Both the position numbers and the translations under genes were made by a program. From a virus: 64,000 nucleotides of DNA. Within the stretch, counting starts at the first letter, position 1. Every line of letters begins with the position of its first letter. This document shows positions 1-64,000 of the stretch, in pieces. The DNA lies in the IMG/VR virus record IMGVR_UViG_3300022602_000039, positions 32,001 to 96,000 of that record; one strand, given 5' to 3'. Below the pieces are notes generated by a model. That model was given only the letters and a program-made list of their open reading frames with translations. It was not told the DNA's origin and ran no database searches.

Positions 1-312
1 GATCCTATACTCACACTCCATAGGATCTCTTGCCTCAATGGCATTGAAATACTGCTCATCATTCTCAATAAACTCTTCTTTTAACTGCTTTTTAAAATCA
101 GGGTTGAGCTTAGCACTAATCAACTCAAGAATAGGTTTAACATCTAGATCTGATAAATGTAAAGTAATTTCAGAGTTATCATATTCTGAACCATAATTAA
201 ACTCAAGCTTTAGAGTTACAGGAGGATGATAGAGATCACCAAAAGGTTGACCTGTAAAGTCTGAAAAATAAGTTGCTTCTTCGCAAGATTTTGGAACTAA
301 TATTTTTTTCAT
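1..312 (-). CDS. hypothetical protein, runs off window start
   Basis: Open frame MKKILVPKSCEEATYFSDF... starting at ATG 312 and overlapping the stop of the upstream gene. Confidence 0.65.
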   Translation of the reverse strand, partial: MKKILVPKSCEEATYFSDFTGQPFGDLYHPPVTLKLEFNYGSEYDNSEITLHLSDLDVKPILELISAKLNPDFKKQLKEEFIENDEQYFNAIEARDPMECEYRI

Positions 313-1181
313 GATTTGTTTAAAGAGTTATAGATATTATCATAAGCTCCAAGAGAAGCCCACTGCTGTTTCTTCAGCGCTTTCTGCTCCTCTTGGAATT
401 TTCTTTCTGATTCTTGATAAAAGTTCTCTACTCCTGTATCGATGATATTATAGGTACCATCTTCTAGGATTTCAAGAACTTGTTGAAGACCACAATCAAT
501 ATCAATACAGAGTCCCTTATTTCGAGTCTCTTCTACATCGATACCATGACGCATTGGAGTATGTCCATATACCTGTTTGATACCTGATTGGTCATTCCAG
601 TATGAACCTGTATAAGGTTCTTGAAAATGATCTCGCCAAACCGCGCCACCGACCCGATGAATGCCCCCCCTACACTTTCCAGCTCCAGCTAGTTCGTTAC
701 TAAAGATTCTCGCATCAAAATCCTGTTGTATCTTCTTGAGCTTAATATTAATTATCTCATTATCCATACCATAAGGCGGGCTTGAGAACCAAAACGGATG
801 AAAGCCAGCATGAGAAAACCAAAAGCCATTTTCAAAGTGAGCTATCTTAATCTTATCCCAATCTTCATTGGTCATAACTCTATTGATAGCATCATCCTTA
901 GCAGGTGAATATCCTGAACAATTGTAAATCTGTCTACTACCGCGAATATTTCTATAGTCGTAATTGATATCATGGTTACCCATTAGCATAATATGATTAT
1001 CTTTACTGATAAAATCCTTGACCCACCTAGCAGTTTGATCTGCTTCAATAGCAGAATCACCAAAATTATCAAACGCGTCACCGCAGAAAATAATTGTATG
1101 GGTATTATCGTACTTATCGACAATAGCACTCGCTTCTGCGATATGATTATGAATGTCAGAAAACGCTAAAATTTTGGCCAT
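309..1181 (-). CDS. calcineurin-like metallophosphoesterase
   Basis: Motifs SDIH, GDAFD, GNHD, SHAG, GHT. Confidence 0.9.
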   Translation of the reverse strand: MAKILAFSDIHNHIAEASAIVDKYDNTHTIIFCGDAFDNFGDSAIEADQTARWVKDFISKDNHIMLMGNHDINYDYRNIRGSRQIYNCSGYSPAKDDAINRVMTNEDWDKIKIAHFENGFWFSHAGFHPFWFSSPPYGMDNEIINIKLKKIQQDFDARIFSNELAGAGKCRGGIHRVGGAVWRDHFQEPYTGSYWNDQSGIKQVYGHTPMRHGIDVEETRNKGLCIDIDCGLQQVLEILEDGTYNIIDTGVENFYQESERKFQEEQKALKKQQWASLGAYDNIYNSLNKS

Positions 1182-1467
1182 AATATAATTATATTAGTTT
1201 TTAACTTAGAGGCAAGGAGAATATTGCAATGATTGGTATAGATATTAATATGAATAATGATATAATTTTTCACGACTATATGCATGCAAAGTATCAGGAA
1301 TACTTAGAACATAAGATATCAATAAAAAAGAACAAGAAAGGCTTTAATAAGACCATACCATATTAACCCGCCAATGGCCATAGCACAAATCCAAGCTACT
1401 AGAGGTATAAAATCCCTATTCATAAATTTAAATAGTATATGCTATTATATAAATAGGCAAGAATTAA

Positions 1468-1815
1468 TTATACGCGGTTGCTTATAAGCAATCCGTGCTT
1501 GGAGAGAGAATCGTACCCTGCTACATTGAATATAATAATATCGAATGTACCAACACTACTAAAGCTAGGAATAGTGACATAGAGGTGATTATCGTCTGTA
1601 GTATAGAAGTAGTTAGCAGGTAGCTGATATCCAGAAAATGATGGAAACGCTGTTAAAGCGCTCGGATTTGTTGTTCCTATACTAACAGCACACAGTGATG
1701 GAAACTGTATACTACCAGAACTTAAGTAAACCTGTTGAAGATTTCTATATTGTTGTCCCTCAAGGAGAATTGAAGCTGTTTGCGGATATACTATCGTTAG
1801 GTAGTTCACTACCAA
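1468..1815 (-). CDS. small beta-rich (IPT/TIG-like) putative virion protein
   Basis: S/T-rich composition, 'GTFDIIIFNVAG' Ig-like end, TAAATA late motif upstream. Confidence 0.5.
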   Translation of the reverse strand: MVVNYLTIVYPQTASILLEGQQYRNLQQVYLSSGSIQFPSLCAVSIGTTNPSALTAFPSFSGYQLPANYFYTTDDNHLYVTIPSFSSVGTFDIIIFNVAGYDSLSKHGLLISNRV

Positions 1816-1818
1816 TAT

Positions 1819-2058
1819 TTATTCTTCCTCTTTCTTTATACCGTTTCGTTCGTAATCTCTAACTGCATTCACAATTTGTTGCATCAGTACCTGATCTGGT
1901 GCAAAATTAAAAGAATCACTTTTTAACATATTTCCAACAGCCATTCTATCTTCTGTGTAGAATTCTGAGAGAGTTAATGTTGATTCATCCACATCATTAT
2001 ATAACTTAATAACTCTACGATTTACTATATCTGTATTTGCACTTATTACCTTAATCAT
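1819..2058 (-). CDS. hypothetical protein
   Basis: ORF in co-directional gene run. Confidence 0.6.
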   Translation of the reverse strand: MIKVISANTDIVNRRVIKLYNDVDESTLTLSEFYTEDRMAVGNMLKSDSFNFAPDQVLMQQIVNAVRDYERNGIKKEEE

Positions 2059-2223
2059 ATATACCTGAATTTATCTCAACCTGTCTCGAACGGCAAGCTC
2101 GTAACATTGCTTTTGTTTGTTGTAGCTCAGTTTTTAGTTCAACAACTTGTTGTTCTAAATATTCATTCTTACGCGATAAATCAGCAATAGCTTCTGTTAA
2201 AATTACTTCCCTATCATTCATAG

Positions 2224-2559
2224 TTATTCATTAAGTTTAGATATAGCATCCTTAAGACCCAATTCTATATCTTCAAGATCATCCATCTTTATATTTAACT
2301 TCTGTGCCTTATTCCTATCAGGCAAATTAAATCCCTTATCCTCATAGTAGTACTCTTCAATATATTGATTTTGTTCTTGTAAAAAAGACTCTAATTTATC
2401 TAAATAGATAACATTAAAAATTTTTTCAAAATCTGTCTTACCAGGAAAAAGAACTGTCGATACATAATAAACCCCAGCCATTTCATCGAGTTCCTCAATG
2501 GATGACCAGGGATAATTATTATTGGGTATCTCTTTAAAGCGGATTGATACCTGCTTCAT
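2224..2559 (-). CDS. hypothetical protein
   Basis: ORF in co-directional gene run. Confidence 0.65.
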   Translation of the reverse strand: MKQVSIRFKEIPNNNYPWSSIEELDEMAGVYYVSTVLFPGKTDFEKIFNVIYLDKLESFLQEQNQYIEEYYYEDKGFNLPDRNKAQKLNIKMDDLEDIELGLKDAISKLNE

Positions 2560-2562
2560 TTC

Positions 2563-2760
2563 TTACAACCAGCCGCCGTTTTGTACAGGAGGCTGAGCCT
2601 TCTTAACAACAGTGTTGTTATAGGCAGCGTAAATCTTCTGAAGATTACCATCAAGGGTAAGAATATTCTTTTGAAGACCTGCGACAGTCTCGTTGAGGGT
2701 GTTGATCTGAAGCTGAAGACTTGCAAGAGCTTCTTCGGTTGTTGCGGCGGGTTTTGTCAT
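2563..2760 (-). CDS. small coiled-coil hypothetical protein
   Basis: Heptad pattern; TAAATA upstream. Confidence 0.6.
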   Translation of the reverse strand: MTKPAATTEEALASLQLQINTLNETVAGLQKNILTLDGNLQKIYAAYNNTVVKKAQPPVQNGGWL

Positions 2761-2802
2761 ATAAGGTTATTTACAAATTAAAGCTATTAAAAGCAACTTA
2801 TT

Positions 2803-3117
2803 TTAATTAAAATGATCCCAATCATCATTACCGTCATTAAGATCAAGCTCATTTTGTGTAGCTTTTCTCCATTGAGTATCTGTAACAATAGGGCCGAGAC
2901 AATATTCAACTGTTTCCTTGAGTTCAGTTAAATCCTTTGCATAGTAATTAAAGTCTCTACCGGTTCTATCAGTATGAATAAGACTTACCGTTTCATCTGC
3001 CAAATTATATTCAGCAATCACTTCACCCTTTCCTTGAACAAATAGCTTATACATCTCGATATTATTTTGAGCGCTATCGTATAGGAATACGTCGTTAAGA
3101 TACTCTTTTACAGTCAT
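2803..3117 (-). CDS. hypothetical protein
   Basis: ORF in co-directional gene run. Confidence 0.6.
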   Translation of the reverse strand: MTVKEYLNDVFLYDSAQNNIEMYKLFVQGKGEVIAEYNLADETVSLIHTDRTGRDFNYYAKDLTELKETVEYCLGPIVTDTQWRKATQNELDLNDGNDDWDHFN

Positions 3118-3191
3118 GTTTATTATGATTTATAGTTATGGTTCATTTTTAAGATTTATATATTAAAAAGAAATAAATGAATATGCAAGAT

Positions 3192-5654
3192 TTATTTTTT
3201 AAGAATTATAAGAACCTTATCCTTTAGACCAATTTTATATTTGTTCTTTAAATTACCCTTTAAAAGTTCTTCAGCTAGGAAATCTTCAATCTCGTGTTCA
3301 ACTAATCGACGAACACCACGAGCTCCATATTGTTTATCATATTTGTTATCAACAAGATATTCAAGAACATCATCATTAATAGTAAGGGTTAATTTATGAT
3401 TTTGCTCAATACGATCAAGAATTTTTTTAGCTTCTAAAGCAATAACAGATTTAATACTATCTTTATCTAATTTATTGAATATTATAAGCCCATCTAGGCG
3501 GTTTAAAAGTTCAGGTTTAAAATGGCTCTTTGCCTGTTCAAGTACTTTCTCTCGGGCACTCGTTGAGACTTCAGGTAGTTTATGCGCGTTAAATCCCATA
3601 GCAACATCCTTTGTACTCGTCATTACTTCGGCTCCAAGATTAGAAGTCATAATAATAATAGTATGTCTGAAGTCTACTTTTCTACCTTCACCATCGGTGA
3701 GTGTTCCATCTTCAAGAACCTGAAGAAGAAAATGGAGTACATCCGGATGTGCTTTTTCAATTTCATCCAATAATACAACACTGTAGGGATTACGGCGAAT
3801 CTTTTCAGTCAATTGACCGCCTTCTCCATAACCTATATATCCCGGAGGTGCACCAATAAGCCTAGAGAGTGCAAATTTTTCCATATATTCTGACATATCT
3901 ATCTTTACTAACGCATCCTTATTCTTATAAACAATGTCAGCAATAGTCTGTGCCAAATACGTCTTGCCAACACCAGTTGGACCAAAGAAAATGAATGATC
4001 CAGTGGGACGCTTTGGATCTTTAAGGTCTAATCTACCTTTCTTTAATATTCGTGATACCTCTTTTATGGCTTCATCTTGACCGATAATAGTAGAAGATAA
4101 AGTTGATTCTAAACGAAGCAATTCTTCTTTGCCTGTTTCACGAAGTTCAGTCAACGGAATACCCGTAATAGTTGAAAGAGTTGTTAATACATCCTCTCGT
4201 TCAATAGTAATATCGGAGCGTTCTTTTTTATCTAAAAATTCTTTCTTTATTTGATCACGTTTCTTAACTAAGTTTTTTTCTTTGTCTCGCATCTTAGCTG
4301 CTTTCTCAAAGTCCTGTTTAGCCACCAATCTCTCCTTTTCAAGTGCTAATTCTTTAATTTGTTCGTTAAGTTTAAGAACTTCATCAGAAGTAGAGAGTGC
4401 ATTGATTTTAGCTCTTGATCCTGTTTCATCCATAATATCAATGGCTTTATCAGGTAGATATCTAGATGGCAGATAACGATCGGAATACTTTACCATATCT
4501 ACAATTACATTATTTGGAATAATTACCCCGTGGTGAGTCTCATAATGTGGACGGATACCTTTAAGAATTTCAATAGCTTGATCTACTGTTGGGGGGTTAA
4601 CCGTTATGGATTGAAAGCGACGTTCTAAGGCATTGTCCTTTTCTATATATTTTCTGTATTCATTAAACGTTGTAGCACCAATGCATTGAACTTCTCCACG
4701 ACTTAGAGCAGGTTTAAGAATATTAGAAGCATCCATTGTGCCCTCAGCACTACCTGCACCTACCATTGTATGTAATTCATCAATAAAGAGAATTATATTT
4801 CTTTTTTCTTTTACCTCCTGCATTACTGCTTTAATCCGTTCTTCAAATTGACCACGAAACTTAGTACCAGCAACCATTAGAGTAAGATCAAGAGAAAGAA
4901 CTCGTTTGTTAGCAATAATAGAAGGTACATCTCCATCAACAATTTTTTGTGCTAAACCTTCAACAATTGCAGTTTTTCCGACTCCTGCTTCACCAATGAG
5001 AACAGGATTATTTTTTGTTCGACGACAAAGAATCTGAATCATTCGCTCAATTTCTTTTTCACGGCCTACAACAGGATCAATTTTATTTTCTTTAGCGAGT
5101 TTAGTAATGTCGCGTGCAAAGACATCTAAAGCTGTTTGCTTCCCGTCAGTTCTATTTCCACCACCTGCACCTACTGATTGAAATTTATCTTCATCCTCGT
5201 CTTCATCCTCATCAAAAGGAAGAACTGATGGGTTAAGTTCTTTAACAATTTCTTGACGAACAATATTAAGATCAACATTGAGCTTGTGAAGCACAGAAGC
5301 TGCCATACCATCCTTCTCTTTAATAAGACCGAGAAGAAGATGTTCGGTTCCAATATAAGTATGACCAAGTGCTTTAGCCTCGCGACCAGCTAATACAAGA
5401 ACTTTGTTAGCACGAGGGGAATAAATTAAATTTGGCACTACCTTTTTGCTATTGGCAGCATTCCTCTCTATAGTTTCAAATATATCATTTAGATTATTAA
5501 TAATCTTCTTAAGAACATTAACAGCAAGACCCTGATTTAAACGGAGAATACCAAGTAAAATGTGCTCTGTACCTACGTATCCGCTCTGTAAACGTTCAGC
5601 TTCCTTCTTTGCTAAAGCTAAGGCCTGTTGTGCTCTTGGTGTTAAGTTATTCAC
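3192..5654 (-). CDS. clpC: ATP-dependent Clp protease ATP-binding subunit ClpC
   Basis: Two Clp_N repeats (GTEHILLG), two AAA+ modules ([16 protein letters not shown]), KFRG and GYIG pore loops, short UVR-type M-domain ([11 protein letters not shown]), MGF ClpP-binding loop. Confidence 0.95.
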
Positions 5655-5703
5655 GCGTTTAGAATATTTTAATATATATAATTAAATTATCTATCGTGAT
5701 TAC

Positions 5704-5958
5704 TTAAGCGCAGACTGATTTGCTAAAGTTCTTTACCGCACTTCTTGATCCATTTGGAATAAAATATTTTTTATTCTGTTCGTAGAAATCAGCTGAAACA
5801 ATTTGTATCTCCCCACCAGTTTTATGATCAAACGCCATAAAGGCTTTTCTTGGCTTAACGACATTATGCTTGTGAGCACAAGCTGAACAGAATACTGTAC
5901 TTGGAAGTACTTCTAAACGTTCAGGTTCAATACTATTTTGACAGATACGGCAATTCAT
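5704..5958 (-). CDS. DksA/TraR-type C4 zinc-finger protein
   Basis: CRICQNSIEPERLEVLPSTVFCSACA matches the C-x2-C...ERL..LP....C-x2-C pattern. Confidence 0.8.
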   Translation of the reverse strand: MNCRICQNSIEPERLEVLPSTVFCSACAHKHNVVKPRKAFMAFDHKTGGEIQIVSADFYEQNKKYFIPNGSRSAVKNFSKSVCA

Positions 5959-5966
5959 ATTCCAAT

Positions 5967-5995
5967 AGTATATTGGAAATCATACAATCAGGCAA
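5967..5995 (-). promoter_or_regulatory. sigma70-like early promoter
   Basis: TTGCCT-17 nt-TATACT on the minus strand just upstream of the DksA-like gene. Confidence 0.6.
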
Positions 5996-6003
5996 CTCTA
6001 ATA

Positions 6004-9000
6004 TTATGCTGCTTTGATTACAACGTATTTGAATGTAGGGGCATCTGCATTCATTGTTGCACCAGATAACGAGCGTACGTAAATTGTTGCAGAGCCTGCT
6101 CCAGGTGTTGCAGCTACATTGTATAGGCCAAAAGCTTGTATATTTGTACCACTAGTTTGTGTAAAGAGAATATTATCGTTGGTACTAATAAATGAATTAT
6201 TGAATATAAAACTCGTTAATTGGTATGCGGTGGTTGTAGCTGCACTGAATAATTGTATACTACCCATTGGAGCATTCAGAGTAACAGTGGTACCTCTTGA
6301 TGCTGTTTGAGTAACAGAACTAGATCCACCAGATAAGTAAATAGAACCTGCAGTAATTCCACCTGATAGATTAATATTATTAGCAACAATACTAGAAGCA
6401 ACATTAAGGTATGTATTTACATATACACCGCTTAAAAAATTCAACGCTAATGTATTAGTACCGTTACCGTTTAAATTTGATCCATCGGTTAAGACAGTTT
6501 GACTAGCGTTACCGGATATAGCATTTGTATAAACAGTATTTGAAGCACTTAGTGTGGAAGCATAAACAGTACCAGATGCATTTATTGTAGTTGCACTTAA
6601 CGTATTAGTGTTTAATGCATTTGTATAAACAGTATTTGAAGCACTTAGTGTGGAAGCATAAACAGTACCGGTAACAGTTAATCCTGCATTAGAAATAGTA
6701 GCTCTTGTATTGCTTGCAGACAACGTACCACCGGTAAAGAAATTAATATTACCGGTACCTGCAGTGCCTAAAGCAAGATTATTATTAGTTGTATAAAGAT
6801 AACCATCGCCAGGTCCTACTGTCGTAAAATTAGGGGTAAAAAGATTACCATTATAATTTGTACTGGCTATACCTAAATCAATATAATTTACACCGTCGTT
6901 GTTGTAAAGTGAAATATCTGCACTAGCGCTGACTCCAGGTACTGTATTTTGTATTGATTTAAATACTGATCCACTTGCTGCACCTACTAGAGTTAATAAA
7001 TTTGTATTAAAAGGATTTATAGCTGAATTTGGTGAACTAATAGTACCTGATGATAGACTGATATTACCTGTAGCACTAATTGAACCTGCTATGGTTAATG
7101 CTTGATTCGGAAGAGCTACATTAATACCAACGTTGCCACCAATATTTGCACTACTCTGAACACTTAAATTATTAACATATGTGAAATTGGATTGTGATGC
7201 GCTTAAATTTGAACCAAGAAGGAATGTATTAGGGTATGATGTGTAGTTAGCTGAACCACCAGCGATGAATGAATAACCAGCAGAAGCTGTATTAGCAACA
7301 CCACTACCGATAAAGTCAAAAGCACTTAATGTAACATTACTCAATCCATTTAAAATAGTTGAATAACATCCGCCGGCAATGTTTAAGCAACCATTAAGAA
7401 CGGTATCACGTGTACAATTTGCAACGTTGCAAACACCACCAATAACAGCACTATCAGTATTAATAGCGCAATTACATGTACCGGTTGCGACAAATGAGCT
7501 ATTACATGTAGCTTGGTTATTACGACCGGCTAGGATTACTGATCCAGATCCTGACGCTATATTTCCACACCCTGCACCAACAAATGAGCGGTAACCAGAA
7601 GCTGTATTAGCACACCCTGCAACAACAGCAGCATAATTACCAGATCCTGTTACACAGTTATTAATACCACCAAGAATAGCAGAGTATGGTCCACTAGCAC
7701 TTAAACTCTTACCTCCACCAATTGTTGAATAAATGCCAGAGGTTGTATTACTCAAACCACCACCGATGCTTGAACCAGATCCTGAAGCAACATTTCCATA
7801 ACCACCGCCAATACTAGTTGCCCAGTTTATAGCACAATTTGACCAACCACCGGCAACAACAGCGTAGCCAGATAAAGCTTGATTGACATTACCGCCACCA
7901 ACGGTAGCCCAAGCAGAAGCTGCTACGTTAACAGTACCACCGTTAATGTTTGAATAAAGACCAGATGCAACGTTATAAAACCCGCCTGCAACTACATCAC
8001 CTGCACTTAATGCTTTGTTGTTACTACCACCAAGTATAGCAGAAAAGAATCCAGATGCATTATTTGCCGAACCTGCTGCTACAATTGAATAAGCTCCAGA
8101 TGCTGTATTACTACCACTTACAGGTACAATAGAGGCAGTAAGTGAGGTATTATTATTAAAGAATCTATACGGGCTTGTATTACCACCTACAACGCCTTGA
8201 CCACTAAAGATGGTACCAGTAGCACTAATGTTGCCAACAATAGTTAAATTTGTTGCACTTAGTCCACCACTCGCAGTAAGATTGTTAAGATATAAAGTTG
8301 TAGCGGTTACAGCTGTAAGATAGGAATATGCTGTTGACCAGTTAGAACTTAATGATGAAACAGTGCCGTAAGTGGATTGCCAGTTAGCACTATTTGCTGT
8401 TAAAGTTGTAACAGCTGTATAGTCTGCAAGCCAATTACCGCTTTGAGTGTTTACCGTAGTATAGACTGTATTCCAGCTAGCACTATTTGCCGTAACTGTT
8501 GTATAAGTACTTTGCCAGTTAGCTGAATTAGCAGTTAAATTTGTATATCCTGAATTCCAGAGGTTTGAATTTCCACCTGAAGCATAATGTATATTATTAG
8601 TACTAAGAATACCATTTACAGTTAATGGTGCGATAGGATTGGTTGTGTTAATACCAACGTAACCGGCACTTGTAATAACTACTACCGTATTACCGCTTAA
8701 TGTACCATTTGTGAAAAAATTGATATTATTACTATTTGCTGTACCAATGTCGAGATTACCACCAACAGCGTAAATGTATGAATCACTAGGCTGGGTTACT
8801 GTAAACGCCGGTGTAACTGCATTACCGTTATACTGTGTACTTGTAATACCGATATCTAAATACGCTAACCCTTGATCATTTGTTAAAACTAAATCTGTAC
8901 TCGCACTAACAGAGGGTGCAAGATTTTGTATTTGATTGAATACAGAACCTTGCGCTGACAATGCAACGGTAAGCGGTAACGCATTGCCGGTAGCAATAGC

Positions 9001-9699
9001 AGGTTGTGTTATAAAAACAGCTGATGTAGAGATAACACCCTGTGCAGTTAAATTATTAACATATGTTGTGTTTGCTTGAGATGCACTTAATCCAGAGCCG
9101 AGAATAAAGGTATTTGGATAACTTGTGTAATTACCAGATCCACCGGCAATAAAAGAATAACCTGCTATAGCTGTATTGTTACCAAAGCCTCCAGGTATGA
9201 TTGATGTAGATAATGTCGGTGTAGATCCAGCTGTTTTATAAACCGAAGCTGGTAGATTAGTAATTGCTGATCCATCACCGTGCAATGCAGCTGCATAAAC
9301 TTGGCCTTGAGAAGAGAGGTTATTTACATACGTATAATTCGGTGATGGTGCACTAATGTTTGAACCGAGTATAAACGTATTTGACTGACTATTTGTTGTA
9401 TTACTTTGACCGCCAACAATAGCTGAATAATTACCGGATGCAGTGTTATTTATACCACCGAGAATTCCTGCAGCACTACCTGTAACTGTATTCTTATTAA
9501 CTAATGGCTGAAAACTACTAAGTGTTGGATTATATACCGGTACACTTAAAAACGTTCCTAACGAAGTGGCTACAGCGCCTGCAGAAATCTGTGCAGTCGT
9601 TGAGAAATTACTAAAGAAACTACTATTTACAACCGGAAACACATCACCAGGATTTACTGCTGAAATCGGTGTGAGATCCGTAATTCTTAAATTAGCCAT
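6004..9699 (-). CDS. tail fibre / adhesin-like virion protein
   Basis: 1231 aa, S/T/G/N-rich; ~14-aa 'NxASGxxSxIxGG' beta-roll repeats, W-periodic shaft repeats, 'GxVGIxT' fibre motifs; TAAATA upstream. Confidence 0.8.
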   Translation of the reverse strand: MANLRITDLTPISAVNPGDVFPVVNSSFFSNFSTTAQISAGAVATSLGTFLSVPVYNPTLSSFQPLVNKNTVTGSAAGILGGINNTASGNYSAIVGGQSNTTNSQSNTFILGSNISAPSPNYTYVNNLSSQGQVYAAALHGDGSAITNLPASVYKTAGSTPTLSTSIIPGGFGNNTAIAGYSFIAGGSGNYTSYPNTFILGSGLSASQANTTYVNNLTAQGVISTSAVFITQPAIATGNALPLTVALSAQGSVFNQIQNLAPSVSASTDLVLTNDQGLAYLDIGITSTQYNGNAVTPAFTVTQPSDSYIYAVGGNLDIGTANSNNINFFTNGTLSGNTVVVITSAGYVGINTTNPIAPLTVNGILSTNNIHYASGGNSNLWNSGYTNLTANSANWQSTYTTVTANSASWNTVYTTVNTQSGNWLADYTAVTTLTANSANWQSTYGTVSSLSSNWSTAYSYLTAVTATTLYLNNLTASGGLSATNLTIVGNISATGTIFSGQGVVGGNTSPYRFFNNNTSLTASIVPVSGSNTASGAYSIVAAGSANNASGFFSAILGGSNNKALSAGDVVAGGFYNVASGLYSNINGGTVNVAASAWATVGGGNVNQALSGYAVVAGGWSNCAINWATSIGGGYGNVASGSGSSIGGGLSNTTSGIYSTIGGGKSLSASGPYSAILGGINNCVTGSGNYAAVVAGCANTASGYRSFVGAGCGNIASGSGSVILAGRNNQATCNSSFVATGTCNCAINTDSAVIGGVCNVANCTRDTVLNGCLNIAGGCYSTILNGLSNVTLSAFDFIGSGVANTASAGYSFIAGGSANYTSYPNTFLLGSNLSASQSNFTYVNNLSVQSSANIGGNVGINVALPNQALTIAGSISATGNISLSSGTISSPNSAINPFNTNLLTLVGAASGSVFKSIQNTVPGVSASADISLYNNDGVNYIDLGIASTNYNGNLFTPNFTTVGPGDGYLYTTNNNLALGTAGTGNINFFTGGTLSASNTRATISNAGLTVTGTVYASTLSASNTVYTNALNTNTLSATTINASGTVYASTLSASNTVYTNAISGNASQTVLTDGSNLNGNGTNTLALNFLSGVYVNTYLNVASSIVANNINLSGGITAGSIYLSGGSSSVTQTASRGTTVTLNAPMGSIQLFSAATTTAYQLTSFIFNNSFISTNDNILFTQTSGTNIQAFGLYNVAATPGAGSATIYVRSLSGATMNADAPTFKYVVIKAA
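6521..6669. repeat. 53-bp exact direct repeat within the fibre gene (6521-6573, 6617-6669)
   Basis: GCATTTGTATAAACAGTATTTGAAGCACTTAGTGTGGAAGCATAAACAGTACC occurs twice and encodes GTVYASTLSASNTVYTNA. Confidence 0.9.
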
Positions 9700-9732
9700 A
9701 TACCATTATTTATGGTACAAGCTATAAAAAGG

Positions 9733-9969
9733 TTAAATAACTACTGCCATTCCTTTGTCAGAATTCCAATCTTGGAAATTATACTTAGTAAATCGTGTTT
9801 GTATTTTTTGTTTTTTAGGCTTACTTTCCTTAATCCTATAAGGAAAATCATTGGTATAATGCCACCAATATTCTTTTAAATGTTTGTTCACCTCTCCCAT
9901 TGTCTTATAAGGTGAACAGAGCGATGGAGCCCAATTCTTCCCTGTCCATCGCTCTATTACGTAAGTCAT
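9733..9969 (-). CDS. hypothetical protein
   Basis: ORF; the likely start is ATG 9969 (MTYVIERW), after the upstream stop. Confidence 0.6.
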   Translation of the reverse strand: MTYVIERWTGKNWAPSLCSPYKTMGEVNKHLKEYWWHYTNDFPYRIKESKPKKQKIQTRFTKYNFQDWNSDKGMAVVI

Positions 9970-9973
9970 TTGA

Positions 9974-10120
9974 TTATTTCCGCTTTTTACCAGCATCCGA
10001 GCGTTGAGCTCGATACTTCGTCTTACAGCTTGCTGGCTTTCCAGCGTTCAATTGACGACGGAGAAACGCTGCAGTTTCATACCGACGTGAACTTCCCTTA
10101 ATGACTTGAACCCACGGCAT
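9974..10120 (-). CDS. small basic ORF fused to truncated tRNA-Asp
   Basis: MPWVQVIKGSSRRYETAAFLRRQLNAGKPASCKTKYRAQRSDAGKKRK*; its ATG lies inside the tRNA sequence. Confidence 0.45.
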   Translation of the reverse strand: MPWVQVIKGSSRRYETAAFLRRQLNAGKPASCKTKYRAQRSDAGKKRK

Positions 10121-10164
10121 CATGCGTGACAGGCATGCGCTCTAACCAGCTGAGCTACAACTCC
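10103..10164 (-). pseudogene. tRNA-Asp(GTC), 3'-truncated at the T-loop
   Basis: GGAGTTG-D arm-CATGC CT GTC AC GCATG-GTGGG TTCAAGT C, then no T-stem 3' strand or acceptor 3' strand. Confidence 0.85.
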
Positions 10165-10170
10165 GTTATT

Positions 10171-10243
10171 TCGTGATGGAGAGACTCGAACTCTCGGTTC
10201 CTTGCTCCCAAAGCAAGTGCCATAGCCGCTAGGCGACATCACG
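10171..10243 (-). tRNA. tRNA-Pro(TGG)
   Basis: Cloverleaf CGTGATG/CATCACG; CTTGC TT TGG GA GCAAG; no encoded CCA. Confidence 0.95.
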
Positions 10244-10256
10244 TTAAACTGTTATT

Positions 10257-10330
10257 TAGGACTAGCTGGGTTCGAACCAGCGACCCTGCGCTTATCAAGC
10301 GCATGCTCTGACCAGCTGAGCTATAGTCCT
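10257..10330 (-). tRNA. tRNA-Ile(GAT)
   Basis: AGGACTA/TAGTCCT; TGCGC TT GAT AA GCGCA. Confidence 0.95.
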
Positions 10331-10335
10331 GAAAA

Positions 10336-10411
10336 TGGTACGCGAGGAGGGATTTGAACCCCCGACATTTTCCGTGTAAAGGAAACGCTACTACCCCTGA
10401 GCTACTCGCGC
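10336..10411 (-). tRNA. tRNA-Val(TAC)
   Basis: GCGCGAG/CTCGCGT ACCA; TTTCC TT TAC AC GGAAA. Confidence 0.95.
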
Positions 10412-10458
10412 AATATTATTAATATATAAGCTTATTATTGTATATGCAATATAAAAGA

Positions 10459-10533
10459 TGGTGGAACCGTCGAGATTTGAACTCGAAACCAATTCGTTAA
10501 AAGCGAACTGCTCTACCGTTGAGCTACGATTCC
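10459..10533 (-). tRNA. tRNA-Lys(TTT)
   Basis: GGAATCG/CGGTTCC ACCA; GTTCG CT TTT AA CGAAT. Confidence 0.95.
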
Positions 10534-10537
10534 AAAA

Positions 10538-10613
10538 TGGTGGAACTGCAAGGAATCGAACCTTGTTCTAAACGTCCGTAGCGTTTCGTGATATTCCATT
10601 TCACTACAGTTCC
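10538..10613 (-). tRNA. tRNA-Arg(ACG)
   Basis: GGAACTG/CAGTTCC ACCA; AAACG CT ACG GA CGTTT. Confidence 0.95.
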
Positions 10614-10617
10614 AAAT

Positions 10618-10638
10618 TAGTGCTCAGGGAGAGACTCG
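10618..10638 (-). pseudogene. tRNA 3'-end remnant (T-loop to acceptor)
   Basis: CGAGT CTCTC CCTGAGC A CTA, fused to the 3' end of tRNA-Leu(TAG). Confidence 0.7.
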
Positions 10639-10705
10639 GGTGGGAGTCGAACCCACAAAATTCTGCTCCTAAGGCAGACGGATATGCCAATTCTCCTACC
10701 GAGGC
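10632..10705 (-). tRNA. tRNA-Leu(TAG), short variable loop, chimeric 3' end
   Basis: GCCTCGG/CCGAGTC (2:71 mismatch); TCTGC CT TAG GA GCAGA; 5-nt V loop. Confidence 0.85.
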
Positions 10706-11178
10706 GTTATTTTTTTAATGTATGATTTCTTAGCTGCTGTCGGGCAACCGTCTTTATATTTATATCTGTTTTTTCTGTATGTATCAGTTTGACTGTGACA
10801 GTTAGGACATAAAAGACGTATATTTTCTCTTCTGTTATCCAACCTATCACCGTTAATATGATCTAATTCTATAGTAATTTCTTTTCCCTGCCAGCTTTTT
10901 ATACCGCATAAAGAGCATTTATTTTCTCTCTCTCTAAAAACCCATTTGCGCAACGTTGTGCTTGGAATAAATTTTTTTGTAGTAAACACATCTGCTTCTG
11001 TTTTATAAGATTTGGGCTTTACTCTACCTTTTCCAGCAGGATTAGGATCAAATAAATCATACTCTTCAGCTTTAGTTTTAAAGACACTATAACTGCACTT
11101 AAGATATCTTGCAGCTGCCTGCATTGATAGTGTTGCAGCTATGGCACCCTTTATTTGTTCGTATGAAAAGTTTCTCAT
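10696..11178 (-). CDS. HNH homing endonuclease
   Basis: CSLCG...IELDHINGDRLDNRRENIRLLCPNCHSQT; stop codon lies inside the tRNA-Leu 5' end. Confidence 0.9.
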   Translation of the reverse strand: MRNFSYEQIKGAIAATLSMQAAARYLKCSYSVFKTKAEEYDLFDPNPAGKGRVKPKSYKTEADVFTTKKFIPSTTLRKWVFRERENKCSLCGIKSWQGKEITIELDHINGDRLDNRRENIRLLCPNCHSQTDTYRKNRYKYKDGCPTAAKKSYIKKITPR

Positions 11179-11188
11179 ACGGTTATTT

Positions 11189-11227
11189 ATGTTAGACGTA
11201 TTAATTATATTGTAATACGTCTAACAT
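11189..11227. promoter_or_regulatory. 15-bp perfect inverted repeat abutting the late promoter of the HNH gene
   Basis: ATGTTAGACGTATTA-9 nt-TAATACGTCTAACAT. Confidence 0.7.
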
Positions 11228-11232
11228 TTAAA

Positions 11233-11517
11233 TTATTTACCTCGGATTACAATAATTTGAGGTTGTTGTGGTGGTACAACAATGGGGGCTGCGTAATAGG
11301 TCGGATAATAACCACCGTAGCAAGGATAATACCCACCGTAATAAGGATAATATCCACCATAGTAACCACCCCATCCGCCTACAAATCCGCCTCCCCAGCA
11401 TCCTCCTCGATAATACCCACCGCCATAGTACCCACCACCGCAGTAGTAGGCTTTGGCTGGCATCAAGCTACAGAGAAAGAGTGTAACAAGAGCAATAGCG
11501 AGTGTTTTGAGTTTCAT
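11233..11517 (-). CDS. secreted Gly/Tyr-rich low-complexity protein
   Basis: Signal peptide MKLKTLAIALVTLFLCSLMPAKA followed by GGYY repeats. Confidence 0.7.
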   Translation of the reverse strand: MKLKTLAIALVTLFLCSLMPAKAYYCGGGYYGGGYYRGGCWGGGFVGGWGGYYGGYYPYYGGYYPCYGGYYPTYYAAPIVVPPQQPQIIVIRGK

Positions 11518-11558
11518 ATGAGTATTATGGCTATATTTAGTTGTATATGCAAGCAAAA

Positions 11559-11640
11559 TGGTGAGGACGGTTGGGATCGAACCAACATACTCCAGTTACA
11601 CATTTAACGACCGCTTAGAAGGCGGGTGTGATACGTCCCC
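11559..11640 (-). tRNA. non-canonical tRNA-Arg(TCT) lacking a D-arm, with a long variable region
   Basis: GGGGACG/CGTCCTC ACCA; only TATCACA precedes the anticodon arm CCCGC CT TCT AA GCGGT; 23-nt V region; GTTGG TTCGATC CCAAC. Confidence 0.8.
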
Positions 11641-11646
11641 GTAAGT

Positions 11647-11853
11647 TTAATATTTAAACAAATCTAGAATACCTTTTTGTTTATCTAATTCCGTAATAAA
11701 ACCTTCGTCTTCAAGATATTTTTTAATACTATCCCAAGCTCGTTCTTCAAGAAAACCTCGTGTCTGAACTGCAACCTGAGTACCGTTAACTTCACAATTA
11801 AACTCCATACCACTATAAACAATAGTAAAAGAATATTGATTATGTTTTTTCAT
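11647..11853 (-). CDS. hypothetical protein (YLxxEGF motif)
   Basis: Shares its C-terminal motif with 17665-17877. Confidence 0.6.
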   Translation of the reverse strand: MKKHNQYSFTIVYSGMEFNCEVNGTQVAVQTRGFLEERAWDSIKKYLEDEGFITELDKQKGILDLFKY

Positions 11854-12033
11854 TGACGATGAAGCTCAGCAGTTGGTAGAGGCCTATATGTACGAATGAA
11901 ATTCCTGATAGGAGTACTAAAAATAAGACATGTTGATACTACGATGAGTATAGCTAGAGAACAGCTAAAGACAAGCTTCATCTTTAGTGTTTGTTTTAAT
12001 TCTGGTTGTTGTTTAAGTTGCATATATAAAAAA

Positions 12034-12056
12034 TGGTACCTGTGGTCGGATTCGAA
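12034..12056 (-). pseudogene. tRNA 3'-end remnant (Leu-like)
   Basis: TTCGAAT CCGAC CACAGGT A CCA with no upstream tRNA body. Confidence 0.8.
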
Positions 12057-12085
12057 AATAAAGATTCAAAAGCATAAATATTATT

Positions 12086-12799
12086 ATGCCTTGTTTATTT
12101 CCTATTAATATAGCTCAATCTGTTAAGAAGTGCGACGGAAAAATTATAAAATTTAAATGTGATGGTTGTGGAGAAATATACCTAAAAAGTAAAGTATATT
12201 GGTATCATAATGTCATTAACAAGAAACGCACGGTTTCTTTTTGTACTAAACAATGTGAAATGAAATATAGGTTTGTACGATGTGGTAGTATTAATGGTAA
12301 ATGTAAACAGTGTGAAAAGAATATAGTTGTGAGAAAACGTGATCAAAAGCTACGAAAAAATCACTTCTGCTCTAAAAGTTGCGCCGCTACATACAACAAT
12401 ACACATAAGCAATCAGGTACCCGCCGCTCAAGACTCGAAAAATGGATTGAGGAACAGCTTATTATTCTATATCCGAATATACAATTTAAGTTTAACAAAA
12501 AAGATGATATTGAATCAGAACTCGATATCTATATACCACATTTAAAGTTAGCGTTTGAGCTTAATGGTATATTTCATTACGAACCAATTTTTGGTAAGCA
12601 GTTACTTGAAAAAATGGAAAATAATGATCAACGAAAAATGCAAGCGTGTTTAGAACGAGGTATTGAACTTTGTATTATTAATACATCTCAGCAAACATAT
12701 TTTAAATCACGTACATCGCAAAAATATTTAGATATTATAACTAATATTATTAATAATAAAATGGTGGTCCTACCCGGGGTCGAACCGGGAAGCCTTTAG
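12086..12799 (+). CDS. Zn-finger + PD-(D/E)XK (Vsr/DUF559-like) putative homing endonuclease
   Basis: CxxC repeats, FCSKSCAATYNN, RSRLE...ELDIYIPHLKLAFELNGIFHY; ends antisense inside tRNA-Leu(TAA). Confidence 0.85.
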   Translation: MPCLFPINIAQSVKKCDGKIIKFKCDGCGEIYLKSKVYWYHNVINKKRTVSFCTKQCEMKYRFVRCGSINGKCKQCEKNIVVRKRDQKLRKNHFCSKSCAATYNNTHKQSGTRRSRLEKWIEEQLIILYPNIQFKFNKKDDIESELDIYIPHLKLAFELNGIFHYEPIFGKQLLEKMENNDQRKMQACLERGIELCIINTSQQTYFKSRTSQKYLDIITNIINNKMVVLPGVEPGSL

Positions 12800-13046
12800 G
12801 GCAGCGGATTTTACTTACCACTATAGCTTTCGCTACTCTTTCGATTTGTGGTCTGGACTATGCCTTTACCTTTGTATTGCTACTTTAGGTAGATGATTAT
12901 AGTCTCTACACCTTCTCATTTCTGAGCTTGGCTCGGCGTTGGGAGGTTAAACCGTTCACCGAATTTACATCTTACTAATATAGAATTTCTTCTATACCGA
13001 CCCCTTACTTGTAGTCCGCTGTGTTTGCCAATTTCACCATAGGACC
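12762..13046 (-). tRNA. tRNA-Leu(TAA) split by a group I intron (exons 13046-13013 and 12813-12762)
   Basis: GGTCCTA/TAGGACC ACCA; spliced loop GCGGA CT^TAA AA TCCGC; long V arm. Confidence 0.9.
12814..13012 (-). ncRNA. group I self-splicing intron (IC3-like, 199 nt, no ORF)
   Basis: P AATTCGGTGAA, Q AACGCCGAGC, R GTAGAGACTA, S AAGGCATAGTCC; P1 exon GACU pairs with intron GGUC including the U.G pair; terminal G. Confidence 0.9.
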
Positions 13047-13096
13047 ATATTTTATTAAAGTTTTATTTTTTAAAAATTATTCATACCTCCTCTTTA

Positions 13097-13420
13097 TTAA
13101 TACCATTTTAAGTGCACTGGCTTATTATGGCAATCAAGAAATTCACCCTGTTTAAACTCTATACACTTATAGGTACCCATCTCTTCTAGGAAGAGTTTAT
13201 CCCCAGATGTCATAGGGTTAACATACCGCATTCCATCTTTAGTAATGGGAGCATTATTACAAATATATCCAAGTTCACAAGCTGCTTTAAGAAGAGACTT
13301 ATCCTTACCGGTTCGTGATACTTTCTTCTGAGCGCGTTCAACAATACGATGGGATTTACGAAAGGATTTTTCAAGCTCTTTAGCCTTTACGTCAATGTCT
13401 TTAAGGATATATTGTTTCAT
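13097..13420 (-). CDS. hypothetical protein
   Basis: ORF between tRNA genes. Confidence 0.65.
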   Translation of the reverse strand: MKQYILKDIDVKAKELEKSFRKSHRIVERAQKKVSRTGKDKSLLKAACELGYICNNAPITKDGMRYVNPMTSGDKLFLEEMGTYKCIEFKQGEFLDCHNKPVHLKWY

Positions 13421-13426
13421 TTAAAA

Positions 13427-13503
13427 TGGTGGGCCGGGTCGGAATTGCACCGACAGTCTCTACCGTTATGAGCAGTGTGTTTTAACTATTAAACTACCAG
13501 CCC
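13427..13503 (-). tRNA. tRNA-Ile2(CAT), lysidine-type
   Basis: GGGCTGG/CCGGCCC ACCA; CACTG CT CAT AA CGGTA; TGCAATT T-loop; Ile2 rather than Met is inferred from the acceptor stem. Confidence 0.8.
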
Positions 13504-13541
13504 CAGATTGATTTATAGTTCGAATGTGATTAAATAATAAT

Positions 13542-14033
13542 ATGAATTGTTTAAAATGCAATAAAGAACTTACAAGTAGATGGTCTAAGCGCTTTTGTAA
13601 TAAAAGTTGCGCGGCTAGCTATAATGGTAGAGTACATCCTAAGCGTAGTAAAGAGAGATTGAAATGGCCTAAGTGTAGAGAGTGTAGTAATACTGTTGTT
13701 GCAAAATATTACAAATATTGTAGGGAGTGTATTGAAAAGCGAAAACATTATCACGGTACACCTGCTGACGAGCAAACAATCGCACTTGCTTCCAGAAGAG
13801 GCGGTGCTAATCGATATGATATAATCAGAGCTCATGCACGTAGGATTTATAAAAAAGAATTAGAAGGTAGTTGTGAGAAGTGTAATTATAATAAACATGT
13901 TGAGCTTTGCCACATTAAGCCTATTTCCTCATTTGATAAAAATATAACAATAGCAGAAGTTAATAAGAGAGAAAATATTTTATTCTTATGTCCAAATTGT
14001 CATTGGGAATTTGATCATATATTACCGGAATAG
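13542..14033 (+). CDS. Zn-finger HNH endonuclease
   Basis: FCNKSCAASYN N-terminus; CEKC...VELCHIKPI...N..ENILFLCPNCHWEFD. Confidence 0.9.
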   Translation: MNCLKCNKELTSRWSKRFCNKSCAASYNGRVHPKRSKERLKWPKCRECSNTVVAKYYKYCRECIEKRKHYHGTPADEQTIALASRRGGANRYDIIRAHARRIYKKELEGSCEKCNYNKHVELCHIKPISSFDKNITIAEVNKRENILFLCPNCHWEFDHILPE

Positions 14034-14147
14034 ATAATACAACTCAAGCAAAAAAAGAAGTACACCCAATCCTATTGTACTCCATACAGTAACAGGGTGT
14101 TCCCAGATGTTCTGAATAAAGATACGAATAGGATTGAGCTTAATCAT
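14022..14147 (-). CDS. small membrane protein (41 aa)
   Basis: MIKLNPIRIFIQNIWEHPVTVWSTIGLGVLLFLLELYYLFR*, AAGGAG upstream; below the ORF-track cutoff. Confidence 0.5.
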   Translation of the reverse strand: MIKLNPIRIFIQNIWEHPVTVWSTIGLGVLLFLLELYYLFR

Positions 14148-14308
14148 TACTCCTTATCCTCGTCGAGGATTTCCTTAATCTCCTCGTTAAGACGCTTAAT
14201 CTCATCACCGAAAGCTTTAGCTGAAGCCTTCTTACGATGTTTTGTATCTTCGAGTTCTTGGACGAGTTGATAGACTCGCTGTTCTTTACTTGGTTTTGGT
14301 TCTGTCAT
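14147..14308 (-). CDS. small coiled-coil protein (53 aa)
   Basis: MTEPKPSKEQRVYQLVQELEDTKHRKK...EDKE*; coupled to the next gene by TAATG. Confidence 0.55.
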   Translation of the reverse strand: MTEPKPSKEQRVYQLVQELEDTKHRKKASAKAFGDEIKRLNEEIKEILDEDKE

Positions 14309-14313
14309 AAAGT

Positions 14314-14580
14314 CTAGCCCCCAGCAATCGCCGGTACAATAGAGATGATATCATTCTCTTGAATATCGTTTGTAGATAGAAATCTCATATCTTCATCGTT
14401 TACAAATATATTAATAAATCTACGAATCTCACCATTCTCATCATAGAGTCTTTCCTTGATATCGGGGTAGGAAAGACAGAGAAGCTGTAAACACTCATCT
14501 AGTGTCTTACCAAACGTTTTGATCTCTTCGCTTCCTCCAACGAGTTTTCTTAACGGTACTGGAATTCTAATTGTTGCCAT
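14314..14580 (-). CDS. MoaD/ThiS-family ubiquitin-like protein
   Basis: Beta-grasp signature IRIPVPLR...RRFINIFVNDEDMRFL...ISIVPAIAGG with C-terminal GG. Confidence 0.92.
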   Translation of the reverse strand: MATIRIPVPLRKLVGGSEEIKTFGKTLDECLQLLCLSYPDIKERLYDENGEIRRFINIFVNDEDMRFLSTNDIQENDIISIVPAIAGG

Positions 14581-14595
14581 AAATTTATTTAAAGT

Positions 14596-14619
14596 TGGAA
14601 GTGGGTGCGGGAATCGAAC
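14596..14619 (-). pseudogene. tRNA 3'-end remnant
   Basis: GTTCGATT CCCGC ACCCACT T CCA with no tRNA body. Confidence 0.8.
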
Positions 14620-14652
14620 TTGTATCTATCCGGCTGTTCAATAAATAATAAT

Positions 14653-15357
14653 ATGAAATGCACAAATTGCAACAATGAACTTATACACCGTGATCAAAAA
14701 AAATTTTGTTGTCGGTCATGCGCGGCTTCTTATAACAATAAGATCAAGGGACCTAGGTCAATCACTACAAGGGAAAAAACGAGTAAGACATTAAAAGATC
14801 GTGCCGATAAATTAGGTAGAAAACACCCTAAGAATGGATCAATGTTTGTAAGAGTATGTCGTATATGTAAAACAGAATTTTTGCATGTGAAATATAGCAA
14901 GAATTTATGCAGCTATAAATGTCAGGTTGAACTGAAAAGATTTTTTAATAAGCAGGTTCAAGCTCAAGGTAGAGGTATATGGGCAAAACGTAGTCGAAGC
15001 AAGGGCGAAAAATTACTCGCTGAAAAATTAGCTAAAATTGGAGCTAACGTTATAACAAACAAGCACATGTTTAGTGGCTACGATGCAGATATAATTTTAC
15101 CGGATTATAAGTTAGCCATACATTGGAACGGTGCTTGGCACTGGAAGCCCTTAAGAGGTGAGCAGTTACTCAAAAAGATAAAAGCACGGGATGAAGAACG
15201 ATATAAAGCTGTTGAACAGGCAGGGTATATAAACCTTATAATTATAGACCATAAATTCACCACAGCGGAGCAAGCTGCCGATATACACTTTCGAAAGCTG
15301 GTGCGCTTGCTCGGACTTGAACCGAGACCAGGGGATTATCTATCCGAACAGGTATAA
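14653..15357 (+). CDS. Zn-finger + PD-(D/E)XK putative homing endonuclease
   Basis: KFCCRSCAASYNN, RSKGE...YDADIILPDYKLAIHWNGAWHW; likely ATG at 14653 after ATAAATA; ends antisense in tRNA-Ile(TAT). Confidence 0.85.
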   Translation: MKCTNCNNELIHRDQKKFCCRSCAASYNNKIKGPRSITTREKTSKTLKDRADKLGRKHPKNGSMFVRVCRICKTEFLHVKYSKNLCSYKCQVELKRFFNKQVQAQGRGIWAKRSRSKGEKLLAEKLAKIGANVITNKHMFSGYDADIILPDYKLAIHWNGAWHWKPLRGEQLLKKIKARDEERYKAVEQAGYINLIIIDHKFTTAEQAADIHFRKLVRLLGLEPRPGDYLSEQV

Positions 15358-15388
15358 GCTGTCCTGCTCTACATTAAGCTACAAGCGC
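15299..15388 (-). tRNA. tRNA-Ile(TAT) with long variable arm
   Basis: GCGCTTG/CAAGCGC ACCA; GGACAG CT TAT AC CTGTTC; GGAT-AGATA-ATCC hairpin in the V region; CTCGG TTCAAGT CCGAG. Confidence 0.8.
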
Positions 15389-15428
15389 AAAAAAATTACA
15401 TTAACCCACCATTTCCATCTATTATAGA

Positions 15429-15908
15429 TTATCGCTCTAAGTGGGCAAGCTGTTTCCTTAGCTCTTTATTCTCTTTCTTGAGCTTTTCAATTTCAGATGC
15501 TTCATTAAGTCGGGCCTGATACCAACCAATACGCTTCTGTTTAACATACTCAATAATATCTCTAATTTCTTGATAATCATTAGGTACAAAGATCTCAGTT
15601 ACACCTTTAATCTTTTGATCAAGCCAGAGATTCTTCGGATACATTCTCTTAAGCTCTTCTTCAGCTTCTAGTACCTCTCTAGTTGGACCGTAAGCTGTTG
15701 TCATAATCTTTATATCCCAGAGATTGTACTCCTCATTTAGAAAGCGATGGGCAGCATCATACTTCCCTGTAACCCCTATTTTATAAAAACTCTTTACATC
15801 TTCTGTCTTCGATGTAAAACGTGCGAGATAGAGTTTAATATTTTTATATCTAAGGAGCTGTTCTTGAAACATACCCCATATTATGCTATCACTCGTCTGC
15901 AGAGTCAA
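15429..15908 (-). CDS. GIY-YIG-like (T5orf172-type) protein
   Basis: LYLARF...FYKIGVT...E.E...GVTEIF pattern. Confidence 0.55.
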   Translation of the reverse strand: MTLQTSDSIIWGMFQEQLLRYKNIKLYLARFTSKTEDVKSFYKIGVTGKYDAAHRFLNEEYNLWDIKIMTTAYGPTREVLEAEEELKRMYPKNLWLDQKIKGVTEIFVPNDYQEIRDIIEYVKQKRIGWYQARLNEASEIEKLKKENKELRKQLAHLER

Positions 15909-16131
15909 GCAATTTCTTTAACTCTTTCATTTCATAATCATGGCGTGCTTTAAGTTCATCACACTCACGATTAAACTCTTTTAATTTCTTCTTGTTAGGT
16001 TTCGTTAAATTTATATCACAACCACTTTCAAAAATATAATCATTTATCTTCTCAGATAATTCATCCATCTTATCCTGAATCCAATCAAGATTATTATAGA
16101 TAGCAATTATCTTTTGAATAGTTTCAATCAT
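15889..16131 (-). CDS. hypothetical protein
   Basis: Coiled-coil ORF coupled to its neighbours. Confidence 0.6.
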   Translation of the reverse strand: MIETIQKIIAIYNNLDWIQDKMDELSEKINDYIFESGCDINLTKPNKKKLKEFNRECDELKARHDYEMKELKKLLDSADE

Positions 16132-16898
16132 CTGTTCTCGTAATCTTTAAGATTAGTATATAGCCAATTTAGCTTATTAATGAAACGTTGATATTCTTTC
16201 TTTACCTTAGGGTTGTCCTTATTATCGTATAGATACTCTACAAATTCATGCTTACCGATCTTCTGAATTAAATCCCCTAAATGATTATCTGGTACGTCAC
16301 CACCACGAATAAATTCTTCTAATTCCTTTAGAATTTCTTTTCTCTCTTCTGGAGTTTCTGCTGCTGTATACTGATCTTCAATTACCTGAATAATATTGGT
16401 AACGTAATTATGAACCTCAACAGGATCAGTATAATAATCTAATTTACTTCTTTCGTAATGCTTACCAACGTTTTTATAAGGCTGTTTAGCATGATTTATT
16501 TCATGAACGAGTGCATCCTTAATAACAGCTCTATCATACTTTAGCTTGTAGTAATGAAGGATAATATACTCTTCATTAGTATCAGCATCATAGATATATG
16601 TACCTTTATCTAAAGATTTCTTATCAAATCCAACGTAAACAGGAATCTTCTTATCTACCTTATCCTCATCGTCGTAGAATTCAGCAATGCCTACTGTTAC
16701 AAATCCCTTGTCGTTAATAAACTTCTTATAAACTCTCTCAGGGCCTAGGCTAATAATCTTTGCTACTGGCATCTTTAATCTCTTTGGATCAAAGAGATTC
16801 ATATAAAAATCTACTATCTTGTTTACACTCTGTTGTTCAACTCCAGATAACCTATAAACACGCTCTAATACAAATTGTTTAAACGATAGCATTAACAA
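16128..16898 (-). CDS. zincin-like (HEXXH) protein, putative internal head protein
   Basis: LVHEINHAKQ...YYTDPVE; N-terminus MLSFKQFVLE. Confidence 0.65.
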   Translation of the reverse strand: MLMLSFKQFVLERVYRLSGVEQQSVNKIVDFYMNLFDPKRLKMPVAKIISLGPERVYKKFINDKGFVTVGIAEFYDDEDKVDKKIPVYVGFDKKSLDKGTYIYDADTNEEYIILHYYKLKYDRAVIKDALVHEINHAKQPYKNVGKHYERSKLDYYTDPVEVHNYVTNIIQVIEDQYTAAETPEERKEILKELEEFIRGGDVPDNHLGDLIQKIGKHEFVEYLYDNKDNPKVKKEYQRFINKLNWLYTNLKDYENR

Positions 16899-16901
16899 TA
16901 C

Positions 16902-17084
16902 TTATCGACTAAACTTTATCTTTTTATGCATAGCTTTCTCTTTGCGCTTTTTCTTTTGAGTAGGAGTCTCAAAATATCTCTTAGCGCGTACAGTTTCTAG
17001 AACAGCATCTACATCCATTTTGTTCTTTAAACGCTTAAGTGTGCGATCGATATCTTCTCCCTTTCTTGGTACTACTGAATGCAT
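16902..17084 (-). CDS. rpsU: 30S ribosomal protein bS21
   Basis: RKGEDIDRTLKRLK...RAKRYFETPTQKKKRK, the bS21 signature. Confidence 0.9.
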   Translation of the reverse strand: MHSVVPRKGEDIDRTLKRLKNKMDVDAVLETVRAKRYFETPTQKKKRKEKAMHKKIKFSR

Positions 17085-17116
17085 AAATTATTGAAATTAT
17101 TTATAAATAGTTATGT

Positions 17117-17404
17117 ATGAATTTTAAGAAATATCCAATAAATCGCTTTGCATCAGCAAGTATCAAATTATTTCTTTATATATCAATAGCGTCACTATCA
17201 TCGTTATTATCAGACTTTTCTCACTATTCTGATGATGTGCATGTTCATGATATTAATGATATGCGTTGGATCACAATCGCTATCAATGCTATTGTTCAGG
17301 GGTTAATTGCATGGAGAGCCTTCATCGATGGTTCTGTTGAACGTATTCATGAAAAGGAAAGAGAAGAGGAAGCTCTTGAACATACAGATACACACTTGCA
17401 TTAA
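17117..17404 (+). CDS. small two-TM membrane protein
   Basis: Two hydrophobic segments; TATAAATA upstream. Confidence 0.6.
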   Translation: MNFKKYPINRFASASIKLFLYISIASLSSLLSDFSHYSDDVHVHDINDMRWITIAINAIVQGLIAWRAFIDGSVERIHEKEREEEALEHTDTHLH

Positions 17405-17428
17405 TAATCTACAACCATAAATCTTTTT

Positions 17429-17617
17429 ATGTCAGACTCAATTACTACATTCAAGACAATTACTGAAACATTTGTAACCGAAGCTACTAAGTTCTATGGT
17501 GGCAATAACGCCGCAGGAACACGCGCACGTAAGGCTCTTCAAGAGCTTATTAAGTTTGCACGAGCCGAGCGTAAAGCAATCCAGGAAGCCAAAGTTGCTC
17601 GTAAAGAAGCTAAGTAA
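17429..17617 (+). CDS. histone H1-like (Hc1-family) DNA-binding protein
   Basis: KFYGGNNAAGTRARKALQELIKFARAERKAIQE. Confidence 0.8.
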   Translation: MSDSITTFKTITETFVTEATKFYGGNNAAGTRARKALQELIKFARAERKAIQEAKVARKEAK

Positions 17618-17639
17618 AACAACTTCAATATATAAATTA

Positions 17640-17666
17640 AAACCCGGTCTTAAGACCGGGTTTTTT
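17640..17666. terminator. bidirectional intrinsic terminator
   Basis: AAAACCCGGTCT-TA-AGACCGGGTTTTTT between convergent genes. Confidence 0.85.
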
Positions 17667-17877
17667 ATTGTTCAGAATTAAAATCTAGAATTTCACCATC
17701 TGCAGGATCTCTTACAAATCCTTCTTTAACAAGATATTCAATAACTGTTAACAATTCATTATCAGGTATTTCTCTATCCTCATCTACACATTCTACAAAA
17801 ACCTCTACTTCACCATCCTCTTCTAGTACATCAATTTTGTACTCGATATTCTTAAGAGCTATTTCGAAGGTTTTCAT
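17665..17877 (-). CDS. hypothetical protein (YLxxEGF motif)
   Basis: Acidic ORF sharing a motif with 11647-11853. Confidence 0.6.
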   Translation of the reverse strand: MKTFEIALKNIEYKIDVLEEDGEVEVFVECVDEDREIPDNELLTVIEYLVKEGFVRDPADGEILDFNSEQ

Positions 17878-17911
17878 TACAGTAATAGCTCTGCTATATT
17901 AATATTTAATG

Positions 17912-18121
17912 CTATACACCAAGCATCTTAAGTGCCTTTGGAGCTGTTACCATATTAAGAAAAAATTCTTTACCGTCCTTTGCATAAAGGACACCATAAG
18001 CTGTTGAATTACTTAGCTCTTGTTTTTGTACAGACTTTATACGTATCCAGCCTTGGAGGATAAATTCCTCTTGAGCTTGGGCGAGTATACGGAGATCGTG
18101 CTTTAATTCATCGAAATTCAT
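17912..18121 (-). CDS. hypothetical protein
   Basis: ORF. Confidence 0.6.
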   Translation of the reverse strand: MNFDELKHDLRILAQAQEEFILQGWIRIKSVQKQELSNSTAYGVLYAKDGKEFFLNMVTAPKALKMLGV

Positions 18122-18154
18122 GGTGTTATACTTTATTGGTAAATGTTATTAAAT

Positions 18155-18409
18155 CTAGAGTAATTCTAACTGTTCTGGAGTTTTTTCTAATTCATCCCCT
18201 TCATTCCAGTTATCTCCACAGCAATCGCATTTATATTTGATAGCTTTACCGACTACGTTATCCTTGATCTTCTTATCAATGAGATCAAGGATCTGAGTTA
18301 CAATGCCAGTACTACCGTAGTGTTCGCAATCAGGGTTACAATTTCTAACCCGATCACCAACCTTAAATTTATCTACAGATTGCTTGTGGAAGTCTTTAAA
18401 ACTAAGCAT
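18155..18409 (-). CDS. SH3/KOW-like small protein, putative internal head protein
   Basis: FKVGDRVRN...HYGSTGIV; N-terminus MLSFKDF; ATAAATA upstream. Confidence 0.6.
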   Translation of the reverse strand: MLSFKDFHKQSVDKFKVGDRVRNCNPDCEHYGSTGIVTQILDLIDKKIKDNVVGKAIKYKCDCCGDNWNEGDELEKTPEQLELL

Positions 18410-18436
18410 ACAGATATTTATGTATGCTAGTTTAGA

Positions 18437-18853
18437 TTACTTCTTTTTCTTCTTGGCAATAAACTTACCGCTCTTCTTACAACGAGCTTGCTTTATAGGT
18501 CTCTTAAGTTCCTTAACTGTCTTCTTATTAACGGTAAGTTTCAACGGTTTATTCTGACTCTGAATGGTACAATCAATAAGATAATCCATACGCTCAAAGA
18601 GATAGTCCTTGTTTCCAGCGTACCGTCCGTTAAGAAGAAGCTTCATCTCCATGGCAATATCACGTAGTGCGCTATTCTTGGTAATACCTTCTGTAATAAA
18701 ATTCTCTCTGTTTGTGGCCATCTGCCTATTAACATAGAGCGTATTACCAATTCTGTTCAATGTTGTGGAATTTGAACGAAGGGTATAGTCAATAATGGAA
18801 TCAATGATGTTTGTCATATTTCTAGTTATAGATTGAAGAGAAGGAATATGCAA
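18437..18853 (-). CDS. hypothetical protein with basic tail
   Basis: C-terminal RCKKSGKFI motif. Confidence 0.6.
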   Translation of the reverse strand: MHIPSLQSITRNMTNIIDSIIDYTLRSNSTTLNRIGNTLYVNRQMATNRENFITEGITKNSALRDIAMEMKLLLNGRYAGNKDYLFERMDYLIDCTIQSQNKPLKLTVNKKTVKELKRPIKQARCKKSGKFIAKKKKK

Positions 18854-18904
18854 CTCCTTTTTAATTTCTATTGATTCTTATATAATATAGGTTAAATTTA
18901 AGAT

Positions 18905-19843
18905 ATGGATAAATTCGCTATCTTTCACATTGATGGTGGTTGTGGTAAGAACATTGTAGCTACCTCAGTCGTCAAGTCTATTAAAGCTGCTTACCCTGAA
19001 CACAAGCTCATAGTTGTGACAGCATGGCCTGAAGTGTTTATACATAACCCTCATATTCATCGTGTTTATAAGTTTGGTAATCTTCCATACTTCTACGATG
19101 ATTATATTGATGGAAAGGATTCAAAGATCTTTAGAATGGAGCCGTATCACTCTGAAGATCTTCTCTATCGTCGTAAGTCATTAGCTGGTATTTGGTGTGA
19201 TATTTTTGGTATACCTTGTATTGATGATAAACCAAACATCTTCCTTACTGAACGTGAAATTCTTTTTACTCAACAGCAGCTACAAAAAGACGGTCCTGTT
19301 CTTTTAGTTCAATCCTCAGGTGGTGCCGAACAACAAGGTCATCCTTATTCATGGTCAAGAGATCTTCCACCGCCATTTGCCCAGGAAGTTGTTGATGCCG
19401 TTCGTGGTAGCTTTAGTAAAGTTCTTCACGTACGTAGAGATAATCAACCGGAGATAACTAATACAATTAAAATTACCGATGGCTTTAGAAGTCTCTTCTG
19501 TTATGTAGCACTCGCTGACAAGATTCTTGCTATAGATTCGTTTGCCCAACATGCAGCGGCAGCCTTTAATCGCCCAGCAGTCGTAGGATGGATATCTAAC
19601 TCACCTATTGTATTCGGTCATGATATACATACTAATATCGTTGCTACCGGTCACGAGTCTTTCCGTCACCGTATTGATAGCTATCTAGAGTCTGATGATT
19701 GGACTGGCGGTCGTTTCCATGAATGTCCATATGATAATATTTCTACAATGTTTGATAAAGATCAGTTCGTAGAAGCCCTTCTTGGTTCAAAGTCTGGTGA
19801 ATTACTATTTGATATGCCACCAATGGCTACTACAATAATCTAA
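18905..19843 (+). CDS. glycosyltransferase, GT9 (heptosyltransferase)-like
   Basis: GGCGKNIVAT N-terminus; LAIDSFAQHAAAAF GT-B motif. Confidence 0.8.
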   Translation: MDKFAIFHIDGGCGKNIVATSVVKSIKAAYPEHKLIVVTAWPEVFIHNPHIHRVYKFGNLPYFYDDYIDGKDSKIFRMEPYHSEDLLYRRKSLAGIWCDIFGIPCIDDKPNIFLTEREILFTQQQLQKDGPVLLVQSSGGAEQQGHPYSWSRDLPPPFAQEVVDAVRGSFSKVLHVRRDNQPEITNTIKITDGFRSLFCYVALADKILAIDSFAQHAAAAFNRPAVVGWISNSPIVFGHDIHTNIVATGHESFRHRIDSYLESDDWTGGRFHECPYDNISTMFDKDQFVEALLGSKSGELLFDMPPMATTII

Positions 19844-19844
19844 T

Positions 19845-20663
19845 ATGATATTCTTTAACTCTTCCATGCCTCGTAGCATGAGTACACTTCTTCAGTGTAT
19901 TCTTAATCAGAATCCTGATATCGCAGCTACACCTACTGATCCTGTATTAGAGTATCTTTACGGTGCTAGAATGAATTATACAAATACTCCAGAAGTTAAG
20001 GCTATTGATCCTGAGCTTGCAGCAAGAGCTTGGAGAGGGTTCTGCTGGGGCGGTCTCGAGAACTACGCAACAGTGTATTCAGAGAAGCCTCATCTTTGTA
20101 TTAAGACTCGAGGCGGTACGATACACTACCGTTGGTTTGAATCTTTTATGCCATATAAGCCTAAGATGATTTGTATGGTAAGAAATCTAAAAAGCATCTT
20201 TTCTTCTATGGAAAAGCTCTACCGTAAGAATCAAGAGCACCATCAAGCTATTCAGAATCATGCAGAGATGAAAGGGACATCAACGGCAAAGCGTATTGAT
20301 AGTTGGTGTGCTTCACCTCCTGTTGGTCTTGCTCTAGAGCGTTTACAGCAGTGCTTCCTTGAAGGAATAAATCAAGAAGTTCTATATATTCGTGCTGAAG
20401 ATTTAACTTCATACCCAGAAAGAGAAATGAATAAGATCTACCAGTATCTTGAGCTCACACCTTTCAAGCACGATTTTAATAATGTAGAGCAATCAATCAA
20501 GGAAGACGATTCAGTTTACGGGTTAACATCCGACCTTCATACTATCCGTCAATCTGTTCAGCCTTTAACACCTGACTACAGTACGATTCTTGGTAAGCAG
20601 ATCTGTGATTGGATTGATAATAACTTTGCTTGGTATCAGCAAGGTTTTGGCTATACTAAATAA
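19845..20663 (+). CDS. PAPS-dependent sulfotransferase
   Basis: 5'-PSB motif SSMPRSMSTLL; MVRNL..IFSS; IRAEDL. Confidence 0.85.
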   Translation: MIFFNSSMPRSMSTLLQCILNQNPDIAATPTDPVLEYLYGARMNYTNTPEVKAIDPELAARAWRGFCWGGLENYATVYSEKPHLCIKTRGGTIHYRWFESFMPYKPKMICMVRNLKSIFSSMEKLYRKNQEHHQAIQNHAEMKGTSTAKRIDSWCASPPVGLALERLQQCFLEGINQEVLYIRAEDLTSYPEREMNKIYQYLELTPFKHDFNNVEQSIKEDDSVYGLTSDLHTIRQSVQPLTPDYSTILGKQICDWIDNNFAWYQQGFGYTK

Positions 20664-21503
20664 CAATATGTCACAATTAAAATTTAGTGTAACTGAGGAT
20701 GGAAAGAAGTTAGTTACTTTTGATATTACTGAAGAAAGATTTGCAGTATTCGGATCAAAAGATAATGTTTGACTACCGCCACCACCGCCACTAAAAATTG
20801 TAGCTAGATCAACACCACCTGAAAGATACTGACCGGTTACGTTTAATGTACCGTTCATTGTACCACCGTTAGCAAATTGTTGAGCTACCGAACCACCACC
20901 TCCACCGAGTTCAAGAATGCGACGTGCGTGCTTATTAACTTGCTCTTCAATTAATTTCTTAATATCCTCAATCTTTTCCGGGTCCTTTACGTTAGCAATC
21001 TTTGAAGTAAGCTTGTCAAACTCATCAACGTAATTATCTGTAGGGTTTTTGGCAGTAGGTGGTGTAGTTTGTCTCTCAAGCTCTTGAATATAATCATTAT
21101 TAATTACAGGAGCCTTTGGTTCCTCTACCGGTAATTCTTGTTCCTTTATTTCCTCTTGTATCGGCAATTCAACTGGAGGAATAACTGTTTCCTTCGGTGG
21201 TGAAGTTAATATGTTTTTTAATTTACCGAGAAAATCACCAAAATTATCTTTTTCTTCTACTACCTCTGTTATATCCTCCTCAACAACAGGTTGGTCTTGT
21301 ATAACAGGCGTTTCTGCAGGAACTGTAGGGAGATGTGCTTCAACTTGTTTAGCTATCTTCTCTTGTAAATTAGCTAAAGTAACAGCAAGAGGTGTAACAG
21401 TTTCCGGAGCTTCAAGCCCTTCCATAATGGCTCTATGCTCTTTCTCAACATTAATCTTCTCTGAAAGATTAGATAGAAAGCTTAATAACGGATCTTGTTC
21501 CAC
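20565..21503 (-). CDS. acidic/Pro-rich phage protein; true C-terminus apparently lost at ~20735
   Basis: GGGGGSVAQQFANGG motif; last ~55 aa read antisense through neighbouring genes. Confidence 0.65.
   Translation of the reverse strand: MEQDPLLSFLSNLSEKINVEKEHRAIMEGLEAPETVTPLAVTLANLQEKIAKQVEAHLPTVPAETPVIQDQPVVEEDITEVVEEKDNFGDFLGKLKNILTSPPKETVIPPVELPIQEEIKEQELPVEEPKAPVINNDYIQELERQTTPPTAKNPTDNYVDEFDKLTSKIANVKDPEKIEDIKKLIEEQVNKHARRILELGGGGGSVAQQFANGGTMNGTLNVTGQYLSGGVDLATIFSGGGGGSQTLSFDPNTANLSSVISKVTNFFPSSVTLNFNCDILLFSIAKTLLIPSKVIINPITDLLTKNRTVVRC
20668..20772 (+). pseudogene. 5' fragment of a gene, apparently cut at ~20735
   Basis: TAAATA then MSQLKFSVTEDGKKLVTFDITEE, followed by the antisense of the convergent gene. 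Confidence 0.45.
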
Positions 21504-21531
21504 GCTATTATTTACATCAAAAAACTAAGAA

Positions 21532-21978
21532 TTATATAGCTTTACTCCTTATAATCTTGTTTATATACTGTCTTAAATGTTTACTATAATCAATAGATTC
21601 AGTAGTGTCAATATTACTAGTTGAAACACTCTCACGTATAAACGTTGGTGTTGTTACTTCATGAAAATCTGAAGGTAGATCAAAGGCTGCTGTATTAATT
21701 GTTGATTCTGGAAGCTCACCGTCTTCACAAACCACAAGCTTAAACTTTACGTTATCAAATACCTCACCATCTGACAATTTTATACTGGTAACAAGAAACT
21801 TTTCTCCAGAATCTTCAGTTATATAACTATGAATAAATTCCTTGTTCTTTGTTACAATATTAGCAACATTATTAAGACTCTCTTCTAGAGGACGACAAAA
21901 GATAATATTTTCTGCCTCTTCTGTGTCTACAAAATTGCAGGTTACACGGTTATCTATTAAAATCTCACTAAAATGCAC
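21532..21978 (-). CDS. hypothetical protein
   Basis: ORF with TAAATA upstream. Confidence 0.6.
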   Translation of the reverse strand: MHFSEILIDNRVTCNFVDTEEAENIIFCRPLEESLNNVANIVTKNKEFIHSYITEDSGEKFLVTSIKLSDGEVFDNVKFKLVVCEDGELPESTINTAAFDLPSDFHEVTTPTFIRESVSTSNIDTTESIDYSKHLRQYINKIIRSKAI

Positions 21979-21986
21979 ATGAGTAT

Positions 21987-22424
21987 TTATGAAAGAAAAA
22001 CAGAATTCAATGATGAAGATAACTGTATTATTTCAATGCCGTAATCCTTTGCAATATTCTCTGGTGAATAGGATTCATCAAACTTGTACGACTCTACATA
22101 AACAATTTTCTTAATTCCGTAAGCTGCTAATGTTTTTAAACAATCATTACAAGGAGCATGTGTAATGGCAGCAAGATAACACTCACCTGGTTTAATCATT
22201 CGACAGGCATTTACTTCTGCATGAATTACGCGTTTGTGTTTCTCTACTCGATTATGCCAATCAATCTCAACTCCTGATGGTGCTCCGTTATACCCTAGAC
22301 TTGCAACTGTATGATCAGGTCGTAATAAACAGCATCCAACTTTCGTTCTTGGATCTTCAGATCTTAATGCTGCAACCATCGCTAATTGAATAGCATATTC
22401 ATCCCACGATATTCTCTTACTCAT
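21987..22424 (-). CDS. dCMP deaminase
   Basis: RSEDP.TKVGC, GYNG, HAEVNA, PCNDC; likely start at MSKRISW. Confidence 0.92.
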   Translation of the reverse strand: MSKRISWDEYAIQLAMVAALRSEDPRTKVGCCLLRPDHTVASLGYNGAPSGVEIDWHNRVEKHKRVIHAEVNACRMIKPGECYLAAITHAPCNDCLKTLAAYGIKKIVYVESYKFDESYSPENIAKDYGIEIIQLSSSLNSVFLS

Positions 22425-22999
22425 AGCTTTAAAAAGATGTCCCATTCAGGGATGTTTTTGTGATTGTTAATATAGAACATTGTTGGTACAGCTCTTGGTT
22501 CGTATGGTTGACGAATGAGCTTGAGACCTGCTTCCTCAGGTGTTCTATTACCCTTTTTATGATTTACTTCTTTATGAGAAAGAACGCAATTTGTCCATGT
22601 TGTTCTACCGCCCTTACTCCTTGGTAAAACGTGATCAATATTGGCTTCGTTTGGTGTTAGCTTCTTACCTGTATACTGACAAACTCCACCATCTCTATTC
22701 CAGATAGCTTTCGAAGAGAACTTCGGTCTTCTCTTTGGTACTTGATTGTATTCACATAATACAATGACCTTAGGGACCTTTATTTTACCACGTACAGTAC
22801 TAATGTATTCAGCCTTCTCATCAAAAGGTAAGGAGATCCAATTCTCCCACGAATACGGCACCATGTTATCATACCCTACGATATCTAAACCCGTAGCGTT
22901 ACCAACGTACATCATTGATAGAGCTTCAGCTGCTGACTTTACATGGATGGCTTGCCAGCTTCTATTTAAAATAAGAACAGATTCACTTGTTAGGTTCAT
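22421..22999 (-). CDS. HNH endonuclease (McrA-like)
   Basis: VLILNRSWQ; RDGGVCQYTG; NIDHVLPRSKGG..TWTNCV...N..KG.RTPEEAG. Confidence 0.92.
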   Translation of the reverse strand: MNLTSESVLILNRSWQAIHVKSAAEALSMMYVGNATGLDIVGYDNMVPYSWENWISLPFDEKAEYISTVRGKIKVPKVIVLCEYNQVPKRRPKFSSKAIWNRDGGVCQYTGKKLTPNEANIDHVLPRSKGGRTTWTNCVLSHKEVNHKKGNRTPEEAGLKLIRQPYEPRAVPTMFYINNHKNIPEWDIFLKL

Positions 23000-23003
23000 A
23001 AAA

Positions 23004-23234
23004 TTAAAATGATATTTTAAAAGTCGTAAATGTCAAGACACGATTTACTGTAAAGTCTTTTACAAACTCACCTGTCAGGATGAAATTTGTTGTCTTTAGT
23101 CTATATGTTGATTCAGTGTGATTATTAATAATATCAATATTATTGATATACGGGTAGTCGGCAGGTGATAGAACCACATTGGTGTCTGCAAAACAGGCAC
23201 AACACAAGAATAAAAACACTAACAATGTTCTCAC
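23004..23234 (-). CDS. small secreted protein
   Basis: N-terminal signal peptide. Confidence 0.5.
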   Translation of the reverse strand: MRTLLVFLFLCCACFADTNVVLSPADYPYINNIDIINNHTESTYRLKTTNFILTGEFVKDFTVNRVLTFTTFKISF

Positions 23235-23354
23235 TTCTTCTTATATTTATTACTTTTAAATTTCTTTAAATGAGGTATATACTCAGGCGGATAGTATTTT
23301 TTTCTTAACTCTAAATACCACTTTTTGTCTTCAGGAGAGACAATTACGTTTTTA

Positions 23355-23681
23355 TCAACATTGTAAATACTCATATACATCCGGAGTTACCTGCTCCTTT
23401 GCTTCCTCTGAAAGAACATTATCAATCCATGAAAGAGCTTCTCTCTTTTTACCTTCACGAATCATCTCTGATATTGCATTAAGCTCTTTAAAGTTTTTCT
23501 CTACGTAATGCTTACGGTTACCCCATTTTTCGGCTAATAGCAGGGTAGCGTTACCAATTAAGCACTGATTCTTATACCACTGATAAACATGGGAAGCAAA
23601 ATTATCGGCAAGAAAATATGCCTCAATATCAAAGTCGTTATCCTCGTCCATTGCCTTTAACAAAAAATTTAATTTTAGCAA
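23355..23681 (-). CDS. hypothetical protein
   Basis: ORF. Confidence 0.6.
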   Translation of the reverse strand: MLKLNFLLKAMDEDNDFDIEAYFLADNFASHVYQWYKNQCLIGNATLLLAEKWGNRKHYVEKNFKELNAISEMIREGKKREALSWIDNVLSEEAKEQVTPDVYEYLQC

Positions 23682-23877
23682 ACGTCATATCTTTATCAGT
23701 GATAATGTATCGAAACGGTTTGTTTTTGTATTTTTCCTGCTCGATGTAGATAGCGCGTTTAATTATAGATTCACGCTCTTCATAGGTAGGTTCATACTTA
23801 AAGACAATTGTCTGTGTGTATGAACGTTCGTTCTTTACGGGTTTCTTTGCTTTAGTAGCTTGTTTAGCCATACCCAC
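23638..23877 (-). CDS. hypothetical protein
   Basis: ORF. Confidence 0.55.
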   Translation of the reverse strand: MGMAKQATKAKKPVKNERSYTQTIVFKYEPTYEERESIIKRAIYIEQEKYKNKPFRYIITDKDMTFAKIKFFVKGNGRG

Positions 23878-23897
23878 TATAATAGGGGTATTATAAA

Positions 23898-24269
23898 TTA
23901 GTTCAAGCGAATACTTTCAGGTTTTGTAGAACGGATATAAACTTCACCGTATACTTCTAAAATACCCATGGCAGCTTGAAACTCACGCTGGGACATCTTA
24001 TCCCAATTCTTAAGCTTTCTATATGTTTCATCAGCCATCATCTTAAAGTGTTTATCTCTATCTTCACTCTTTGCATGCTTAATTGCATCCTTGTATGGTC
24101 TTAGTTTAGCTTTATAGTGAATAGCTGTCAACAGGCTGTAACCGCCCTTCTTACGGGTCATCTTCTCAATCTTAATAGCACCAGCTAGACGCTTATGAAG
24201 AAATTCTAAAAAACTCTCCGCTGTATTCAACCCAGACTTAACTGCTTCCATTAATGCTTCTAATCTCAT
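23898..24269 (-). CDS. hypothetical basic protein
   Basis: ORF with ATAAATA late motif. Confidence 0.65.
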   Translation of the reverse strand: MRLEALMEAVKSGLNTAESFLEFLHKRLAGAIKIEKMTRKKGGYSLLTAIHYKAKLRPYKDAIKHAKSEDRDKHFKMMADETYRKLKNWDKMSQREFQAAMGILEVYGEVYIRSTKPESIRLN

Positions 24270-24277
24270 AGAAGTAT

Positions 24278-25927
24278 TTATGCTTCACAGTTTGCACAAG
24301 CTAGAATAGAACGAGCTAATTCTTGAGCTGGGTTCGCCGAACGCTGATAATACAGTGCTTTGATTCCTTGCTCCCATGCAAATATCATAAGTTCATTAAC
24401 GTCCTTAGGCTTTGTATTCGGTGGAATCATTACGTTCAATGATTGACCTTGATCGATGTATTTCTGACGACCGGCAGCTTGGATAATAATCTCCTTCTGA
24501 GAGATTTCACCGAATGTCTTAAAGACATCCTTTTCAGCCTGAGTTAGGAAATCAAGATGTTGAACTGATCCACCCTTCTTTAGGATAGACATCCATGTTT
24601 CGTCATCATGCTTTCCTTTCTCCTTGAGAAGGTGCTTAAGATATGGGTTCTTAAAAGTAAACTTACCCTTAGCTAGATCCTTAACAAAGTAGTTACTGTT
24701 TAAAGGTTCGATAGACGGGCTTACCTGACCAAGAATAAACGAACTTGAAGTAGTTGGAGCTACGGCCAACGTTGTTGTATTTCTACGACCATATCCCTTA
24801 AGAAGTGGTGGTTCGCCGAATTCCTTAGCAAGCTCTACAGAAGCTTTATCTGCCTTATCTCTAATTATCTTCCAAATCTGACCATTGAGAAGCTTAGCCT
24901 GCATTGATTCGAATGCAATCATCTTCTGTTGAAGAAGTGAATGCCACCCTAGAACTCCAACACCGATTGCTCGTTGATTAATAGCAAAGTTTCTTGGATG
25001 ATTCATGAACTTCATTCCATCGGTTTTATTGATGAACTCAGTCATGACTGCATCGAGGAAATAAACAAGGGTTTCAACAGCATCTGTTTCCTTCCAGTCT
25101 TCCCAACGCTCAAGATTAAGTGAAGAAAGATCACAGACAAACGATTCATCAATACCGTTAGAGAGCATGATCTCTGAGCACAAATTACTATGATGAATCT
25201 TTAATCCCTTATCTTTATAAACTTGAGGTGCTTGATTATTGGCATTATCTGTAAAGAAGATATAAGGGTAACCTGATTCAAAGCGCTTCTTAATAACTTG
25301 TCCCCAGATGGCGCGTTTTTCCTTATCACCCTCCATCATGGATTTCATCCATTCATCGGTAATACAAACACCAATAGAAAGATTCTGAATATCATCACCT
25401 TCACCTCTGATCTTAAGGAATTCCTCAATGTCAGCATGATCAATAGGGAGGTAAGCTGCAAACGAACCACGACGTACATTACCTTGGGAAATGTAATTTG
25501 TTAATGACTCAAAAACAGTTAACTGGTGGTGAACACCCGTTGCTTCACCGCCGGAGGAAATCTTAGCACCTCTTGGTCTAATGGCACCAAAGTATCCTGA
25601 CGTACCACCACCGACCTTTGACATAACACCAACTTCAGACATCTTATAAAGGATATCGTCCATATCATCATTTACATAAGAACCAAAACAACTAATTGGT
25701 AACCCGCGATCACGACCAAAATTACTCCAAATAGGTGATGATAAGGAATAAAATCCCTTGTGCATATAATCCTCAAACTTATGAGCAAATCCCTTAATCT
25801 TTAAGAGCTTTTCAGCTGTCTTTGCGATGTCGGTAATACGTTGTTCGGCAGTTTCTCCTTCTAGAAGGTAACCACGTTCGAGAAACTTTCTCGAATCCTT
25901 ATTAAGCCAGTAGATATCCTTATGCAT
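24278..25927 (-). CDS. nrdA: ribonucleotide reductase class Ia alpha subunit (no ATP cone)
   Basis: LPISCF, SNLCSEI, APTTSSS, IEP, ALYYQRS, C-terminal CANCEA. Confidence 0.95.
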   Translation of the reverse strand: MHKDIYWLNKDSRKFLERGYLLEGETAEQRITDIAKTAEKLLKIKGFAHKFEDYMHKGFYSLSSPIWSNFGRDRGLPISCFGSYVNDDMDDILYKMSEVGVMSKVGGGTSGYFGAIRPRGAKISSGGEATGVHHQLTVFESLTNYISQGNVRRGSFAAYLPIDHADIEEFLKIRGEGDDIQNLSIGVCITDEWMKSMMEGDKEKRAIWGQVIKKRFESGYPYIFFTDNANNQAPQVYKDKGLKIHHSNLCSEIMLSNGIDESFVCDLSSLNLERWEDWKETDAVETLVYFLDAVMTEFINKTDGMKFMNHPRNFAINQRAIGVGVLGWHSLLQQKMIAFESMQAKLLNGQIWKIIRDKADKASVELAKEFGEPPLLKGYGRRNTTTLAVAPTTSSSFILGQVSPSIEPLNSNYFVKDLAKGKFTFKNPYLKHLLKEKGKHDDETWMSILKKGGSVQHLDFLTQAEKDVFKTFGEISQKEIIIQAAGRQKYIDQGQSLNVMIPPNTKPKDVNELMIFAWEQGIKALYYQRSANPAQELARSILACANCEA

Positions 25928-25963
25928 ATAGTCTTATTTTAATAGCTAGTTTAAAGATAACAA

Positions 25964-26938
25964 CTAGAATAGATCGTCTTCTGAAAAAGATTGTGACTTC
26001 TTGGAGTACTCAACCGGGCGACTGTGAAAGAAGTCGGTCATATTGTTGCCATGAAGCTCTTCTTCAAACCAGGTTGAAGCTTTTAATAATTCAGTATCAA
26101 CTTCAAAGGGTTTGTGAAAGCCAATACCTTCTAATGAATGATTAATTCTGTTCTTAATGAATTCTTTAAGAAGAGGTGCATTGAGATTCTCTTCATTGAT
26201 ATCATTGAGCATCCAGTCAACAATCTTAGCTTCAGCCTTGAATGCCTCGTGTGCTTCGTGAATAATCTTATCTTCAAGCTCTTGATCAAATAATTCAGGA
26301 TATTCTTCGCGAATTACGTTAATAATCTTCGTACCAACAAGCCCGTGAATATTCTCTTCATTGCGGGTATATTTTACTTGCTGGTCGGTATCCTTAAGAA
26401 CATTCTTAAAGCGTGCAAACCAATTAATTACGTAAAACTGACTGAAGAGTGATACGTTCTCAATAAGAAGAGTGAAGAGTGCAATAGCATAGAGATACTG
26501 CTTCTTTGAATCCTTAAAGCAACGCTTTGTATACTTCTTAAGATACTTTACTCGACCCTGAATCCAAGGGAGTTCTAAGTTCTTTTCAAAGATATCCTCA
26601 AGACCGAGAACAGAAAGTAAACGCTCGTAAGCATTATTATGAATAACTTCTGTATTAGCCATTACATACCCAAGATCATAAATCGAAGGATGTGGAAGAT
26701 TATCACCTAAACGTGCCCAAAATGTCTTTACTGAGACTTCAATCTGACCAATAGCAGACAATACTCTAATAATAGCTTCTCTTTCTTGATCGGATAAATT
26801 AACCTTAAACTGTTGGATATCGGATTTAAAACTAAATTCCTTATCTGTCCAGAATCCATTATGCATTGCTTCAATGAACTCCTCTGTCCATTTATAATTG
26901 TTTGGTTTGCGGCTAATTTGTTCGTCAAAGATCTTCAT
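25964..26938 (-). CDS. nrdB: ribonucleotide reductase class Ia beta subunit
   Basis: FWT, EVIHNNAY, ENVSLFSQF, EENIH, DFFHSRPVEY. Confidence 0.95.
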   Translation of the reverse strand: MKIFDEQISRKPNNYKWTEEFIEAMHNGFWTDKEFSFKSDIQQFKVNLSDQEREAIIRVLSAIGQIEVSVKTFWARLGDNLPHPSIYDLGYVMANTEVIHNNAYERLLSVLGLEDIFEKNLELPWIQGRVKYLKKYTKRCFKDSKKQYLYAIALFTLLIENVSLFSQFYVINWFARFKNVLKDTDQQVKYTRNEENIHGLVGTKIINVIREEYPELFDQELEDKIIHEAHEAFKAEAKIVDWMLNDINEENLNAPLLKEFIKNRINHSLEGIGFHKPFEVDTELLKASTWFEEELHGNNMTDFFHSRPVEYSKKSQSFSEDDLF

Positions 26939-27031
26939 TGTTGTTATAATTTATTAAAAAAACGGTGGTGATCCTGAAGGTCGGATGAACCTTTTTAGAT
27001 CAATTCTTATACGAGTATAGAATAAATACCC

Positions 27032-27253
27032 TTATTTATCAAGGTTGTTTTCTGGCAATTTCCAGATGAAATACCCTACCTTTTCATCGTAGTCTAGGGA
27101 AAGAGCCATGCATTTTTGATATCCTGACCAGCATACACTGCAAACAAGCTTACGTGTAATTTCACTCCAATCTGTCCAGCAGATTATCCTCCAAAAAACA
27201 TCACCAAGATAATAAAAGAATAGGGCTAGAAATTTATAATACAAATGTTTCAT
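27032..27253 (-). CDS. hypothetical protein
   Basis: ORF with a sigma70-like promoter upstream. Confidence 0.55.
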   Translation of the reverse strand: MKHLYYKFLALFFYYLGDVFWRIICWTDWSEITRKLVCSVCWSGYQKCMALSLDYDEKVGYFIWKLPENNLDK

Positions 27254-27278
27254 GTATGTATAATAATGGCTATTTTTA

Positions 27279-27452
27279 CTATTGACAGTGATAATTTAAA
27301 TAACGTTGAGCGGCTTTAGCTGTCAAACCACCCTTACCTTTAAGTCTGCGTGCTTTAGAACAAGTTAATTTACCTTTAACCTGGCGTTTAAGAATACCAG
27401 GATGACGTGGTTCATCTATACTCTTCTCTAAAACATACTCTTTAAATGTCAT
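27279..27452 (-). CDS. small basic protein with T4 internal-protein-like N-terminus (57 aa)
   Basis: MTFKEYVLEKSIDEPRHPGILKRQVKG...HCQ*; ATAAATA upstream; below the ORF-track cutoff. Confidence 0.6.
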   Translation of the reverse strand: MTFKEYVLEKSIDEPRHPGILKRQVKGKLTCSKARRLKGKGGLTAKAAQRYLNYHCQ

Positions 27453-27469
27453 AAGAGTATTTATGGGGT

Positions 27470-27488
27470 AGCGATAAGTAGGAGTCGA
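27470..27488 (-). pseudogene. tRNA 3'-end remnant (U73, Cys-like)
   Basis: TCGACT CCTAC TTATCGC T; correct T-loop / 5-nt / 7-nt spacing. Confidence 0.6.
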
Positions 27489-27502
27489 GAATAAGTAATG
27501 AT

Positions 27503-28357
27503 ATGATCAAAGAAATTAGTAAATTAAAAAATGCTGATATATTATCTGTTGCATGTAGTTTTTGCAATAAAGAATTTAAACGCAAGGTACGGGATATACG
27601 AGCATCGATACGGCGTCGTGGCAGTGATGCCAACAAAATGTATTGTAGTGCTATATGTTCAAATAAAGTAAAAAATAGATCTATAACTACAGAATGCAAA
27701 CAGTGTGGTGAGAGTGTATCGCTGTGGTTGTGTCAAATAAATTCTAAGTATAGAAAATCACAAAATGCATTTTGTAGTACAAAATGTGCAGCAACATATA
27801 ATAATAAGCAGCGATATGTAAATTATATCCCGAAAGTTAAAGACAAAAAAATTAAACACAAGACATGTTATCAGCGTATATGCATACATTGTAACATAGA
27901 ATATACAACACAAAATAAAATATCATCATATTGTTCTGGTCGTTGTAGAAACTTAAATTTAAAGTTGCACAGTTTTGCACATAAGAGTAGCGGTAAATCT
28001 CGTTCAAAGATCGAAGAATATCTCGAACAAAAACTAACAACAGACTATCCAAATTTAGAAATAAAATTTAATGATAAAGATACTATATATTATGAATTAG
28101 ATATACATATTCCAAAGTATAATTTAGCGTTTGAATTAAATGGTGTATTCCATTATCTACCTATCTATGGAGAGGAGACGCTTAAGAAAACGCAGTATAA
28201 GGATCAACAAAAACTACTACGATGTAAAGAAAAAAATATAGATCTACATGTTATAAACCTCGGCAACACATGTTTTTCAAAAGAAAGAGGGGATATAATT
28301 TATAATACTATTATTGATATTATAAAATCACGCTCGGGACAGAGTCGAACTGTCTAA
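27503..28357 (+). CDS. Zn-finger + PD-(D/E)XK putative homing endonuclease
   Basis: FCSTKCAATYNN, RSKIE...ELDIHIPKYNLAFELNGVFHY; ends antisense in tRNA-Cys. Confidence 0.85.
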   Translation: MIKEISKLKNADILSVACSFCNKEFKRKVRDIRASIRRRGSDANKMYCSAICSNKVKNRSITTECKQCGESVSLWLCQINSKYRKSQNAFCSTKCAATYNNKQRYVNYIPKVKDKKIKHKTCYQRICIHCNIEYTTQNKISSYCSGRCRNLNLKLHSFAHKSSGKSRSKIEEYLEQKLTTDYPNLEIKFNDKDTIYYELDIHIPKYNLAFELNGVFHYLPIYGEETLKKTQYKDQQKLLRCKEKNIDLHVINLGNTCFSKERGDIIYNTIIDIIKSRSGQSRTV

Positions 28358-28401
28358 AAGTTCTTTTGCAGAGAACCGCCTAGCCGTTTAGCTTCCGAGC
28401 G
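28330..28401 (-). tRNA. tRNA-Cys(GCA)
   Basis: CGCTCGG/CCGAGCG T; GTTCT CT GCA AA AGAAC; no encoded CCA. Confidence 0.9.
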
Positions 28402-28412
28402 ATATTTAAAAT

Positions 28413-28503
28413 TGGAGGAAGTGGTAGGATTCGAACCCACGGTACCATTTCTGGTACTTCGCATTTCAAGTGCGACGCATTATGACCACTCTGCCACACT
28501 TCC
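28413..28503 (-). tRNA. tRNA-Ser(TGA)
   Basis: GGAAGTG/CACTTCC TCCA; TCGCA CT TGA AA TGCGA; long V arm. Confidence 0.95.
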
Positions 28504-28548
28504 ATTCATTTATATTAGATTATTTAAGAGATAAGTCAAGAAAAAAAT

Positions 28549-28638
28549 TGGAAGGAGCGGTGGGATTCGAACCCACGGAACCGATTAAGGTTCGGGAATT
28601 TAGTAAATTCCTGCTTTCGGCCTCTCAGCCACACTCCC
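28549..28638 (-). tRNA. tRNA-Ser(ACT), rare A34 anticodon
   Basis: GGGAGTG/CGCTCCT TCCA; GGAAT TT ACT AA ATTCC; long V arm. Confidence 0.9.
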
Positions 28639-28693
28639 ATAAAAAATATATTATATAGTGCTCCAGGTGCTCAATCCAGAACTAAATTAAACT

Positions 28694-29168
28694 TTATTTA
28701 ACCTCGATACTGATATTATGTACCTCCGGTTTCACGACAGGGACCTTAACTCGTAGTAGCCCGTCTGTGTATGTTGATGAGATGTTCTTAACGTCCGTAT
28801 TGTCATTAAGAGAGAAGGACAACTGTCCCTTTCTACGGCTAATGCCTTTACGATGGAAGACAACTGTCTCATCATATTCGACCTCTTCCTCTTTATTAGT
28901 ATTAATGTGGAGTTTACCCTCCTTAACATTAACAGTAATATTATCCTTACCAACCCCTGCCAATGCTACCTCAATGTAGTACGCATATGGATTTCCATCA
29001 GGGTCGGTTTCCGATACAATGTTATAAGGATAGGTCGCGTTTGGAACATCAAACGCTTTATCAAGATCCTTGATAACGCTACTTAACCAACTTTCGTTAA
29101 ACAGGCCTGGAAGTTGGCTATAACCAAGTCCTGTTGCCGGAATGACCCGGCCTAGTGTGTATTGTCAT
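28694..29168 (-). CDS. small heat-shock protein Hsp20/IbpA; ATG is out of frame by 1 nt
   Basis: YPYNI...IEVALAGVGK...HRKGISRR...YTDGLLRV; AAAGGAG and ATG at 29168, but the reading frame begins 7 nt later. Confidence 0.85.
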
Positions 29169-29256
29169 ATTTTTTCTCCTTTGTTAAGCGAGTTAATATG
29201 TTTGCTTTAGTCCCAAATGTGAGCACCTGAGCTATAAATAATTATGCTTTAAGATT

Positions 29257-29826
29257 GTGAAAAATCAAGAAAATAATAAAAAATATTATATTTACGGTTA
29301 TATTGATCCTGAAAATAACAATGAATTGTTTTATATAGGTAAAGGCTGCAGGTACCGTTATAGAAATATTAGCACGCGAATGTGTAATAGATTATTATAT
29401 AAGAAGCTTGTAACGTTACTAGAAACATACAATATTGATAGTATTACAAAAAAGATTGCAGTAAATTTATCTGAAGATGAAGCGTACGCTCTTGAAATAC
29501 AATTAATAGCAAAAATAGGAAGACGAAACATTGGATCTGGTACTTTACTCAATTTAACACCAGGTGGTGATGGTTTAGTTGGTGTTGCGAACTTAAACAG
29601 TTACTATAAGAGTAAGCCTTGTCGGTTGATTTGTAGTGATGGTCGTGAATGGCTATTTGAAAGTAAGCAGGATGCTATTAGAAAAGGATTTCCGGGGCAT
29701 ATTATAGAAAAAGCTATAAAAACCGGTTCACATACATTAGGCAATAGCACCTATAAAAGAATAAAAAACAGTAAAGCAACTATACAGTTTAAAAATGGTG
29801 ATACAATCACATACATGCGTTTATAG
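29257..29826 (+). CDS. GIY-YIG-family homing endonuclease
   Basis: YYIYGY...FYIGKG...R; E.A..LE..LI..IGR...G.LLNLTPGGDG. Confidence 0.85.
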   Translation: MKNQENNKKYYIYGYIDPENNNELFYIGKGCRYRYRNISTRMCNRLLYKKLVTLLETYNIDSITKKIAVNLSEDEAYALEIQLIAKIGRRNIGSGTLLNLTPGGDGLVGVANLNSYYKSKPCRLICSDGREWLFESKQDAIRKGFPGHIIEKAIKTGSHTLGNSTYKRIKNSKATIQFKNGDTITYMRL

Positions 29827-29840
29827 ATTTCTATAATCAA

Positions 29841-30515
29841 TTAAATTTTGATTTTTTGTCTGTAAACTTTAAAGTTCTCTTTTAGTTCTTTTACCACATT
29901 ATTGTAGTTCTTTTGTTCAGCCTTAGTACGCTTCTTCTTATCTTTAAGAGTATAAAATTCTGTTGTAAGGTAGGCTTGAATCTCGTCGTCCATGACAGAT
30001 CTATCATAGCCTAATTCAAGAAGAACATCTTCAGCCTTTTTACGGAGAGAGCGATGAAGCTTTTTAAGAATCTTAAGAGTGTTCTCTTTATATTCCTTAT
30101 CTAAGAAAAAGAGAGCATGACAGCATTCATGTTCAATTGTACTGACGTCAGTATTTGAACCAATTAGATAATAATGATTACTTTCAATTTCTGTTACAAT
30201 CTTATTATGGATATTAAGAATAATATCATCATAGATATTATAATCTTCAATTTTGTAATCGTAAAGACTAGCAACAATAGGCCCAGGAATATTAAACCCT
30301 CCCCAATCCATAGGGTAGGTAAATGACCCTTCATTCTTCTTCGAATAAACAGCCATTAATTCAATAAGTGTAAATCTCTTTCCACGAATTTGCTTAAACG
30401 GCGATTCATAGAATTCTTGTACTCTACAAAAGGTCATAGCAAGATCATACATATCCTCTATCTTACAGAGATAGATACCAGGGTATAGCTTTTTAAGTGA
30501 ATATTTGATCTTCAT
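29841..30515 (-). CDS. HEXXH-containing conserved phage protein
   Basis: RVQEFYESP...GFNIP...EHECCHALF...DEIQAY. Confidence 0.65.
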   Translation of the reverse strand: MKIKYSLKKLYPGIYLCKIEDMYDLAMTFCRVQEFYESPFKQIRGKRFTLIELMAVYSKKNEGSFTYPMDWGGFNIPGPIVASLYDYKIEDYNIYDDIILNIHNKIVTEIESNHYYLIGSNTDVSTIEHECCHALFFLDKEYKENTLKILKKLHRSLRKKAEDVLLELGYDRSVMDDEIQAYLTTEFYTLKDKKKRTKAEQKNYNNVVKELKENFKVYRQKIKI

Positions 30516-30530
30516 TTTTTATTTATTCTT

Positions 30531-30605
30531 TGGCATTCCCGACGGGATTTGAACCCGTGCCAGGTCTGTGAAAGAGACCGGTGCTAACCACTACACTACG
30601 GGAAC
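30531..30605 (-). tRNA. tRNA-Glu(TTC)
   Basis: GTTCCCG/CGGGAAT GCCA; GGTCT CT TTC AC AGACC. Confidence 0.95.
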
Positions 30606-30608
30606 CAG

Positions 30609-30657
30609 AAAAAGACCGGGCGTGAGATAGCTTGCATGTGCAGAGGCCCGCCCGGTT
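30609..30657 (-). terminator. intrinsic terminator
   Basis: ACCGGGCG...CGCCCGGT stem followed by a T-run on the minus strand. Confidence 0.55.
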
Positions 30658-30669
30658 TACTTTACTTAC

Positions 30670-31767
30670 TTATGCTTCGAGATTAGCAGGAGCAACATCA
30701 CGGAACGGATCCGGTGCAACCGCTGCAAAATCAGGTCCCTTGAAGAAGAGATCAGACGCTAGGCGATTGAGCTCCATACGGAAGGCAATATTCTCATCCG
30801 TAACATGATGGGTAGCGACATTAGTCAAGTTATTGAACAAGTCATACGCATTAACGTTTGAGTTCGCTGTTGACTGCCAGCGAGTACCCTTCTTAGCAAC
30901 ATCAATACCAATAGTCTTATAACGACCCTTGATCTCGTTATCGTTAAACATCTCTACGGCAAGCTCCTTATCAAGATCCATAACAAGCTTACGTGCGTTG
31001 TAGTACTCACGGATAGAAGCGTTATTATCACGTAGACGATTTGCGTTAGCTGAGACTTCTTCACGGAGAACGTCACCGGTCATAAACTTACGAACCTGGG
31101 TATCAAAGGTACGCTGACTGAAGTCTGCACTATCAATGAAGCGCTGGGCCATACGATGAACAGCGGGCATTCCGTTCGAACAAACAAGACGGAGAAGATA
31201 AGGATAGAACTGTGACTTATTCATCGAGAAGTTCATTCCAAAACCACCCTTCCACATATCACGACCATCTCCGAAAACATCAATATCGGAATCTGGATTC
31301 TTGAAGTTAATTCCAATACTAATGTTCATAGGATCGAAGTTAAAATCCCGAAGCTCGAGATTGTTCTCGTTATCCCTCAAAAAGGCCTCAGTATAACGAA
31401 GGCCTGCGGAAAGATCAATCTGACGCTCTTCCTTAATAGGACGGTCAAAGAGATTGACAATCTCATTATTGTGGTTGTTAACAATCGCAGTTACACGCTT
31501 GTTCTTCTTGATGTTCGTAAGAGCATTATGGAGTGGTGCCCACTGGGAGCTGTCATCCTTAATCTCGTTAACAAGCTGATCCTTAACTCCAAGAACTCCG
31601 AGGAGACTCTTAAGAGAATTATTAGCTAGTCGGTTATTGTTGTAGGAGAAGTTATTACCGTTCTTCTCGATGGACTCAATATCCAGAGGTGCGAGGGTGT
31701 AGCCTTGCAACGTCTGGCGAATATCATTGCTCTTGGCAACGAACTTATCTAGTGTTGTTGTACTCAT
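30670..31767 (-). CDS. DUF932/DUF945-like phage protein
   Basis: RLVCSNGM motif and NAYDLFNNLTNVATH. Confidence 0.65.
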   Translation of the reverse strand: MSTTTLDKFVAKSNDIRQTLQGYTLAPLDIESIEKNGNNFSYNNNRLANNSLKSLLGVLGVKDQLVNEIKDDSSQWAPLHNALTNIKKNKRVTAIVNNHNNEIVNLFDRPIKEERQIDLSAGLRYTEAFLRDNENNLELRDFNFDPMNISIGINFKNPDSDIDVFGDGRDMWKGGFGMNFSMNKSQFYPYLLRLVCSNGMPAVHRMAQRFIDSADFSQRTFDTQVRKFMTGDVLREEVSANANRLRDNNASIREYYNARKLVMDLDKELAVEMFNDNEIKGRYKTIGIDVAKKGTRWQSTANSNVNAYDLFNNLTNVATHHVTDENIAFRMELNRLASDLFFKGPDFAAVAPDPFRDVAPANLEA

Positions 31768-31854
31768 GACTCCTTTATATTACGGGCACTCGATTAGGAA
31801 TTCCAGAATTATTTTTAAATTCCGGAAAGTAATTTGTATTTTACTATAAAATCA

Positions 31855-31892
31855 AAGAGAAACCCCTACCACCTGATCAGGGTAGTAGGGGT
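31855..31892 (-). terminator. intrinsic terminator ending the ncRNA cluster
   Basis: ACCCCTACTACC...GGTGGTAGGGGT followed by TTCTCTT on the minus strand. Confidence 0.7.
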
Positions 31893-32211
31893 GAGTTCGA
31901 ACTCTGCTTTCCATTTCTTTATCTCTCTGCATTTTAGGGAGAGCGACTCCTTTCCGGACTTGAGACCGGCAACTGGTAGCATTACTAAAGAAATTTGTGG
32001 TTATTTTTTGAGCTTTATACTAGTATTTGTCTCAATCTTCAACGGGTCTCGGCATGGAGCCAAGCACACCGTCTAATTCCGTGTTTACTAAAGCAAGGGA
32101 TCAAAGCTGTATGTAGGTGTTTGGCTCCCCCTATGAAAATACGTCTACTAACACACCAACGGACAACTCAACGTATCTCTCCCACGAATTATTCCTACAA
32201 CGTGGGAACTT
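31893..32211 (-). ncRNA. putative large structured RNA (~320 nt), unidentified
   Basis: No credible ORF; multiple helices: TCCCACG/CGTGGGA, GATACGT/ACGTATT, GGAGCCAAACAC/GTGCTTGGCTCC, GAGACC/GGTCTC, TTTCTTTA/TAAAGAAA. Confidence 0.55.
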
Positions 32212-32217
32212 AATTTA

Positions 32218-32326
32218 TGATTACTGGCCTATCGGAGCTAGGAAGTCTATAGCGTCCATCTAAGGATACTACTACCCGCGGCTTCGGACTAGTATTGTTA
32301 CTACCGAGGACTATACGCAGTAATCA
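32218..32326 (-). ncRNA. putative structured RNA (~109 nt)
   Basis: 9-bp closing stem TGATTACTG/CAGTAATCA; GC-enriched interior. Confidence 0.55.
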
Positions 32327-32332
32327 AATTAT

Positions 32333-32445
32333 TTTGACCGGGGTGGTTAATCCATCCTGATGCACCGGTTGATAAAGGCCTTTTAGAGCAACCTAGTCGC
32401 GCGCACGTACGGTAGCTCTTTCGATCGAGCCTGCGAACGGTCAAA
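32333..32445 (-). ncRNA. putative structured RNA (~113 nt)
   Basis: 8-bp closing stem TTTGACCG/CGGTCAAA; GC-enriched interior with a GAAA motif. Confidence 0.55.
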
Positions 32446-32458
32446 TTTTAAAATGTAC

Positions 32459-32513
32459 TGTCAAAGATCAATTCTTATTCTCTTAATATATAGTCTATTC
32501 TTGGAACCGGCAA
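32459..32513 (-). promoter_or_regulatory. sigma70-like promoter plus boxA-like element
   Basis: TTGCCG-17 nt-TATATT, then TGATCTTTGACA (rrn boxA is TGCTCTTTAACA). Confidence 0.6.
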
Positions 32514-32560
32514 CTGAAATCTTCAGTTCGATTCTATATCATGCTAGATTAAATAATAAT

Positions 32561-33415
32561 ATGTTAACTCAATATGAAAAATGGCTCAAGGGCGCTGGAA
32601 AGAGTAACGCTAAAAGATATCAACAAAGATTAAACAATTACAACAATAATCCTAAATTATGTGCGTATTGCAAACATCCTTTAAGCTATGAATTGAGAAA
32701 TAACAAATACTGCGACCATACTTGTTCTGCTTCCTTTACGAATAAAAGTAGATCAGAGTCAGGATATAGTTTAAAAGGAAAAACAAAAGCATCTATTTGC
32801 ACTAAATGTAATAGTACTGTAGAAATAGGTTGTAATGCATCAGCTTTAAGAGCATTATGTACCAAATGTAAATTACAATATGTACGTAAACACTGTAAGC
32901 AATGTAAAAATATATTTTACGGTAGACCAAATAGAAAGACATGTAGTAATGAGTGTGCTAGTTTAGCAAAACGTATAGGGGCTATTAATGGAGGTAAAAA
33001 ATCTGCTGCTATACAATCTCAAATAAGAAGAAGCAAAAATGAAATATATTTTGCTGAACTTTGTAAATTACATTTTACAAATGTTTTAACAAATGAACCT
33101 TTGTTTAACGGTTGGGATGCTGATATTATATTGCCTGATTTTAAAATAGCTATAATGTGGAACGGTGCTTGGCATTATAAACAAATAACAAAAAAGCATT
33201 CTGTAGAACAGGTACAAAATAGAGACAAAATAAAAATAAAAGAAATCGAACAGGCAGGTTATACATCTTATGTAATAAAAGATCTAGGCATTGAAAATAA
33301 AAAATTTGTCATTAATCAATTTAATAAGTTTCTTAAAAATATGGCGGGAGTGGGAATTGAACCCAACGCGCTCTTTCGAGCTGATGCTTATGAGACATCC
33401 GACTTTGTCCTCTAG
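32561..33415 (+). CDS. Zn-finger + PD-(D/E)XK putative homing endonuclease
   Basis: YCDHTCSASFTN, RSKNE...WDADIILPDFKIAIMWNGAWHY; likely ATG at 32561 after TAAATA; reads antisense across most of the CAT tRNA. Confidence 0.85.
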   Translation: MLTQYEKWLKGAGKSNAKRYQQRLNNYNNNPKLCAYCKHPLSYELRNNKYCDHTCSASFTNKSRSESGYSLKGKTKASICTKCNSTVEIGCNASALRALCTKCKLQYVRKHCKQCKNIFYGRPNRKTCSNECASLAKRIGAINGGKKSAAIQSQIRRSKNEIYFAELCKLHFTNVLTNEPLFNGWDADIILPDFKIAIMWNGAWHYKQITKKHSVEQVQNRDKIKIKEIEQAGYTSYVIKDLGIENKKFVINQFNKFLKNMAGVGIEPNALFRADAYETSDFVL

Positions 33416-33426
33416 TCTATCCCGCG
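33342..33426 (-). tRNA. tRNA-CAT (Met-type) with C1:C72 mismatch and long variable arm
   Basis: CGCGGGA/TCCCGCC A; GATGT CT CAT AA GCATC; V arm GCTC GAAA GAGC. Confidence 0.8.
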
Positions 33427-33435
33427 ATAAAAATT

Positions 33436-33560
33436 TGTAAGTTCCTTTGTCCTAAAAACTTGAAGCGTCCTTCATTATGTATTAGTTTTGTACGAACTTA
33501 CGACGAACCGGTTCCATACATACAACCTTTCGAACAGCTGTAGAGAGGGTTTTGCCGATT
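33436..33560 (-). ncRNA. putative structured RNA between tRNA-Trp and tRNA-CAT
   Basis: Stems GTAAGTTC/GAACTTAC, AAAACT/AGTTTT, TGAAG/CTTCA, TACAGCT/GGTTGTA; possible ATGTAT/ATACAT pseudoknot. Confidence 0.45.
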
Positions 33561-33568
33561 TCTGTAAT

Positions 33569-33643
33569 TGGCACGCCGGGTGGGTAACGCTCCCACATAG
33601 GGCAGTTTTGGAGACTGCTGCATTTCTTGTCTGCCACCGACGC
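33569..33643 (-). tRNA. tRNA-Trp(CCA) with atypical D- and T-loops
   Basis: GCGTCGG/CCGGCGT GCCA; GCAGT CT CCA AA ACTGC; T-loop AGCGTTA. Confidence 0.85.
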
Positions 33644-33665
33644 ATAAATTGTAAAAAGATCAAAT

Positions 33666-33741
33666 TGGAGCCCAGTGTCGGGCTCGAACCGACCACCTGC
33701 TGATTACAAATCAGCTGCTCTACCAAATGAGCTAACCGGGC
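33666..33741 (-). tRNA. tRNA-Thr(TGT)
   Basis: GCCCGGT/ACTGGGC TCCA; GCTGA TT TGT AA TCAGC. Confidence 0.95.
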
Positions 33742-33787
33742 GTTAATTTATTTATCTATATTAATACCTAGTACCGGAATGGGCAAG

Positions 33788-34150
33788 CTATTTTTCGTAG
33801 TGTTCTTCTTTTAATTTAGCATTCCAAATCTTTGCATCTTCTATAGAGTTTGGATTAATGTTTTTATAATCACCAAGATGACCGATTAGTAAATGACAGA
33901 TAATTCCGTAGCTTGTACTCTCACACAATGTTACAAGATTGTTCGGATCGAGTTCTAATTCTGGATGAAGATGGAATGGTTTAATATGATGTACATTTAA
34001 CTGATGGGTATCACCACATACAACGCATTTTGGATTATTCTTTAAATGTTCTTTACGAACTTTTGCCCATTCGTTAGAACGCTTTGGTCCGCCATTAGGA
34101 ATTTTACCCTTAGCGACATCTAATGCATGATTTAAACGTGTGGAAGCCAT
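33788..34150 (-). CDS. HNH endonuclease
   Basis: CVVCG...VHHIKPFHLHPELELDPNNLVTLC...CHLLIGH. Confidence 0.88.
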   Translation of the reverse strand: MASTRLNHALDVAKGKIPNGGPKRSNEWAKVRKEHLKNNPKCVVCGDTHQLNVHHIKPFHLHPELELDPNNLVTLCESTSYGIICHLLIGHLGDYKNINPNSIEDAKIWNAKLKEEHYEK

Positions 34151-34168
34151 GCATATACTTAATAAAAA

Positions 34169-34244
34169 TGGTGGAGGATATCGGGCTCGAACCGATCACC
34201 TATAGCTTGCAAAGCTACCGCTCTACCAGATGAGCTAATCCCCC
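34169..34244 (-). tRNA. tRNA-Ala(TGC)
   Basis: GGGGGAT/ATCCTCC ACCA with G3.U70; GTAGC TT TGC AA GCTAT. Confidence 0.95.
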
Positions 34245-34255
34245 GTAATATAAAA

Positions 34256-34702
34256 TGGTGGAGACGACGGGAATCGAACCCGTGTGTTTATACTGTTCTA
34301 TTTATACTTCTACACGCTTAGATAAACTTCGTACTTTCGTTGACTCCAGGTAACAAGGCGTTATCAACCTATCTATGTTTATAGTCCTACCTATGCAGAT
34401 GAAGAGTCCTGCACGACCCCTTGCACTCAGTTTTCTAAGAATCACAAGACCTTCTAAACCTATTTTTATTTCCAAAAGCTTTAATAGGATTATCTTTTGG
34501 TTCCTTAGGCAGCTAGAAGTGCTGGCTCTTCAAAGCTGGCGAGGATTTCGTCAGCGTTCTCGAGACAATACAATGCTTCCGCAAGGATGGCGTCAGAGTT
34601 ATCTTCTGCGTTTAGTTTTTTAATCAGCTTTTATAGTGGCCAACTGATTAACCACTGCGTGCCGCATAAACTTCGAGTATAAGTCGAAGCCATTACGTCC
34701 CC
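34256..34702 (-). ncRNA. ssrA: tmRNA with 34-aa tag AEDNSDAILAEALYCLENADEILASFEEPALLAA
   Basis: 5' GGGGACGTAATGGCTTCGAC; 3' ACGGGTTCGATTCCCGTCGTCTCCACCA; G3.U pair; tag ORF 34609-34505 ending LAA*. Confidence 0.95.
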
Positions 34703-34724
34703 AAAATTATTTATCAAAGAACAA

Positions 34725-35345
34725 TCAGAGTCTATAAAGAACCCAAGTAATTTTACTGTGTAAGTAGGTACTGAGTTTTAATAGACTACTAATCAATTTG
34801 CGATAAGTCTTAGACTTACGTAAAAATCTTACAATTCGACGATGAAGAGTCGCTTCCTTCTTTTTAAGTTCTTTAGCCCATTCAAGATTTTGAATAATAC
34901 GAATTTTTGCAGGTGTCTTTTCAGTTTTAACGAGTTTAATCTCCGTAAGCTTGCCTCTTACAAATTCAGCATCAAACTCTACCCACCAATCATACCCATC
35001 AAGGTCGGTTTCGTCATCAAGAGTATCCGAAAAAATATTAACGTTTGATTTATTGGTAGAAAAATTATGGTAAAAAGTAACTTTACCGGTGTGTTTTGTA
35101 TCAACCCATTTAGAGGATACTTCTTTCAGATATCCTTTGAGGAAGGCCTCTTCGTCATCAACCCATTCACGTTCAACGTGCTTATAGCGAAGTTTACCAG
35201 CTTTAGTAATTTCATAAGTAGCAAGAGTATTTTCCAAATCTTTAGTTTGGAAATCACATTCTTCCCACTTAATATCTTTTAAAGCTTTAAGCTCTTTATT
35301 AAGCGGTAAAGCCTTCTTTACATAAATTGTATCAAACATACCCAT
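34725..35345 (-). CDS. conserved phage hypothetical protein (MGMFD / FQTKDL family)
   Basis: MGMFDTI...FQTKDL...F..GKL motifs. Confidence 0.7.
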   Translation of the reverse strand: MGMFDTIYVKKALPLNKELKALKDIKWEECDFQTKDLENTLATYEITKAGKLRYKHVEREWVDDEEAFLKGYLKEVSSKWVDTKHTGKVTFYHNFSTNKSNVNIFSDTLDDETDLDGYDWWVEFDAEFVRGKLTEIKLVKTEKTPAKIRIIQNLEWAKELKKKEATLHRRIVRFLRKSKTYRKLISSLLKLSTYLHSKITWVLYRL

Positions 35346-35379
35346 GGATTTATAATATATACTAATTGACCTAATGCAA

Positions 35380-35973
35380 CTATTTCTTTGGATGATAGGT
35401 GTAATTAATGTTAAGAAGTACTCTTCTTGCCACTGTTGTCGGTGTTGTACCTGAATGATAATTCAAACCATTGAAGATAAACAACCTATTTCTCTTTGGT
35501 TCAACCTCAGATTGAATCGTAAAATTAGGAAGCTTTTTTTCCATATATAGTTTTGAATCGCTATAATCATCTGTTGGATCAAATTTTTCATTATATAGAA
35601 TAGTACTACCATCGGAGTCATTCAAATAGAGGAGTGCTGTACGATGACGATGGTCTAAATCAACGTGTGCGCCGTTCAAATAATTTTTATCAGAAGCGGT
35701 ATTCAGTACAATTCTTAAGCGTACAATTTCATTTAAATCTTCACCAGCATTAATTAATGCTTTCTTTGCCATAGGGACAATAATATTATTAGGGTCATAT
35801 GTAACCCTTGTACCGTTGACAACAGTATTCTTCCATCCAATAAGAAAAAAGTTTTCACACTCGTCATCACTGTACACCTTTCTTCCATAATACCATGGAA
35901 ACTCCTCACTCATTACCTCATCGTAGAGCGCTTTAAAATCTTCCTCTGACAAAATATTATCTGTGATACCCAT
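35380..35973 (-). CDS. 2OG-Fe(II) oxygenase
   Basis: HVD...LYLNDSDG.T...PKRNRLFIFNG..YH...RVLLNIN. Confidence 0.85.
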   Translation of the reverse strand: MGITDNILSEEDFKALYDEVMSEEFPWYYGRKVYSDDECENFFLIGWKNTVVNGTRVTYDPNNIIVPMAKKALINAGEDLNEIVRLRIVLNTASDKNYLNGAHVDLDHRHRTALLYLNDSDGSTILYNEKFDPTDDYSDSKLYMEKKLPNFTIQSEVEPKRNRLFIFNGLNYHSGTTPTTVARRVLLNINYTYHPKK

Positions 35974-35994
35974 ACAGATAATATAAACTATAGA

Positions 35995-36615
35995 CTACAA
36001 TAATCTACTTAAAACATCGTTTACGTACTGTTCGAACGTTTGCTGCTTACCGTCGATTTGTTCTTTAGCTGCTTGAAGTTCTTTTGTAAGAAATTCCCTA
36101 ACTTGACTTGTAGAATTTAAACTATCTGTACGCATCTCTATGGCAATACCGCCTGCAGCTCTCCATGCCTTAATATATTTTGGAAAGTCATCAATAAGAA
36201 CATTAGGTTTACCGTTTTCATCTTTAGCTACCTGTGTTTTATTGGTAATAAATTGCATCTCGTCTGGAGCAGGATGAAGATGTTTTTGAATCCATTCTCT
36301 TTTACCTGCTTCAGAAGCTGCTTTATCAATACCTGCAGGACAGGAACAAATACTATAACCACCAGCTATCTTTACAACTGTATCCACTATAGCATTTGTT
36401 AGAGGACCGAATGTTGGAAGATCAGCGAAGAATTTTTTAACACCACCATGTTTTTGAAAGAACTCTTTTGCTCTTCCCTCTCTATCTATCCAAATTTGAC
36501 GTGTATGTTCTTTTTCCTCCTCTGTAAGATTCTTATAATGCTTACCCAACATTCCCATAGCAACAGTATCAAAGAGGTTTGCAAGCAAACCATCCATATC
36601 GAGATACACTTTCAT
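35995..36615 (-). CDS. HAD-family 5'(3')-deoxyribonucleotidase
   Basis: YLDMDGLLA, GKREW, LIDD...W..AGG. Confidence 0.88.
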   Translation of the reverse strand: MKVYLDMDGLLANLFDTVAMGMLGKHYKNLTEEEKEHTRQIWIDREGRAKEFFQKHGGVKKFFADLPTFGPLTNAIVDTVVKIAGGYSICSCPAGIDKAASEAGKREWIQKHLHPAPDEMQFITNKTQVAKDENGKPNVLIDDFPKYIKAWRAAGGIAIEMRTDSLNSTSQVREFLTKELQAAKEQIDGKQQTFEQYVNDVLSRLL

Positions 36616-36827
36616 TATTTTCTATCCTTTCTATGAGTTCTCTTCCACCACTTACACCACCCATCAGGCTTAATAACACCAAATACCGCAGAACACTTAT
36701 TCGGTGGTCTCCACATTGTACAAACATCACAGCGATGACCGTCAACAGGATGAGCTACATAGCCTGCTTTCTGCTTAGAATGCATGTGCTCGGTAAGCAA
36801 CGACTCAAATATTTTTTTAAAATTCAT
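36615..36827 (-). CDS. high-potential iron-sulfur protein (HiPIP)-like
   Basis: AGY...RCDVCTMW....CSAVFGVIKPDGWCKWW, the four-Cys HiPIP pattern. Confidence 0.8.
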   Translation of the reverse strand: MNFKKIFESLLTEHMHSKQKAGYVAHPVDGHRCDVCTMWRPPNKCSAVFGVIKPDGWCKWWKRTHRKDRK

Positions 36828-37072
36828 TACGGTTTAGATGCTACAACAACAGTAAATCGATAAAGAAAATAACCTTTAAAGTGTCTGTTTACAAAATCTT
36901 TTTTAGAGCTTATTACAAGTTTATTTTCTGTGATTGCAACTTTTTTTGTTTGTTCTTTAAGGTGTTCCTCTGCCTGATCTGACGTTGCAAAATATCCACT
37001 CCATTTAATAATATTACCGTCATATTTTGGTACTGTACCTTCAGGGTCTGGATGAGTATTTAAGAGTGTCAT
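36827..37072 (-). CDS. hypothetical protein
   Basis: ORF coupled to the HiPIP gene; TAAATA upstream. Confidence 0.6.
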   Translation of the reverse strand: MTLLNTHPDPEGTVPKYDGNIIKWSGYFATSDQAEEHLKEQTKKVAITENKLVISSKKDFVNRHFKGYFLYRFTVVVASKP

Positions 37073-37112
37073 GGCGTTAATTATTTAATCTTCTTTTACG
37101 CTTTTCTAAAAA

Positions 37113-37199
37113 TGGTGGGCCGTCTAGGGATCGAACCTAGCGAGTCTTTACGACGTTGGATTTACAGTCCAAACCGCCTCCTTAGCGGTATACCGACCC
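37113..37199 (-). tRNA. tRNA-Tyr(GTA)
   Basis: TTGGA CT GTA AA TCCAA; long V arm; CTAGG TTCGATC CCTAG; ACCA; extended D stem and 7:66 mismatch. Confidence 0.88.
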
Positions 37200-37207
37200 A
37201 TTTAAAA

Positions 37208-37846
37208 TTAACTCCAAAAGAAGTGACGATATTTAACAAGCTGTGTTAAAATTTCTAGATCTTTATCTTGAATAAGCTGTTCTAAGCGGTTTACTTCACC
37301 GTAAAGTTCTTCATATGATTCTTTACGTTTGACCATTTTAAACATCTTTACCTTTCCGTTTTCATCTGTTTCACACGGTACAAACATTTCATCGAGTGGT
37401 CGAAGAGGCGGATAAGCTGCATCCATATCTTTTTCAAGCTTTGGACGCTCAATAGTAATATAATCGTAAGCAGATTCTAGCCATTTGGCAAATTTAACAG
37501 CATGTTCTCCCGTACCCTCCCAGTCTGTGTGGCCGTGGAGGTATTCTGTTTCATAGAAGCTCTTAATAAACTCAAAGTTTACAATCTCAATTAGGTGAGA
37601 AATATCTACCCAGGTACGAGGGATTGCTTTACGAATACGATTGTTTTCCGGTGCAAAGATTGGACGAATCTTATCATAGTAATGCATCTTCCAGCGATAT
37701 GGAAAGATATCCCATGTACTACGGACACCAAAATTATCATCCATAAAGTTCCAAAACTTGTATCTAAAAGACTTATAGTAAGCTTCCATATCTGTATCAT
37801 CACAGCGAAGTGCATGATTACGTGCTTCAAATTTCTCCGGTGTCAT
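37208..37846 (-). CDS. conserved phage hypothetical protein
   Basis: ORF; sigma70-like promoter upstream. Confidence 0.7.
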   Translation of the reverse strand: MTPEKFEARNHALRCDDTDMEAYYKSFRYKFWNFMDDNFGVRSTWDIFPYRWKMHYYDKIRPIFAPENNRIRKAIPRTWVDISHLIEIVNFEFIKSFYETEYLHGHTDWEGTGEHAVKFAKWLESAYDYITIERPKLEKDMDAAYPPLRPLDEMFVPCETDENGKVKMFKMVKRKESYEELYGEVNRLEQLIQDKDLEILTQLVKYRHFFWS

Positions 37847-37888
37847 GCTATGATTATATAGCTATCACACCTAAAGTCAAGATAAAAC

Positions 37889-39649
37889 TTAGGACATTGC
37901 TTCCTGACCGATAAGGTTGGCACCAATTGATAAACTGCTACCACCGTTTGTAGTCACAGCAAGTGTAAGAACATCAGGGGTATTGCCGCGAATTGTGTTA
38001 TAGAGCGGGAAGAAGTTTGAAAGATCTTTATCATCAAGATTACTGCCTGGTGATACAAAGAAAGCATATACCACTTCACCACCAGTAAAGCTTGTAGCGT
38101 TATATTCAATTTCAGCAAATGAGTTAAATGAGCTCAAAGAGACCATCGAACGCCAGGTTGGGTTGTTTAATACAATGGGATTAGCAGGTGTTGAAGCAAA
38201 GAGCTCAATGTATGCGGCGTTATTTGTAGAGATTAAAAGATCTTGTGGGAGAATTTGACCACGATTAATTAATCCGATTTGATACGGTGCGCCTGCATAC
38301 GGTATTGGAAATTGTAATGTGCCACCACCGAACGTATTACCTGCAGCCATACCTGAAAGTGAAGCAGGTATAAAGCCGTTCTGAGCTGTAAGAGCATATG
38401 ATGAGAGTCCAGCAACTACATCAACACACGTTAATGAGTATGTTGAGCTCTGATAAATACGCCCGATAGTACCATTTGGATAACCGTTTGTTGTACTTGA
38501 AAGTGTCGGGAAATAAATCTGTAGCCCTGATAAGCCAGCGTTAGCATTAAACGTATTATTAGCAAATGTTAAGACGACAGGACTGCCTACACCGTTTAAT
38601 GTTGATACACCGGTAATTGCACTCAATCCGGTATTCATTGTATATGTATCAACAACTTTAGTACCCATTGTACGGTTTCTAATAGAAAGAACCGGTTGAC
38701 GTACTCTGTTATTTGGTACAGTTACAAAACCTGATGTACCGTAACTGTATGTAAAACCACGTTGAGCATCGCGTTGACCCTCTACAAGGATAGAAACACC
38801 GTAATGCAACATTGTATTTGGTGTACCTACACCTAGGTCTCTTTGTTCATATCGTGCAGGGAGATTACCTGTGCGTGCCCAGGCTTGAGTGAGGGTATTA
38901 CCTGTTCCAATTTCATGAAGAATATATTCTTCACCATTTATTAAAATGCCCCATCTTATTGCACCGGCTCCATACCATGCATACTCCAACCAAATCATTT
39001 GGATCTTCGTCCAATCAAGCTGATACTTTATACCTGAAGGGTCAGACCATTGCGCTAAATCTACTTTATAATCATTCGGTACACTGTTGATGTCGTTTCT
39101 CAAAACAACATACATGCCACTCGGATTATTATAAGATGGTGCTCCCTGTTCAAAGAAAATACCGTTTGCATCATCAAAAAGACCGACTCTTTGATACTGA
39201 CCTGCTACAGCGGTACCAAAATTCATAGCAGTAGCCATAAACATAGCCTTACCAGGTTGGTAACGGTGATATGGGCGACTCTGACGAACAGCTACATCAC
39301 CTAACCCATTAATAGTTAATGCAACTGCACCCTGACCTGGTAGTTGTGTTACAGTGGCGGTACCGTTTGTAAGGTTTTCCCAACGGAGGGGTTGAAGACC
39401 GTATTCAAAATCGGCTTCATATACGTTTTGTGCCTGGGATACCTTAAGCTTATTGACAGCGTCCTTCTGTCTTTTGCTAAAATTTACAGGTAGTGCACCA
39501 TCTGATTGAATATTTGTTAGATAAGAGGCCTGAGCATATAGAGGTACGCTTTTATCGTTTTGTATATTAACAAACGAATTAGTCCAACCCTGGATAGGGG
39601 TTTGTGGTGGTGCTGAAAAGGCAGGTACTGCTGATAAAACGGTAGGCAT
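37889..39649 (-). CDS. virion structural protein
   Basis: RQS..YHRYQPGK, WLEYAWYGAG.IRWG motif; paralogous to 63100-64000. Confidence 0.7.
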   Translation of the reverse strand: MPTVLSAVPAFSAPPQTPIQGWTNSFVNIQNDKSVPLYAQASYLTNIQSDGALPVNFSKRQKDAVNKLKVSQAQNVYEADFEYGLQPLRWENLTNGTATVTQLPGQGAVALTINGLGDVAVRQSRPYHRYQPGKAMFMATAMNFGTAVAGQYQRVGLFDDANGIFFEQGAPSYNNPSGMYVVLRNDINSVPNDYKVDLAQWSDPSGIKYQLDWTKIQMIWLEYAWYGAGAIRWGILINGEEYILHEIGTGNTLTQAWARTGNLPARYEQRDLGVGTPNTMLHYGVSILVEGQRDAQRGFTYSYGTSGFVTVPNNRVRQPVLSIRNRTMGTKVVDTYTMNTGLSAITGVSTLNGVGSPVVLTFANNTFNANAGLSGLQIYFPTLSSTTNGYPNGTIGRIYQSSTYSLTCVDVVAGLSSYALTAQNGFIPASLSGMAAGNTFGGGTLQFPIPYAGAPYQIGLINRGQILPQDLLISTNNAAYIELFASTPANPIVLNNPTWRSMVSLSSFNSFAEIEYNATSFTGGEVVYAFFVSPGSNLDDKDLSNFFPLYNTIRGNTPDVLTLAVTTNGGSSLSIGANLIGQEAMS

Positions 39650-39702
39650 AATAAATTAAATTACCAAATTATTTATAATACCATAACAAAATTGCTATAC
39701 TA

Positions 39703-39828
39703 TTAGTATTTTTTTACTAATTTACCTTTTACTTTTATAAAGCCATCGACTTTACCTGTAACTTTTGGAAAGTTTTCTTTGTATTTCTTTTGATCGCTTA
39801 CGCGTGACTTTGATCCTTTGCCTGCCAT
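39703..39828 (-). CDS. small basic protein (41 aa)
   Basis: MAGKGSKSRVSDQKKYKENF...; below the ORF-track cutoff. Confidence 0.5.
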   Translation of the reverse strand: MAGKGSKSRVSDQKKYKENFPKVTGKVDGFIKVKGKLVKKY

Positions 39829-39829
39829 A

Positions 39830-40738
39830 TTAGTGATTAGTTATGATTGCTTCTACTTTATTTACCCTCCAACGGCACTTATTGCCACGGAGATTATTCC
39901 GTACAAGTCGACCCTCGGTAGTAAGCTCTCGAAGAAGCCATCCTGCCCTCGAAGCATCTACTTTAAGCTTATCACAGATATCTGTGATAGAAAACTTACC
40001 TTCCATACTAAGAATTTGCTTACGAGCTTCTTCCTTCTTATCAGCCTTCGTAGTTTTACCAGAACCCTGGGTAATCTTTACCGGGGTAAAGTCATAACCC
40101 TTACTAGTAAAAGCACAAGTATAATCGATACCAGGACCGAAACGATTCTTTGCAAAATAGATTCGACGATGACCAGGCTCATCCTCAGAGATTTCAACAA
40201 AGATATTAACATCGACCGCGTACGTCAGAAGATTAGTACCCTTAATGACACCACCTTTCGTCAAATGACAGATAATCAAAACGACACACTCCGTCTCTTT
40301 AGCACGATTAATAAGAGTCTCAATAAACTCCTTCTCCTCCATATTACTCTTATCAACAGCGTGAAACGAATCGATGACAATGACATCAACATCGTTCATA
40401 AGACTGATAATCTTCTTAGCATTCGACTCATTGCAGATACCGACATCTTCGATACCAAGACGCTTACAAGCAAAAGCAACTTGATGAATAGACTCTTCAG
40501 CGGAAACAAAGCCAACCTTATGACCGTTCTTCGTCATTCCATTAAGAATCTGAAGAACCATCGTCGACTTACCAACACCAGCTTTCGACGAAATCGTAGT
40601 TATTGACCCTGGAAGCATTCCACCACCGAACATATCGTCAACCTCGGGGATACCCGACTTGACGCGACGATTATAGATATCAGGAATCTGAACATCTTTG
40701 ACTGCTGTAAACGACGTACTCTGTAGGTTAATTTTCAT
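39830..40738 (-). CDS. RadA/Sms-like RecA-family ATPase with C-terminal HTH
   Basis: SGIPEVDDMFGGG, AGVGKST, VSAEES, VIDS, CHLTKGG, KNRFG. Confidence 0.88.
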   Translation of the reverse strand: MKINLQSTSFTAVKDVQIPDIYNRRVKSGIPEVDDMFGGGMLPGSITTISSKAGVGKSTMVLQILNGMTKNGHKVGFVSAEESIHQVAFACKRLGIEDVGICNESNAKKIISLMNDVDVIVIDSFHAVDKSNMEEKEFIETLINRAKETECVVLIICHLTKGGVIKGTNLLTYAVDVNIFVEISEDEPGHRRIYFAKNRFGPGIDYTCAFTSKGYDFTPVKITQGSGKTTKADKKEEARKQILSMEGKFSITDICDKLKVDASRAGWLLRELTTEGRLVRNNLRGNKCRWRVNKVEAIITNH

Positions 40739-40775
40739 ACTATCAGTATATTGGAATTCAAAAAGGACTACAAGC

Positions 40776-41075
40776 TTATTTTCCGTTTATTTCAAGGGCA
40801 CGCTTAATTGTAGCATCGAGTGGATAGGTGGTATTTTGACCAACATCGAGTAATTGACGCACTTCCATCACCGAATGACCACCCTTTAACAAAGTAAGTG
40901 CATCTCTACAAATATAATGTTTAATGAATTCTTCTTTTGAACCGAATTTCTTTGACTTCTCTTCCAAATACGCACTGTTAGTAGGGCGTGTTTTTCCTGT
41001 AACAATACAGGTCAGGACCGAAGGATCACCGGCAATACTTTTCTTAAATCTAGCGTTAATTTCTGCAGCATTCAT
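40776..41075 (-). CDS. hypothetical protein (TCIVTG family)
   Basis: Paralog of 41777-42340. Confidence 0.65.
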   Translation of the reverse strand: MNAAEINARFKKSIAGDPSVLTCIVTGKTRPTNSAYLEEKSKKFGSKEEFIKHYICRDALTLLKGGHSVMEVRQLLDVGQNTTYPLDATIKRALEINGK

Positions 41076-41125
41076 TAAAGATAATAGTAGGAAATTTAAA
41101 AAGGAAAGGCAATAAAATAGTTGAC

Positions 41126-41163
41126 AAAAAAAGACCGGCTGCTAAGTAAAAACAGCCGGTCTT
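41126..41163 (-). terminator. intrinsic terminator
   Basis: AAGACCGGCTG...CAGCCGGTCTT with a T-run on the minus strand. Confidence 0.75.
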
Positions 41164-41180
41164 CTCATTGTTATACCGAA

Positions 41181-41375
41181 TTAGGCAACGGTAATATCGT
41201 TATTGCGGATGGCGCGCGTAAAATCGCGGCAATCGATCTGCTTGATGCTGCGCTCGAACTGATTGGTCTTCTCGAGGACCTTGGCGCGCTTGACGGTAAA
41301 GCTACCATCGCGGTTACGCTCCATCTTGACGAAGAACGTCTTAGGACGGAGATTCTTGTTTGTGTAGTCGATCAT
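41181..41375 (-). CDS. hypothetical protein
   Basis: Strong SD AAAGGAGGTG; biased codon use; terminator downstream. Confidence 0.75.
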   Translation of the reverse strand: MIDYTNKNLRPKTFFVKMERNRDGSFTVKRAKVLEKTNQFERSIKQIDCRDFTRAIRNNDITVA

Positions 41376-41456
41376 TGTTATTTCACCTCCTTTCGTTTCA
41401 TAAAATTCATATTAGATGCGGTAATTAATGTTGCAAGAATTACTTTTAAATTACTT

Positions 41457-41702
41457 TCAAAACACATCTCCGTTATCGGAAATCTTTGTATCTTCATAAG
41501 GAGCTACTGAACGTCGATACATCTCAAGCTTGCAGCATTCCAAGGCTCCGATAATATCATTATAGGTTTGATAGCTCTTACCCTTATTATTAAAATACTC
41601 TAAACACAATAGAGTAAGTGCAAAATTTAATTCACCAGGGTTCTCTGCAAAACAGTACCCCTGTAGAAGTTCGGTTCTTTTTTCTTGTTTAATGTAAGGC
41701 AT
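41457..41702 (-). CDS. conserved phage protein (MPYI...PGELN...YRR..APYED family)
   Basis: Recognisable motif set. Confidence 0.75.
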   Translation of the reverse strand: MPYIKQEKRTELLQGYCFAENPGELNFALTLLCLEYFNNKGKSYQTYNDIIGALECCKLEMYRRSVAPYEDTKISDNGDVF

Positions 41703-41776
41703 GAGAGCATAATAGATTATATAATTTTACAAATCAACTCTTGAAATATTTTTTTTATTCTATAATATAACCGCAC

Positions 41777-42340
41777 ATGAAGGGAAAGAAATCCAAAAAA
41801 ATTACTAAAAAGCCAACAAAGAAGCCGAAGCAATCGGTTGTCAATGATGGTGTTATAAAGAGTAAGATCATGACCTGCATTGTTACAGGGCTCGAACGCC
41901 GTGTATCGAAAGCTGGTATGGCCAAGGGGATTAAGAAGTTTGGTGGTCCTGTTCCCTTTATGGAGCATTATATTTCCAATGAAGCAAAACGCTTACTTCG
42001 TCAGAGAGTTTCTCCTGAAGAAGTTCAAAAACAATTAAGACCATCGAACAAAAAGCCGTTTTCCATTGATCATCAAGTACTTGCCAGGCTTAAGTTATTA
42101 AAGAAGCCTAGGAACAAGAAAATAACAATGGAAGAGGTAAAACAAATTTCTATTAAATGGATTCCAAAAGAACCTCGTACATACAATAATATTGCAGAGT
42201 ATATTATTGATAATACAAAGAACGGTTCCTGTATTGCTCCTCAACTCTACCTAGACTCCGATCGAGTTTGTGATCATTGTAAGTATACAAAACACTGTCT
42301 CTCAACTGCTAAGATGTTTTCTAAAAAGTATAAAGGTTAA
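41777..42340 (+). CDS. basic protein (TCIVTG family) with C-terminal Cys cluster
   Basis: TCIVTG...KKFG...HYI; CIAP...CDHC...C. Confidence 0.7.
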   Translation: MKGKKSKKITKKPTKKPKQSVVNDGVIKSKIMTCIVTGLERRVSKAGMAKGIKKFGGPVPFMEHYISNEAKRLLRQRVSPEEVQKQLRPSNKKPFSIDHQVLARLKLLKKPRNKKITMEEVKQISIKWIPKEPRTYNNIAEYIIDNTKNGSCIAPQLYLDSDRVCDHCKYTKHCLSTAKMFSKKYKG

Positions 42341-43464
42341 TATCCTTCGTAACTTTTTGTATACTTTACATGTCGGTAAGTATCATCTGATGTAGTTTTA
42401 ATAACTTTATCGGGTACTTTCTTCTCATACCTCATAACAAAAGTGATAATGATATCACCGATTTCCATGAGAAAAGCTAATAAGAAGCAAACAAGGGCAG
42501 TAATGTCGCCTGATGTTAAAGAGCCAAAAGATACTTTGATAATATTGTCAGATCCTATAATCTTTACGGGGATATAAGACACACTAAGATTAGAGGCAAT
42601 CGAAGATAATAGACTGTTGGCATTTATTACAGCGAGTTCAAGGTCCTTAAAATTTTTAGCATTATTGACTTCCTTTTTGCATATAATTAGTTTATCTCCA
42701 AGTAAAATATTGGATTGTTTGAGTGCCAATAACTTTTCGTTTACTTCCTGATCAATTACATCATTTTGACGTTTGAGTTCAGCCTTTGACTTTTGAATAT
42801 CAATGTCGGATTGTGCTTTTAATTTACGAACTTCAGCTTGAAGTTCTTTAGCTTTAGGTCCATCACCCGCTTTACCGCGAACACCCTCTCGTTCATCTAA
42901 AACAGCCTGATTAGCTTCTTCAACTTGTTTTTGTAAGTCAGAAGATGCATGTAAGAGCGTTTGTTCGGCAGCTGTTTTCTTATCTCTGCCTTCGTTTTGT
43001 ATTAAAAGTTCCTGATCTTGTGCAGATTTTTTACTTTGGATTTCAAATGTTGAGATAGTTTCGGAGATTTGTACTTTACTGCGTTGTAAACTGTCTTGAA
43101 GACCGGTTTCAGAGTAAAACCCCGTAAAATCAAATATTGTAGGGAGTAGACTTAAGAATAAACACAAAGATGCTGCTTTTAACGGAAATTCTTTACGTCC
43201 AAATAGTATAATTTTTACACAATATGGTAAACCAACAACAGCAAAACTTGCTAGCCCTACCAAAAACCAATTCCAAGTAATAAGAATATTGTTTAATGCA
43301 TGAAAAGCAAAGCAATACGCCACAAATATGATAAACCAATATACAATATCAATAGAAATAGCAGCAATTTTACTAAAAGTAGGAAAACCAAAAATAGTTA
43401 AATATTCTGGTAATTTTGTATTATCTGTAATTGGTTCCTTTATAAAGAAATCCTTTATATTCAC
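42337..43464 (-). CDS. membrane protein with long coiled coil (DUF4407-like)
   Basis: Three N-terminal TMs, E..G..G.AG.GP motif, coiled coil, C-terminal TM. Confidence 0.65.
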   Translation of the reverse strand: MNIKDFFIKEPITDNTKLPEYLTIFGFPTFSKIAAISIDIVYWFIIFVAYCFAFHALNNILITWNWFLVGLASFAVVGLPYCVKIILFGRKEFPLKAASLCLFLSLLPTIFDFTGFYSETGLQDSLQRSKVQISETISTFEIQSKKSAQDQELLIQNEGRDKKTAAEQTLLHASSDLQKQVEEANQAVLDEREGVRGKAGDGPKAKELQAEVRKLKAQSDIDIQKSKAELKRQNDVIDQEVNEKLLALKQSNILLGDKLIICKKEVNNAKNFKDLELAVINANSLLSSIASNLSVSYIPVKIIGSDNIIKVSFGSLTSGDITALVCFLLAFLMEIGDIIITFVMRYEKKVPDKVIKTTSDDTYRHVKYTKSYEGY

Positions 43465-43520
43465 TCTAATATTTAATCTATTGTAACAAAGGTCTTAAGT
43501 GATAAATAATTATTGTATCG

Positions 43521-45380
43521 ATGTCTACTACAATTACATTATCAGCATTATTAGTTGGTGGAGGCGGTGGCGGCGCCGGTGGTGGTAGTGCTGACAGCAT
43601 TAACTCCGGTGGTGGTGGTGCAGGTGGTGTATTGTTTTCTACATTTAATACTGGTCAAGGACAAATTTACACCATTAATGTTGGTAATGGTGGGAGTGGT
43701 GGTTCGACTGGTATTGGTGGCAGCGGAGGTGATTCTACAATATCATATAACGGTAATATCGTAATATCTAATGATGGTATTACATCATTACATGCTTTTG
43801 GTGGTGGAACTGGTGGTGGTGATTTTATCATAAACGGTTCATCCGGTGGATCAGGCGGTGGTGGTGGTGCGAGTACAACTACTATAGGTATAGGTGGTCA
43901 GGGTACCATAAGTCAAGGGTTCTCTGGTGGTAGCGGGTACTTAGGATCTGTTAATTACGGTGGTGGTGGTGGTGGTGCAGGTCATGTAGGTTATAACGCA
44001 TTGTCGAATAATGGTGGTCAAGGTGGTTTTGGTATTATAAATCCAATACCTGGCTCAACTGTCGGTCAATTATCAGCTGGAAACTATTGGGTAGCTGGCG
44101 GTGGTGGAGGTGGATCAAGTTTTGCGGGGTTACAGATATCATATGGTGGCGCTGGTGGTGGTGGTAACGGTTCACCGAACAGTCCAACGAATGGATTGTC
44201 TGCTACCGGTGGCGGTGGCGGTGGTGCATACAGTGCAACAGGTGGTAGCGGCGGTTCAGGTGTTGTTGTTCTTGTAGTACCAACAGCACAATACTCAGGT
44301 ATCACAACAGGCTCACCAAAAGTAACAGTAGTCGGAACAAATACATTATTGACGTATACAAATAACGGTTCATATACCAGTATATCATTACCGTTGTATA
44401 CACTTACACAAAACGCTAATGCTGGTACATTATTTTTTAATCAAGGCTTTGATATAAACAAAGATATTGTAGTAACTTTTGATTATGCATGTTACGGTAA
44501 TGGTTTTAATGGTAGCGAAGGGTTTAGTGTGTTCTTTACAAGTACCTTGAGTGCATTATCCGGTGGTGGACCAGGACCTGGTTTATGTTATGCTCCTGTA
44601 CAGAACGTTAATTCCGTAACAAGTCAAGTATTAACCTCATTTGGTGGTGTACAAAATGCAGCATTAGGTATTGGGTTTGATATGATGGGGAATTTCGGTA
44701 CTAATTTTTATGGTCTAGATGGATCATCAACACCAATTCCTAATTCAATTTCAATACGCGGTAGTTTTGATACAAAATACAGTCTTTTATACAATAGTGG
44801 TAATTTAAATAGCAATGCATTTCCGTTTCCGTATCTAATATACCAGCAAATTACTATCGCAGATACACCAATTATCTATGATCGTGTAAGAGTACGTATT
44901 ACTGACTTTGGTCAACGAGTTGCTATTGATATAAAGAGACCTACAGATTATACATTTTCAAATTTTGTAAATTACGTGCTTCCAGCTTCCACTTGGTGGC
45001 CGGATACAGTGTATTGCGGTCTTGGCTTTGCAGGTGGTCAAAATATTACAAATTTTAAAATAAAAGACTTAAATGTTAATGGTGTCTTCTTAAGTTCATA
45101 TAGAACTTGGAATTATACGCTTACAGGTATTCTCGGTTCATCATTATTCATTTCACCAAAAACTGGTACATCAACATCAGTATTTTTAAATGTCGGAGAT
45201 ACTATTGATATTTTTAAAGTAGCTTCAACACCGATAACAACCATAGCTAGTAATACTCAGTTATATACTCTGAGTACTAACCAACCATTATCAGGTTTAA
45301 CGGTACCTGCTCTTATTAATATAACTACAGGCGGAACAGCAGGGTTACAGTCTGGAGATCAATACATTATTATTCAGTAA
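43521..45380 (+). CDS. glycine-rich virion protein with L-type lectin-like domain
   Basis: VGGGGGG...GGSGVVV glycine-rich domain; GSEGFSVFF...LGIGFD ConA-like segment. Confidence 0.75.
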   Translation: MSTTITLSALLVGGGGGGAGGGSADSINSGGGGAGGVLFSTFNTGQGQIYTINVGNGGSGGSTGIGGSGGDSTISYNGNIVISNDGITSLHAFGGGTGGGDFIINGSSGGSGGGGGASTTTIGIGGQGTISQGFSGGSGYLGSVNYGGGGGGAGHVGYNALSNNGGQGGFGIINPIPGSTVGQLSAGNYWVAGGGGGGSSFAGLQISYGGAGGGGNGSPNSPTNGLSATGGGGGGAYSATGGSGGSGVVVLVVPTAQYSGITTGSPKVTVVGTNTLLTYTNNGSYTSISLPLYTLTQNANAGTLFFNQGFDINKDIVVTFDYACYGNGFNGSEGFSVFFTSTLSALSGGGPGPGLCYAPVQNVNSVTSQVLTSFGGVQNAALGIGFDMMGNFGTNFYGLDGSSTPIPNSISIRGSFDTKYSLLYNSGNLNSNAFPFPYLIYQQITIADTPIIYDRVRVRITDFGQRVAIDIKRPTDYTFSNFVNYVLPASTWWPDTVYCGLGFAGGQNITNFKIKDLNVNGVFLSSYRTWNYTLTGILGSSLFISPKTGTSTSVFLNVGDTIDIFKVASTPITTIASNTQLYTLSTNQPLSGLTVPALINITTGGTAGLQSGDQYIIIQ

Positions 45381-45425
45381 CATTTTAATGGAAAATGTAT
45401 AGTTTAAAGTAAATATTAGTACAGT

Positions 45426-47930
45426 ATGCCAACCACAGCCGCGACTCTAACCCTAAACGTACCAGCGATTACTGGTTTGCTTGCCGGTGTTACAATTAGT
45501 ACCATAGTTAACCAAATTTCAGCTCTTGGTATTTCACAGGGTACAAGTGCTGTTACGTGTCTTACAGCAAATTCTGCAAATTGGCAAAGTACCTATACTA
45601 CAGTATATGCAAATAGTGCTAATTGGTACAATGGTATCAATAGTATCAATTCTTTTCTTGGTACCACTAGTGGAAATTGGCAGAATACTTTTACAACAGT
45701 TAGTGCAACTAGTGCTACTTGGCAGAGAACAACTAGTAATTTTACTCTTTCAAGTCCTTTATGGAATTCAACATATACAACGGTAAGTGCAGGGTCTGGT
45801 GTATGGGCGCAGGGTGCTAATTCAACAGCAACAGTTATTGCCAATAGTGGTTATTGGCAGAATGCCTACGTAACTGTTAGTGCAAATCAAGGTGCCTGGG
45901 GATTAAATGCCGGTGGTATTAGAGGTCCGTATTCTGTTATTAGTACAGGTACAATTCTTCCTGTTAGCGGTACCCCGACTGTATGCCTTAATGTAGGTAA
46001 TTATAATAATATACTTGGTGGATTGAGTGGTACAAACAGTGGTAACTACAATTCGTTAGTTGGTGGTTACCGTAATTTTCTTTCAGGTGGTAATTTTAAT
46101 TATATTGGTACCGGTGGTTTAAATTCTATCGGTGGATTTAGTACAACAACAGTTTTAACCGGTCGTATTTACGATAATCAGCTTGGTGGTACATCAGTGC
46201 TATCCGGTAATGGTAGTTGTATGAGAATATATGATACCCAGGGTGGTAATTTCTCATCACAGTATTCTGTTAACGATGTTGTCACTGTAACATATACAAC
46301 AAATACACTTCCATATCTAACAGCTGCTAATACACCTTCAACCTGTGGTATAATACAGGCTGTTTCACCAACAAATAATAACTTTTTAGGTTATGTGGTT
46401 GTAAAGGGTGTAGGTGGTTGTTCATTAGATCTTAGTACTAGTACTAATACAAGTATAAGTGCGACAGGATTTGTAATGTCTAATCGTTCGTATAATGCAG
46501 GGTCTGTAGGTAGTATAGTTAATGGTGGTTATCTCAATACAGCTTCTGGTAATTATAGTACAGTTGGTGGTGGTCTCTTTAACTACGCTTTAAGTGGTGC
46601 TACTATTGGTGGTGGTGCACGAAATTCCGCAATAACGAATTCATTTATTGGTGGTGGTTGTGGTAATTGGAGTAATACACCGGGTTCAGTAATTGCTGCA
46701 GGCAGCTTTAACAAGACAGGTGGTAATCCAACATATACATCTACTGGTACCCTATCAACAAATGGTGCTTGTACTGTAGTTCAATTTACAAATATTAATG
46801 GAGTAAGTGCATTTAATGCCTTTGATCCAGTAACTGTAGTATCAGTCGGTACGAATGGCTTGTCTGCCGGATCAGTTTCAACAGCAACAGTTGTCGGTCG
46901 TTTACCTAATACACCTGGTATTATTGTAACCGGTAATTATAGCACAGCTTCATGTGTTGCTGTATGGGATCGAATTGTTAATAGTAATAGCTCGTTTAAT
47001 ACTGTAGGTGGTGGTGTATTAAATACAGCGACAGGTGGTGGTAGTGTGGTTGCCGGTGGTAGTTGTAATACAGCTTCAGGTAATTATTCATCTATTCTTG
47101 GCGGTGTTAATAATAGCGCCAATAGTCTAGCAAATACTGTTATCTTAGGTTCCAATATTACAGCCTTATCATCAAATTACGCGTATGTAAATAATTTGAG
47201 TTCACAGGGTACAGTAAATTCACTTTTTATTAATTCGCTTAGTACAGTTAATATTGGCAATAGTCTTTCTGTACAGGTTGCAGCAAGTGCAAGTCCAATT
47301 CTAAATTTTGATTCACGTTATTCTACAGTATCAGGTGCAATTAATAAAATTAATCTCTGGGGTGGATTTTACGGTTTCGGTATTGCACCTAGCGAAGTAT
47401 CATATGTCGGTAGCAATCATATATTTTATCCGTATCCTTCAAATACATCTATAAGCGCTGTGTCCGCTGCAATGATTATTTCTAGTACTGGTCAAGTCGG
47501 TATTGGTAATAATGTCTGGAGCACCACAAATCAACCTAGCCCGTCAGCTCAATTAACTGTAGTTGGTAACGTAAGTGCGGCTGGTAATATTACTGCAACC
47601 GGTAATGTTTATGGTGGTACAGGTATTACTTCAATAGCTGGTACAACATATACAATTCAGTTATCAGATAACGGTGGTATGATCGCTTCGACAAATACAG
47701 GAGCAGGCTTGACAGCAACAGTTGTTGGTACAAATTACCCGGTTGGATTTAACGTTGCGATTATGCAATTAGGTGGCTCTACAACAACTGGCCGTATTGC
47801 AGTATCTGGATCAAGTTTAACAATTAACCAAGCGAGCGGCTACTTTAAGACAAGAACTCAATATTCAACAGCAACTCTAATGTATTTTGGTGCACCAGGT
47901 TGGGTATTATTCGGTGATCTTGCACTTTAA
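45426..47930 (+). CDS. tail fibre / adhesin-like virion protein
   Basis: W-periodic shaft and beta-roll repeats shared with 6004-9699; C-terminal QYS.A.L...W.L.GDL tip. Confidence 0.8.
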   Translation: MPTTAATLTLNVPAITGLLAGVTISTIVNQISALGISQGTSAVTCLTANSANWQSTYTTVYANSANWYNGINSINSFLGTTSGNWQNTFTTVSATSATWQRTTSNFTLSSPLWNSTYTTVSAGSGVWAQGANSTATVIANSGYWQNAYVTVSANQGAWGLNAGGIRGPYSVISTGTILPVSGTPTVCLNVGNYNNILGGLSGTNSGNYNSLVGGYRNFLSGGNFNYIGTGGLNSIGGFSTTTVLTGRIYDNQLGGTSVLSGNGSCMRIYDTQGGNFSSQYSVNDVVTVTYTTNTLPYLTAANTPSTCGIIQAVSPTNNNFLGYVVVKGVGGCSLDLSTSTNTSISATGFVMSNRSYNAGSVGSIVNGGYLNTASGNYSTVGGGLFNYALSGATIGGGARNSAITNSFIGGGCGNWSNTPGSVIAAGSFNKTGGNPTYTSTGTLSTNGACTVVQFTNINGVSAFNAFDPVTVVSVGTNGLSAGSVSTATVVGRLPNTPGIIVTGNYSTASCVAVWDRIVNSNSSFNTVGGGVLNTATGGGSVVAGGSCNTASGNYSSILGGVNNSANSLANTVILGSNITALSSNYAYVNNLSSQGTVNSLFINSLSTVNIGNSLSVQVAASASPILNFDSRYSTVSGAINKINLWGGFYGFGIAPSEVSYVGSNHIFYPYPSNTSISAVSAAMIISSTGQVGIGNNVWSTTNQPSPSAQLTVVGNVSAAGNITATGNVYGGTGITSIAGTTYTIQLSDNGGMIASTNTGAGLTATVVGTNYPVGFNVAIMQLGGSTTTGRIAVSGSSLTINQASGYFKTRTQYSTATLMYFGAPGWVLFGDLAL

Positions 47931-47935
47931 TTTTT

Positions 47936-48805
47936 ATGTTCATTACACGAACAGGTACAGATGGTTATCTGAATAGCCCGCAATCACCGGTTAGTGCATA
48001 TAATGTACAATACCTCATTGTAGGAGGCGGTGGTGGCGGTGGTGCAGGTGTAGGAGGTCAAGCTTTAGGCGGTGGCGGTGGTGGCGGTGGTGTGCTTAAT
48101 GGTACTATGTCCATCAATCATTTATCTCAATATTATGTAAACGTTGGTACAGGTGGTGGAGATACCGCGGGTGGCTTAAACTCATCATTTAATCAAATTA
48201 TAGCATCTGGTGGCGGCTCTGGTGGTACTATTAACTCTTCTGGTATACCTATACTTGCTACGAACGGTGGTTCAGGTGGTGGTGGTAGCGGTCAGGGAGG
48301 TACGCCACCACCTGGTGCATCAGGTGTAACCGGACAAGGCAACGCCGGTGGTTCCGGTGGTGGTGCATCAGCGTATGGTGGAGGCGGTGGCGGTGGTGCA
48401 GGAAGTGTGGGTATCGGTGGTACCGGTTCTGCTGGTGGCAACGGTGGTAATGGTATTGCTTCCTCTATAACCGGTTCTTCAGTAGTATATAGCGGTGGCG
48501 GTGGTGGTGGTGCTTATTCAACATATCCTGCTGGTGCTGGTGGTTCCGGTGGTGGTGGTAATGGTGCGAATAATAACGGTGCTGGGTCTGCTGGTACTAA
48601 TGGTCTTGGTGGCGGTGGTGGTGGATCTTCTGAATACGGTTCAACCAGCTTTAACGCCGGTGGTAGCGGTGGTTCTGGTATTGTTGTTATATCATATCCA
48701 AACGCAAGTCAAATTGCTTCCGGTGGTAACATTACCTCTTATACAAACTCCGGTAGTACATTTTGGGTTCATTCGTTTACCGCTAACGGTTATTTTATAG
48801 CATAA
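47936..48805 (+). CDS. glycine-rich virion protein
   Basis: YLIVGGGGGG...GGSGIVVISY...VHSF glycine-rich domain. Confidence 0.8.
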   Translation: MFITRTGTDGYLNSPQSPVSAYNVQYLIVGGGGGGGAGVGGQALGGGGGGGGVLNGTMSINHLSQYYVNVGTGGGDTAGGLNSSFNQIIASGGGSGGTINSSGIPILATNGGSGGGGSGQGGTPPPGASGVTGQGNAGGSGGGASAYGGGGGGGAGSVGIGGTGSAGGNGGNGIASSITGSSVVYSGGGGGGAYSTYPAGAGGSGGGGNGANNNGAGSAGTNGLGGGGGGSSEYGSTSFNAGGSGGSGIVVISYPNASQIASGGNITSYTNSGSTFWVHSFTANGYFIA

Positions 48806-48846
48806 ACAAACCGTTGAACAGCCATATATTTTGTTAAATATATGCA

Positions 48847-49497
48847 GTGAGAACATATTTAGTACAGTTATCTAGTAATCAGAATATTGGTGTTCCAGGT
48901 CTTATTGATTCCTTAACATTTAATACCAATCTTACTGCTTTTACAGGTGGTCCTATTGATGGTCAATATTTTAGTACATCTACTGCTAGCTATGCAAATA
49001 CAGCAAACGATGGATCGTTCTTTCCATGGAAGTTTATAATACAAACATTTACAACTAATTTACCGCCACTTGTTTTAAAGGGACCATATACTTTTGTATT
49101 CTCAACATCTGCACTCGATTCCACACAATTTGGTATTCTTAAGGTATTATACGATTTCGGGGATGGAACCCATCGTACTGTAAGTTACCCAGCAGGTAAT
49201 AGTTTTAGCGGTATAGCGTTAATTGAACAGCCTGGTGATGTTATTGTTCAAAATGATTATTACCCGTTAAGTCTAAGTGGTACAACATATACACCATCTG
49301 TTACAGTTATTAACGGTAATCTTGTAAATTTTGTTTATAATTTAACAGCAACATTCTTCCCGTCTTCAATATATGAGCTAAATGACATACATCTTATTAA
49401 TAGTTTGTCTGTAGGTGCTAGCTCAACAGAGCTTCTCAATATATTTGAAACTCGATCACCGAATTATATTACCCATGCACTAACATTAAGTGCATAA
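48847..49497 (+). CDS. PKD-domain virion protein
   Basis: YDFGDG motif. Confidence 0.65.
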   Translation: MRTYLVQLSSNQNIGVPGLIDSLTFNTNLTAFTGGPIDGQYFSTSTASYANTANDGSFFPWKFIIQTFTTNLPPLVLKGPYTFVFSTSALDSTQFGILKVLYDFGDGTHRTVSYPAGNSFSGIALIEQPGDVIVQNDYYPLSLSGTTYTPSVTVINGNLVNFVYNLTATFFPSSIYELNDIHLINSLSVGASSTELLNIFETRSPNYITHALTLSA

Positions 49498-49509
49498 ATA
49501 TTAATAATC

Positions 49510-52500
49510 ATGGATGTAGTTTCTGTTAATCCGACTAATTTTATTGGGCTGTCTTCATCGTATGTGTCTGATAAAACTGTGTCCCTAAATCAGAGTATGT
49601 ATTTTACAGAGCAAGGGTATAATTTGCCATTTACTGAAATTTATGCTGATTTAAAAGATACAAAAACTAATAATTATTCAAATCTTTATCTTACCCGTTA
49701 TGATACTTTAACATCAAACGCATTCATTGAACCGTTGGAAGATTTACCAGTAAGAGGATTTAGTACATACCTTGCTACATACAATACACCAAATATTGAC
49801 GATAACACACTCTTCTTAGTTACTCAAGAGCCTCCCATTACTGTAAGTACAGCGGGTATAGCGCTCTCAGGTGTATATAATAATTTAGATAATAGAAGTT
49901 TCTTTGAAGTATTATTTTTAGATAATACTTTATGTAAAGTGATTCATAGTAAGAGTGGTGTTAATCGATATCTTACAGCTGATTCCGGGCGTCTGTTATT
50001 TGAATTTGATAACGGTCAGGATAGTTTAGGTGCTATTAGTTCGCAAATCTTTAACTACATATACGATCCTGCTAGTAATATTTTAGTACTTGCAAAAAGT
50101 ATACTTGATAATTCCAACAATTATATTTGTGAATATGTTGGGTATACAGAAAGTACATATTCACCTAATAATATACCGTCTGTTGTTGTACAAGGAGCTG
50201 CATTAACGTTCTTTAAACCTGTGCAAGGCGGTAATACACCGTACCCCCCAAATGCAATTCTTAGATGCACACCACAACCTGGACCTATAGCAGATACTCT
50301 CTTGTATGATGCTTGGGTTAGCTATCAACGCGATTTTAAGACTAACACACAAGATATTAATCCAAATAAAAGTGTACCGTACGTTAATACAAACTTACTT
50401 GTTAATAATGAGTATAGTAATATTAACAAGGATAATACACTTAATATTAATATTCTATCTCTTAAGAATACAACAACACCTGAAAATTTACAAAGTCGTA
50501 ATAATCCGTTTCAAGCATATCGTTCTCTTTACTTCAATGAAGATGATGTAAGTTCAAGACAGTATAATAATCTCTTTACTGGTTCAAATCAGGAATATGG
50601 TAACGACAATATTAGTATAGGGTATGAATCCTATACATCACAATTAACTCTACCTGCTGACAAAACAACATACTTTCATACACCACAAACTCTCTACCCG
50701 TACGTAAAGATAAATGTAGCTGATGCCGGTTTTATTGAAGCGGGTGCTATAGCTGGTGATCACCCAATGAAAGCAGATAAGATTTTCAAAAAACTTGCAT
50801 CTGCTAAATATACATCACCGTTTGGTCAAGTTTCAGATGAAACATCCGGTACATTTTTATGTAGTTGGTTATCAGGTGGTCTTGATGCTAATTCGTTACC
50901 TATTTGGGTTGATAGATATTATAACCCTTCTTCAATAACATATATAACAGCACTAACCGGAGCTCCGGTTAATTATACAACCACATTTAATAAACTAATC
51001 AATGCAGTATCTGGAACAAATAATGTAACAGTATTTGATAAGCCATCTGATTTAGTTCTTGAGCCAGGTGCTTATTATGCTTATCAGCATATTGGTAATA
51101 ATTATATAAATCAATACATAAATTCCTTTACACCATTTTTAGTAGATGACACCTTTTCGGCTTACCTTAATTATAAAAAACAAAATGTTCTTACACCTGG
51201 TATAACCGCAAATGAATTTAATTTTAATGGTTCAAATTTTACAATTAGTAATTCATTATCTGCAATAGATGAATCGAGTCAATTTACTTTGTCTTTCTAC
51301 GGTGATAGTCAAAACTGGCAACAACCACTTGGGTATCAACTAGTAGGTAATTTTGTTCATGATGGTTTTGGTATCTTTAATACAAATATCGTAACACCTA
51401 CATTATATGTAATGAGTACAACTGGTATGAGTATTCTTAATACAAGTTTAGTACCTCTTAAGACCATACCATATACTTCTCAACCTCTAGGGTTTATGCG
51501 TTTAGAGGGAATGAGAGATTATTATGGTATGTTCAGTGATGGTACATTTAGAAGATTTAATATATCTGATATATCTCTTAGCATTACATCTAATCCGACA
51601 TTAACCGGTATGTTGAGTTATGATTATACTGATCGTTTTGGATATATCTTATGTGAAAACAACGGTATAGCTAATGTATTAGAAGCTGATTTAAATCAAA
51701 CAACACTTACAGATATTACCACAGCTTATAATCTATTTGTTTATACACCAGGTGGTAATCTTAATGACTCGAATACAATTACTCTACACAATAATCTATT
51801 ATATTTTACATACGGTTATCAAGCACGTTTAAGAGACAATATTATATACTTTTTATCACCGGATTATACTGCACTTCTTCGTTGGGATACAACTTTATCC
51901 ACAGTGACCACAGCTTTTCAATCTCGTTCTAAGATAGCAGATTATAATATTGATTTTAACGGTAATATATGGTTAATTGATAGTACAAACGGTTATTATA
52001 GTTTTACTTCAACAAGAAACCCATTGGTTTCTGGTACTATTCCAAATAACTCCACTAAACCTATTATCTATAATTTTGTAGGTGATGGCGTTACCACGAC
52101 ATTTACACTAACAGGTACTGGTTATTCACAAAATCCAAGCGATTATACAATTAACTATGCTTACACAACCACATTAAGCTCGGTTTCATCAGTTACTGAT
52201 TCTGTCGGTAATGTTATACGTACATTATCCTATACCTCAACACAATATAATAGCAGTACATACATTTCAGGTACTGAATTTTATATTGACGGTAATCAAA
52301 TTATTTTTTATACAGCACCAAGTAACGGGTATGCATTATCAGGTGCTACTACCTTACCAATTGACACATTTAATAATGCACGTATTAATTTTATTAGTGA
52401 ATATACACCAGTTGGACTCTATCAGGCAGTTCTTTTAACGCGTTCAGGTTATGATCCTTTAACATTATCTGCAAGTAATCAATTTACAATTCTATCCTTA

Positions 52501-53232
52501 ACAGGTGTTCCGATATTAACCTCAGTATATGATAATAACTTCGTTTCTGATAATAGTCTTACGAATGATGATTATCTTGCCACTCAAGTTAATGCAATTT
52601 ACGGTAATTCAAATTTAAACGTTAAGGCAGTACTAACTAATGTGTATAACAATCTCGATAATTTGACAGTAGAGATTATTACATCATTATCTGGCGTAGA
52701 CCCAGGTCCCCATCACTTTGCCGTGCGCTTTGATAGCTACCACGGTGAAATGACTCTTTTTATTGACGGTCAAGATGTCGGTAATGCATATTTTGAACCA
52801 AGAAAGTATAAATTTAGTAATTTAATTAACCGACCATTTATGTTCGGTACAACAACATACAAAAATAATATTCCGTTGTATCAATACCTTCAAAAACAGT
52901 CATATCTTGTTAATGGTCTTAATATAAGCAAGTATAACATTTACAGTAAGCCATTGAATGATTATGATATTAAATTTCTTGCGCGCCAGGGCATGAATAT
53001 ACAGGATATTAACGTTAATATACCTTGTGGTCGTAGAAATTATGTAGAAGAAATTGAACGCTACTTTAAAGCAACAGTTCCAGGTTCAAAGTCTACTCTT
53101 TATAATTTAAACATTACAAATACAGGTATTACTGATAAATCACTGCAGCAGGCTCTAGCTACAAGAATTTTAGCTGAACTCAAAGATACAGCTCCAGCTT
53201 ACTCTCAGATAAATAGTATTAACTGGATTTAA
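49510..53232 (+). CDS. large virion/baseplate-associated protein with C-terminal LamG-like domain
   Basis: 1240 aa, N/T/Y-rich; GDGVTTTF motif; HHFAVRFD...LFIDG. Confidence 0.7.
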   Translation: MDVVSVNPTNFIGLSSSYVSDKTVSLNQSMYFTEQGYNLPFTEIYADLKDTKTNNYSNLYLTRYDTLTSNAFIEPLEDLPVRGFSTYLATYNTPNIDDNTLFLVTQEPPITVSTAGIALSGVYNNLDNRSFFEVLFLDNTLCKVIHSKSGVNRYLTADSGRLLFEFDNGQDSLGAISSQIFNYIYDPASNILVLAKSILDNSNNYICEYVGYTESTYSPNNIPSVVVQGAALTFFKPVQGGNTPYPPNAILRCTPQPGPIADTLLYDAWVSYQRDFKTNTQDINPNKSVPYVNTNLLVNNEYSNINKDNTLNINILSLKNTTTPENLQSRNNPFQAYRSLYFNEDDVSSRQYNNLFTGSNQEYGNDNISIGYESYTSQLTLPADKTTYFHTPQTLYPYVKINVADAGFIEAGAIAGDHPMKADKIFKKLASAKYTSPFGQVSDETSGTFLCSWLSGGLDANSLPIWVDRYYNPSSITYITALTGAPVNYTTTFNKLINAVSGTNNVTVFDKPSDLVLEPGAYYAYQHIGNNYINQYINSFTPFLVDDTFSAYLNYKKQNVLTPGITANEFNFNGSNFTISNSLSAIDESSQFTLSFYGDSQNWQQPLGYQLVGNFVHDGFGIFNTNIVTPTLYVMSTTGMSILNTSLVPLKTIPYTSQPLGFMRLEGMRDYYGMFSDGTFRRFNISDISLSITSNPTLTGMLSYDYTDRFGYILCENNGIANVLEADLNQTTLTDITTAYNLFVYTPGGNLNDSNTITLHNNLLYFTYGYQARLRDNIIYFLSPDYTALLRWDTTLSTVTTAFQSRSKIADYNIDFNGNIWLIDSTNGYYSFTSTRNPLVSGTIPNNSTKPIIYNFVGDGVTTTFTLTGTGYSQNPSDYTINYAYTTTLSSVSSVTDSVGNVIRTLSYTSTQYNSSTYISGTEFYIDGNQIIFYTAPSNGYALSGATTLPIDTFNNARINFISEYTPVGLYQAVLLTRSGYDPLTLSASNQFTILSLTGVPILTSVYDNNFVSDNSLTNDDYLATQVNAIYGNSNLNVKAVLTNVYNNLDNLTVEIITSLSGVDPGPHHFAVRFDSYHGEMTLFIDGQDVGNAYFEPRKYKFSNLINRPFMFGTTTYKNNIPLYQYLQKQSYLVNGLNISKYNIYSKPLNDYDIKFLARQGMNIQDINVNIPCGRRNYVEEIERYFKATVPGSKSTLYNLNITNTGITDKSLQQALATRILAELKDTAPAYSQINSINWI

Positions 53233-53237
53233 TTAAC

Positions 53238-55121
53238 ATGAATATAGCCGATATTGCAAGTGGAGTTGGTACAGTGTATGATCGTACACTTCATACCTCT
53301 CTACTATTGCCGCATTCAGGCTTTGATGCAATAGCTATCGCACAAAACGATGTTGTTACTTCAGCAGTTATTAATAACGCTATTAGTAAATTGTATGATA
53401 ATTTTATTCAGCTGTATCGTTATAGTAACGTAGCATCAAACGTTATTCCAATTTCATCAATTGGCTTTATAGGTGCACTACCTAACGTACCACCTACATA
53501 TAATACTATTACTAGTACACAGGTAATAACATCTTATACAGTTACTGTTAGTTCCACGTTCAATCCATCTACAAGAACACAAGTTTATGCAACAACTGCT
53601 TACGGTAATGTAGTTGAAAATTCAGTATTAATACCAGTTTTACAGCAAAATGGAACCACATATATAACATATCTCTCTACCGTATATTATACCACTACAA
53701 CAAGTACAACTGTATCTGCCATAACAGCAATTGTACCTAGTACATCACTTAAATGGTATACAACATCTAACTTTTTAAGTAGTAGTCAATTTTTATCACT
53801 TTCTACAACACAATATAGTAATCTCGATAATATTGTTACAATCACAGGTGGTATTAATTATCAAGTTACACCTAACAAATACGTTTTATTTGCTTCTACA
53901 GGAACTGATTTAATAGCATTAACAGGTGATACCGGATTGAGTAATATTTCAGTAGCGTTAAGCACAAACACTACAGCAATTTTTTCAAATGTAGGTTTTT
54001 CTGGTATTAATAAATTAATAATTGATCCAGATACAAACCACCTTTATGTTCTCGATTTAAGTGCTAATCTCATTCATAAATTTGATGCATCGGGGTTTCT
54101 TACAAGCGATAATGTTCTTAACAATAAGCTTGTATACATAAAGAGTATTGGTGGCTTTGGTAATTATGATGCCGCTAGTTTGTTTAATAATCCACAAAGT
54201 ATTACCATTAACGGTTCTAATTTTTATGTTTTAGATTCGGGTAATAGTTGTATTAAGCAGTATGATACAAATTTTAACTGGATAACGACACATAGACTTT
54301 TTAGAGATTTTTTTAATAATTATCCAATTGATCTAACAACCGACGGTTACGGTAACATTTATGTATTAACAAATAATAATTTAATTATACAATATAATAG
54401 TGATTTTAGTAAGAAAGTTATAACAACACTACCAACATTATTCAATGCGAATGAATATTATACAGGTCTAACAACCTCTACGGTCAATACAGACATATTT
54501 TATTTGACTTCAAATTTAAATGTATATAAAAAATTCTTTAGTTCAATTAATGATACTATTGGTAAATATCTGCTCTATCGTTTTAATGTCACAAATGGAG
54601 AAAATATAGCATCCTTTACTTCACTTTTAAATGCTGTTGGTAGTGATACAAATGCTATTTTCAGTACATATAACGGTGCAGGTAAATTTGGATTTTATGC
54701 AGATAATATTAATCTTAACACCGTCCTTGTAACCGATAATTTCGATGTATATCCGTTAAGTTCAATTCAGATTGATACTAATGAGTATGTGCAGAATTGG
54801 GTCTTTAATAAGGCAATTGCTAAGCTTATTGTTAATCATACAAGATTACGCAATTTAATCTATACGAGATTTTTATATGAACCAGATGATAACGGTGTGC
54901 TAGTATATAATGGTACTCGCTATCTGACACCTAATGAAGTTAATAATGTTACGTTTGATCAATATCTTACAAACTTCATTGGTTGCAATGAAATTTTTCA
55001 AAATGTAATTGTTAATCGTGGATTGAAAGCTGTATTTGATGCACAGTCTTCAATATTTGATATACTTCAATTGGATGTTCAAACTGCTCCTAATTTAAAT
55101 ATACCAGTATATATCAATTGA
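53238..55121 (+). CDS. virion protein with NHL/beta-propeller repeats
   Basis: LYVLD, FNNPQSI, FYVLDSGN, PIDLTTD.GNIYVL. Confidence 0.7.
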   Translation: MNIADIASGVGTVYDRTLHTSLLLPHSGFDAIAIAQNDVVTSAVINNAISKLYDNFIQLYRYSNVASNVIPISSIGFIGALPNVPPTYNTITSTQVITSYTVTVSSTFNPSTRTQVYATTAYGNVVENSVLIPVLQQNGTTYITYLSTVYYTTTTSTTVSAITAIVPSTSLKWYTTSNFLSSSQFLSLSTTQYSNLDNIVTITGGINYQVTPNKYVLFASTGTDLIALTGDTGLSNISVALSTNTTAIFSNVGFSGINKLIIDPDTNHLYVLDLSANLIHKFDASGFLTSDNVLNNKLVYIKSIGGFGNYDAASLFNNPQSITINGSNFYVLDSGNSCIKQYDTNFNWITTHRLFRDFFNNYPIDLTTDGYGNIYVLTNNNLIIQYNSDFSKKVITTLPTLFNANEYYTGLTTSTVNTDIFYLTSNLNVYKKFFSSINDTIGKYLLYRFNVTNGENIASFTSLLNAVGSDTNAIFSTYNGAGKFGFYADNINLNTVLVTDNFDVYPLSSIQIDTNEYVQNWVFNKAIAKLIVNHTRLRNLIYTRFLYEPDDNGVLVYNGTRYLTPNEVNNVTFDQYLTNFIGCNEIFQNVIVNRGLKAVFDAQSSIFDILQLDVQTAPNLNIPVYIN

Positions 55122-55150
55122 TAATCCAATTTTTACAATAAATAATTGCA

Positions 55151-55585
55151 ATGGCTAACGTATCAATAGTTAAAGTTAAAGTAAGACGCGGAACTGATGC
55201 TCAGCGCAGACAGATCACACTTGATCAAGGTGAGTTAGGTTTTACAACTGATTTTCAGCGCTTTTTTGTAGGTGACGGTGCAACTGTTGGTGGTGTTAGT
55301 CCAGCTATCAAATTTTATACAGTAAATCAACAAGCACTATCTGCTCTTGCACCAAGTCAAACACCTGTGCAGTTAGGTGATGTTGTATATGATACATACT
55401 CGTCCTGTTTCTTTACATTAACCGGTACACAAAATAATACGTGGACAAGTTATCAAATATTACCAATTTTAACTCTAAAAAACGCTCGTACAATTTTACC
55501 ACAATCTTCAAACGGTGGTGGTGGTTTACCGACAGGTACACTCTTTATTAATTTAACCGGTGGTAACACCTTATCAGTAATCTAA
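55151..55585 (+). CDS. tail protein with Mtd_N-like N-terminal domain
   Basis: VRRGT...LDQGELGFTTD..RFFVGDG.T.GG. Confidence 0.75.
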   Translation: MANVSIVKVKVRRGTDAQRRQITLDQGELGFTTDFQRFFVGDGATVGGVSPAIKFYTVNQQALSALAPSQTPVQLGDVVYDTYSSCFFTLTGTQNNTWTSYQILPILTLKNARTILPQSSNGGGGLPTGTLFINLTGGNTLSVI

Positions 55586-55586
55586 T

Positions 55587-57170
55587 ATGGCTATTACAGT
55601 AACAACAGATACTATTGTTAAGCTAATTGTTCGTAGTGGAACAAATAGTGATCGTATAGGTATTATTTTATCACAAGGTGAGCTCGGCTATGCCACTGAT
55701 ACCAAAAGATTATTTGCAGGTGATGGATTAACAGCTGGTGGTAACCCGGCTGGTGTTTACAATTATGGTATTGTACCAGGTAATACACTTAATAATTATC
55801 TACCACCACAAACCCAGGTTGGTGATATAATTTCAGACGGTACAACAATTTATACATACACAAGTGCAAGTGGATGGACAGCTGCATCATTTAATCCTAG
55901 TACACAATTTGATAATCAAACAATTGTTTTCTTAAACAATAAATGGCAGTTAAATTCATCGTTTCTTTCTGGTGGTTCGGCGTATGTAAGCGCCATATCT
56001 GCAGTACAAGCTTGTAGTGGTGCATGGGGGTATTCGAGCTTACTTTGTCAACCAACAAATACAGTATTAGGTAATACAACTAATACATGCGCTTACGCAC
56101 AGAATATAACAGTAAGTCCTGGTCAATTTGTTGGTAATTCAAATAGTACACTTGGTGCTATTAATATCTGTGGTTGTGGTGGTCTACAGACAAATGGTGC
56201 TCTCGCAAATACTTTCTATATAGATGGTTCACCGCTACAGAATCAATTAACTAATCTCACTACAACTGTAGCAACAGCTACAGGGGATATTGCCGATATT
56301 GGTACACAGTTCTATGCTGATACAAGTTTTGTGTATTCAATAAATACATATTACGGTACAACAGGTATTACTAATTTATGGCAAAACATATTTGCCGATC
56401 AAAGCTGCAGACCTTTACGACTTGCAGTAAAGACAGGCTCGAGAAGCCGTATTGTAAAAGTAGAAGCACGTGTAAATTATCATAGTTACGCACATTACGC
56501 ACAAATCTACACACGCCTTGGTATCTTCCCTACATTAGTCCCAACATATCAGGATATGACTACATGGAGAGGTGTTAATGGCACATTCCCAAATCTTGCA
56601 ACACCATTTACAGCATATACTCCTAGTACTGTTCCATCCGATGTATTAGATGTGGTCGCTGTCGGTGGGCCATATGCTGAATGGCATTCAATTCCAGCGC
56701 ATCTTAGTACATACTATACTATTCCTGCTAATACCACAGTAATTTTTGGTGTGCAGTCTTTCATTCAAGATGCAGCTTTTGAAGCCAGTGGTTATAGCTT
56801 TGTAGAAATAAACGGATGGGGTGCTGGTAATTATAATGATGGTTATAACCCTGGTGGTGGATATACAAGAAATCAAGTAGGCTTTACAAGCAACCTCGGT
56901 GCTGGTGCAAACCCGACAAATCTACCTGCATACGCTGGTTGGTATGCCTGGGGTCAACCGCCAACCGTCATTAATGGTGTACCTGTATATAATGGTGCTC
57001 CTGGATCATCACCTGCATATCCACAAACACAGCAAGGTATTAGCAATACAACTGCTAATAATCCTTTCTTAGATACTACCGGTATAAGTCCTACAAATGG
57101 TAGTTTGTTCCCATCAAATCAATGGGGTGTTAAAAATACATCTTATATAAGAGCTGTTTTTATTAACTAA
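55587..57170 (+). CDS. tail fibre / receptor-binding protein with Mtd_N-like domain
   Basis: VRSGT...LSQGELGYATDTKRLFAGDG.T.GG. Confidence 0.75.
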   Translation: MAITVTTDTIVKLIVRSGTNSDRIGIILSQGELGYATDTKRLFAGDGLTAGGNPAGVYNYGIVPGNTLNNYLPPQTQVGDIISDGTTIYTYTSASGWTAASFNPSTQFDNQTIVFLNNKWQLNSSFLSGGSAYVSAISAVQACSGAWGYSSLLCQPTNTVLGNTTNTCAYAQNITVSPGQFVGNSNSTLGAINICGCGGLQTNGALANTFYIDGSPLQNQLTNLTTTVATATGDIADIGTQFYADTSFVYSINTYYGTTGITNLWQNIFADQSCRPLRLAVKTGSRSRIVKVEARVNYHSYAHYAQIYTRLGIFPTLVPTYQDMTTWRGVNGTFPNLATPFTAYTPSTVPSDVLDVVAVGGPYAEWHSIPAHLSTYYTIPANTTVIFGVQSFIQDAAFEASGYSFVEINGWGAGNYNDGYNPGGGYTRNQVGFTSNLGAGANPTNLPAYAGWYAWGQPPTVINGVPVYNGAPGSSPAYPQTQQGISNTTANNPFLDTTGISPTNGSLFPSNQWGVKNTSYIRAVFIN

Positions 57171-57454
57171 TGTTTGATAAAGTTTTATTTTTTCTTTGTA
57201 TAAGTTTAGGTTTGTCGTATATGTGGAGCTTTTCCACAATATTCGCACCGGTTCGTAAATTTGTATCTACTATCCCCTACATACATGTACCCTTACTGTG
57301 TCCTGAATGCAGTTCATTTTGGTTTGGTCTCTTTTCTTCTTTTTTATACAACCCGGTAGCATTGTGCATAAACATTGGGATTATTTCAAATATACTGTGT
57401 GGAGTTATAACGTATTTTTTTGCTTCAGTTTTATATAAAAAGCTGTTTTTGTAA
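57170..57454 (+). CDS. DUF1360-like membrane protein
   Basis: IFAPVR...LLCPECSSFW motif, hydrophobic. Confidence 0.65.
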   Translation: MFDKVLFFLCISLGLSYMWSFSTIFAPVRKFVSTIPYIHVPLLCPECSSFWFGLFSSFLYNPVALCINIGIISNILCGVITYFFASVLYKKLFL

Positions 57455-57467
57455 TAAATATTAGTAT

Positions 57468-57914
57468 ATGCCATCACCTGAATATCAAGACAACCCAACA
57501 GTTGCTTACAATTTTGAACAATTAGAGAGCGGTAAGTTTATTACACTTTTTGGTGATAGTCGTTTCCCACCTGTATCAGTTATAAATTTGGTTGATTACG
57601 TTGATACAACTCAAGCATTTCCAAATAATTCCATAACAAATGCAACTACAGCGGTTACAATCTATCCAAAGGCTGCTGTATTAACGTACAGTGTCAATCA
57701 AGGTGATTCCTCAGGTCTTGGTATCCCACAGTATGATTATGTGCAGTTTACACTCGGCTCTGGTACCATCCTATCTGGTTCACCTATTAATACACAGTAT
57801 TACGTTAATGGTCCAACAGGTACAATGATTGCTGCTGTTTCCACGGGTTATACAAGTTTAGGTTCTGTATCATCAATATGGAAGTACTTCCAGCTTTCAG
57901 CTTATAGCTATTAA
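57468..57914 (+). CDS. putative virion protein
   Basis: ATAAATA upstream; PQYDYV motif. Confidence 0.6.
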   Translation: MPSPEYQDNPTVAYNFEQLESGKFITLFGDSRFPPVSVINLVDYVDTTQAFPNNSITNATTAVTIYPKAAVLTYSVNQGDSSGLGIPQYDYVQFTLGSGTILSGSPINTQYYVNGPTGTMIAAVSTGYTSLGSVSSIWKYFQLSAYSY

Positions 57915-58124
57915 TTATGGCAAATACTAAAGAGACGGTTACCCACGGTGGTGCTGCAGATACAGAGACGGTTACACAAAAAGCACAAGCACATCAAACA
58001 TCGACCGTAAGAAAAGCAGTTACTCAAACACGCCCTGCTGTTAATCAAGCAGAAACTCTTGTACGAACACTCTTCCCTAAGCAATAAGAGTTGATTTTTA
58101 AAACTGCGCTATGTAATTATATAC

Positions 58125-58712
58125 ATGAAGCGCATTCTCATACTCGCAGGAGTCGTGGCTCTATTAGCCTCCTGCACATATTATACTGAAAAGCAATCTG
58201 AAGCTCTCAGTCAGAACGTATATGCAACATCTGATTCCCTAATTAAGAAGCGTGTTGATCTTGCTTATTATTATTCAAACGAAACAACAAAGCTTGTAAA
58301 GCTACCAAAGCATAGAATACCTATTCAATCAGTATTTGAAGCTGATAAGGTTGTAAAAAATTCACCAAACAAAGGTAAAACAGCTGTTGTACTTGTACCG
58401 GATCAATATAAAGATGAAAAGGTAGTAGTGGTCGGTTCTGCTGATTACCAAGAATTGCTTAAGAATCGCGCAATCAATGCCCAGCTTAAGAAGGATAATG
58501 AGAATTTATTAAAAGACAATAAGAATACGGTAGATGAGCTTAATCATCAAAAGCAAATGAAAGATACAATTATTAAGAACGCTGAAACCCTACAATTGCG
58601 TGTTTATAAGTTGGAAGCATCTAATCTACGTAAAAGTATTGCTATCATAGCGTTAGTTGGTCTCATTTTGGGCTATATCTGGTTGAGAGCCAGTAGGTTC
58701 CTCTTATTTTAA
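58125..58712 (+). CDS. lipoprotein with C-terminal TM (unimolecular spanin-like)
   Basis: Lipobox LLASC, coiled coil, C-terminal TM IAIIALVGLILGYIW. Confidence 0.6.
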   Translation: MKRILILAGVVALLASCTYYTEKQSEALSQNVYATSDSLIKKRVDLAYYYSNETTKLVKLPKHRIPIQSVFEADKVVKNSPNKGKTAVVLVPDQYKDEKVVVVGSADYQELLKNRAINAQLKKDNENLLKDNKNTVDELNHQKQMKDTIIKNAETLQLRVYKLEASNLRKSIAIIALVGLILGYIWLRASRFLLF

Positions 58713-58744
58713 AGTAAAAATAACATTGTACCATAAATATTATT

Positions 58745-58972
58745 ATGGACAATCTTATACAAAATATTGAATCCACATTAAGTAATACAGTTTCAGCTAT
58801 TGAGCCTAAGGTTCAAAAAGCAGTGACTGTTGTTACACCTAAATTAAATACAGCTGCCTCTATTGTCTCCAATATTGTTGGGGTATTCTTTGATTGGGTT
58901 GCAACTCATCCAAAGACATCCTTGGTTATTGCCATCTTTATCATGGGATTCCTTTGCGGAATTCTTTTTTAA
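58745..58972 (+). CDS. small tail-anchored membrane protein
   Basis: WV..HP.TSLVIAIFIMGFLCGILF end. Confidence 0.55.
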   Translation: MDNLIQNIESTLSNTVSAIEPKVQKAVTVVTPKLNTAASIVSNIVGVFFDWVATHPKTSLVIAIFIMGFLCGILF

Positions 58973-59100
58973 GCGATGCATTACGAATATCGTCCACACT
59001 CAAACTATCCCTTCTACGCTATCTGTTTATATAGCTTACTCTTAGGTATATTAATAGGTCACTGTGTACTTTTCTATATACACGGATAAGTATTTGTATA

Positions 59101-59484
59101 ATGTCACAGGAAAGAAAACTATTTACAAAAGAAAAATTTTGTGAAGGTAATCGTCAAAAATGGTTGATTGTCTTTCTTGTGTATTTGTCCTTGTTAATGG
59201 GGTTAGATGCCTTTCATCTCTTAAAAGATGTAACTCCATATCTTACTTTCTTAACGTTTTTGGCTGGAGCATTTATACTTGGATATTCAGGCACAGAAAC
59301 TATGAAGTTGTTTAGAGCAAACTCAACTACAGATAATCAAAATATAACTCAAGACGTAAATCAGAATCTAAATCAAAATACCACTAAAGAGATTAAAGAA
59401 ACAAAAGATATTAATATTAATGAACAAACTTTAACAAATAACGCTAAAGAAGGCGACTACAATATACAGGAGGTAAGTATATGA
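59101..59484 (+). CDS. putative holin / two-TM membrane protein
   Basis: Two TMs; overlaps the endolysin start (ATGA). Confidence 0.55.
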   Translation: MSQERKLFTKEKFCEGNRQKWLIVFLVYLSLLMGLDAFHLLKDVTPYLTFLTFLAGAFILGYSGTETMKLFRANSTTDNQNITQDVNQNLNQNTTKEIKETKDININEQTLTNNAKEGDYNIQEVSI

Positions 59485-60092
59485 AACAACCATCTTCAAG
59501 CGCATTAAATTTAATTCTTGAATATGAAGTCGGTGGTGGTCGTTCGTATTATGACAAGTATCTCAGTCATCCAACTTGGCCTGGTGGTGCTTCTGGTACA
59601 ACTTTAGGTATTGGTGTAGATTGCGGTTATTATACGCCAGATGAACTCGCTAAGATATTTCATTTCTTATCTTCAGTTCAACTTGAAGTTATAAAGGGTG
59701 CTTCTGGTAAAACTGGTCAGGCAGGTAAAGCGTATGTAAAGGAAATACAGCCGCTCAACATTACAGTTACCTGGGATCAGGCATTGAGTATATTTGATAG
59801 TTTAACATGGCCTAAATTTGCAAAACTCGCTGAACATGCATTCCCTGGACTCGATCAGCTATGTGATAATGCCTACGGAGCCCTTGTTTCTCTTGTGTTT
59901 AACCGTGGTACTAGTATGAATGGTGATAGTCGACTTGAAATGAGGAATATTAGGGATCTCGTACCTAAGAAGGATTATAAAGGTATTGCTGAACAACTCA
60001 GAAGTATGAAGAGAATTTGGGCTGGTAAGGGTCTCGATGGTTTAATGACAAGACGTGAAGCTGAGGCTAAACTAGTTGAAAGCTGTATATGA
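59481..60092 (+). CDS. endolysin, lysozyme-fold (pesticin C-terminal-like)
   Basis: LILEYEVGG...WPGGASGTTLGIGVD.G...ALVSLVFNRG...GL.TRREAEA. Confidence 0.85.
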   Translation: MKQPSSSALNLILEYEVGGGRSYYDKYLSHPTWPGGASGTTLGIGVDCGYYTPDELAKIFHFLSSVQLEVIKGASGKTGQAGKAYVKEIQPLNITVTWDQALSIFDSLTWPKFAKLAEHAFPGLDQLCDNAYGALVSLVFNRGTSMNGDSRLEMRNIRDLVPKKDYKGIAEQLRSMKRIWAGKGLDGLMTRREAEAKLVESCI

Positions 60093-60298
60093 GCATATAC
60101 GATGAATTCTTCAATTTAGAGGGTCCGTGTCCCGAGTCAATTGAAAATTGCATGGAACTACGCGCTCAATATCAGATAGAAGTCAATAAACTAACGGCTG
60201 ATAATAACTGTAATGGTTGTCAGGCAATGAATCTTAAAGCAGAGTATCAAGGTAAAGTATGGAAGGCGTATATGAACTCTTTAATCATACGTGCTTAA
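60089..60298 (+). CDS. small Cys-containing protein
   Basis: Overlaps the endolysin stop; CP...C...CNGC. Confidence 0.55.
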   Translation: MSIYDEFFNLEGPCPESIENCMELRAQYQIEVNKLTADNNCNGCQAMNLKAEYQGKVWKAYMNSLIIRA

Positions 60299-60755
60299 AG
60301 GCCTTGTAATATTTACAAAATTTAGATAGGTGTAATTTTGAAAAACGTCTAGCATCTACTTCATGTTCGTTTCTAAAGTACGCATGTCTGTTTAAATCTA
60401 CGTCCTCTTGATTATATGATAATTCAGTATGACTTACTTTGTAGATTCTACTTTGCATCCAATGTCTAAACTCGTGAAGATAGTGTTCAAATAATGCACG
60501 TTCCTTCTTTTTATATGATTTAGCTTTTCCATCGGGTTCATCACATAGATAAATCTTGTTTGAGTAAAACATATAACCACTCTCCTCAGAACCAAAGTCA
60601 ATCTGTACGGTTAAGGTAATATTCCTTGTAATAGCACCAGGTTCTACTTCGGCAAATAACATCGAAGTAGCGGCTCCTAGGGCTTTCATATCGTAATTAT
60701 GTTCTCTAAACCATATTTCAGATTTTGGAGTAGGTTTTAGAGTAAAGATATACAT
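60285..60755 (-). CDS. HEXXH zincin-like protein
   Basis: LHEFRHWMQ...Y..NEHEVDAR. Confidence 0.7.
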   Translation of the reverse strand: MYIFTLKPTPKSEIWFREHNYDMKALGAATSMLFAEVEPGAITRNITLTVQIDFGSEESGYMFYSNKIYLCDEPDGKAKSYKKKERALFEHYLHEFRHWMQSRIYKVSHTELSYNQEDVDLNRHAYFRNEHEVDARRFSKLHLSKFCKYYKAFKHV

Positions 60756-60761
60756 AAGAAG

Positions 60762-60992
60762 TTGAATTTAGTGTATCTAGATCATAATATAATAATACAT
60801 ATGCAAGAAAACGCAAGTGAAGAATTTGTAACAGAACTTACAATAGGAGATCTTAAGAACATTGTCATTTTAATCAATGCTGTAAAGGATAAAAACCTTG
60901 TAAGTGAGAATGATACCGAAGTTCTTAGTAAAATAAGCGATAAAATTACTGTATTTTTGACGTCTGTTAACGAGTCCCTCCTTATTTCATGA
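60762..60992 (+). CDS. hypothetical protein
   Basis: ORF; the likely start is ATG ~60801. Confidence 0.5.
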   Translation: MNLVYLDHNIIIHMQENASEEFVTELTIGDLKNIVILINAVKDKNLVSENDTEVLSKISDKITVFLTSVNESLLIS

Positions 60993-61042
60993 GGGTTCCC
61001 ACGGGATAATATGTCCATAATATTGAATAAATATTATGGTAC

Positions 61043-61264
61043 ATGTCAGTTTCTAAAATTGTTACTTCTTTATGTGAGGAATTCACAGATACTATTCTTG
61101 TAGATCATACCAAGAATAGTATCATTATTAATGTCAAAAAACAATGGTTTAAATCATTGAATATGCGTTTAAGATCTTTGAACTTTAAACTTGTACATAA
61201 AACAACCATTAAAACGGGCTATACTTGTACATATGTTTTAGATGATACAGAAGAAAATGATTGA
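61043..61264 (+). CDS. hypothetical protein
   Basis: ORF with ATAAATA upstream. Confidence 0.55.
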   Translation: MSVSKIVTSLCEEFTDTILVDHTKNSIIINVKKQWFKSLNMRLRSLNFKLVHKTTIKTGYTCTYVLDDTEEND

Positions 61265-61294
61265 TTTCTGTATAAAAGCATTTAATATCAGTAA

Positions 61295-62008
61295 ATGCTC
61301 GTATTTGATCCAGTAGCTCACTCTTATAAAAACGAATTTACAGGAGAATTTTATAATTCTGTAACAAGAGTTATTCACAAATACAAGAAACCCTTTGATG
61401 CTGATACTGCAGCTAGTAGAGTTGCTAAGAGAGAAGGTATTACAAAGGAAGAAGTCAAGGAAAGATGGAAGAAAGACAATGATAAGAGCAAGGATTACGG
61501 TACTGAGTTTCATGCTGTTATTGAAAGGTACCTTAAAACTGGTACTTTTGATCCTGAGTATACAATTTTTATTCAAGCCTTCTTGGATCTTGATATAGTT
61601 AGCAAGAAAGATGATCTTCTTGTTGAGCATCAGGTGTATTCACACGAGTTTAAACTTGCTGGTACTTCAGATCTTATTCGTGAAGAGAAAAACGGTGGGT
61701 TTAGTGTATTTGATCTTAAGACAAATAAGAAGTTTAACATGTTTAACCCTTATAACGAGTATCTTTTACATCCTTTGGATCATTTAACAGCTAGTGAGTA
61801 CTCAATTTATAGTCTTCAGCTTTCAACATATGCTTATATGTATCAAAACATTACCGGTAAACGTGTAAACAGTATCGGTGTCTTTTATTATGATAGGAAT
61901 ACTGAAAAATTTTCATATTATCCAATGTCATATAAGAAGTATGATGTTTTAGCAATGCTTAATCACTATAAAAATCATGAACTTCATCGATCAAATCATT
62001 CAGAATAG
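61295..62008 (+). CDS. PD-(D/E)XK exonuclease (RecB/Cas4-like)
   Basis: SVT, GTEFH, E..VYS...AGTSDL...DLKTNK, YSLQLSTY. Confidence 0.85.
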   Translation: MLVFDPVAHSYKNEFTGEFYNSVTRVIHKYKKPFDADTAASRVAKREGITKEEVKERWKKDNDKSKDYGTEFHAVIERYLKTGTFDPEYTIFIQAFLDLDIVSKKDDLLVEHQVYSHEFKLAGTSDLIREEKNGGFSVFDLKTNKKFNMFNPYNEYLLHPLDHLTASEYSIYSLQLSTYAYMYQNITGKRVNSIGVFYYDRNTEKFSYYPMSYKKYDVLAMLNHYKNHELHRSNHSE

Positions 62009-62444
62009 TCAGGTTAAAGAAGCTAAGCTTTTTGGTCCGTCAAAAAAGGCTGCCGAACGCCCTGAAACAGGAATTACCATTCAAACTCCTGCAGCTTTTC
62101 ATGTTATTAAGGATTGTGCCACTCTAGCTAACAAGTATTTACCACATTATGTTTTTGGAACATATGCTAACCCATTTGAAGTATTAAAAGGCAAATTTAA
62201 ACGTGAAGATATTCAAGAATTTGTAACAGCTGCTATGGCTGATATTGTACTCAATCAATTAATGATTTTAATCCTTGAGAAAATTCGTAAGTCACCCTAT
62301 ATGCCTGAAGTTTCAACTACTGTGTCGGTAGAAGCTAATAATTCAGCTGATCCTTATGGTGATTATGAATCTGCTAGTACTACAGTACAGACAAATAAGC
62401 AGCTTGATCCAGTTTCTTTGCTTTGTATTGCTTTTGGAGTATAA
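61977..62444 (+). CDS. hypothetical protein
   Basis: ORF. Confidence 0.6.
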   Translation: MNFIDQIIQNSQVKEAKLFGPSKKAAERPETGITIQTPAAFHVIKDCATLANKYLPHYVFGTYANPFEVLKGKFKREDIQEFVTAAMADIVLNQLMILILEKIRKSPYMPEVSTTVSVEANNSADPYGDYESASTTVQTNKQLDPVSLLCIAFGV

Positions 62445-62459
62445 ATATCTTTAATATTA

Positions 62460-62819
62460 ATGAAATTATTCGGTCCATTTTTAAGCATACAGAATCAGAT
62501 CCGTATATATCACTGGCAGACTGAGAGTTACGCCCAGCACAAGGCTTTTGATAAGACATACAACCAGTTAGGTGATCTTATTGATACATTTGTAGAGATT
62601 TATATGGGTAAATATGGTCGTTCAAAAGCTAAGTTTACTTACAATATTGAATTACAGAATATTGATAACAATTATATGTCCGTAATTGATTCGTATGTAG
62701 ATTTTCTCATTGGACTCAATGAGGAGCTTGATCAGGTTAATGACTCCGATCTTCTTAACGTTAGAGACGAAATGCTTGGTGTCTTTAACCGCTTAAAGTA
62801 TCTTTTAACTTTAAGTTAG
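62460..62819 (+). CDS. ferritin/Dps-like phage protein (DUF5856-like)
   Basis: HWQT.SYAQHKAF...Y..L.DLID.FVE.YMG...LLNVRDEML....LKYLLTL. Confidence 0.8.
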   Translation: MKLFGPFLSIQNQIRIYHWQTESYAQHKAFDKTYNQLGDLIDTFVEIYMGKYGRSKAKFTYNIELQNIDNNYMSVIDSYVDFLIGLNEELDQVNDSDLLNVRDEMLGVFNRLKYLLTLS

Positions 62820-62886
62820 GTTTTTTTAAAAATTGTTTGTACTTTTATACAAAAAAATAATTTTTAAAGACTAATTAATTAGAGGT

Positions 62887-63096
62887 ATGACCCAACTCCT
62901 TCGTGTCTTTAAAAAGTTCACCAATAGAATTTTTGGTGTTAAGGAGTCAGAGCTTTCTTCTGTTATTGAATTAAATTCAATCCCTAGAGAAACTGTGGTT
63001 CTTAAGACACGCACACAATTAATTGCTGAGGGTAAGGGAGCTCATCTCCCTAAGCGTCACCGTCACCCTGCCCCAACTCTTAATAAGCACAATTAA
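62887..63096 (+). CDS. hypothetical protein
   Basis: GAGG SD upstream. Confidence 0.55.
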   Translation: MTQLLRVFKKFTNRIFGVKESELSSVIELNSIPRETVVLKTRTQLIAEGKGAHLPKRHRHPAPTLNKHN

Positions 63097-63099
63097 GCT

Positions 63100-64000
63100 T
63101 TAGAGTGCTTCTAAGAAGTTTATTGCACCGTATAGTGTGGAGTTACTCTGACCTGCATTAAGCAATGTAGCACATAATACAATAGTATCTGGTTTAGTCA
63201 GATCAACGTTTGTACCTAAGTTTAAGAAGTTTAAGGCCTGCTGTACATTGGTAGTTGATGCGCCACCGGCAAAGAATCCACTAAAAAGTGTTATACCACC
63301 GGTTACTTGATTGGCAGTTGTTGAATAAACAATACCTTGTGATGCTTTACCGACATTTGTCACTGCTGTTGTACCGGTTATTATTGGATTAAGTACTAAT
63401 CTGTAATAATACGCAGGTTGATTACCAGCAGTATTGTTTCCAGTCTCCAGTATTTGAATATCCTGAACTTGGAGATCACCTCTATTATAAGGTTCGCCTG
63501 GTCTCAGGCTTACACCAATTAATGGATATTCATTACCCGTTGTTTTTAAGAAAGCCTGACCTGATGCATTATATGCTGTACCAAATCCCGGATTTAAAGA
63601 AACCTCTGCTTCAACGTCAACAGCTTCTGAAGCAAGAGTTAAGAAAGGTAAAGAGGTTTGAGTTTGGGTATTAAAAATTTCATATCTTAACGGTGAACAA
63701 GGTTCACTAACAAATTGAGTACCAAGGGTTCCACCTGTACTATAGGTATGAAGAAGAATGGCACCTTGACTAGGGGAGGCAATAACAAATCGTACCCTAC
63801 TTGTCCTACCACCAATATAGTCCATCCAATACGTCCATTCCATGTTCCAGGGAGTTTGAGAAGTAGTAATAGTTCTACCTACCGGTAGACCACCAGACGG
63901 GTAATATGTATATGTAGCAGTTAAAGCTGTTGGTGAAACACCTGCAAGAAATACTATACCGTTATAATTGGCATCACCACCAATATTTACCTTTGTTCCA
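63100..64000 (-). CDS. virion structural protein, 5' end outside the window
   Basis: Frame continues upstream of 63843; WMDY.GG...VRF...PLRYE resembles 37889-39649. Confidence 0.65.
   Translation of the reverse strand, partial: GTKVNIGGDANYNGIVFLAGVSPTALTATYTYYPSGGLPVGRTITTSQTPWNMEWTYWMDYIGGRTSRVRFVIASPSQGAILLHTYSTGGTLGTQFVSEPCSPLRYEIFNTQTQTSLPFLTLASEAVDVEAEVSLNPGFGTAYNASGQAFLKTTGNEYPLIGVSLRPGEPYNRGDLQVQDIQILETGNNTAGNQPAYYYRLVLNPIITGTTAVTNVGKASQGIVYSTTANQVTGGITLFSGFFAGGASTTNVQQALNFLNLGTNVDLTKPDTIVLCATLLNAGQSNSTLYGAINFLEAL

Follow-up and report, generated by a model that had tools for sequence, protein, structure and literature searches.

Integrase-borne genomic islands and prophages insert in the 3′ ends of tRNA genes, and in cyanophages the nuclease F-CphI and the psbA intron reportedly practise collaborative homing. 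Phage T4 offers an example within a tRNA cluster, namely SegB, a free-standing GIY-YIG homing endonuclease of proven activity. According to the available sections of its description, SegB recognises a 27-bp site containing the conserved T-psi-C motif GGTTCRANTCC, cuts a tRNA-Asn gene and drives preferred inheritance of the linked tRNA region (PMC2330249). A further relevant enzyme, I-Bth0305I, is characterised in the available part of its account as a homodimer preferring a 14-bp pseudopalindrome centred on the cut, which lies beside the insertion site (PMC3239194). In the accessible text on the 'fractured gene' endonucleases, tRNA is mentioned only with regard to I-Ssp6803I (PMC2677866).

Here we describe a tRNA-rich region of an uncultured lake phage for which T4 SegB is a close functional precedent. 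As with SegB, to the extent covered by the SegB account, a free-standing nuclease gene sits within a phage tRNA array and is missing from otherwise homologous relatives, and isoacceptor tRNA genes vary among those relatives; SegB cuts the tRNA gene of a rival phage, as the nucleases described here would be predicted to do. The two systems differ in fold, which is GIY-YIG in SegB and combines zinc fingers with a Vsr-like domain here. They also differ in that a fixed antisense position relative to the tRNA 3′ end, a scar beginning at T54 and a 20-nt repeat are not described in the available SegB text (PMC2330249). That text already credits SegB with recognition of the T-psi-C motif and with driving the inheritance of a tRNA region (PMC2330249), so the idea of tRNA swapping is less new than an earlier note on this DNA stated.

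Nuclease genes antisense to a tRNA array

The window, meaning the whole stretch of DNA analysed, comprises 64,000 nt of the 130,033-bp IMG/VR record IMGVR_UViG_3300022602_000039. All of its ARAGORN tRNAs (17/17) are encoded on the - strand, and four paralogous ORFs, the sole copies within the 130,033-bp virus record, are encoded on the + strand:

12086..12799, + strand: HEG1, putative free-standing homing-endonuclease gene whose product combines a Vsr-like (EDxHD-type) nuclease domain with two CxxC...CxxxC zinc fingers
14653..15357, + strand: HEG2, second-subfamily paralogue (AIHWNGAWHW; His replaces the near-invariant Glu)
27503..28357, + strand: HEG3, HEG1-subfamily paralogue
32561..33415, + strand: HEG4, second-subfamily paralogue (AIMWNGAWHY)

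The HEG2 frame is open from a GTG at 14605 and that of HEG4 from 32453. All four stop codons fall inside intact tRNAs, which are Leu(UAA), Ile(UAU), Cys and (CAU) for HEG1 to HEG4, respectively. The final 38 nt of HEG1 lie antisense over the tRNA-Leu 3′ exon, and the final 59, 28 and 73 nt of HEG2, HEG3 and HEG4 similarly overlap their tRNAs. The earlier note had claimed both that four paralogous ORFs lie antisense to the tRNA array and that each ends within an intact tRNA, and the strand assignments and the ARAGORN overlaps (4/4) agree with it.

An AF2 model of HEG1 (pLDDT 87) matched Vsr, PvuRts1I and I-Bth0305I in Foldseek (for the last, 3r3p_B, TMt 0.68, prob 1.0), and a PDB profile search returned 3r3p_A (E 0.01). 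In a comparison of 49 sequences D147, H164 and D181 never vary, E158 is near-invariant and both Cys4 fingers are retained; the N-terminal part consists of FCS/TRASH-like zinc fingers, with PF06467 matched by 22 of the 49. The near-invariant Glu is replaced by His in HEG2 and by Met in HEG4, so the nuclease activity of these two proteins is uncertain. The C-terminal nuclease fold and the catalytic Asp/His/Asp are shared with I-Bth0305I and the 'fractured gene' endonucleases. Members of this EDxHD family are likewise multidomain proteins with a separate DNA-binding part, occur mainly in phages and can be stand-alone inserts that break a gene which stays functional (PMC3239194, PMC2677866). In contrast to the present genes, the known members in these accounts lie in group I introns, between split-intein halves or in protein genes (PMC3239194, PMC2677866), and the broken gene is healed there by an intron or intein, whereas here it would be healed by a duplicated gene end. 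The FCS/TRASH-like N-terminal part and the absence of the family's conserved Glu from HEG2 and HEG4 are further differences.

The motif TAAATAWTAWTATG precedes HEG1, HEG2 and HEG4 exactly and HEG3 with 2 mismatches. At most one mismatch being allowed, it has 8 matches as compared to 1.06 expected, including sites upstream of an HNH gene and a small membrane protein gene, and the looser TAAATA-N5-ATG occurs 12 times over both strands (2.67 expected). Because the motif also stands before non-HEG genes and on both strands, we take it to be a general start signal of the phage. The 'own late promoter' ascribed to each HEG is thus a real motif and a putative promoter, but not one specific to these genes. 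On the + strand, TTCGATTC occurs 27 nt upstream of the HEG4 ATG. Outside tRNA and tmRNA genes TTCGAWTC has 6 matches in the 130-kb record, of which 3 lie within 35 nt upstream of the starts of HEG1, HEG2 and HEG4, the one near HEG4 being on the opposite strand to the other two.

Replacement of same-anticodon tRNA alleles

Each nuclease gene and its tRNA are treated below as a cassette, numbered as the HEGs, with the following associated features:

12762..13046, - strand: incoming allele 1, class II tRNA-Leu(UAA), called by ARAGORN -i only (exon 1 13046-13013, intron 13012-12814, exon 2 12813-12762)
12034..12056, - strand: scar 1, T54-to-CCA of a displaced class I tRNA(UAA)
15299..15388, - strand: incoming allele 2, tRNA-Ile(UAU), 90 nt, long variable arm
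15394..15410, - strand: 5′ stub of the displaced tRNA-Ile(UAU), its first 17 nt
14596..14619, - strand: scar 2, the displaced tRNA-Ile(UAU) from G53/T54 to CCA, immediately upstream of ORF 14314-14580
28330..28401, - strand: incoming allele 3, tRNA-Cys(GCA), U73, CCA not encoded
27464..27490, - strand: scar 3 (probable), degenerate T-loop-to-3′-end with U73, one base from the HEG3 start motif
27450..28649, no strand assigned: high-identity tract against locus L001, 97-100% identity, flanks 70-91% (binned pairwise identity)
33343..33425, - strand: tRNA(CAU) linked to HEG4, 83 nt, long variable arm

Three orphan tRNA 3′ ends beginning at the T-loop had been described. Those at 12034-12056 and 14596-14619 indeed start at T54, with an in-register CCA and the T-rich tail that characterises tRNAs of this phage, whereas the remnant at HEG3 is degenerate. 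As also claimed, the remnants fail to pair with the 5′ strand of the neighbouring tRNA (3/7 and 1/7 acceptor pairs, read by hand).

For cassette 1, 4 IMG/VR contigs (L005-L008) carry a different tRNA(UAA), intact and 76 nt long, whose 3′ end scar 1 matches at every position (23/23). In two of them, L005 and L006, this old-type tRNA directly adjoins homologues of the window's flanking ORFs, with synteny on both sides, and a contig of run X5 joins 12056 to 13097 via 60 other letters, thereby representing a nuclease-free allele 1. The old allele has the same anticodon loop as the linked tRNA-Leu, but uninterrupted; in the latter, U33 and U34 are separated by a group I intron of 199 nt without an ORF, which Rfam Intron_gpI matches at 38.6 bits (E 1.4e-8, 331-nt search), below the gathering score of 50.

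For cassette 2, scar 2 matches the 3′ end of the Ile(UAU) allele of L007 at 22 of 24 positions, and a newly found 5′ stub, separated from the incoming tRNA-Ile(UAU) by TTTTT, is identical to the start of that allele (17/17). A loose end of run X5 at 15394 runs on as that allele. In L005 an intact tRNA-Ile(UAU) stands directly before an 82%-identical homologue of ORF 14314-14580, and in L090 a HEG2 homologue (56% identity) likewise abuts tRNA-Ile(UAU). An exact 23-mer of scar 2 had no match in IMG/VR. Immediately ahead of scar 2, however, 10 nt (CGGATAGATA) agree with the variable arm of the incoming-type allele, so a single clean event is insufficient and scar 2 may be nested.

All junctions of cassettes 1 and 2 are crossed, with 0 differences, by contigs from two other lake-metagenome samples (runs X2 and X3), and in X2, X4 and X5 there are loose ends that lead into old-type tRNAs. 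The earlier note had called for reads across the junctions and predicted that ORF-less relatives would carry intact same-anticodon tRNAs ending in the remnants, and for UAA (exact, 4 contigs) and UAU (22/24 plus the stub) such relatives do so. Together, the intact tRNAs of these relatives and the junction-spanning contigs show, at the level of allele comparison, that at cassettes 1 and 2 a unit of tRNA plus nuclease gene replaced an older same-anticodon allele, with one junction at the T-loop.

A third replacement, at the Cys cassette, is likely. Scar 3 reads TCTCGACTCC where TTCGACTCC is expected, without CCA in register. At its syntenic site L136 carries an intact tRNA-Cys(GCA), directly before a flank shared with the window (27 nt, from the terminal CCA at 27466 to 27440) that leads into an 88%-identical homologue of ORF 27279-27452. 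The same prediction is therefore borne out here for the intact tRNA-Cys but not for its ending: no intact tRNA ending in the scar 3 sequence was found, and a scar 3 17-mer occurs only in the L001/L089 contig. Cassette 3 is itself present in an independent IMG/VR contig, and L001 carries a HEG3 copy at 97% identity (pN/pS 0.33, from only 8 non-synonymous and 6 synonymous differences). The high-identity tract spans scar 3, HEG3, tRNA-Cys and two tRNA-Ser genes, as would be expected if this DNA had recently been converted or transferred along with the nuclease gene.

At the HEG4 locus there is no same-strand scar; homologues of its subfamily abut tRNA(CAU) in 11 of 40 rows. A fourth remnant, said to be fused to Leu-UAG (about 10618-10631), was not upheld, as no matching tRNA 3′ end was found among the 584 tRNAs of loci L001-L088.

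The layout in other uncultured phages

A survey of IMG/VR yielded 313 pattern-matched stretches, 233 of which encode a relative, and the best 80 loci were examined. Among the 74 unique homologues in these loci, 54 have a convergent tRNA at the stop codon (within -120..+100 nt), whereas randomly placed positions gave 12.7 +/- 3.0 and, in 2000 draws, never more than 22; 20 have no called tRNA next to the stop. At the same time, 460 of 472 tRNAs at these loci are antisense to the nuclease gene. The same nuclease-against-tRNA layout is thus common to many other uncultured large phages.

Orphan T-loops on the tRNA strand peak 0-49 nt upstream of the ATG (24, as compared to 0-7 in every other 50-nt bin) and are seen in only 24-31 of the 74 homologues; the sequence before T54 is a recurring AT-rich ...ATT. 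Upstream of the ATG, 9 of 53 nuclease genes with a convergent tRNA carry an exact repeat of the adjacent tRNA of at least 12 nt (control, 1/53) and 7 of 53 one of at least 16 nt. All seven directly repeat 17-20 nt of the tRNA 3′ end; six begin at T54, and four of these extend for 20 nt as far as the discriminator. The HEG2/HEG4 subfamily differs from the rest of the family: a tRNA stands next to the stop in 24 of 40 rows, 12 of these on the same strand, and an orphan T-loop is present in only 3 of 40.

Probable insertion at the T-loop and its alternatives

The best explanation, and one we consider probable, is that the HEGs are free-standing Vsr-like (EDxHD) homing endonucleases of a tRNA-specialised clade that insert at nucleotide 53/54. 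The exact 17-20-nt repeats leave both 3′ ends indistinguishable, so the basic event looks like an insertion that enters a tRNA gene where the T-loop begins and bears its own 3′-end copy, and a whole-allele swap looks like one outcome of it. The claim that nuclease plus tRNA allele replaces a rival's allele therefore stands as to the replacement of old alleles and gives way as to the basic event. The inserted DNA would carry either a tRNA 3′ segment of its own or an entire tRNA gene and thus leave a working tRNA in place, and the original T54-to-3′-end would stay beyond the nuclease gene as scar and homology arm. By analogy with SegB and I-Bth0305I, the nuclease would initially cut nuclease-free tRNA genes in or near the pseudo-palindromic T-arm, and spread would proceed by double-strand-break repair in mixed infections, the linked tRNA being co-converted. 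Heterologous swaps would arise by crossover within the T-loop, the sole stretch common to unrelated tRNAs. Three of the four copies here would thereby have imported a heterologous same-anticodon tRNA (Leu-UAA with its group I intron, Ile-UAU and Cys-GCA) and overwritten the resident, the anticodon presumably being kept because selection maintains the phage's decoding set.

It is unlikely that cutting takes place elsewhere, in a flank or another part of the tRNA, and that the T54 boundary arises from T-loop microhomology. Under this reading illegitimate crossovers would land in the T-loop since it is the only microhomology of unrelated tRNA genes; the swapped alleles in the window do share little outside it, and tRNAs adjoin the HEG2/HEG4 subfamily in both orientations with scars being rare. 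Yet in the available accounts I-Bth0305I cuts beside its insertion site (PMC3239194) and SegB recognises the same motif (PMC2330249), and crossovers of unlike tRNAs cannot produce exact repeats of 17-20 nt shared by a tRNA and its own scar.

Ordinary turnover of tRNA arrays, with nuclease genes settling in DNA that contains pseudo-tRNA fragments, would fit the differing arrangement of such arrays among related phages and the several homologues that lie scarless between two intact tRNAs. We find it very unlikely given the peak of scars just upstream of the ATG, their start at T54 after ...ATT, a nuclease gene 97-100% identical between genomes with 70-91% flanks, and nuclease-free relatives that carry the intact old tRNA rather than a scar. 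Integrase- or transposase-mediated islands with the nuclease gene as cargo are highly improbable: tRNA 3′-end direct repeats do flank the insert in 7 relatives, and as in tRNA-targeting islands the insert restores the tRNA, but the inserts are about 0.7-1.0 kb and contain only a nuclease gene and tRNA, and the four HEG ORFs match no integrase or transposase family. The repeat here moreover starts exactly at T54, and in the window the two ends derive from different tRNA alleles. For cassette 1 only, collaborative homing is conceivable, in that HEG1 would target the anticodon loop of an intron-less tRNA(UAA), the intron would protect the linked allele, and nuclease and ORF-less group I intron would travel together. 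The intron after U33, the uninterrupted loop of the old allele and, as with F-CphI, a free-standing nuclease gene neighbouring a target gene whose group I intron has no ORF accord with this, but it is quite unlikely: cassettes 2-4 and most relatives have no intron, and the scar boundary at T54 lies outside the anticodon loop. ARAGORN introns of at least 100 nt occur in only 2 of 54 convergent tRNAs at stops (L038, L055), as compared to 13 of 559 tRNAs of the same loci, which is no clear enrichment, and the intron-bearing tRNA of L025 is only a second neighbour. An assembly chimera might be suspected in a metagenome assembly with repeated tRNA-like sequence, but with the X2 and X3 contigs across cassettes 1 and 2 and the independent contig for cassette 3 it is scarcely conceivable.

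Under insertion at the T-loop, the adjacent intact tRNA retains its T-arm unbroken, and self-immunity would therefore require either a long target or some other protection; immunity would be explained as well by the disruption of such a long target as by a resistant allele. The origin of the first 20-nt direct repeat lies beyond standard double-strand-break repair. Swapping of tRNAs is a plausible explanation for the phage's many odd tRNAs.

Nuclease genes antisense to the tRNA array

Large phages carry many tRNA genes, and the gain, loss and exchange of these sets are poorly understood. The window covers bases 32001-96000 of a 130,033-bp IMG/VR virus record, whose completeness is estimated at 60% and which has near-identical DNA in lake and freshwater metagenomes. 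All 17 of the tRNA genes found by ARAGORN in the window lie on the minus strand, and an Rfam search of the window additionally gave a tmRNA and two weak tRNA-like matches. Antisense to this array are four paralogous zinc-finger and Vsr-like endonuclease ORFs, HEG1 to HEG4, which are the sole copies in the whole record; the paralogues are 24-40% identical to HEG1 over the longest ORFs.

Paralogous nuclease ORFs in the window
12086-12799, + strand, HEG1, paralogous ORF
14653-15357, + strand, HEG2, paralogous ORF
27503-28357, + strand, HEG3, paralogous ORF
32561-33415, + strand, HEG4, paralogous ORF

As the earlier note had claimed, the ORF and tRNA calls place the stop codon of each gene inside an intact tRNA; these linked tRNAs, which with their nuclease genes make up cassettes 1 to 4, are tRNA-Leu(UAA), tRNA-Ile(UAU), tRNA-Cys(GCA) and tRNA(CAU), in that order. 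The proteins fall into two subfamilies, HEG1 with HEG3 (motif ..AFELNG.FHY) and HEG2 with HEG4 (motif ..AI(H/M)WNGAWH(W/Y)). Pfam gave nothing above threshold for the four ORFs, only sub-threshold matches, and PHROG profiles for 'homing endonuclease' and 'HNH endonuclease' matched HEG1 to HEG3 at E 1e-6 to 2e-13 and HEG4 weakly. An alignment of 49 family members revealed two conserved Cys4 fingers, of the FCS type (PF06467) by profile match in 22 of the 49, together with invariant D147, H164 and D181 and a glutamate, E158, in at least 90%. Foldseek searches with an AlphaFold (AF2) model of HEG1 (pLDDT 87, pTM 0.64) retrieved PvuRts1I (E 4.4e-4), Vsr (1cw0/1vsr) and the catalytic domain of I-Bth0305I (3r3p_B; TMt 0.68, probability 1.0), and a profile built from the four window proteins matched 3r3p_A in the PDB at E 0.01. 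Because of these fold matches and the profile match to 3r3p, the HEGs belong to, or are closely akin to, the Vsr-like 'EDxHD' homing-endonuclease family described previously (PMC2677866; PMC3239194). The aligned residues E158, D147, H164 and D181 would correspond to the letters of that name; HEG1 and HEG3 have the Glu, Asp, His and Asp complete, whereas HEG2 and HEG4, which belong to the family by fold, lack the conserved Glu and have His and Met in its place, respectively. A homodimer prediction for the nuclease domain scored 0.00, which is no evidence in either direction. The C-terminal residues of HEG1 that are encoded antisense to the tRNA were modelled with low confidence (block pLDDT 57), and therefore the tRNA overlap looks incidental to the protein.

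Scars and intact tRNAs in nuclease-free relatives

Orphan tRNA 3' ends that begin at T54 and keep CCA in register occur on the tRNA strand upstream of the HEG1 and HEG2 starts; we refer to these as scars 1 and 2, and to a probable equivalent at HEG3 as scar 3. The motif TTCGAWTC occurs six times outside tRNA and tmRNA genes in the 130-kb record, and three of these matches are within 35 nt of HEG start codons. The junctions of cassettes 1 and 2 are real rather than an assembly artefact, since all of them are spanned with 0 differences by contigs from two sequencing runs of other samples (X2 and X3).

The earlier note had taken the scars to be the tails of displaced tRNAs with the same anticodon, and related contigs bear this out for cassette 1: four IMG/VR contigs without the nuclease carry an intact 76-nt class I tRNA(UAA) whose last 23 nt match scar 1 exactly. 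In one of them, L006, this tRNA directly follows a homologue (82% identical) of window ORF 13097-13420, and in L005 the tRNA(UAA) is followed by a homologue of ORF 11647-11853; in the window, nucleotides 1-53 of the old tRNA(UAA) are replaced by an intron-bearing tRNA-Leu(UAA) and HEG1. Similarly, a nuclease-free relative (L007) has a tRNA-Ile(UAU) that ends like scar 2, with agreement that is close rather than exact (22 of 24 nt); as an exact 23-mer scar 2 had 0 matches in IMG/VR, and the likeness was found by alignment. The first 17 nt of the L007 allele are present at 15394-15410, just upstream of the present tRNA-Ile(UAU), with 17/17 identity, and in L005 a tRNA-Ile(UAU) directly precedes a homologue of ORF 14314-14580, at the position that scar 2 takes in the window. 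At cassette 3 the claim stands in part. An intact tRNA-Cys(GCA) occupies the syntenic place in contig L136, where it ends directly before a flank shared with the window, whose 27 nt, counted from the terminal CCA, lead into a homologue (88% identical) of ORF 27279-27452; the scar itself is degenerate, its 17-mer was seen solely in a contig that also carries cassette 3, and short pieces of it gave no useful match among the 584 tRNAs of loci L001-L088. From the allele matches of scars 1 and 2 and the synteny at scar 3, read from sequence comparison, the three scars therefore mark places where relatives keep an intact tRNA whose anticodon is also that of the tRNA linked to the nuclease in the window. 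A fourth remnant proposed at tRNA-Leu(UAG) is unsupported, its short pieces being without a useful match among the same 584 tRNAs, and HEG4 has no scar on the same strand, the nearby TTCGATTC lying on the opposite one.

Both states occur in nature. In L005 to L008 and in one contig of run X5 the flanking genes are kept, the tRNA is intact and the nuclease gene is absent. The X5 contig joins 12056 to 13097 through 60 other letters, matching in length what L006 would predict, namely a 7-nt spacer and nucleotides 1-53 of the old tRNA. In X2, X4 and X5, loose contig ends run on as old-type tRNA(UAA), and in X5 also as old-type tRNA-Ile(UAU). This comparison was of contigs, not reads, and shows presence rather than frequency; it leaves aside runs X6-X22, with small word shares, and uncovered stretches in X4 and X5. 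As judged from these contigs, cassettes 1 and 2 are polymorphic, with nuclease-plus and nuclease-free states both in lake populations. Signs of recent movement were seen at cassette 3, where the window and contig L001 are 97-100% identical in every 150-nt bin of 27450-28649 and 70-91% identical in the bins on either side. This tract spans scar 3, HEG3, tRNA-Cys and two tRNA-Ser genes, so that flanking markers are co-converted with the nuclease gene in this one genome pair, and between the two HEG3 copies there are 8 non-synonymous and 6 synonymous differences (pN/pS 0.33, from few sites).

A recurrent arrangement in uncultured phages and a possible route of exchange

A pattern scan of IMG/VR matched 313 stretches, of which 233 encode relatives; the best 80 loci, mostly HEG1-like, were studied, and removal of identical proteins left 74 genes for counts. 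A convergent tRNA with its 3' end within -120 to +100 nt of the stop codon accompanies 54 of these 74, as compared to 12.7 +/- 3.0 at random positions of the loci (maximum 22 in 2000 draws). In these loci 460 of 472 tRNAs are antisense to the nuclease gene, and the linked tRNAs have many different anticodons. In seven relatives linked to tRNA(CAU) (L009, L013, L028, L046, L047, L052 and L079) the tRNA 3' end is +49 to +60 nt from the stop codon, a near-constant spacing that hints at a conserved element between the two. Orphan T-loop motifs on the tRNA strand are most frequent 0-49 nt before the ATG (24, against 7 in the next bin inward and 0-6 elsewhere), and the base preceding T54 almost always lies within an AT-rich ...ATT. 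A first count in a 125-nt zone had given 26 of 75 against about 3.9 expected, though some of the 26 are probably not scars. Among 19 chosen from them for the presence of a convergent tRNA, the scar was identical or near-identical in 7, similar in 2 and different or doubtful in 10. A motif-free comparison of each linked tRNA with the 150 nt upstream of the ATG gave a longest exact match that reached 12 nt or more in 9 of 53 genes and 16 nt or more in 7 of 53, as compared to 1 of 53 at 12 nt or more in a control region. Six of the seven longer matches begin at T54, and four extend 20 nt to the discriminator.

The arrangement is less consistent in the HEG2/HEG4 subfamily. A tRNA lies beside the stop codon in 24 of 40 rows, 12 of them convergent and the other 12 on the same strand; tRNA(CAU) is present in 11 of 40 and an orphan T-loop in only 3 of 40. 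The closest homologue of HEG2 (L090, 56% identity) shares its start motif and also lies directly against a tRNA-Ile(UAU). Among cultured phages, 10 kb compared by megablast with GenBank phages gave no match, and tblastn of HEG1 against 50,697 GenBank phage records gave none at E 1e-10 and five partial nuclease-domain matches at E 1e-3; no full-length homologue was found in those 50,697 records, which may be why the clade has gone undescribed. In literature outside subscription journals and supplements we found no Vsr-like endonucleases at tRNA genes, T54 scars or healing by a duplicated tRNA end.

The insert, about 0.8-1.0 kb of nuclease gene and tRNA, occupies the place of one tRNA in relatives. 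One of its junctions is T54, and in relatives it can have exact repeats of nucleotides 54-73 on either side. Because of the T54 junction we infer a cut of the nuclease-free allele near the insertion point. This cut would fall within or close to the T-arm of nuclease-free tRNA genes; in our own reading, the DNA of the T-arm is a 17-bp pseudo-palindrome around TTCGAA. The break would be repaired from a nuclease-plus genome during mixed infection, with the scar and downstream DNA as homology on one side and the 5' part of the tRNA or upstream DNA on the other; with donor and recipient tRNAs unlike, the crossover would fall in the T-loop and the entire incoming tRNA would be copied in. The earlier note had supposed a 'resistant' incoming tRNA, which would not be needed if a long footprint gave self-immunity: in the nuclease-plus state the full site would be gone, with new DNA downstream of the intact tRNA and no upstream half at the scar. 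The proposed mechanism accounts neither for the origin of the first 20-nt repeat nor for a 10-nt piece of incoming-type variable arm that sits before scar 2.

Cutting and repair are proposed here by analogy with two precedents, SegB and I-Bth0305I. SegB cuts a tRNA-Asn gene, and its 27-bp site contains GGTTCRANTCC (PMC2330249). The homodimeric I-Bth0305I has a footprint of about 60 bp and prefers a 14-bp pseudopalindrome centred on the cut, and its cleavage adjoins its own insertion site (PMC3239194). SegB is the closest known case by function, although the HEG fold differs (Vsr-like versus GIY-YIG). Membership of the Seg (GIY-YIG) family is ruled out by this fold together with the absence of a GIY-YIG match for any of the four ORFs, and the HEGs nevertheless resemble intron-less homing of the SegB/SegF type in having nuclease-free relatives and co-converted flanks. 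Collaborative homing, with an ORF-less group I intron at the nuclease target in the linked allele, could apply at most to cassette 1, the only one with an intron, which may or may not lie in the target. An integrase-mediated tRNA-targeting island is very unlikely, since the inserts hold the nuclease ORF and a tRNA alone, with no tyrosine or serine recombinase.

These cassettes physically tie a selfish nuclease gene to the replacement of a tRNA by another, unrelated in sequence but equal in anticodon. The tail of the displaced tRNA persists as a dated scar, and both states are found in lake populations. The recurrent anatomy in many uncultured phages, with the junction at a single nucleotide of the tRNA, suggests a concrete, testable route of tRNA turnover, and the same route could spread unusual tRNAs, intron-bearing ones included. 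Duplication of a gene end would be a third harmless way for a homing endonuclease to reside in an essential gene, beside introns and inteins. Phage tRNAs reportedly help in escaping defences that cut tRNAs, and SegB has reportedly been connected with the amplification of loci of this kind; by analogy the cassettes could matter in phage-host arms races. It is a tentative and, taken whole, rather doubtful reading that this large zinc-finger, Vsr-like clade, known to date from uncultured phages alone, forms a dedicated tRNA-gene exchange system, in which a dimer reading the pseudo-palindromic T-arm shared by all tRNA genes, insertion at T54, healing by its own copy of nucleotides 54-73 and transfer of whole isoacceptor genes in mixed infections would make up a main engine of tRNA turnover in large phages and possibly of escape from tRNA-cutting host nucleases. 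The isoacceptors carried from phage to phage would then include intron-bearing and structurally odd tRNAs.

Introns, unusual tRNAs and other elements of the array

Neither default ARAGORN nor the Rfam tRNA model detected the tRNA of cassette 1, a class II tRNA-Leu(UAA) in which a 199-nt intron follows U33. The intron (12814-13012, minus strand) is ORF-less, lies between U33 and U34 and scores 38.6 bits (E 1.4e-8) against a group I model, below the gathering score; only a 331-nt Rfam search detected it, and searches with the gathering threshold or over 28 kb at E<=5 did not. The classic cyanobacterial Leu(UAA) intron site is one base further on. Cassette 1 is the only one of the four with an intron in its linked tRNA, and enrichment of introns beside nuclease genes was not clear in the family loci. 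In L014, L022, L027, L035 and L051, ARAGORN called tRNAs with 417-666-nt inserts in the anticodon loop, which may be introns with their own ORFs or false calls.

Canonical tRNA-Leu is class II, from which a short variable arm departs; such an arm is present in the tRNA(UAA) of L005 to L008 (for example, L006 5050-5125) and in the window tRNA(UAG) at 10631-10705. All five of the tRNA(UAU) alleles seen have a length of 90-95 nt and a long variable arm, a class II-like build that is likewise unusual with an anticodon of the Ile type, and they are mutually very unlike in sequence.

tRNA(UAU) alleles compared
15299-15388, window
2684-2777, related contig L005
4619-4713, related contig L006
5213-5306, related contig L007
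8664-8756, related contig L008

Other elements lie in the same region. A phage-encoded tmRNA directly follows tRNA-Ala in the array (34256-34702, minus strand; Rfam RF00023, 111 bits, E 1.6e-42, full model). A weak tRNA match (11562-11640, minus strand; 31.3 bits) retains CCA, an intact T-arm and an anticodon loop with UCU, with the D-arm nearly absent, and a small secreted-looking protein consisting mostly of GGY/YYG repeats is encoded within the tRNA region at 11233-11556 (minus strand). Two HNH endonuclease genes are also in the array, at 13542-14033 (plus strand) and 10696-11178 (minus strand); the start motif TAAATAATAATATG recurs exactly at the former, and a TTCGAA palindrome lies 17 nt upstream of that motif. 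TAAATA-N5-ATG occurs 12 times in the window on both strands (2.67 expected), at the very start of ORFs and with no Shine-Dalgarno sequence, a placement that suggests a promoter positioned to give mRNAs with a very short leader or none. Between ORF 30670-31767 and HEG4, about 800 nt (31768-32560) are without a long ORF; within them are a twister-P1 match at 31919-31988, upstream of HEG4 and below threshold (32.4 bits, where the gathering score is 67.2), and a hairpin motif, GCTCG(AT)CGAAAGAGC, similar to the tRNA(CAU) variable arm.

What the first reader, a model, noticed from the sequence alone, without database searches (positions are those of the whole stretch)
11559..11640. D-armless tRNA-Arg(UCU) whose variable region seems to supply the D-loop
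Seen: only TATCACA lies between acceptor and anticodon stems. The 23-nt variable region contains TGTG-TAACTGGA-GTAT; TGTG can pair with CACA, and TAACTGGA reads like a D-loop with the conserved GG. Acceptor stem, T arm and CCA are intact. Inference: a topologically rewired tRNA that rebuilds the elbow from the V region, or a tRNA-mimic decoy for anticodon nucleases.
Basis: partly seen in the sequence, partly recalled or inferred. Interest (0 to 1): 0.85.

Follow-up and report, generated by a model that had tools for sequence, protein, structure and literature searches.

The report
Phage arginine tRNA with rewired core
This lake-phage gene is very probably a working arginine tRNA (it reads AGA) that is not a cloverleaf: one strand of its D stem and its D-loop-like segment lie after the anticodon arm, a layout shared by many phages and usually missed by gene finders.

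Summary
Observation confirmed. On the minus strand, 11640-11559, lies an 82-nt tRNA-like gene. It has a 7-bp acceptor stem, an anticodon arm (UCU), a T arm and ACCA, but only 7 nt where the D arm should be and 23 nt before the T stem.

It is not an artefact. A contig from another sequencing run spans it unchanged, and I collected 66 distinct relatives from phage contigs.

In these, the three pairs joining nt 11-13 to nt 40-42 across the anticodon arm are paired in 66 of 66, with 1, 27 and 15 double changes.

All 66 carry arginine anticodons (UCU 62, CCU 2, ACG 1, UCG 1), C35, and A or G at the discriminator in 63.

In four near-complete phage genomes the rewired gene supplies an arginine anticodon that no ordinary tRNA there covers. 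In phage Bas94 it occupies the slot of the ordinary tRNA-Arg(UCU) of a related kuravirus.

Expression, charging and 3D shape are untested. Nine informative text searches found no description.

This scan has reported the same family before, on other DNA.

The parts
11559..11640 (-). Whole gene: rewired tRNA-Arg(UCU), 79 nt plus encoded CCA
   Evidence: Sequence. RF00005 31.3 bits. Family model R1 93.1 bits.
11634..11640 (-). Acceptor stem, 5' strand (RNA nt 1-7)
   Evidence: Pairs with 11563-11569. 7 of 7 pairs in the window. All 7 pairs show double changes in the family and 99.4% of cells are paired.
11631..11633 (-). Connector TAT (nt 8-10). T8 is the likely counterpart of U8.
   Evidence: T, A, T in 66 of 66, but AT was required by my filter. 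The role is inferred.
11627..11630 (-). Helix S1, 5' strand (nt 11-14, CACA). Runs straight into the anticodon stem. Inferred counterpart of D-stem strand 22-25.
   Evidence: Pairs 11-42, 12-41 and 13-40 are paired in 66 of 66 with 1, 27 and 15 double changes. Pair 14-39 is a standard pair in 18 of 66.
11610..11626 (-). Anticodon arm (nt 15-31): stem, loop CTTCTAA, anticodon UCU at 11617-11619
   Evidence: All 5 stem pairs show double changes. The 15-31 pair is C.U here and in 18 of 66.
11603..11609 (-). Conserved 7-nt bulge (nt 32-38, CGTTAA + N) between the anticodon stem and the S1 3' strand
   Evidence: In alignment A2, whose members came from scans that constrained this segment partly or not at all: C32, T34, A36 and A37 in 66 of 66, G33 in 52, T35 in 62. 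The role is unknown. Pairing to TAAY is not supported.
11599..11602 (-). Helix S1, 3' strand (nt 39-42, TGTG). Inferred counterpart of D-stem strand 10-13.
   Evidence: In a scan of all column pairs for mutual information, 12-41 ranks 5th and 13-40 ranks 10th.
11587..11598 (-). D-loop-like 12-nt linker (nt 43-54, TAACTGGAGTAT), with GG and the A that follows it
   Evidence: GG kept in 62 of 62 and the following A in 61 of 62 intact members found with a 5'-anchored pattern. The motif resembles the D loops AGTTGGATA (L025) and AATGGAATA (this window's Arg-ACG).
11570..11586 (-). T arm (nt 55-71): 5-bp stem, loop TTCGATC
   Evidence: 99.1% of cells paired in the family.
11562..11569 (-). Acceptor stem 3' strand (nt 72-78) and discriminator A (nt 79)
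   Evidence: Discriminator in the family: A 32, G 31, T 2, C 1 of 66.
11559..11561 (-). Encoded CCA
   Evidence: CCA is encoded in 42 of 66 family members.

Best explanation
The gene encodes a functional elongator tRNA-Arg(UCU) for the AGA codon. It belongs to a widespread, essentially phage-restricted family whose core is wired differently from the cloverleaf.

Shown: the acceptor stem, anticodon arm and T arm are ordinary. A short helix, S1 (3 pairs always, 4 in this window), joins the nucleotides just before the anticodon stem to nucleotides lying 7 nt after it, so the anticodon hairpin sits inside S1. A conserved 12-nt segment with GG-A follows S1 and leads into the T stem.

Inferred: S1 takes the place of the D stem, stacked on the anticodon stem. 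The 12-nt segment takes the place of the D loop, with GG contacting the T loop to form the elbow and the following A serving as the A20 determinant for ArgRS. The block 'D-stem 5' strand + D loop' has in effect been moved from before to after the block 'D-stem 3' strand + anticodon arm'. The molecule would still form an L shape, be charged by the host ArgRS and decode AGA.
For: (1) The gene is real. A contig from an independent run spans it with 0 differences. There are 66 distinct relatives, and 267 GenBank phage records match a family member.

(2) S1 is supported by covariation.
- Pairs 11-42, 12-41 and 13-40 are paired in 66 of 66, with 1, 27 and 15 double changes and nine helix sequences.
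- The S1-only covariation score is 0.518. Shuffles give 0.108 +/- 0.020, with 0 of 500 reaching the observed value. Slid controls give at most 0.067.
- S1 pairing was not a selection criterion for the alignment.
- An unsupervised mutual-information scan ranks 12-41 and 13-40 among the stem pairs.

(3) Arginine identity.
- Anticodons are UCU 62, CCU 2, ACG 1 and UCG 1 of 66, from a pattern that left the anticodon free.
- C35 is present in 66 of 66, U or G at position 36 in 66 of 66, and A or G at position 73 in 63 of 66.
- These match the bacterial arginine identity set A20, C35, U/G36, A/G73 (PMC9976931, passages seen).

(4) The gene fills a decoding gap.
- The 130-kb record has 19 ARAGORN tRNAs. 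The only arginine one is ACG.
- AGA accounts for 499 of 1139 arginine codons (43.8%) in 118 ORFs.
- In three 99-100% complete phage records and the whole Bas94 record, no ordinary tRNA carries the rewired copy's anticodon. In Bas94 it is the only tRNA-like gene.
- In the 24 kb of Streptomyces phage Genie2 that I examined, the annotated arginine tRNAs are CCU, UCG and ACG, and the rewired UCU gene is unannotated.

(5) Allelic replacement. In Bas94 the rewired gene lies between the same flanking genes as the annotated tRNA-Arg-TCT of Kuravirus IMEP8. Kuraviruses typically keep a single tRNA, Arg-TCT, for AGA (PMC9965538, passages seen).

(6) Genomic setting. 74 of 81 members lie within 1 kb of another tRNA call.
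Against: - No RNA run was listed for this DNA, so no expression, processing or charging data were available.
- Thermodynamic prediction does not recover S1. RNAalifold on the 66 sequences predicts only the acceptor, anticodon and T stems. The window's MFE fold has a GTTA/TAAC hairpin instead. S1 is in the MFE of 2 of 66 sequences and lowers the computed energy in 15 of 66.
- S1 is only 3 standard pairs in 48 of 66.
- The window's anticodon stem has a C.U mismatch.
- The invariance of the TGGAGTAT segment in alignment A2 was imposed by the search patterns. The less biased estimate rests on 62 sequences, and one of them (L173) has C instead of the A after GG.
- L025 carries an ordinary tRNA-Arg(UCU) right next to the rewired one, so the rewired gene is not always the only AGA decoder.
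- The window's record is only 60% complete, so an ordinary tRNA-Arg(UCU) could lie in the missing part.
- The 3D equivalence to the D stem and D loop is inference only.
Confidence: 0.75

Rival explanations
1. A tRNA mimic that is not used in translation. Examples: a decoy or sponge for a host tRNA-Arg-directed nuclease or another tRNA-binding defence protein, or a regulatory or primer RNA. It would keep enough tRNA features to be bound.
For: Phage tRNAs are known to counter tRNA-targeting defences (PMC10264068, PMC11464382 and PMC11555353; listing and abstracts seen). One locus (L025) carries both an ordinary and a rewired Arg-UCU gene. Two related kuraviruses carry different alleles at the same site, which could reflect a conflict. 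No charging data exist.
Against: A decoy need not complete a tRNA set. Yet in four near-complete genomes the rewired copy carries exactly an arginine anticodon with no ordinary counterpart, and in G004 that anticodon is ACG rather than UCU. The full acceptor stem, the A/G discriminator (63 of 66), U33, A37 and the T loop are all kept. AGA is the commonest arginine codon of this phage.
Confidence: 0.14
2. A truly D-armless tRNA with a class-II-like extra hairpin. GTTA (nt 33-36) would pair with TAAC (nt 43-46), as in the minimum-free-energy fold, and CACA/TGTG would not pair.
For: The MFE and centroid of the window's sequence show this hairpin. 94.6% of cells can pair.
Against: There is no covariation: 0 double changes, and the score of 0.074 is not above the shuffles (0.090; 450 of 500 reach it). 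Changes at nt 33 (A in 12, T in 2) and nt 35 (C in 4) are not compensated. Nt 46 is G or A in 6 and absent in 7. This fold also leaves the perfect covariation of 11-13 with 40-42 unexplained.
Confidence: 0.04
3. The precursor is cut and rejoined, or otherwise processed, into an ordinary cloverleaf, as happens with permuted or intron-containing tRNA genes.
For: Permuted and split tRNA genes exist in algae and archaea (PMC3218864, listing and abstract seen).
Against: The 5' and 3' acceptor strands are already in the normal order. Restoring the cloverleaf order would need two cuts and two ligations inside a 79-nt RNA. No intron-like element matched Rfam.
Confidence: 0.02
4. A decaying tRNA pseudogene or an assembly error.
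For: Gene finders miss it. Truncated relatives exist (L152; the 63-nt remnant at 10098-10160).
Against: An independent contig is identical. There are 66 distinct sequences with compensatory changes in all four helices and 94.6% of cells paired.
Confidence: 0.01

Closest known systems
Ordinary class I bacterial and phage tRNA-Arg(UCU) (Rfam RF00005). In-session examples: the annotated tRNA-Arg-TCT of Kuravirus IMEP8 (L227:940-1013) and L025:1522-1598.
   Same: 7-bp acceptor stem, anticodon arm with loop CUUCUAA, T arm with TTCGA, A/G discriminator, and a GG-A motif like the arginine D loop. Same genomic slot in kuraviruses and the same presumed job of decoding AGA.
   Different: There is no D hairpin between nt 9 and 26. 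The helix that replaces the D stem encloses the anticodon arm. The D-loop-like segment follows the anticodon arm. There is an extra conserved 7-nt bulge.
D-armless mitochondrial tRNAs of animals (for example mt tRNA-Ser(AGY), mite and nematode minimal tRNAs). PMC2797822: abstract seen. Details recalled.
   Same: No D hairpin at the usual place. Missed by standard finders.
   Different: Those are shortened RNAs (well under 70 nt) that have lost the D loop and the GG/T-loop contact. They work with adapted mitochondrial machinery. Here the RNA is 79 nt, keeps GG, and has a covarying replacement helix. The hosts are ordinary bacteria.
Non-standard cloverleaf tRNAs with 8/4 or 9/3 acceptor/T branches (allo-tRNAs, some in phages). 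Mukai et al. 2017, PMC5389517: passages seen.
   Same: Natural, conserved departures from the standard tRNA secondary structure. Some lie in phage tRNA clusters.
   Different: Those keep the cloverleaf order of arms and change stem lengths. Here the stem lengths are standard (7/5) and the order of core segments differs. The passages found with my terms do not mention tRNA-Arg.
Circularly permuted and split tRNA genes (Cyanidioschyzon merolae, some archaea). PMC3218864: listing and abstract seen.
   Same: Segments of a tRNA occur in a non-standard order in the DNA.
   Different: There the gene is permuted and processing restores an ordinary mature cloverleaf. Here the termini are normal and the rearrangement is internal, so it should persist in the mature RNA (inference).
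[quoted passage not shown] The 121Q record annotates its copy as tRNA-Leu(taa).
   Same: Long stretch between the anticodon stem and the T stem.
   Different: Class II tRNAs have a D arm and a covarying variable hairpin. Here the candidate hairpin shows no covariation and the anticodons are all arginine.
Phage tRNAs that escape tRNA-targeting defences through anticodon-loop changes (PMC10264068, abstract seen; PARIS, PMC11464382, abstract seen).
   Same: Phage-encoded tRNA variants that differ from the host's.
   Different: Those vary the anticodon loop. Here the loop is ordinary and the core is rewired. No link to a defence system was tested.

Membership tests
tRNA (Rfam RF00005, standard cloverleaf) | Score at or above the curated gathering score (29 bits) | tested here: met
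   31.3 bits, the lowest of 18 matches in the record. Not listed in the whole-window run with default filters.
tRNA (Rfam RF00005, standard cloverleaf) | 7-bp acceptor stem, discriminator, T arm with a T-loop motif, 5-bp anticodon stem with a 7-nt loop and U33 | tested here: met
   The anticodon stem has 4 pairs plus C.U in the window. All three helices covary in the family.
tRNA (Rfam RF00005, standard cloverleaf) | D hairpin (stem 10-13/22-25 with D loop) between nt 9 and 26 | tested here: not met
   Only 7 nt lie between the acceptor and anticodon stems. The model aligns 4 nt to 15 D-arm positions.
Bacterial tRNA-Arg identity set (PMC9976931) | C35 and U/G36 | tested here: met
   Window UCU. 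C35 in 66 of 66; position 36 is U in 64 and G in 2.
Bacterial tRNA-Arg identity set (PMC9976931) | A or G at position 73 | tested here: met
   Window A. Family A 32, G 31, T 2, C 1 of 66.
Bacterial tRNA-Arg identity set (PMC9976931) | A20 in the D loop, presented to ArgRS | tested here: inconclusive
   An A directly follows GG (nt 50) in 61 of 62 intact members found without constraining that segment. Whether it sits where A20 sits is a 3D question.
Bacterial tRNA-Arg identity set (PMC9976931) | Aminoacylation with arginine | not testable with these tools
   Needs an ArgRS assay or charged-tRNA sequencing.
Rewired phage tRNA-Arg family (model R1, built here) | Full-length match to the family model, with S1 enclosing the anticodon arm | tested here: met
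   93.1 bits, positions 1-79. The window's sequence was among the 66 used to build the model. Other members score 81-98 bits and ordinary tRNAs at most 39 bits.
Animal mitochondrial D-armless tRNAs | Shortened RNA without a D loop or the GG/T-loop contact | tested here: not met
   79 nt. GG conserved in 62 of 62. T loop TTCGA conserved.
Class II (long variable arm) tRNA | Covarying variable-arm hairpin together with a D arm | tested here: not met
   The candidate hairpin 33-36/43-46 has 0 double changes and is not above the shuffles. There is no D hairpin.
Circularly permuted tRNA genes | The 3' half precedes the 5' half in the gene, so the acceptor strands are out of order | tested here: not met
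   The acceptor 5' strand is at the 5' end, and the 3' strand with ACCA is at the 3' end.

The most novel reading that the evidence does not exclude
The rewired core is a counter-defence design. It would keep everything that ArgRS, EF-Tu, RNase P and the ribosome read, while removing the ordinary D hairpin that some host (or phage) tRNA-directed nuclease or sensor needs. Phages that carry it would then keep decoding AGA when ordinary tRNA-Arg is destroyed. The replacement of the ordinary allele by the rewired one at the same site in kuraviruses, and the family's spread across phages labelled with hosts from Escherichia to Streptomyces and Campylobacter, would be traces of that conflict. If so, this would be a natural tRNA outside mitochondria that works in translation without being a cloverleaf.
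Probability: 0.2. Interest if true: 0.95.

Novelty: new variant of a known kind. Interest (0 to 1): 0.85.

Why it matters
The cloverleaf order of arms is treated as universal for cytoplasmic tRNAs, and gene finders, Rfam and annotation pipelines all assume it.

This family, if functional, would show that the L shape can be built from a different chain topology and still serve bacterial ArgRS and ribosomes. That bears on how tRNA structure evolved and on the design of orthogonal tRNAs.

It also means phage tRNA inventories are undercounted. ARAGORN called 3 of 93 copies. GenBank records label copies as nothing, tRNA-OTHER, tRNA-Undet, tRNA-TERM or tRNA-Leu.

Cultured E. coli phages carry it (Bas93/94, phi92, 121Q and relatives, Felixounavirus-like phages), so direct tests are easy.

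Tried and rejected
- Pseudoknot or hairpin GTTA/TAAY (nt 33-36 with 43-46). I proposed this after the MFE fold. Rejected: no covariation, and uncompensated changes.
- Thermodynamic support for S1. None was found. S1 rests on covariation alone.
- Promoter and terminator scan of 10000-12200. 9 promoter-like sites against 6.2 +/- 2.8 expected, and 2 terminator-like against 1.6. None is placed to define the gene.
- Expression. No RNA holder was listed for this DNA. Contigs of X2 and X4 break inside 11537-11627 at low depth, which I treat as no evidence.
In the 24 kb of Streptomyces phage Genie2 that I examined, the R1 hit on tRNA-Ile(tat) (34.4 bits) is an ordinary cloverleaf. The lead was neither confirmed nor refuted for other phages.
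- One search used a pattern with one N too many. Its 4 hits (L130-L133) are chance matches and were ignored.
- Of the 43 non-standard matches, I judged 38 by eye to be chance matches in AT-rich coding DNA (no anticodon-stem pairing), 4 to be intact variants and 1 to be truncated.
- Literature. Ten text searches found no description of a phage or bacterial tRNA with this layout. One search was uninformative because only the two phage terms matched. Subscription journals and supplements are not covered. The supplementary tables of PMC9965538 (tRNA and codon tables) and the supplementary figures of PMC5389517 were not seen and could bear on this.
- I could not learn which part of the similar claim 'fell' in the later check mentioned in note e1-118661.
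- G003 (121Q): only 60 kb of 348 kb was examined for other arginine tRNAs.

Full report
WHAT IS THERE. Read on the minus strand from 11640 to 11559, the sequence is GGGGACGTATCACACCCGCCTTCTAAGCGGTCGTTAAATGTGTAACTGGAGTATGTTGGTTCGATCCCAACCGTCCTCACCA.
- It has a 7-bp acceptor stem (one G-U pair).
- Three nucleotides (TAT) follow, then CACA.
- An anticodon arm follows directly: 4 Watson-Crick pairs plus a C.U mismatch, loop CTTCTAA, anticodon UCU.
- Seven nucleotides follow, then TGTG.
- A 12-nt segment with TGGAG follows.
- Then come a standard T arm, discriminator A and CCA.

ARAGORN tRNAs in the window but not this one. Rfam at gathering thresholds on the whole window does not list it. A local search gives RF00005 at 31.3 bits against a cut-off of 29, with the D arm deleted and a 20-nt insertion.

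NOT AN ARTEFACT. The window is part of a 130,033-nt IMG/VR virus record, 60% complete by CheckV, GC 35%. Four lake-water metagenome runs hold the region. One of them may be the source. A contig from another run of a different sample and study covers 11420-11702 with no difference. No RNA run was listed.

A FAMILY. A blastn search of 601 nt found the gene in 19 phage records. Five of them aligned over the full length, and a compensatory pattern was already visible: CAC/GTG, CTC/GAG, CTT/AAG.

Pattern scans of IMG/VR gave 41 loci with a strict pattern. I kept sequences with at least 6 acceptor pairs, 4 anticodon-stem pairs and 4 T-stem pairs, and did not ask for S1 pairing. This gave 66 distinct sequences (alignment A2).

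A family member also matches 267 GenBank phage records labelled Escherichia (143), Salmonella (53), Klebsiella (40), Streptomyces (6), Campylobacter (5) and others. In the rows listed, most had no feature annotated under the match, and a few had tRNA-OTHER, tRNA-Undet, tRNA-TERM or tRNA-Leu.

One scan of 185,579 prokaryote species genomes found 4 matches. All four are family members on MAG contigs. Three of them have 3 to 14 ARAGORN tRNA calls in the fetched stretch and one has a single call. I read them as phage contigs; that is an inference.

THE HELIX ACROSS THE ANTICODON ARM. On A2 the four-helix structure has 94.6% of cells paired, against 63.8% in shuffles, and 19 of 21 pairs show double changes.

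For S1 alone:
- Pairs 11-42, 12-41 and 13-40 are standard pairs in 66 of 66, with 1, 27 and 15 double changes.
- Pair 14-39 is standard in 18 of 66. Otherwise it is mostly A.C (36) or C.A (10).
- The covariation score is 0.518 against 0.108 +/- 0.020 in shuffles (0 of 500 reach it) and at most 0.067 when the partner is slid.
- Nine different 3-bp helices occur.
- A scan of all column pairs for mutual information ranks 12-41 fifth and 13-40 tenth, among the ordinary stem pairs.

Results against S1. RNAalifold does not predict it. The window's MFE fold has a GTTA/TAAC hairpin instead. In the nearest-neighbour model S1 is energy-neutral in the window (-19.4 kcal/mol with or without it), lowers the energy in 15 of 66 and is in the MFE of 2 of 66. 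The GTTA/TAAY hairpin itself has no covariation and shows uncompensated changes.

A covariance model of the family (R1) separates members from ordinary tRNAs. Across 87 loci, 48 full-length hits score 81-98 bits, one cut hit scores 65.9, one divergent second copy scores 53.5, and 23 ordinary tRNAs score at most 39 bits. The window's gene scores 93.1 bits and the next hit in its record 22 bits.

ARGININE IDENTITY. With the anticodon left free by the search pattern, the 66 sequences carry UCU (62), CCU (2), ACG (1) and UCG (1), which are all arginine. C35 is invariant, position 36 is U or G, A37 and U33 are invariant, and the discriminator is A or G in 63 of 66. The bacterial arginine identity set is A20, C35, U/G36 and A/G73 (PMC9976931, passages).

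The segment after S1 contains GG followed by A. This resembles the D loops of the ordinary tRNA-Arg(UCU) in L025 and of this window's own tRNA-Arg(ACG). In A2 that segment was fixed by the patterns. A scan anchored on the 5' half instead gave 101 distinct matches, of which I judged 62 to be intact members. Of these, 58 have TGGAGTATG, three have CGGAGTATG and one has TGGCGTATG. So GG is kept in 62 of 62 and the following A in 61 of 62.

DOES IT DECODE? This is indirect evidence only.

(a) The record has 19 ARAGORN tRNAs. The only arginine one is ACG, and AGA is 43.8% of arginine codons.

(b) In records that are 99-100% complete, and in the whole Bas94 genome, the rewired copy supplies an arginine anticodon that no ordinary tRNA covers:
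- G001 (87 kb): 25 tRNAs, arginine only ACG, rewired UCU.
- G002 (149 kb): 15 tRNAs, no arginine, rewired UCU.
- G004 (139 kb): 27 tRNAs, arginine only CCU, rewired ACG.
- Bas94 (70 kb): no other tRNA at all.

(c) Bas94 is kuravirus-like. Its rewired gene lies between the same flanking genes as the annotated tRNA-Arg-TCT of Kuravirus IMEP8, and the flanks align. Kuraviruses are described as carrying a single tRNA, Arg-TCT, matched to their raised AGA usage (PMC9965538, passages).

(d) 74 of 81 members lie within 1 kb of another tRNA call.

Against a simple gap-filling picture, L025 has an ordinary and a rewired Arg-UCU gene side by side.

STRUCTURAL MODEL (INFERENCE). In an ordinary tRNA the chain runs 8-9, D-stem 5' strand, D loop, D-stem 3' strand, 26, anticodon arm, variable loop, T stem. 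Here it runs 8-9-(10), a strand that leads straight into the anticodon stem, the anticodon arm, a 7-nt bulge, the partner strand, a D-loop-like segment, T stem. This is the ordinary order with two adjacent blocks exchanged.

From textbook tRNA geometry (recalled, not computed), residue 9 lies against the D stem, residues 44-45 lie next to pair 10-25, and A21 and residue 48 lie next to each other under the 8-14 pair. So the three new junctions are short.

Candidate counterparts exist for U8 (T8), A14 and R15 (A44, A45), G18 and G19 (G48, G49), A20 (A50), Y48 (T54) and the T-loop partners. An alternative mapping treats AGTAT as an ordinary 5-nt variable loop; the same five letters precede the T stem in two ordinary tRNAs of other loci. 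I cannot choose between the two mappings. The role of the conserved CGTTAA bulge is unknown.

KNOWN OR NEW. Nine informative text searches and targeted reading found no description of this layout. The papers read were Mukai et al. on 8/4 and 9/3 tRNAs, a survey of viral tRNA genes, the eLife paper on phage tRNAs and defences, and the kuravirus paper. The library lacks most subscription journals, and supplements were closed.

Notes of this scan show that the same family has been reported many times since October 2026 on other DNA, with the same reading and the same negative literature result. One note says that part of a similar claim later fell, without saying which part. I therefore avoid calling the family unannotated or strictly phage-only, and I mark the 3D equivalence and the function as inferred.

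VERDICT. The gene is real and conserved. The helix across the anticodon arm is well supported. Function as an arginine decoder is probable but untested.

Noticed in passing
window 15299-15388 (-): A 90-nt tRNA-Ile(UAU) with an ordinary D arm plus an extra 4-bp hairpin in the variable region. The 5-nt loop of that hairpin reads AGATA, so it contains GAU, the anticodon of the ordinary tRNA-Ile. It resembles the 'two anticodon arms' isoleucine tRNA of scan note e1-121598.
   Followed up: partly
window 33343-33425 (-): An 83-nt tRNA with anticodon CAU and a long variable-arm hairpin (4-bp stem with a GAAA loop), which is unusual for a Met or Ile2 tRNA. RF00005 scores 39.3 bits.
   Followed up: no
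window 10098-10160 (-): A truncated tRNA-like remnant next to tRNA-Pro. The D arm and an anticodon arm reading GUC (Asp) are present. The 3' strands of the T stem and acceptor stem are missing. RF00005 scores 31.7 bits over model positions 5-66.
   Followed up: partly
window 28549-28638 (-): tRNA-Ser with anticodon ACU (A at position 34). ARAGORN calls the same anticodon in the 121Q stretch examined.
   Followed up: no
window 34256-34702 (-): Phage-encoded tmRNA, RF00023 at 111 bits, full length, next to tRNA-Ala. Streptomyces phage Genie2 also has an annotated tmRNA in its tRNA region.
   Followed up: no
window 3192-5654 (-): An 820-aa ClpB/ClpC-like AAA+ chaperone (Clp_N, two AAA domains, UVR motif, ClpB_D2-small) encoded by the phage. 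A ribonucleotide reductase lies at 24278-25927.
   Followed up: no
L104:13348-13426: A divergent second copy beside a standard CCU family member. It has the same TAT start and UCU loop but a shorter bulge, a weak S1 (2 pairs by eye) and a longer D-loop-like segment. R1 scores 53.5 bits, and ARAGORN calls it a 98-nt tRNA-Arg(tct).
   Followed up: partly
L173 and L152 (IMG/VR loci): L173 is an otherwise intact member with C instead of the A after GG. L152 holds only the 5' half of a member, up to TAAT, followed by unrelated sequence.
   Followed up: no
L228 (Bas94, PQ850617.1) 923-1001: The listed locus tags jump from Bas94_0082 to Bas94_0084 exactly where the rewired tRNA lies. No feature is listed there.
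   Followed up: no
L025:1522-1598 and 1614-1692: An ordinary tRNA-Arg(UCU) and a rewired one lie 15 nt apart on the same strand of a 154-kb viral contig.
   Followed up: partly

Follow-up and report, generated by a model that had tools for sequence, protein, structure and literature searches.

A minus-strand unit of conserved structured RNA modules with a twister-like 3′ part in the tRNA island of an uncultured freshwater phage

The window analysed here, a stretch of 64,000 nt from an uncultured freshwater phage (positions 32,001 to 96,000 of IMG/VR record IMGVR_UViG_3300022602_000039), carries a tRNA/tmRNA island that encloses a non-coding unit at 31855–32513. The unit lies on the minus strand, as do all 17 tRNAs and the tmRNA around it. 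Read 5′ to 3′, it consists of promoter, leader, modules A, B and C, a candidate type-P1 twister ribozyme, a small hairpin and a terminator (Table 1). The first-pass annotation had bounded the region by a promoter and a terminator, and the bounds it gave prove to be exactly a promoter-like site and a terminator-like hairpin of the minus strand. The modules of ~113, ~109 and ~320 nt that it had drawn correspond to A (107 nt, or 113 with an AAAUUU linker), B (107 nt) and C together with the twister and the hairpin (about 320 nt); A/U linkers separate all three, and a terminal stem closes A and B each. The absence of a credible ORF was borne out, none longer than 80 aa being found on either strand in 31855–32513. 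In contrast, a GC content above background is true on one side only: it holds against 32500–33300 (0.39–0.45 versus ~0.28–0.32) and fails for the other flank, where a 365-aa ORF (30670–31767) is as GC-rich as the unit. A promoter-to-terminator non-coding unit of conserved structured RNA modules is thus confirmed.

Table 1. Features of the unit, in the order of transcription, with their positions in the window.
Feature	Position	Strand	Description
Promoter	32485–32513	−	−35 TTGCCG (32513–32508), 17-nt spacer, −10 TATATT (32490–32485)
Leader, 31 nt	32443–32478	−	putative 5′ end 32478 or 32474
Module A (version A1), 107 nt	32336–32442	−	four-way junction
Module B, 107 nt	32219–32325	−	closing stem of 8 bp, GAUUACUG/CAGUAAUC
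Module C, conserved core, about 235 nt	31984–32218	−	helices H1–H6 and 3′ tail to the predicted cleavage site
Candidate type-P1 twister ribozyme (RF03160, clan CL00120)	31913–31994	−	Rfam covariance model
Small hairpin	31893–31904	−	GAGU-UCGA-ACUC, between ribozyme and terminator
Intrinsic terminator	31852–31892	−	stem-loop 31892–31862, 12-bp stem, loop CUGAUCA, T-rich tail UUUCUCUUUGA

The Rfam scan that had been proposed for this region (31600–32800, 4227 families) returned at E≤10 a match to twister-P1 and two others of chance level only. The earlier statement that no known family is present holds for A, B and C, which matched no family, and falls for the 3′ part, where 31994–31913 matches the twister ribozyme. 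The 224 motifs of PMC5737381 (supplementary lists) could include a relative of A, B or C that is absent from Rfam. The GOLLD and ROOL covariance models gave no match at E≤10 on the same interval, and ROOL (RF03087) gave none in the phage record, in a search whose control was without match too. A fourth structured element nearby, D, has no Rfam family match. Neither ARAGORN nor the Rfam tRNA model called a tRNA within 31855–32513, so neither A nor B was taken for one. A blastn search of the 50,697 phage records on deposit returned no match to 31770–32560. When 185,579 prokaryote genomes were scanned for exact occurrences of a module-C motif, two matches came up, both due to chance and in unrelated sequence, so that no host or prophage was found.

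Relatives of the unit are present in uncultured phage contigs. C is kept (15 distinct copies), A occurs in one of two versions or is absent, and a tRNA-Met lies inside the unit in three copies. B is found in five distinct copies (the window, L045, L040, L048 and L057) and is missing from the other relatives. By their distribution, A and B behave as exchangeable cassettes, in slots that tRNA-Met can also occupy. Chance pattern matches (L012, L019–L021, L041, L046, L055) were dropped before counting, and L044, which has 93 nt of C only, was left out of alignment A3.

The covariation analysis suggested by the first-pass annotation gave strong covariation in C and some in A. In an unedited MAFFT alignment of the 15 distinct C copies, 39 pairs were 98.3% standard and 12 had changed on both sides, whereas slid controls were 38–51% paired, with 0–5 pairs changed on both sides. 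The covariation score was 0.331 and none of 500 shuffles was as good, a statistic inflated by the relatedness of the homologues, which form a shallow set of three clades with 77% mean column identity. After gap-only register fixes, which were structure-guided, and inclusion of H6, the count rose to 52 pairs; standard pairing was seen in 714 of 743 cells, and 22 pairs had changed on both sides. These alignments demonstrate, at the level of sequence comparison, a secondary structure of C with strong covariation. It includes a pseudoknot, PK1, formed by the H2 loop with J3/4, and an H6 loop rich in A, at whose centre lies the palindrome ACUAGU. A kissing contact between the H1 and H3 loops is likely; two copies, L047 and L057, have U-U in it.

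Version A1 is built from P1 (GACCG/CGGUC), a P2 hairpin, a long P3 with an apical GGCC loop and a P4 hairpin. Over eight distinct copies its 31 pairs were standard in all 248 cells, and five pairs had changed on both sides. Version A2, found in five relatives, occupies the same place with the same architecture; four of its pairs had changed on both sides, and the figure of 89.5% obtained for it includes three pairs falsely scored as unpaired (P4 bracket one column out of register). Covariation thus demonstrates the secondary structure of part of A. The hairpins drawn for B are UAGUA/UACUA, one of variable length (14 to 53 nt, AGAGC/GCUCU versus AGGGC/GCCUU) and CCUA/UAGG with a 7-nt loop; the sequences are too few to settle its fold.

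Judging from its motifs and pairings, the 3′ part of the ~320-nt stretch belongs to the twister class or is a variant of it. The match scored 32.4 bits, which is below the Rfam gathering cut-off of 67.2, with E-values of 7.7e-5 in the 1.2-kb scan and 2e-6 in the genome. It covers model positions 1–68. As in type-P1 twisters, P1 (AUUUCUUUA/UAAAGAAAU), P2 (UGC/GCA) and P4 (CCG/CGG, loop GUCUCAAGUC) succeed each other around a UAA internal loop, the cleavage loop; L4 has the conserved CAAG centre, the junction is AAA, and a double pseudoknot joins L4 to L1 and to L2. In the available text of PMC6154101, T1 and T2 are these L4-L1 and L4-L2 contacts, and cleavage is placed at U-A. Unlike the consensus, T1 is CUC/GAG (CCC/GGG in the consensus) and T2 is AC/GU (GC/GC), so that four departures from strongly conserved positions amount to two compensated pseudoknot pairs. 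P3 is vestigial, with a few nucleotides only. All operon-linked copies have a P5 hairpin, whereas about 1% of annotated twisters have P5 and 78% have P3, according to the accessible part of PMC6154101.

These fold features are evident from a comparison of 16 distinct sequences. T1 is CUC/GAG in 14 and CUC/GGG, with a U-G pair, in two; T2 is AC/GU in all 16. P1 has 3–9 bp and P4 has 3 bp, the latter in seven pair combinations. All three P2 pairs are standard in 15 of the 16 (L047 has C-A), and so are those of P4 (L040 has A-A). P1, P4 and P5 covary, and the core is invariant over 12 operon-linked copies. The U-A cleavage dinucleotide is found in 15 sequences, L052 having C-A, and self-cleavage is predicted between U31984 and A31983. 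The same core was detected at four other places in phage contigs (35.8–54.1 bits, E 3.4e-4 to 1.9e-9).

The twister directly follows C in 13 of the 15 distinct C copies, and is cut by the contig end in one of the 13. Of the other two, one lies on a contig that ends before the twister position; the second, L058, keeps A-C without adjacent twister, and the ribozyme is therefore no obligatory part. Another twister-like motif, at 32540–32495 (GCCGGUUCCAAG), was rejected; it falls in the promoter −35 region and has no P4 partner. The small hairpin reads GAC-UGCA-GUC in L049 and is absent from some relatives. The terminator stem covaries (for instance CCCUUAC.../...GUAAGGG in L052), and other hairpins stand at the terminator position in some relatives.

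Scans for promoters and terminators were, as a whole, at chance level, with nine promoter-like sites versus 8.2 +/− 3.2 expected, and two terminator-like sites versus 2.2 +/− 1.5. Both sites are conserved in place in the relatives, where the promoter also keeps its hexamers (TTGCCA/TTGTCT ... TATATT/TAGTAT/TAATAT). The leader contains the motif AAGAAUUGAUCUUUGACAG (32476–32458, a single exact copy in the window), within which lies UUGAUCUUUGA. The latter is boxA-like and may resemble the boxA of rrn operons and of lambda. The leader core AUUGAUCUUUGAUAG is identical in every copy that has the region, though the promoters differ. The fuller leader varies little, with A for G once in L054 and a few base differences in L052; L058 and L059 are without leader.

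Assembled contigs give some view of transcription. X3 and X4 extend from 32478 and 32474, which are 7 and 11 nt downstream of the −10 hexamer, through A into C. At these ends, 26 and 21 loose letters, respectively, extend beyond the match to the window. Presumably they are the reverse complement of a template-switch oligonucleotide and the three G that belong to it, by which the 5′ end of a cDNA would be marked; this reading depends on the sequence assumed for the adapter, and the library kind of X2–X4 is unrecorded. In the metatranscriptome run X1, contigs of 161 and 182 nt align with the window inside C, and 74% of the X1 sequence compared is unlike the window. Cover by X1–X4 stops at 31996, short of the rest of the twister and the terminator, and is nil over 32256–32337, uncovered parts being no evidence either way, and contigs are no proof of single molecules. 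X2 has nine loose letters at 31996, to which no reading is assigned.

Three loops of the unit are palindromic and change from one palindrome to another. The A-P2 tetramer is UCGA, UGCA or AGCU in 13 of 14 distinct copies (L053 is non-palindromic), the A-P3 apex is GGCC, CGCG or GUGCAC in all 14, and C-H6 is ACUAGU or UCCGGA in all 15 C copies. In the available text of 10.1101/2024.12.08.627333, such palindrome-to-palindrome switching supported intermolecular kissing loops in OLE and GOLLD. By analogy, loops that change yet stay palindromic hint at self-association as in GOLLD, ROOL and OLE.

In our opinion, the locus is quite probably a minus-strand stable-RNA transcription unit of the tRNA/tmRNA island, with leader, A, B, C, twister and terminator. 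Transcription would start about 7 nt after the −10 hexamer, near 32478; we infer the exact RNA ends, as well as the role of the leader. The conserved leader, possibly a boxA-like antitermination signal, would be transcribed first, followed by the accessory cloverleaf-shaped domains A and B, the pseudoknotted core C, the twister and the terminator. Cleavage at U31984/A31983 would leave a ~495-nt RNA with a 2′,3′-cyclic phosphate at its 3′ end, and the ribozyme-terminator piece would be discarded, so that maturation of the non-coding RNA at its 3′ end would fall to the ribozyme. The idea that the cyclic-phosphate end is ligated to give a circle was set aside because no 5′-OH end is predicted. 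A more speculative step, which we hold to be somewhat less likely than not, is that the modules remain together in a single multi-domain RNA and that symmetric kissing loops let this RNA associate with itself. Our best guess for its role is a phage RNA assembly, or a decoy, acting with the phage tRNA and translation set.

The main competitor to a single RNA is a polycistronic precursor that enzymes of the host, such as RNase P, and RNase E acting at the A/U linkers, would cut into separate small stable RNAs; A, B and C would each act alone, like rnaC and rnaD of T4, and the twister would trim the last RNA only. We hold this to be a serious possibility, if not a probable one. Gain, loss and exchange of A, of B and of tRNA-Met occur independently of one another, and the slots concerned have the same AAAUU-type linkers at their borders; A and B each have their own terminal stem and a cloverleaf-like four-way shape. 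In the annotation of the T4 tRNA cluster, tRNA-Arg is followed directly by two stable RNAs, 119 and 139 nt long, and the X1 contigs, from an RNA library, span part of C only. However, X2–X4 run unbroken from A to C, a weak argument, as assembly may fuse fragments into one contig; neither A nor B is detected by ARAGORN or by the Rfam tRNA model; and no likeness to rnaC/rnaD is apparent in the folds, compared by eye. Free shuffling of modules suits separate small RNAs as well as domains of one RNA, and GOLLD, as described in the accessible part of 10.1101/2024.12.08.627333, is a single large RNA with a variable 5′ region and an embedded tRNA. The twister-like stretch, for its part, could be inactive, resembling a twister through decay from one or by chance, and the RNA would then end at the terminator. 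Its score below the cut-off, a P2 of only 3 bp beside a U-U, the vestigial P3, its absence from one relative and the C-A in another would agree with this. It is nevertheless improbable, given the compensated changes in the pseudoknots, the covariation of P1, P4 and P5 around an invariant core, and the recurrence of this core at four other places in phage contigs.

Two further readings were weighed. The region could regulate the downstream 365-aa ORF in cis, as an extended 5′ leader of the riboswitch or attenuator kind; that ORF is on the same strand and stays within ~1–1.5 kb of the unit in eight relatives. We regard this as very improbable: unit and ORF are separated by a terminator, after which comes a conserved promoter-like stretch of its own, relatives have an additional small ORF, or other genes over more than 1 kb, inserted there, A-C stands in another context in L058, and no riboswitch family was matched. 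It is scarcely credible that small conserved peptides are encoded, or that the function resides on the plus strand. There are overlapping ORFs of 80 and 72 aa (plus) and of 38 and 47 aa (minus), and the MFE z-score of the whole unit is lower on the plus strand (−3.10) than on the minus strand (−1.76); A and B alone give +0.30 and +0.31, and these z-scores do not support the structured minus-strand reading. In contrast, relatives differ by 1-nt indels and by gain or loss of whole modules, and substitutions in stems come as compensating pairs. Moreover, about 110 of the 585 paired cells of C (added up from the pair table) are G-U or U-G; they would be A-C mismatches on the plus strand, which fixes the minus strand. 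The twister, the T-tailed terminator and the conserved promoter are all read on that strand. The comparison of relatives thus establishes the strand of the unit, its conservation and its modular shuffling.

Returning to a single RNA, a fuller proposal is that A, B and C are domains of one new “ornate” class of phage RNA, forming homo-oligomers via three symmetric kissing loops and owing its 3′ end to a built-in twister. We advance it tentatively and consider it rather unlikely. If it were true, it would add a further RNA-only assembly to GOLLD, ROOL and OLE, cassette-like domains would be exchanged among phages as tRNA genes are, and 3′-end maturation of a stable non-coding RNA would be a job for a phage twister. 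We know of no concrete biological job so far for a bacterial or phage twister.

The first-pass annotation had pointed to GOLLD and ROOL, and in organisation the unit does compare well with them: its 3′ part is conserved while its 5′ part varies, a tRNA is sometimes enclosed, and there are palindromic loops. As far as the available texts of 10.1101/2024.12.08.627333 and PMC5737381 go, both RNAs are encoded by phages or prophages near tRNA islands and have symmetric kissing loops with covarying palindromes; the 3′ region of GOLLD is conserved, its 5′ region less so, its linker sometimes includes a tRNA, and a Met-tRNA lies upstream of one member. In the present unit the constant part is C and the variable parts are A and B, and three copies enclose a tRNA-Met, which is likeness of organisation, not homology. 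The unit has three palindromic loop sites, from which oligomers would be predicted. It is also smaller: about 495 nt in the window, and some 385 nt where a relative lacks B. A 3′ ribozyme is part of the unit, whereas none is mentioned for GOLLD or ROOL in the portions of 10.1101/2024.12.08.627333 and PMC5737381 at hand, where the latter names twister only for the discovery of that ribozyme. Like species 1 and 2 of T4 (rnaC and rnaD), the modules would be small stable RNAs placed head to tail with tRNAs in a phage cluster. No likeness in sequence or fold is apparent by eye from MFE folds; the tRNA-like T-arm end of rnaC is missing from A and B, and in T4 no ribozyme lies at that place.

Few large structured RNAs are known that phages maintain next to their tRNAs; A, B, C and D add to them, and the pattern of palindromic loops would predict self-association. 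In a review, the function of most new ribozymes is called elusive, and their nearness to phage genes is remarked upon (PMC6765202). The accessible text of PMC10879173 describes theta (minimal HDV-like) ribozymes whose self-cleavage makes the 3′ end of a stable phage RNA, and leaves twister unmentioned. Theta ribozymes are of another class and are located, in that text, after gut-phage tRNAs, whereas the twister here comes after a large non-tRNA RNA. The predicted cut of this twister falls where it would give a conserved structured RNA its 3′ end, and a position so defined makes the question of its role testable with one transcript. A site directly 3′ of a conserved structured non-coding RNA, in a phage tRNA island, is a new context for twister.

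The minus-strand unit at 31855–32513 is, judging from its sequence, most likely a transcription unit for stable RNA in the tRNA island of a phage. The window comes from a 130-kb record of an uncultured phage and holds 17 tRNA genes and one tmRNA gene, all on the minus strand. The first-pass annotation had seen no credible ORF in the unit, and indeed none longer than 80 aa was present between 31768 and 32560. Its claim of a GC content above background was correct on one side only: the unit (0.39–0.45) exceeds the 32500–33300 side (about 0.30), but the ORF on the other flank is as GC-rich as the unit. The proposed promoter and terminator were both recovered as minus-strand sites, one at each end. 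Since the whole scans performed at chance level (9 promoter-like sites versus 8.2 expected, 2 terminator-like sites versus 2.2), the weight of both sites comes from conservation and read evidence.

Positions of the features discussed
Feature	Position	Strand	Remark
Promoter-like site, TTGCCG-17-TATATT	32513–32485	minus	one end of first-pass interval
Module A (version A1)	32336–32442	minus
Module B	32219–32325	minus
Module C	31984–32218	minus
Twister-P1 match	31988–31919	minus
Terminator-like hairpin, T-rich tail	31892–31862	minus	other end of same interval
ORF downstream of terminator	30670–31767	minus	365 aa
Second UUGAUCUUU motif	33650–33668	minus	between tRNA-Thr and tRNA-Trp
Module D	33428–33568	minus	about 140 nt, between tRNA-Trp and tRNA-Met
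Cys-rich ORF	32453/32562–33415	plus	about 285–320 aa
HNH endonuclease ORF	33788–34150	minus	120 aa; PF01844, E 4.8e-7
tmRNA	34256–34702	minus	phage-encoded, 111 bits
ATP-dependent protease homologue	3192–5654	minus	820 aa; phrog_4871, E 1e-244
Compact twister, CUC/GAG + AC/GU core	L030:10681–10732		phage contig
Compact twister, same core	L031:1264–1315		phage contig
Compact twister, same core	L033:2648–2698		phage contig
Compact twister, same core	L058:1999–2061		phage contig

Relatives were gathered by searching with the protein of the adjacent 365-aa ORF and by scanning viral and metagenome contigs for exact motifs. After removal of chance matches and duplicates, there were 15 distinct copies of module C, 14 of module A (8 of version A1, 6 of A2) and five of module B, in a homologue set whose members are close relatives of one another. 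No relative was found in deposited phage genomes (blastn of 31770–32560 against 50,697 records), nor in 185,579 prokaryote genomes, where an exact motif from module C had two matches, both by chance. All copies keep one order: promoter, leader, optional tRNA-Met (L052, L054, L040), A1, A2 or neither, optional B, C, twister and terminator-type hairpin. Module A is missing from L052, B is carried by the window, L045, L040, L048 and L057, and in L058 and L059 A1-C lacks both the leader and an adjacent twister. Copies having the leader region all share one core, AUUGAUCUUUGAUAG, with a few differences outside it in L052 and L054. The constant part of the unit would be C plus the twister, which would mature the RNA's 3' end, and the 5' part would be assembled from exchangeable cassettes.

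At Rfam gathering scores, the whole window gave tRNAs and the tmRNA only. A permissive scan of 31600–32800 with 4227 families returned a single notable match, to twister-P1 (32.4 bits, below the family cut-off of 67.2; E 7.7e-5, or 2e-6 when scanned in the whole phage record), so that the earlier reading, in which no known family was recognised, fails for this segment; it stands for the remaining ~480 nt, where none of the families matched. The four conserved consensus positions that differ are both partners of one pair in each pseudoknot, T1 (CUC/GAG) and T2 (AC/GU); the score is low because the departures are pseudoknot pairs, which the model does not score.

Sixteen distinct twisters with a common core in L4, the loop of P4, were parsed: 12 after C, one elsewhere in L058 and three in unrelated phage contigs. 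T1 and T2 complementarity is kept in all 16, and the UAA site in 15 (CAA in L052). P2 (UGC/GCA), the AAA junction and the GAGAG/GAGGG strand are conserved, except for CGC in P2 of L047 (one C-A pair). P4 occurs as CCG/CGG, UCG/CGA, UCU/AGA, ACC/GGU, CAC/GUG and GCG/CGU, with a weakened form in L040; P1 varies in sequence and remains paired, and the P5 hairpin (14–42 nt) varies in sequence and length and retains its stem. Cutting at the predicted site, between U31984 and A31983, would leave an RNA of 495 nt, counting from 32478. In the account of annotated twisters in PMC6154101, 78% have P3 and 1% have P5; the P5-bearing, nearly P3-less form is therefore an unusual variant. Twisters with the same core in further contigs scored 35.8–54.1 bits, below Rfam's cut-off throughout. 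These compact twisters lie after or between protein-coding stretches; in L058 a structured stretch and then a terminator come next. This sub-type seems to be common in phages and overlooked at the gathering score.

RNAalifold and manual reading gave six helices (H1–H6) in module C. A pseudoknot pairing the conserved UAAACAC with the 3' side of the H2 loop was tested along with them. Among the 585 paired cells in the helices, about 110 are G-U (summed from the pair table); therefore, the RNA strand is the window's minus strand. Covariation among homologues, which the first-pass annotation had suggested as a check, was found on the unedited MAFFT alignment of the 15 copies, for H1–H5 and the pseudoknot (H6, misaligned there, was left out): 12 of 39 pairs were changed on both sides, 98.3% of cells were standard, and the covariation score was 0.331 versus 0.163 in shuffles, none of 500 being as good. 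Slid controls were 38–51% paired, with 0–5 such pairs. With H2, H5 and H6 brought into register by structure-guided gap moves, 714 of 743 cells in 52 pairs were standard and 22 pairs were changed on both sides. The pseudoknot has a single compensated change (U-A to C-G, L058). The loops of H1 (UGUAGG) and H3 (CCUACA) are complementary; L052 has lost the H3-loop partner, and GUAG there finds a local partner in an inserted CUAC, which fits a loop-loop contact in the remaining copies, two of which (L047, L057) have a U-U within it.

A1 and A2 share a four-way junction despite great sequence difference, with a closing stem (GACCG/CGGUC or GACUAG/CUAGUC), a P2 hairpin (loop 8–11 nt), a long P3 and a 3' hairpin. 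All cells of the 31 A1 pairs are standard and five pairs are changed on both sides; A2 has four such pairs and 89.5% standard cells, a value depressed by P4 misregister in the tested structure. Module B combines an invariant 8-bp closing stem with a hairpin of 14 to 53 nt showing compensating changes, in a fold resting on five sequences, too few to settle the structure. For A and B, folding energies computed on single sequences were no better than those of shuffles.

Near relatives were also present in sequencing runs. X1, an RNA run (freshwater metatranscriptome), gave contigs (161 and 182 nt) that align only within C. Contigs of 326–387 nt from X2–X4, three runs of unrecorded kind, cover C and A and skip B (127 nt, replaced by 12 other letters). 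In X3 and X4 the match ends at 32478 and 32474, 7–11 nt downstream of the -10 hexamer, followed by loose letters that we take to be the end of a template-switch oligo plus transposase adapter; such a junction would indicate the 5' end of a cDNA. These contigs, which are not molecules and for X2–X4 come from libraries of unrecorded kind, are suggestive of transcription starting near 32478/32474. The conserved leader is boxA-like and may be an antitermination element, as would be fitting for a transcript that is highly structured and not translated.

If A, B and C remain joined as one RNA, the unit would resemble GOLLD; if they are cut into separate RNAs, these would resemble T4 rnaC and rnaD. 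A precedent for the logic of a ribozyme-made 3' end is provided by theta ribozymes, described as cutting at 3' ends of phage tRNAs (PMC10879173). The literature searched (main texts, few subscription journals) yielded no report of a twister joined to a large phage ncRNA, or of these modules.

At three loop sites, short motifs vary between clades and remain self-complementary: the A-P2 loop (UCGA, UGCA, AGCU; 13 of 14, the exception being ACGA in L053), the A-P3 apex (GGCC, CGCG, GUGCAC; 14 of 14) and, in C, the centre of the A-rich H6 loop of 18–20 nt (three copies with ACUAGU, 12 with UCCGGA; 15 of 15), where two positions are changed on both sides. Within a single chain, self-complementary bases that lie next to each other are unable to pair. 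Palindromic loops are a lead, somewhat on the doubtful side, for RNA self-association, from sites spotted post hoc with few independent changes. In a cryo-EM study of OLE, ROOL and GOLLD, just such changes from one palindrome to another served to support symmetric kissing loops between molecules (10.1101/2024.12.08.627333).

The leader's motif recurs in a tRNA spacer, and module D, a fourth conserved non-coding element, has 10 distinct relatives with hairpins changed on both sides (e.g., GAAG-GACG-CUUC versus CAG-GACG-CUG) and no match at the Rfam gathering score. The tmRNA heads the same tRNA island, an order kept in L049 and L040. Directly downstream of the terminator, the 365-aa ORF (GC 0.39–0.51, well over the phage background) had no match in Pfam or PHROG; an atlas search led to phage clusters with DUF932 in 15–16% of members, a lead only. 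The Cys-rich ORF, also without match in Pfam or PHROG, lies between tRNA-Met and the unit's promoter, its 3' end overlapping the opposite-strand tRNA-Met; relatives have no such gene there, and it therefore looks like an insertion. The HNH ORF lies between tRNA-Ala and tRNA-Thr, and the protease homologue elsewhere in the window.
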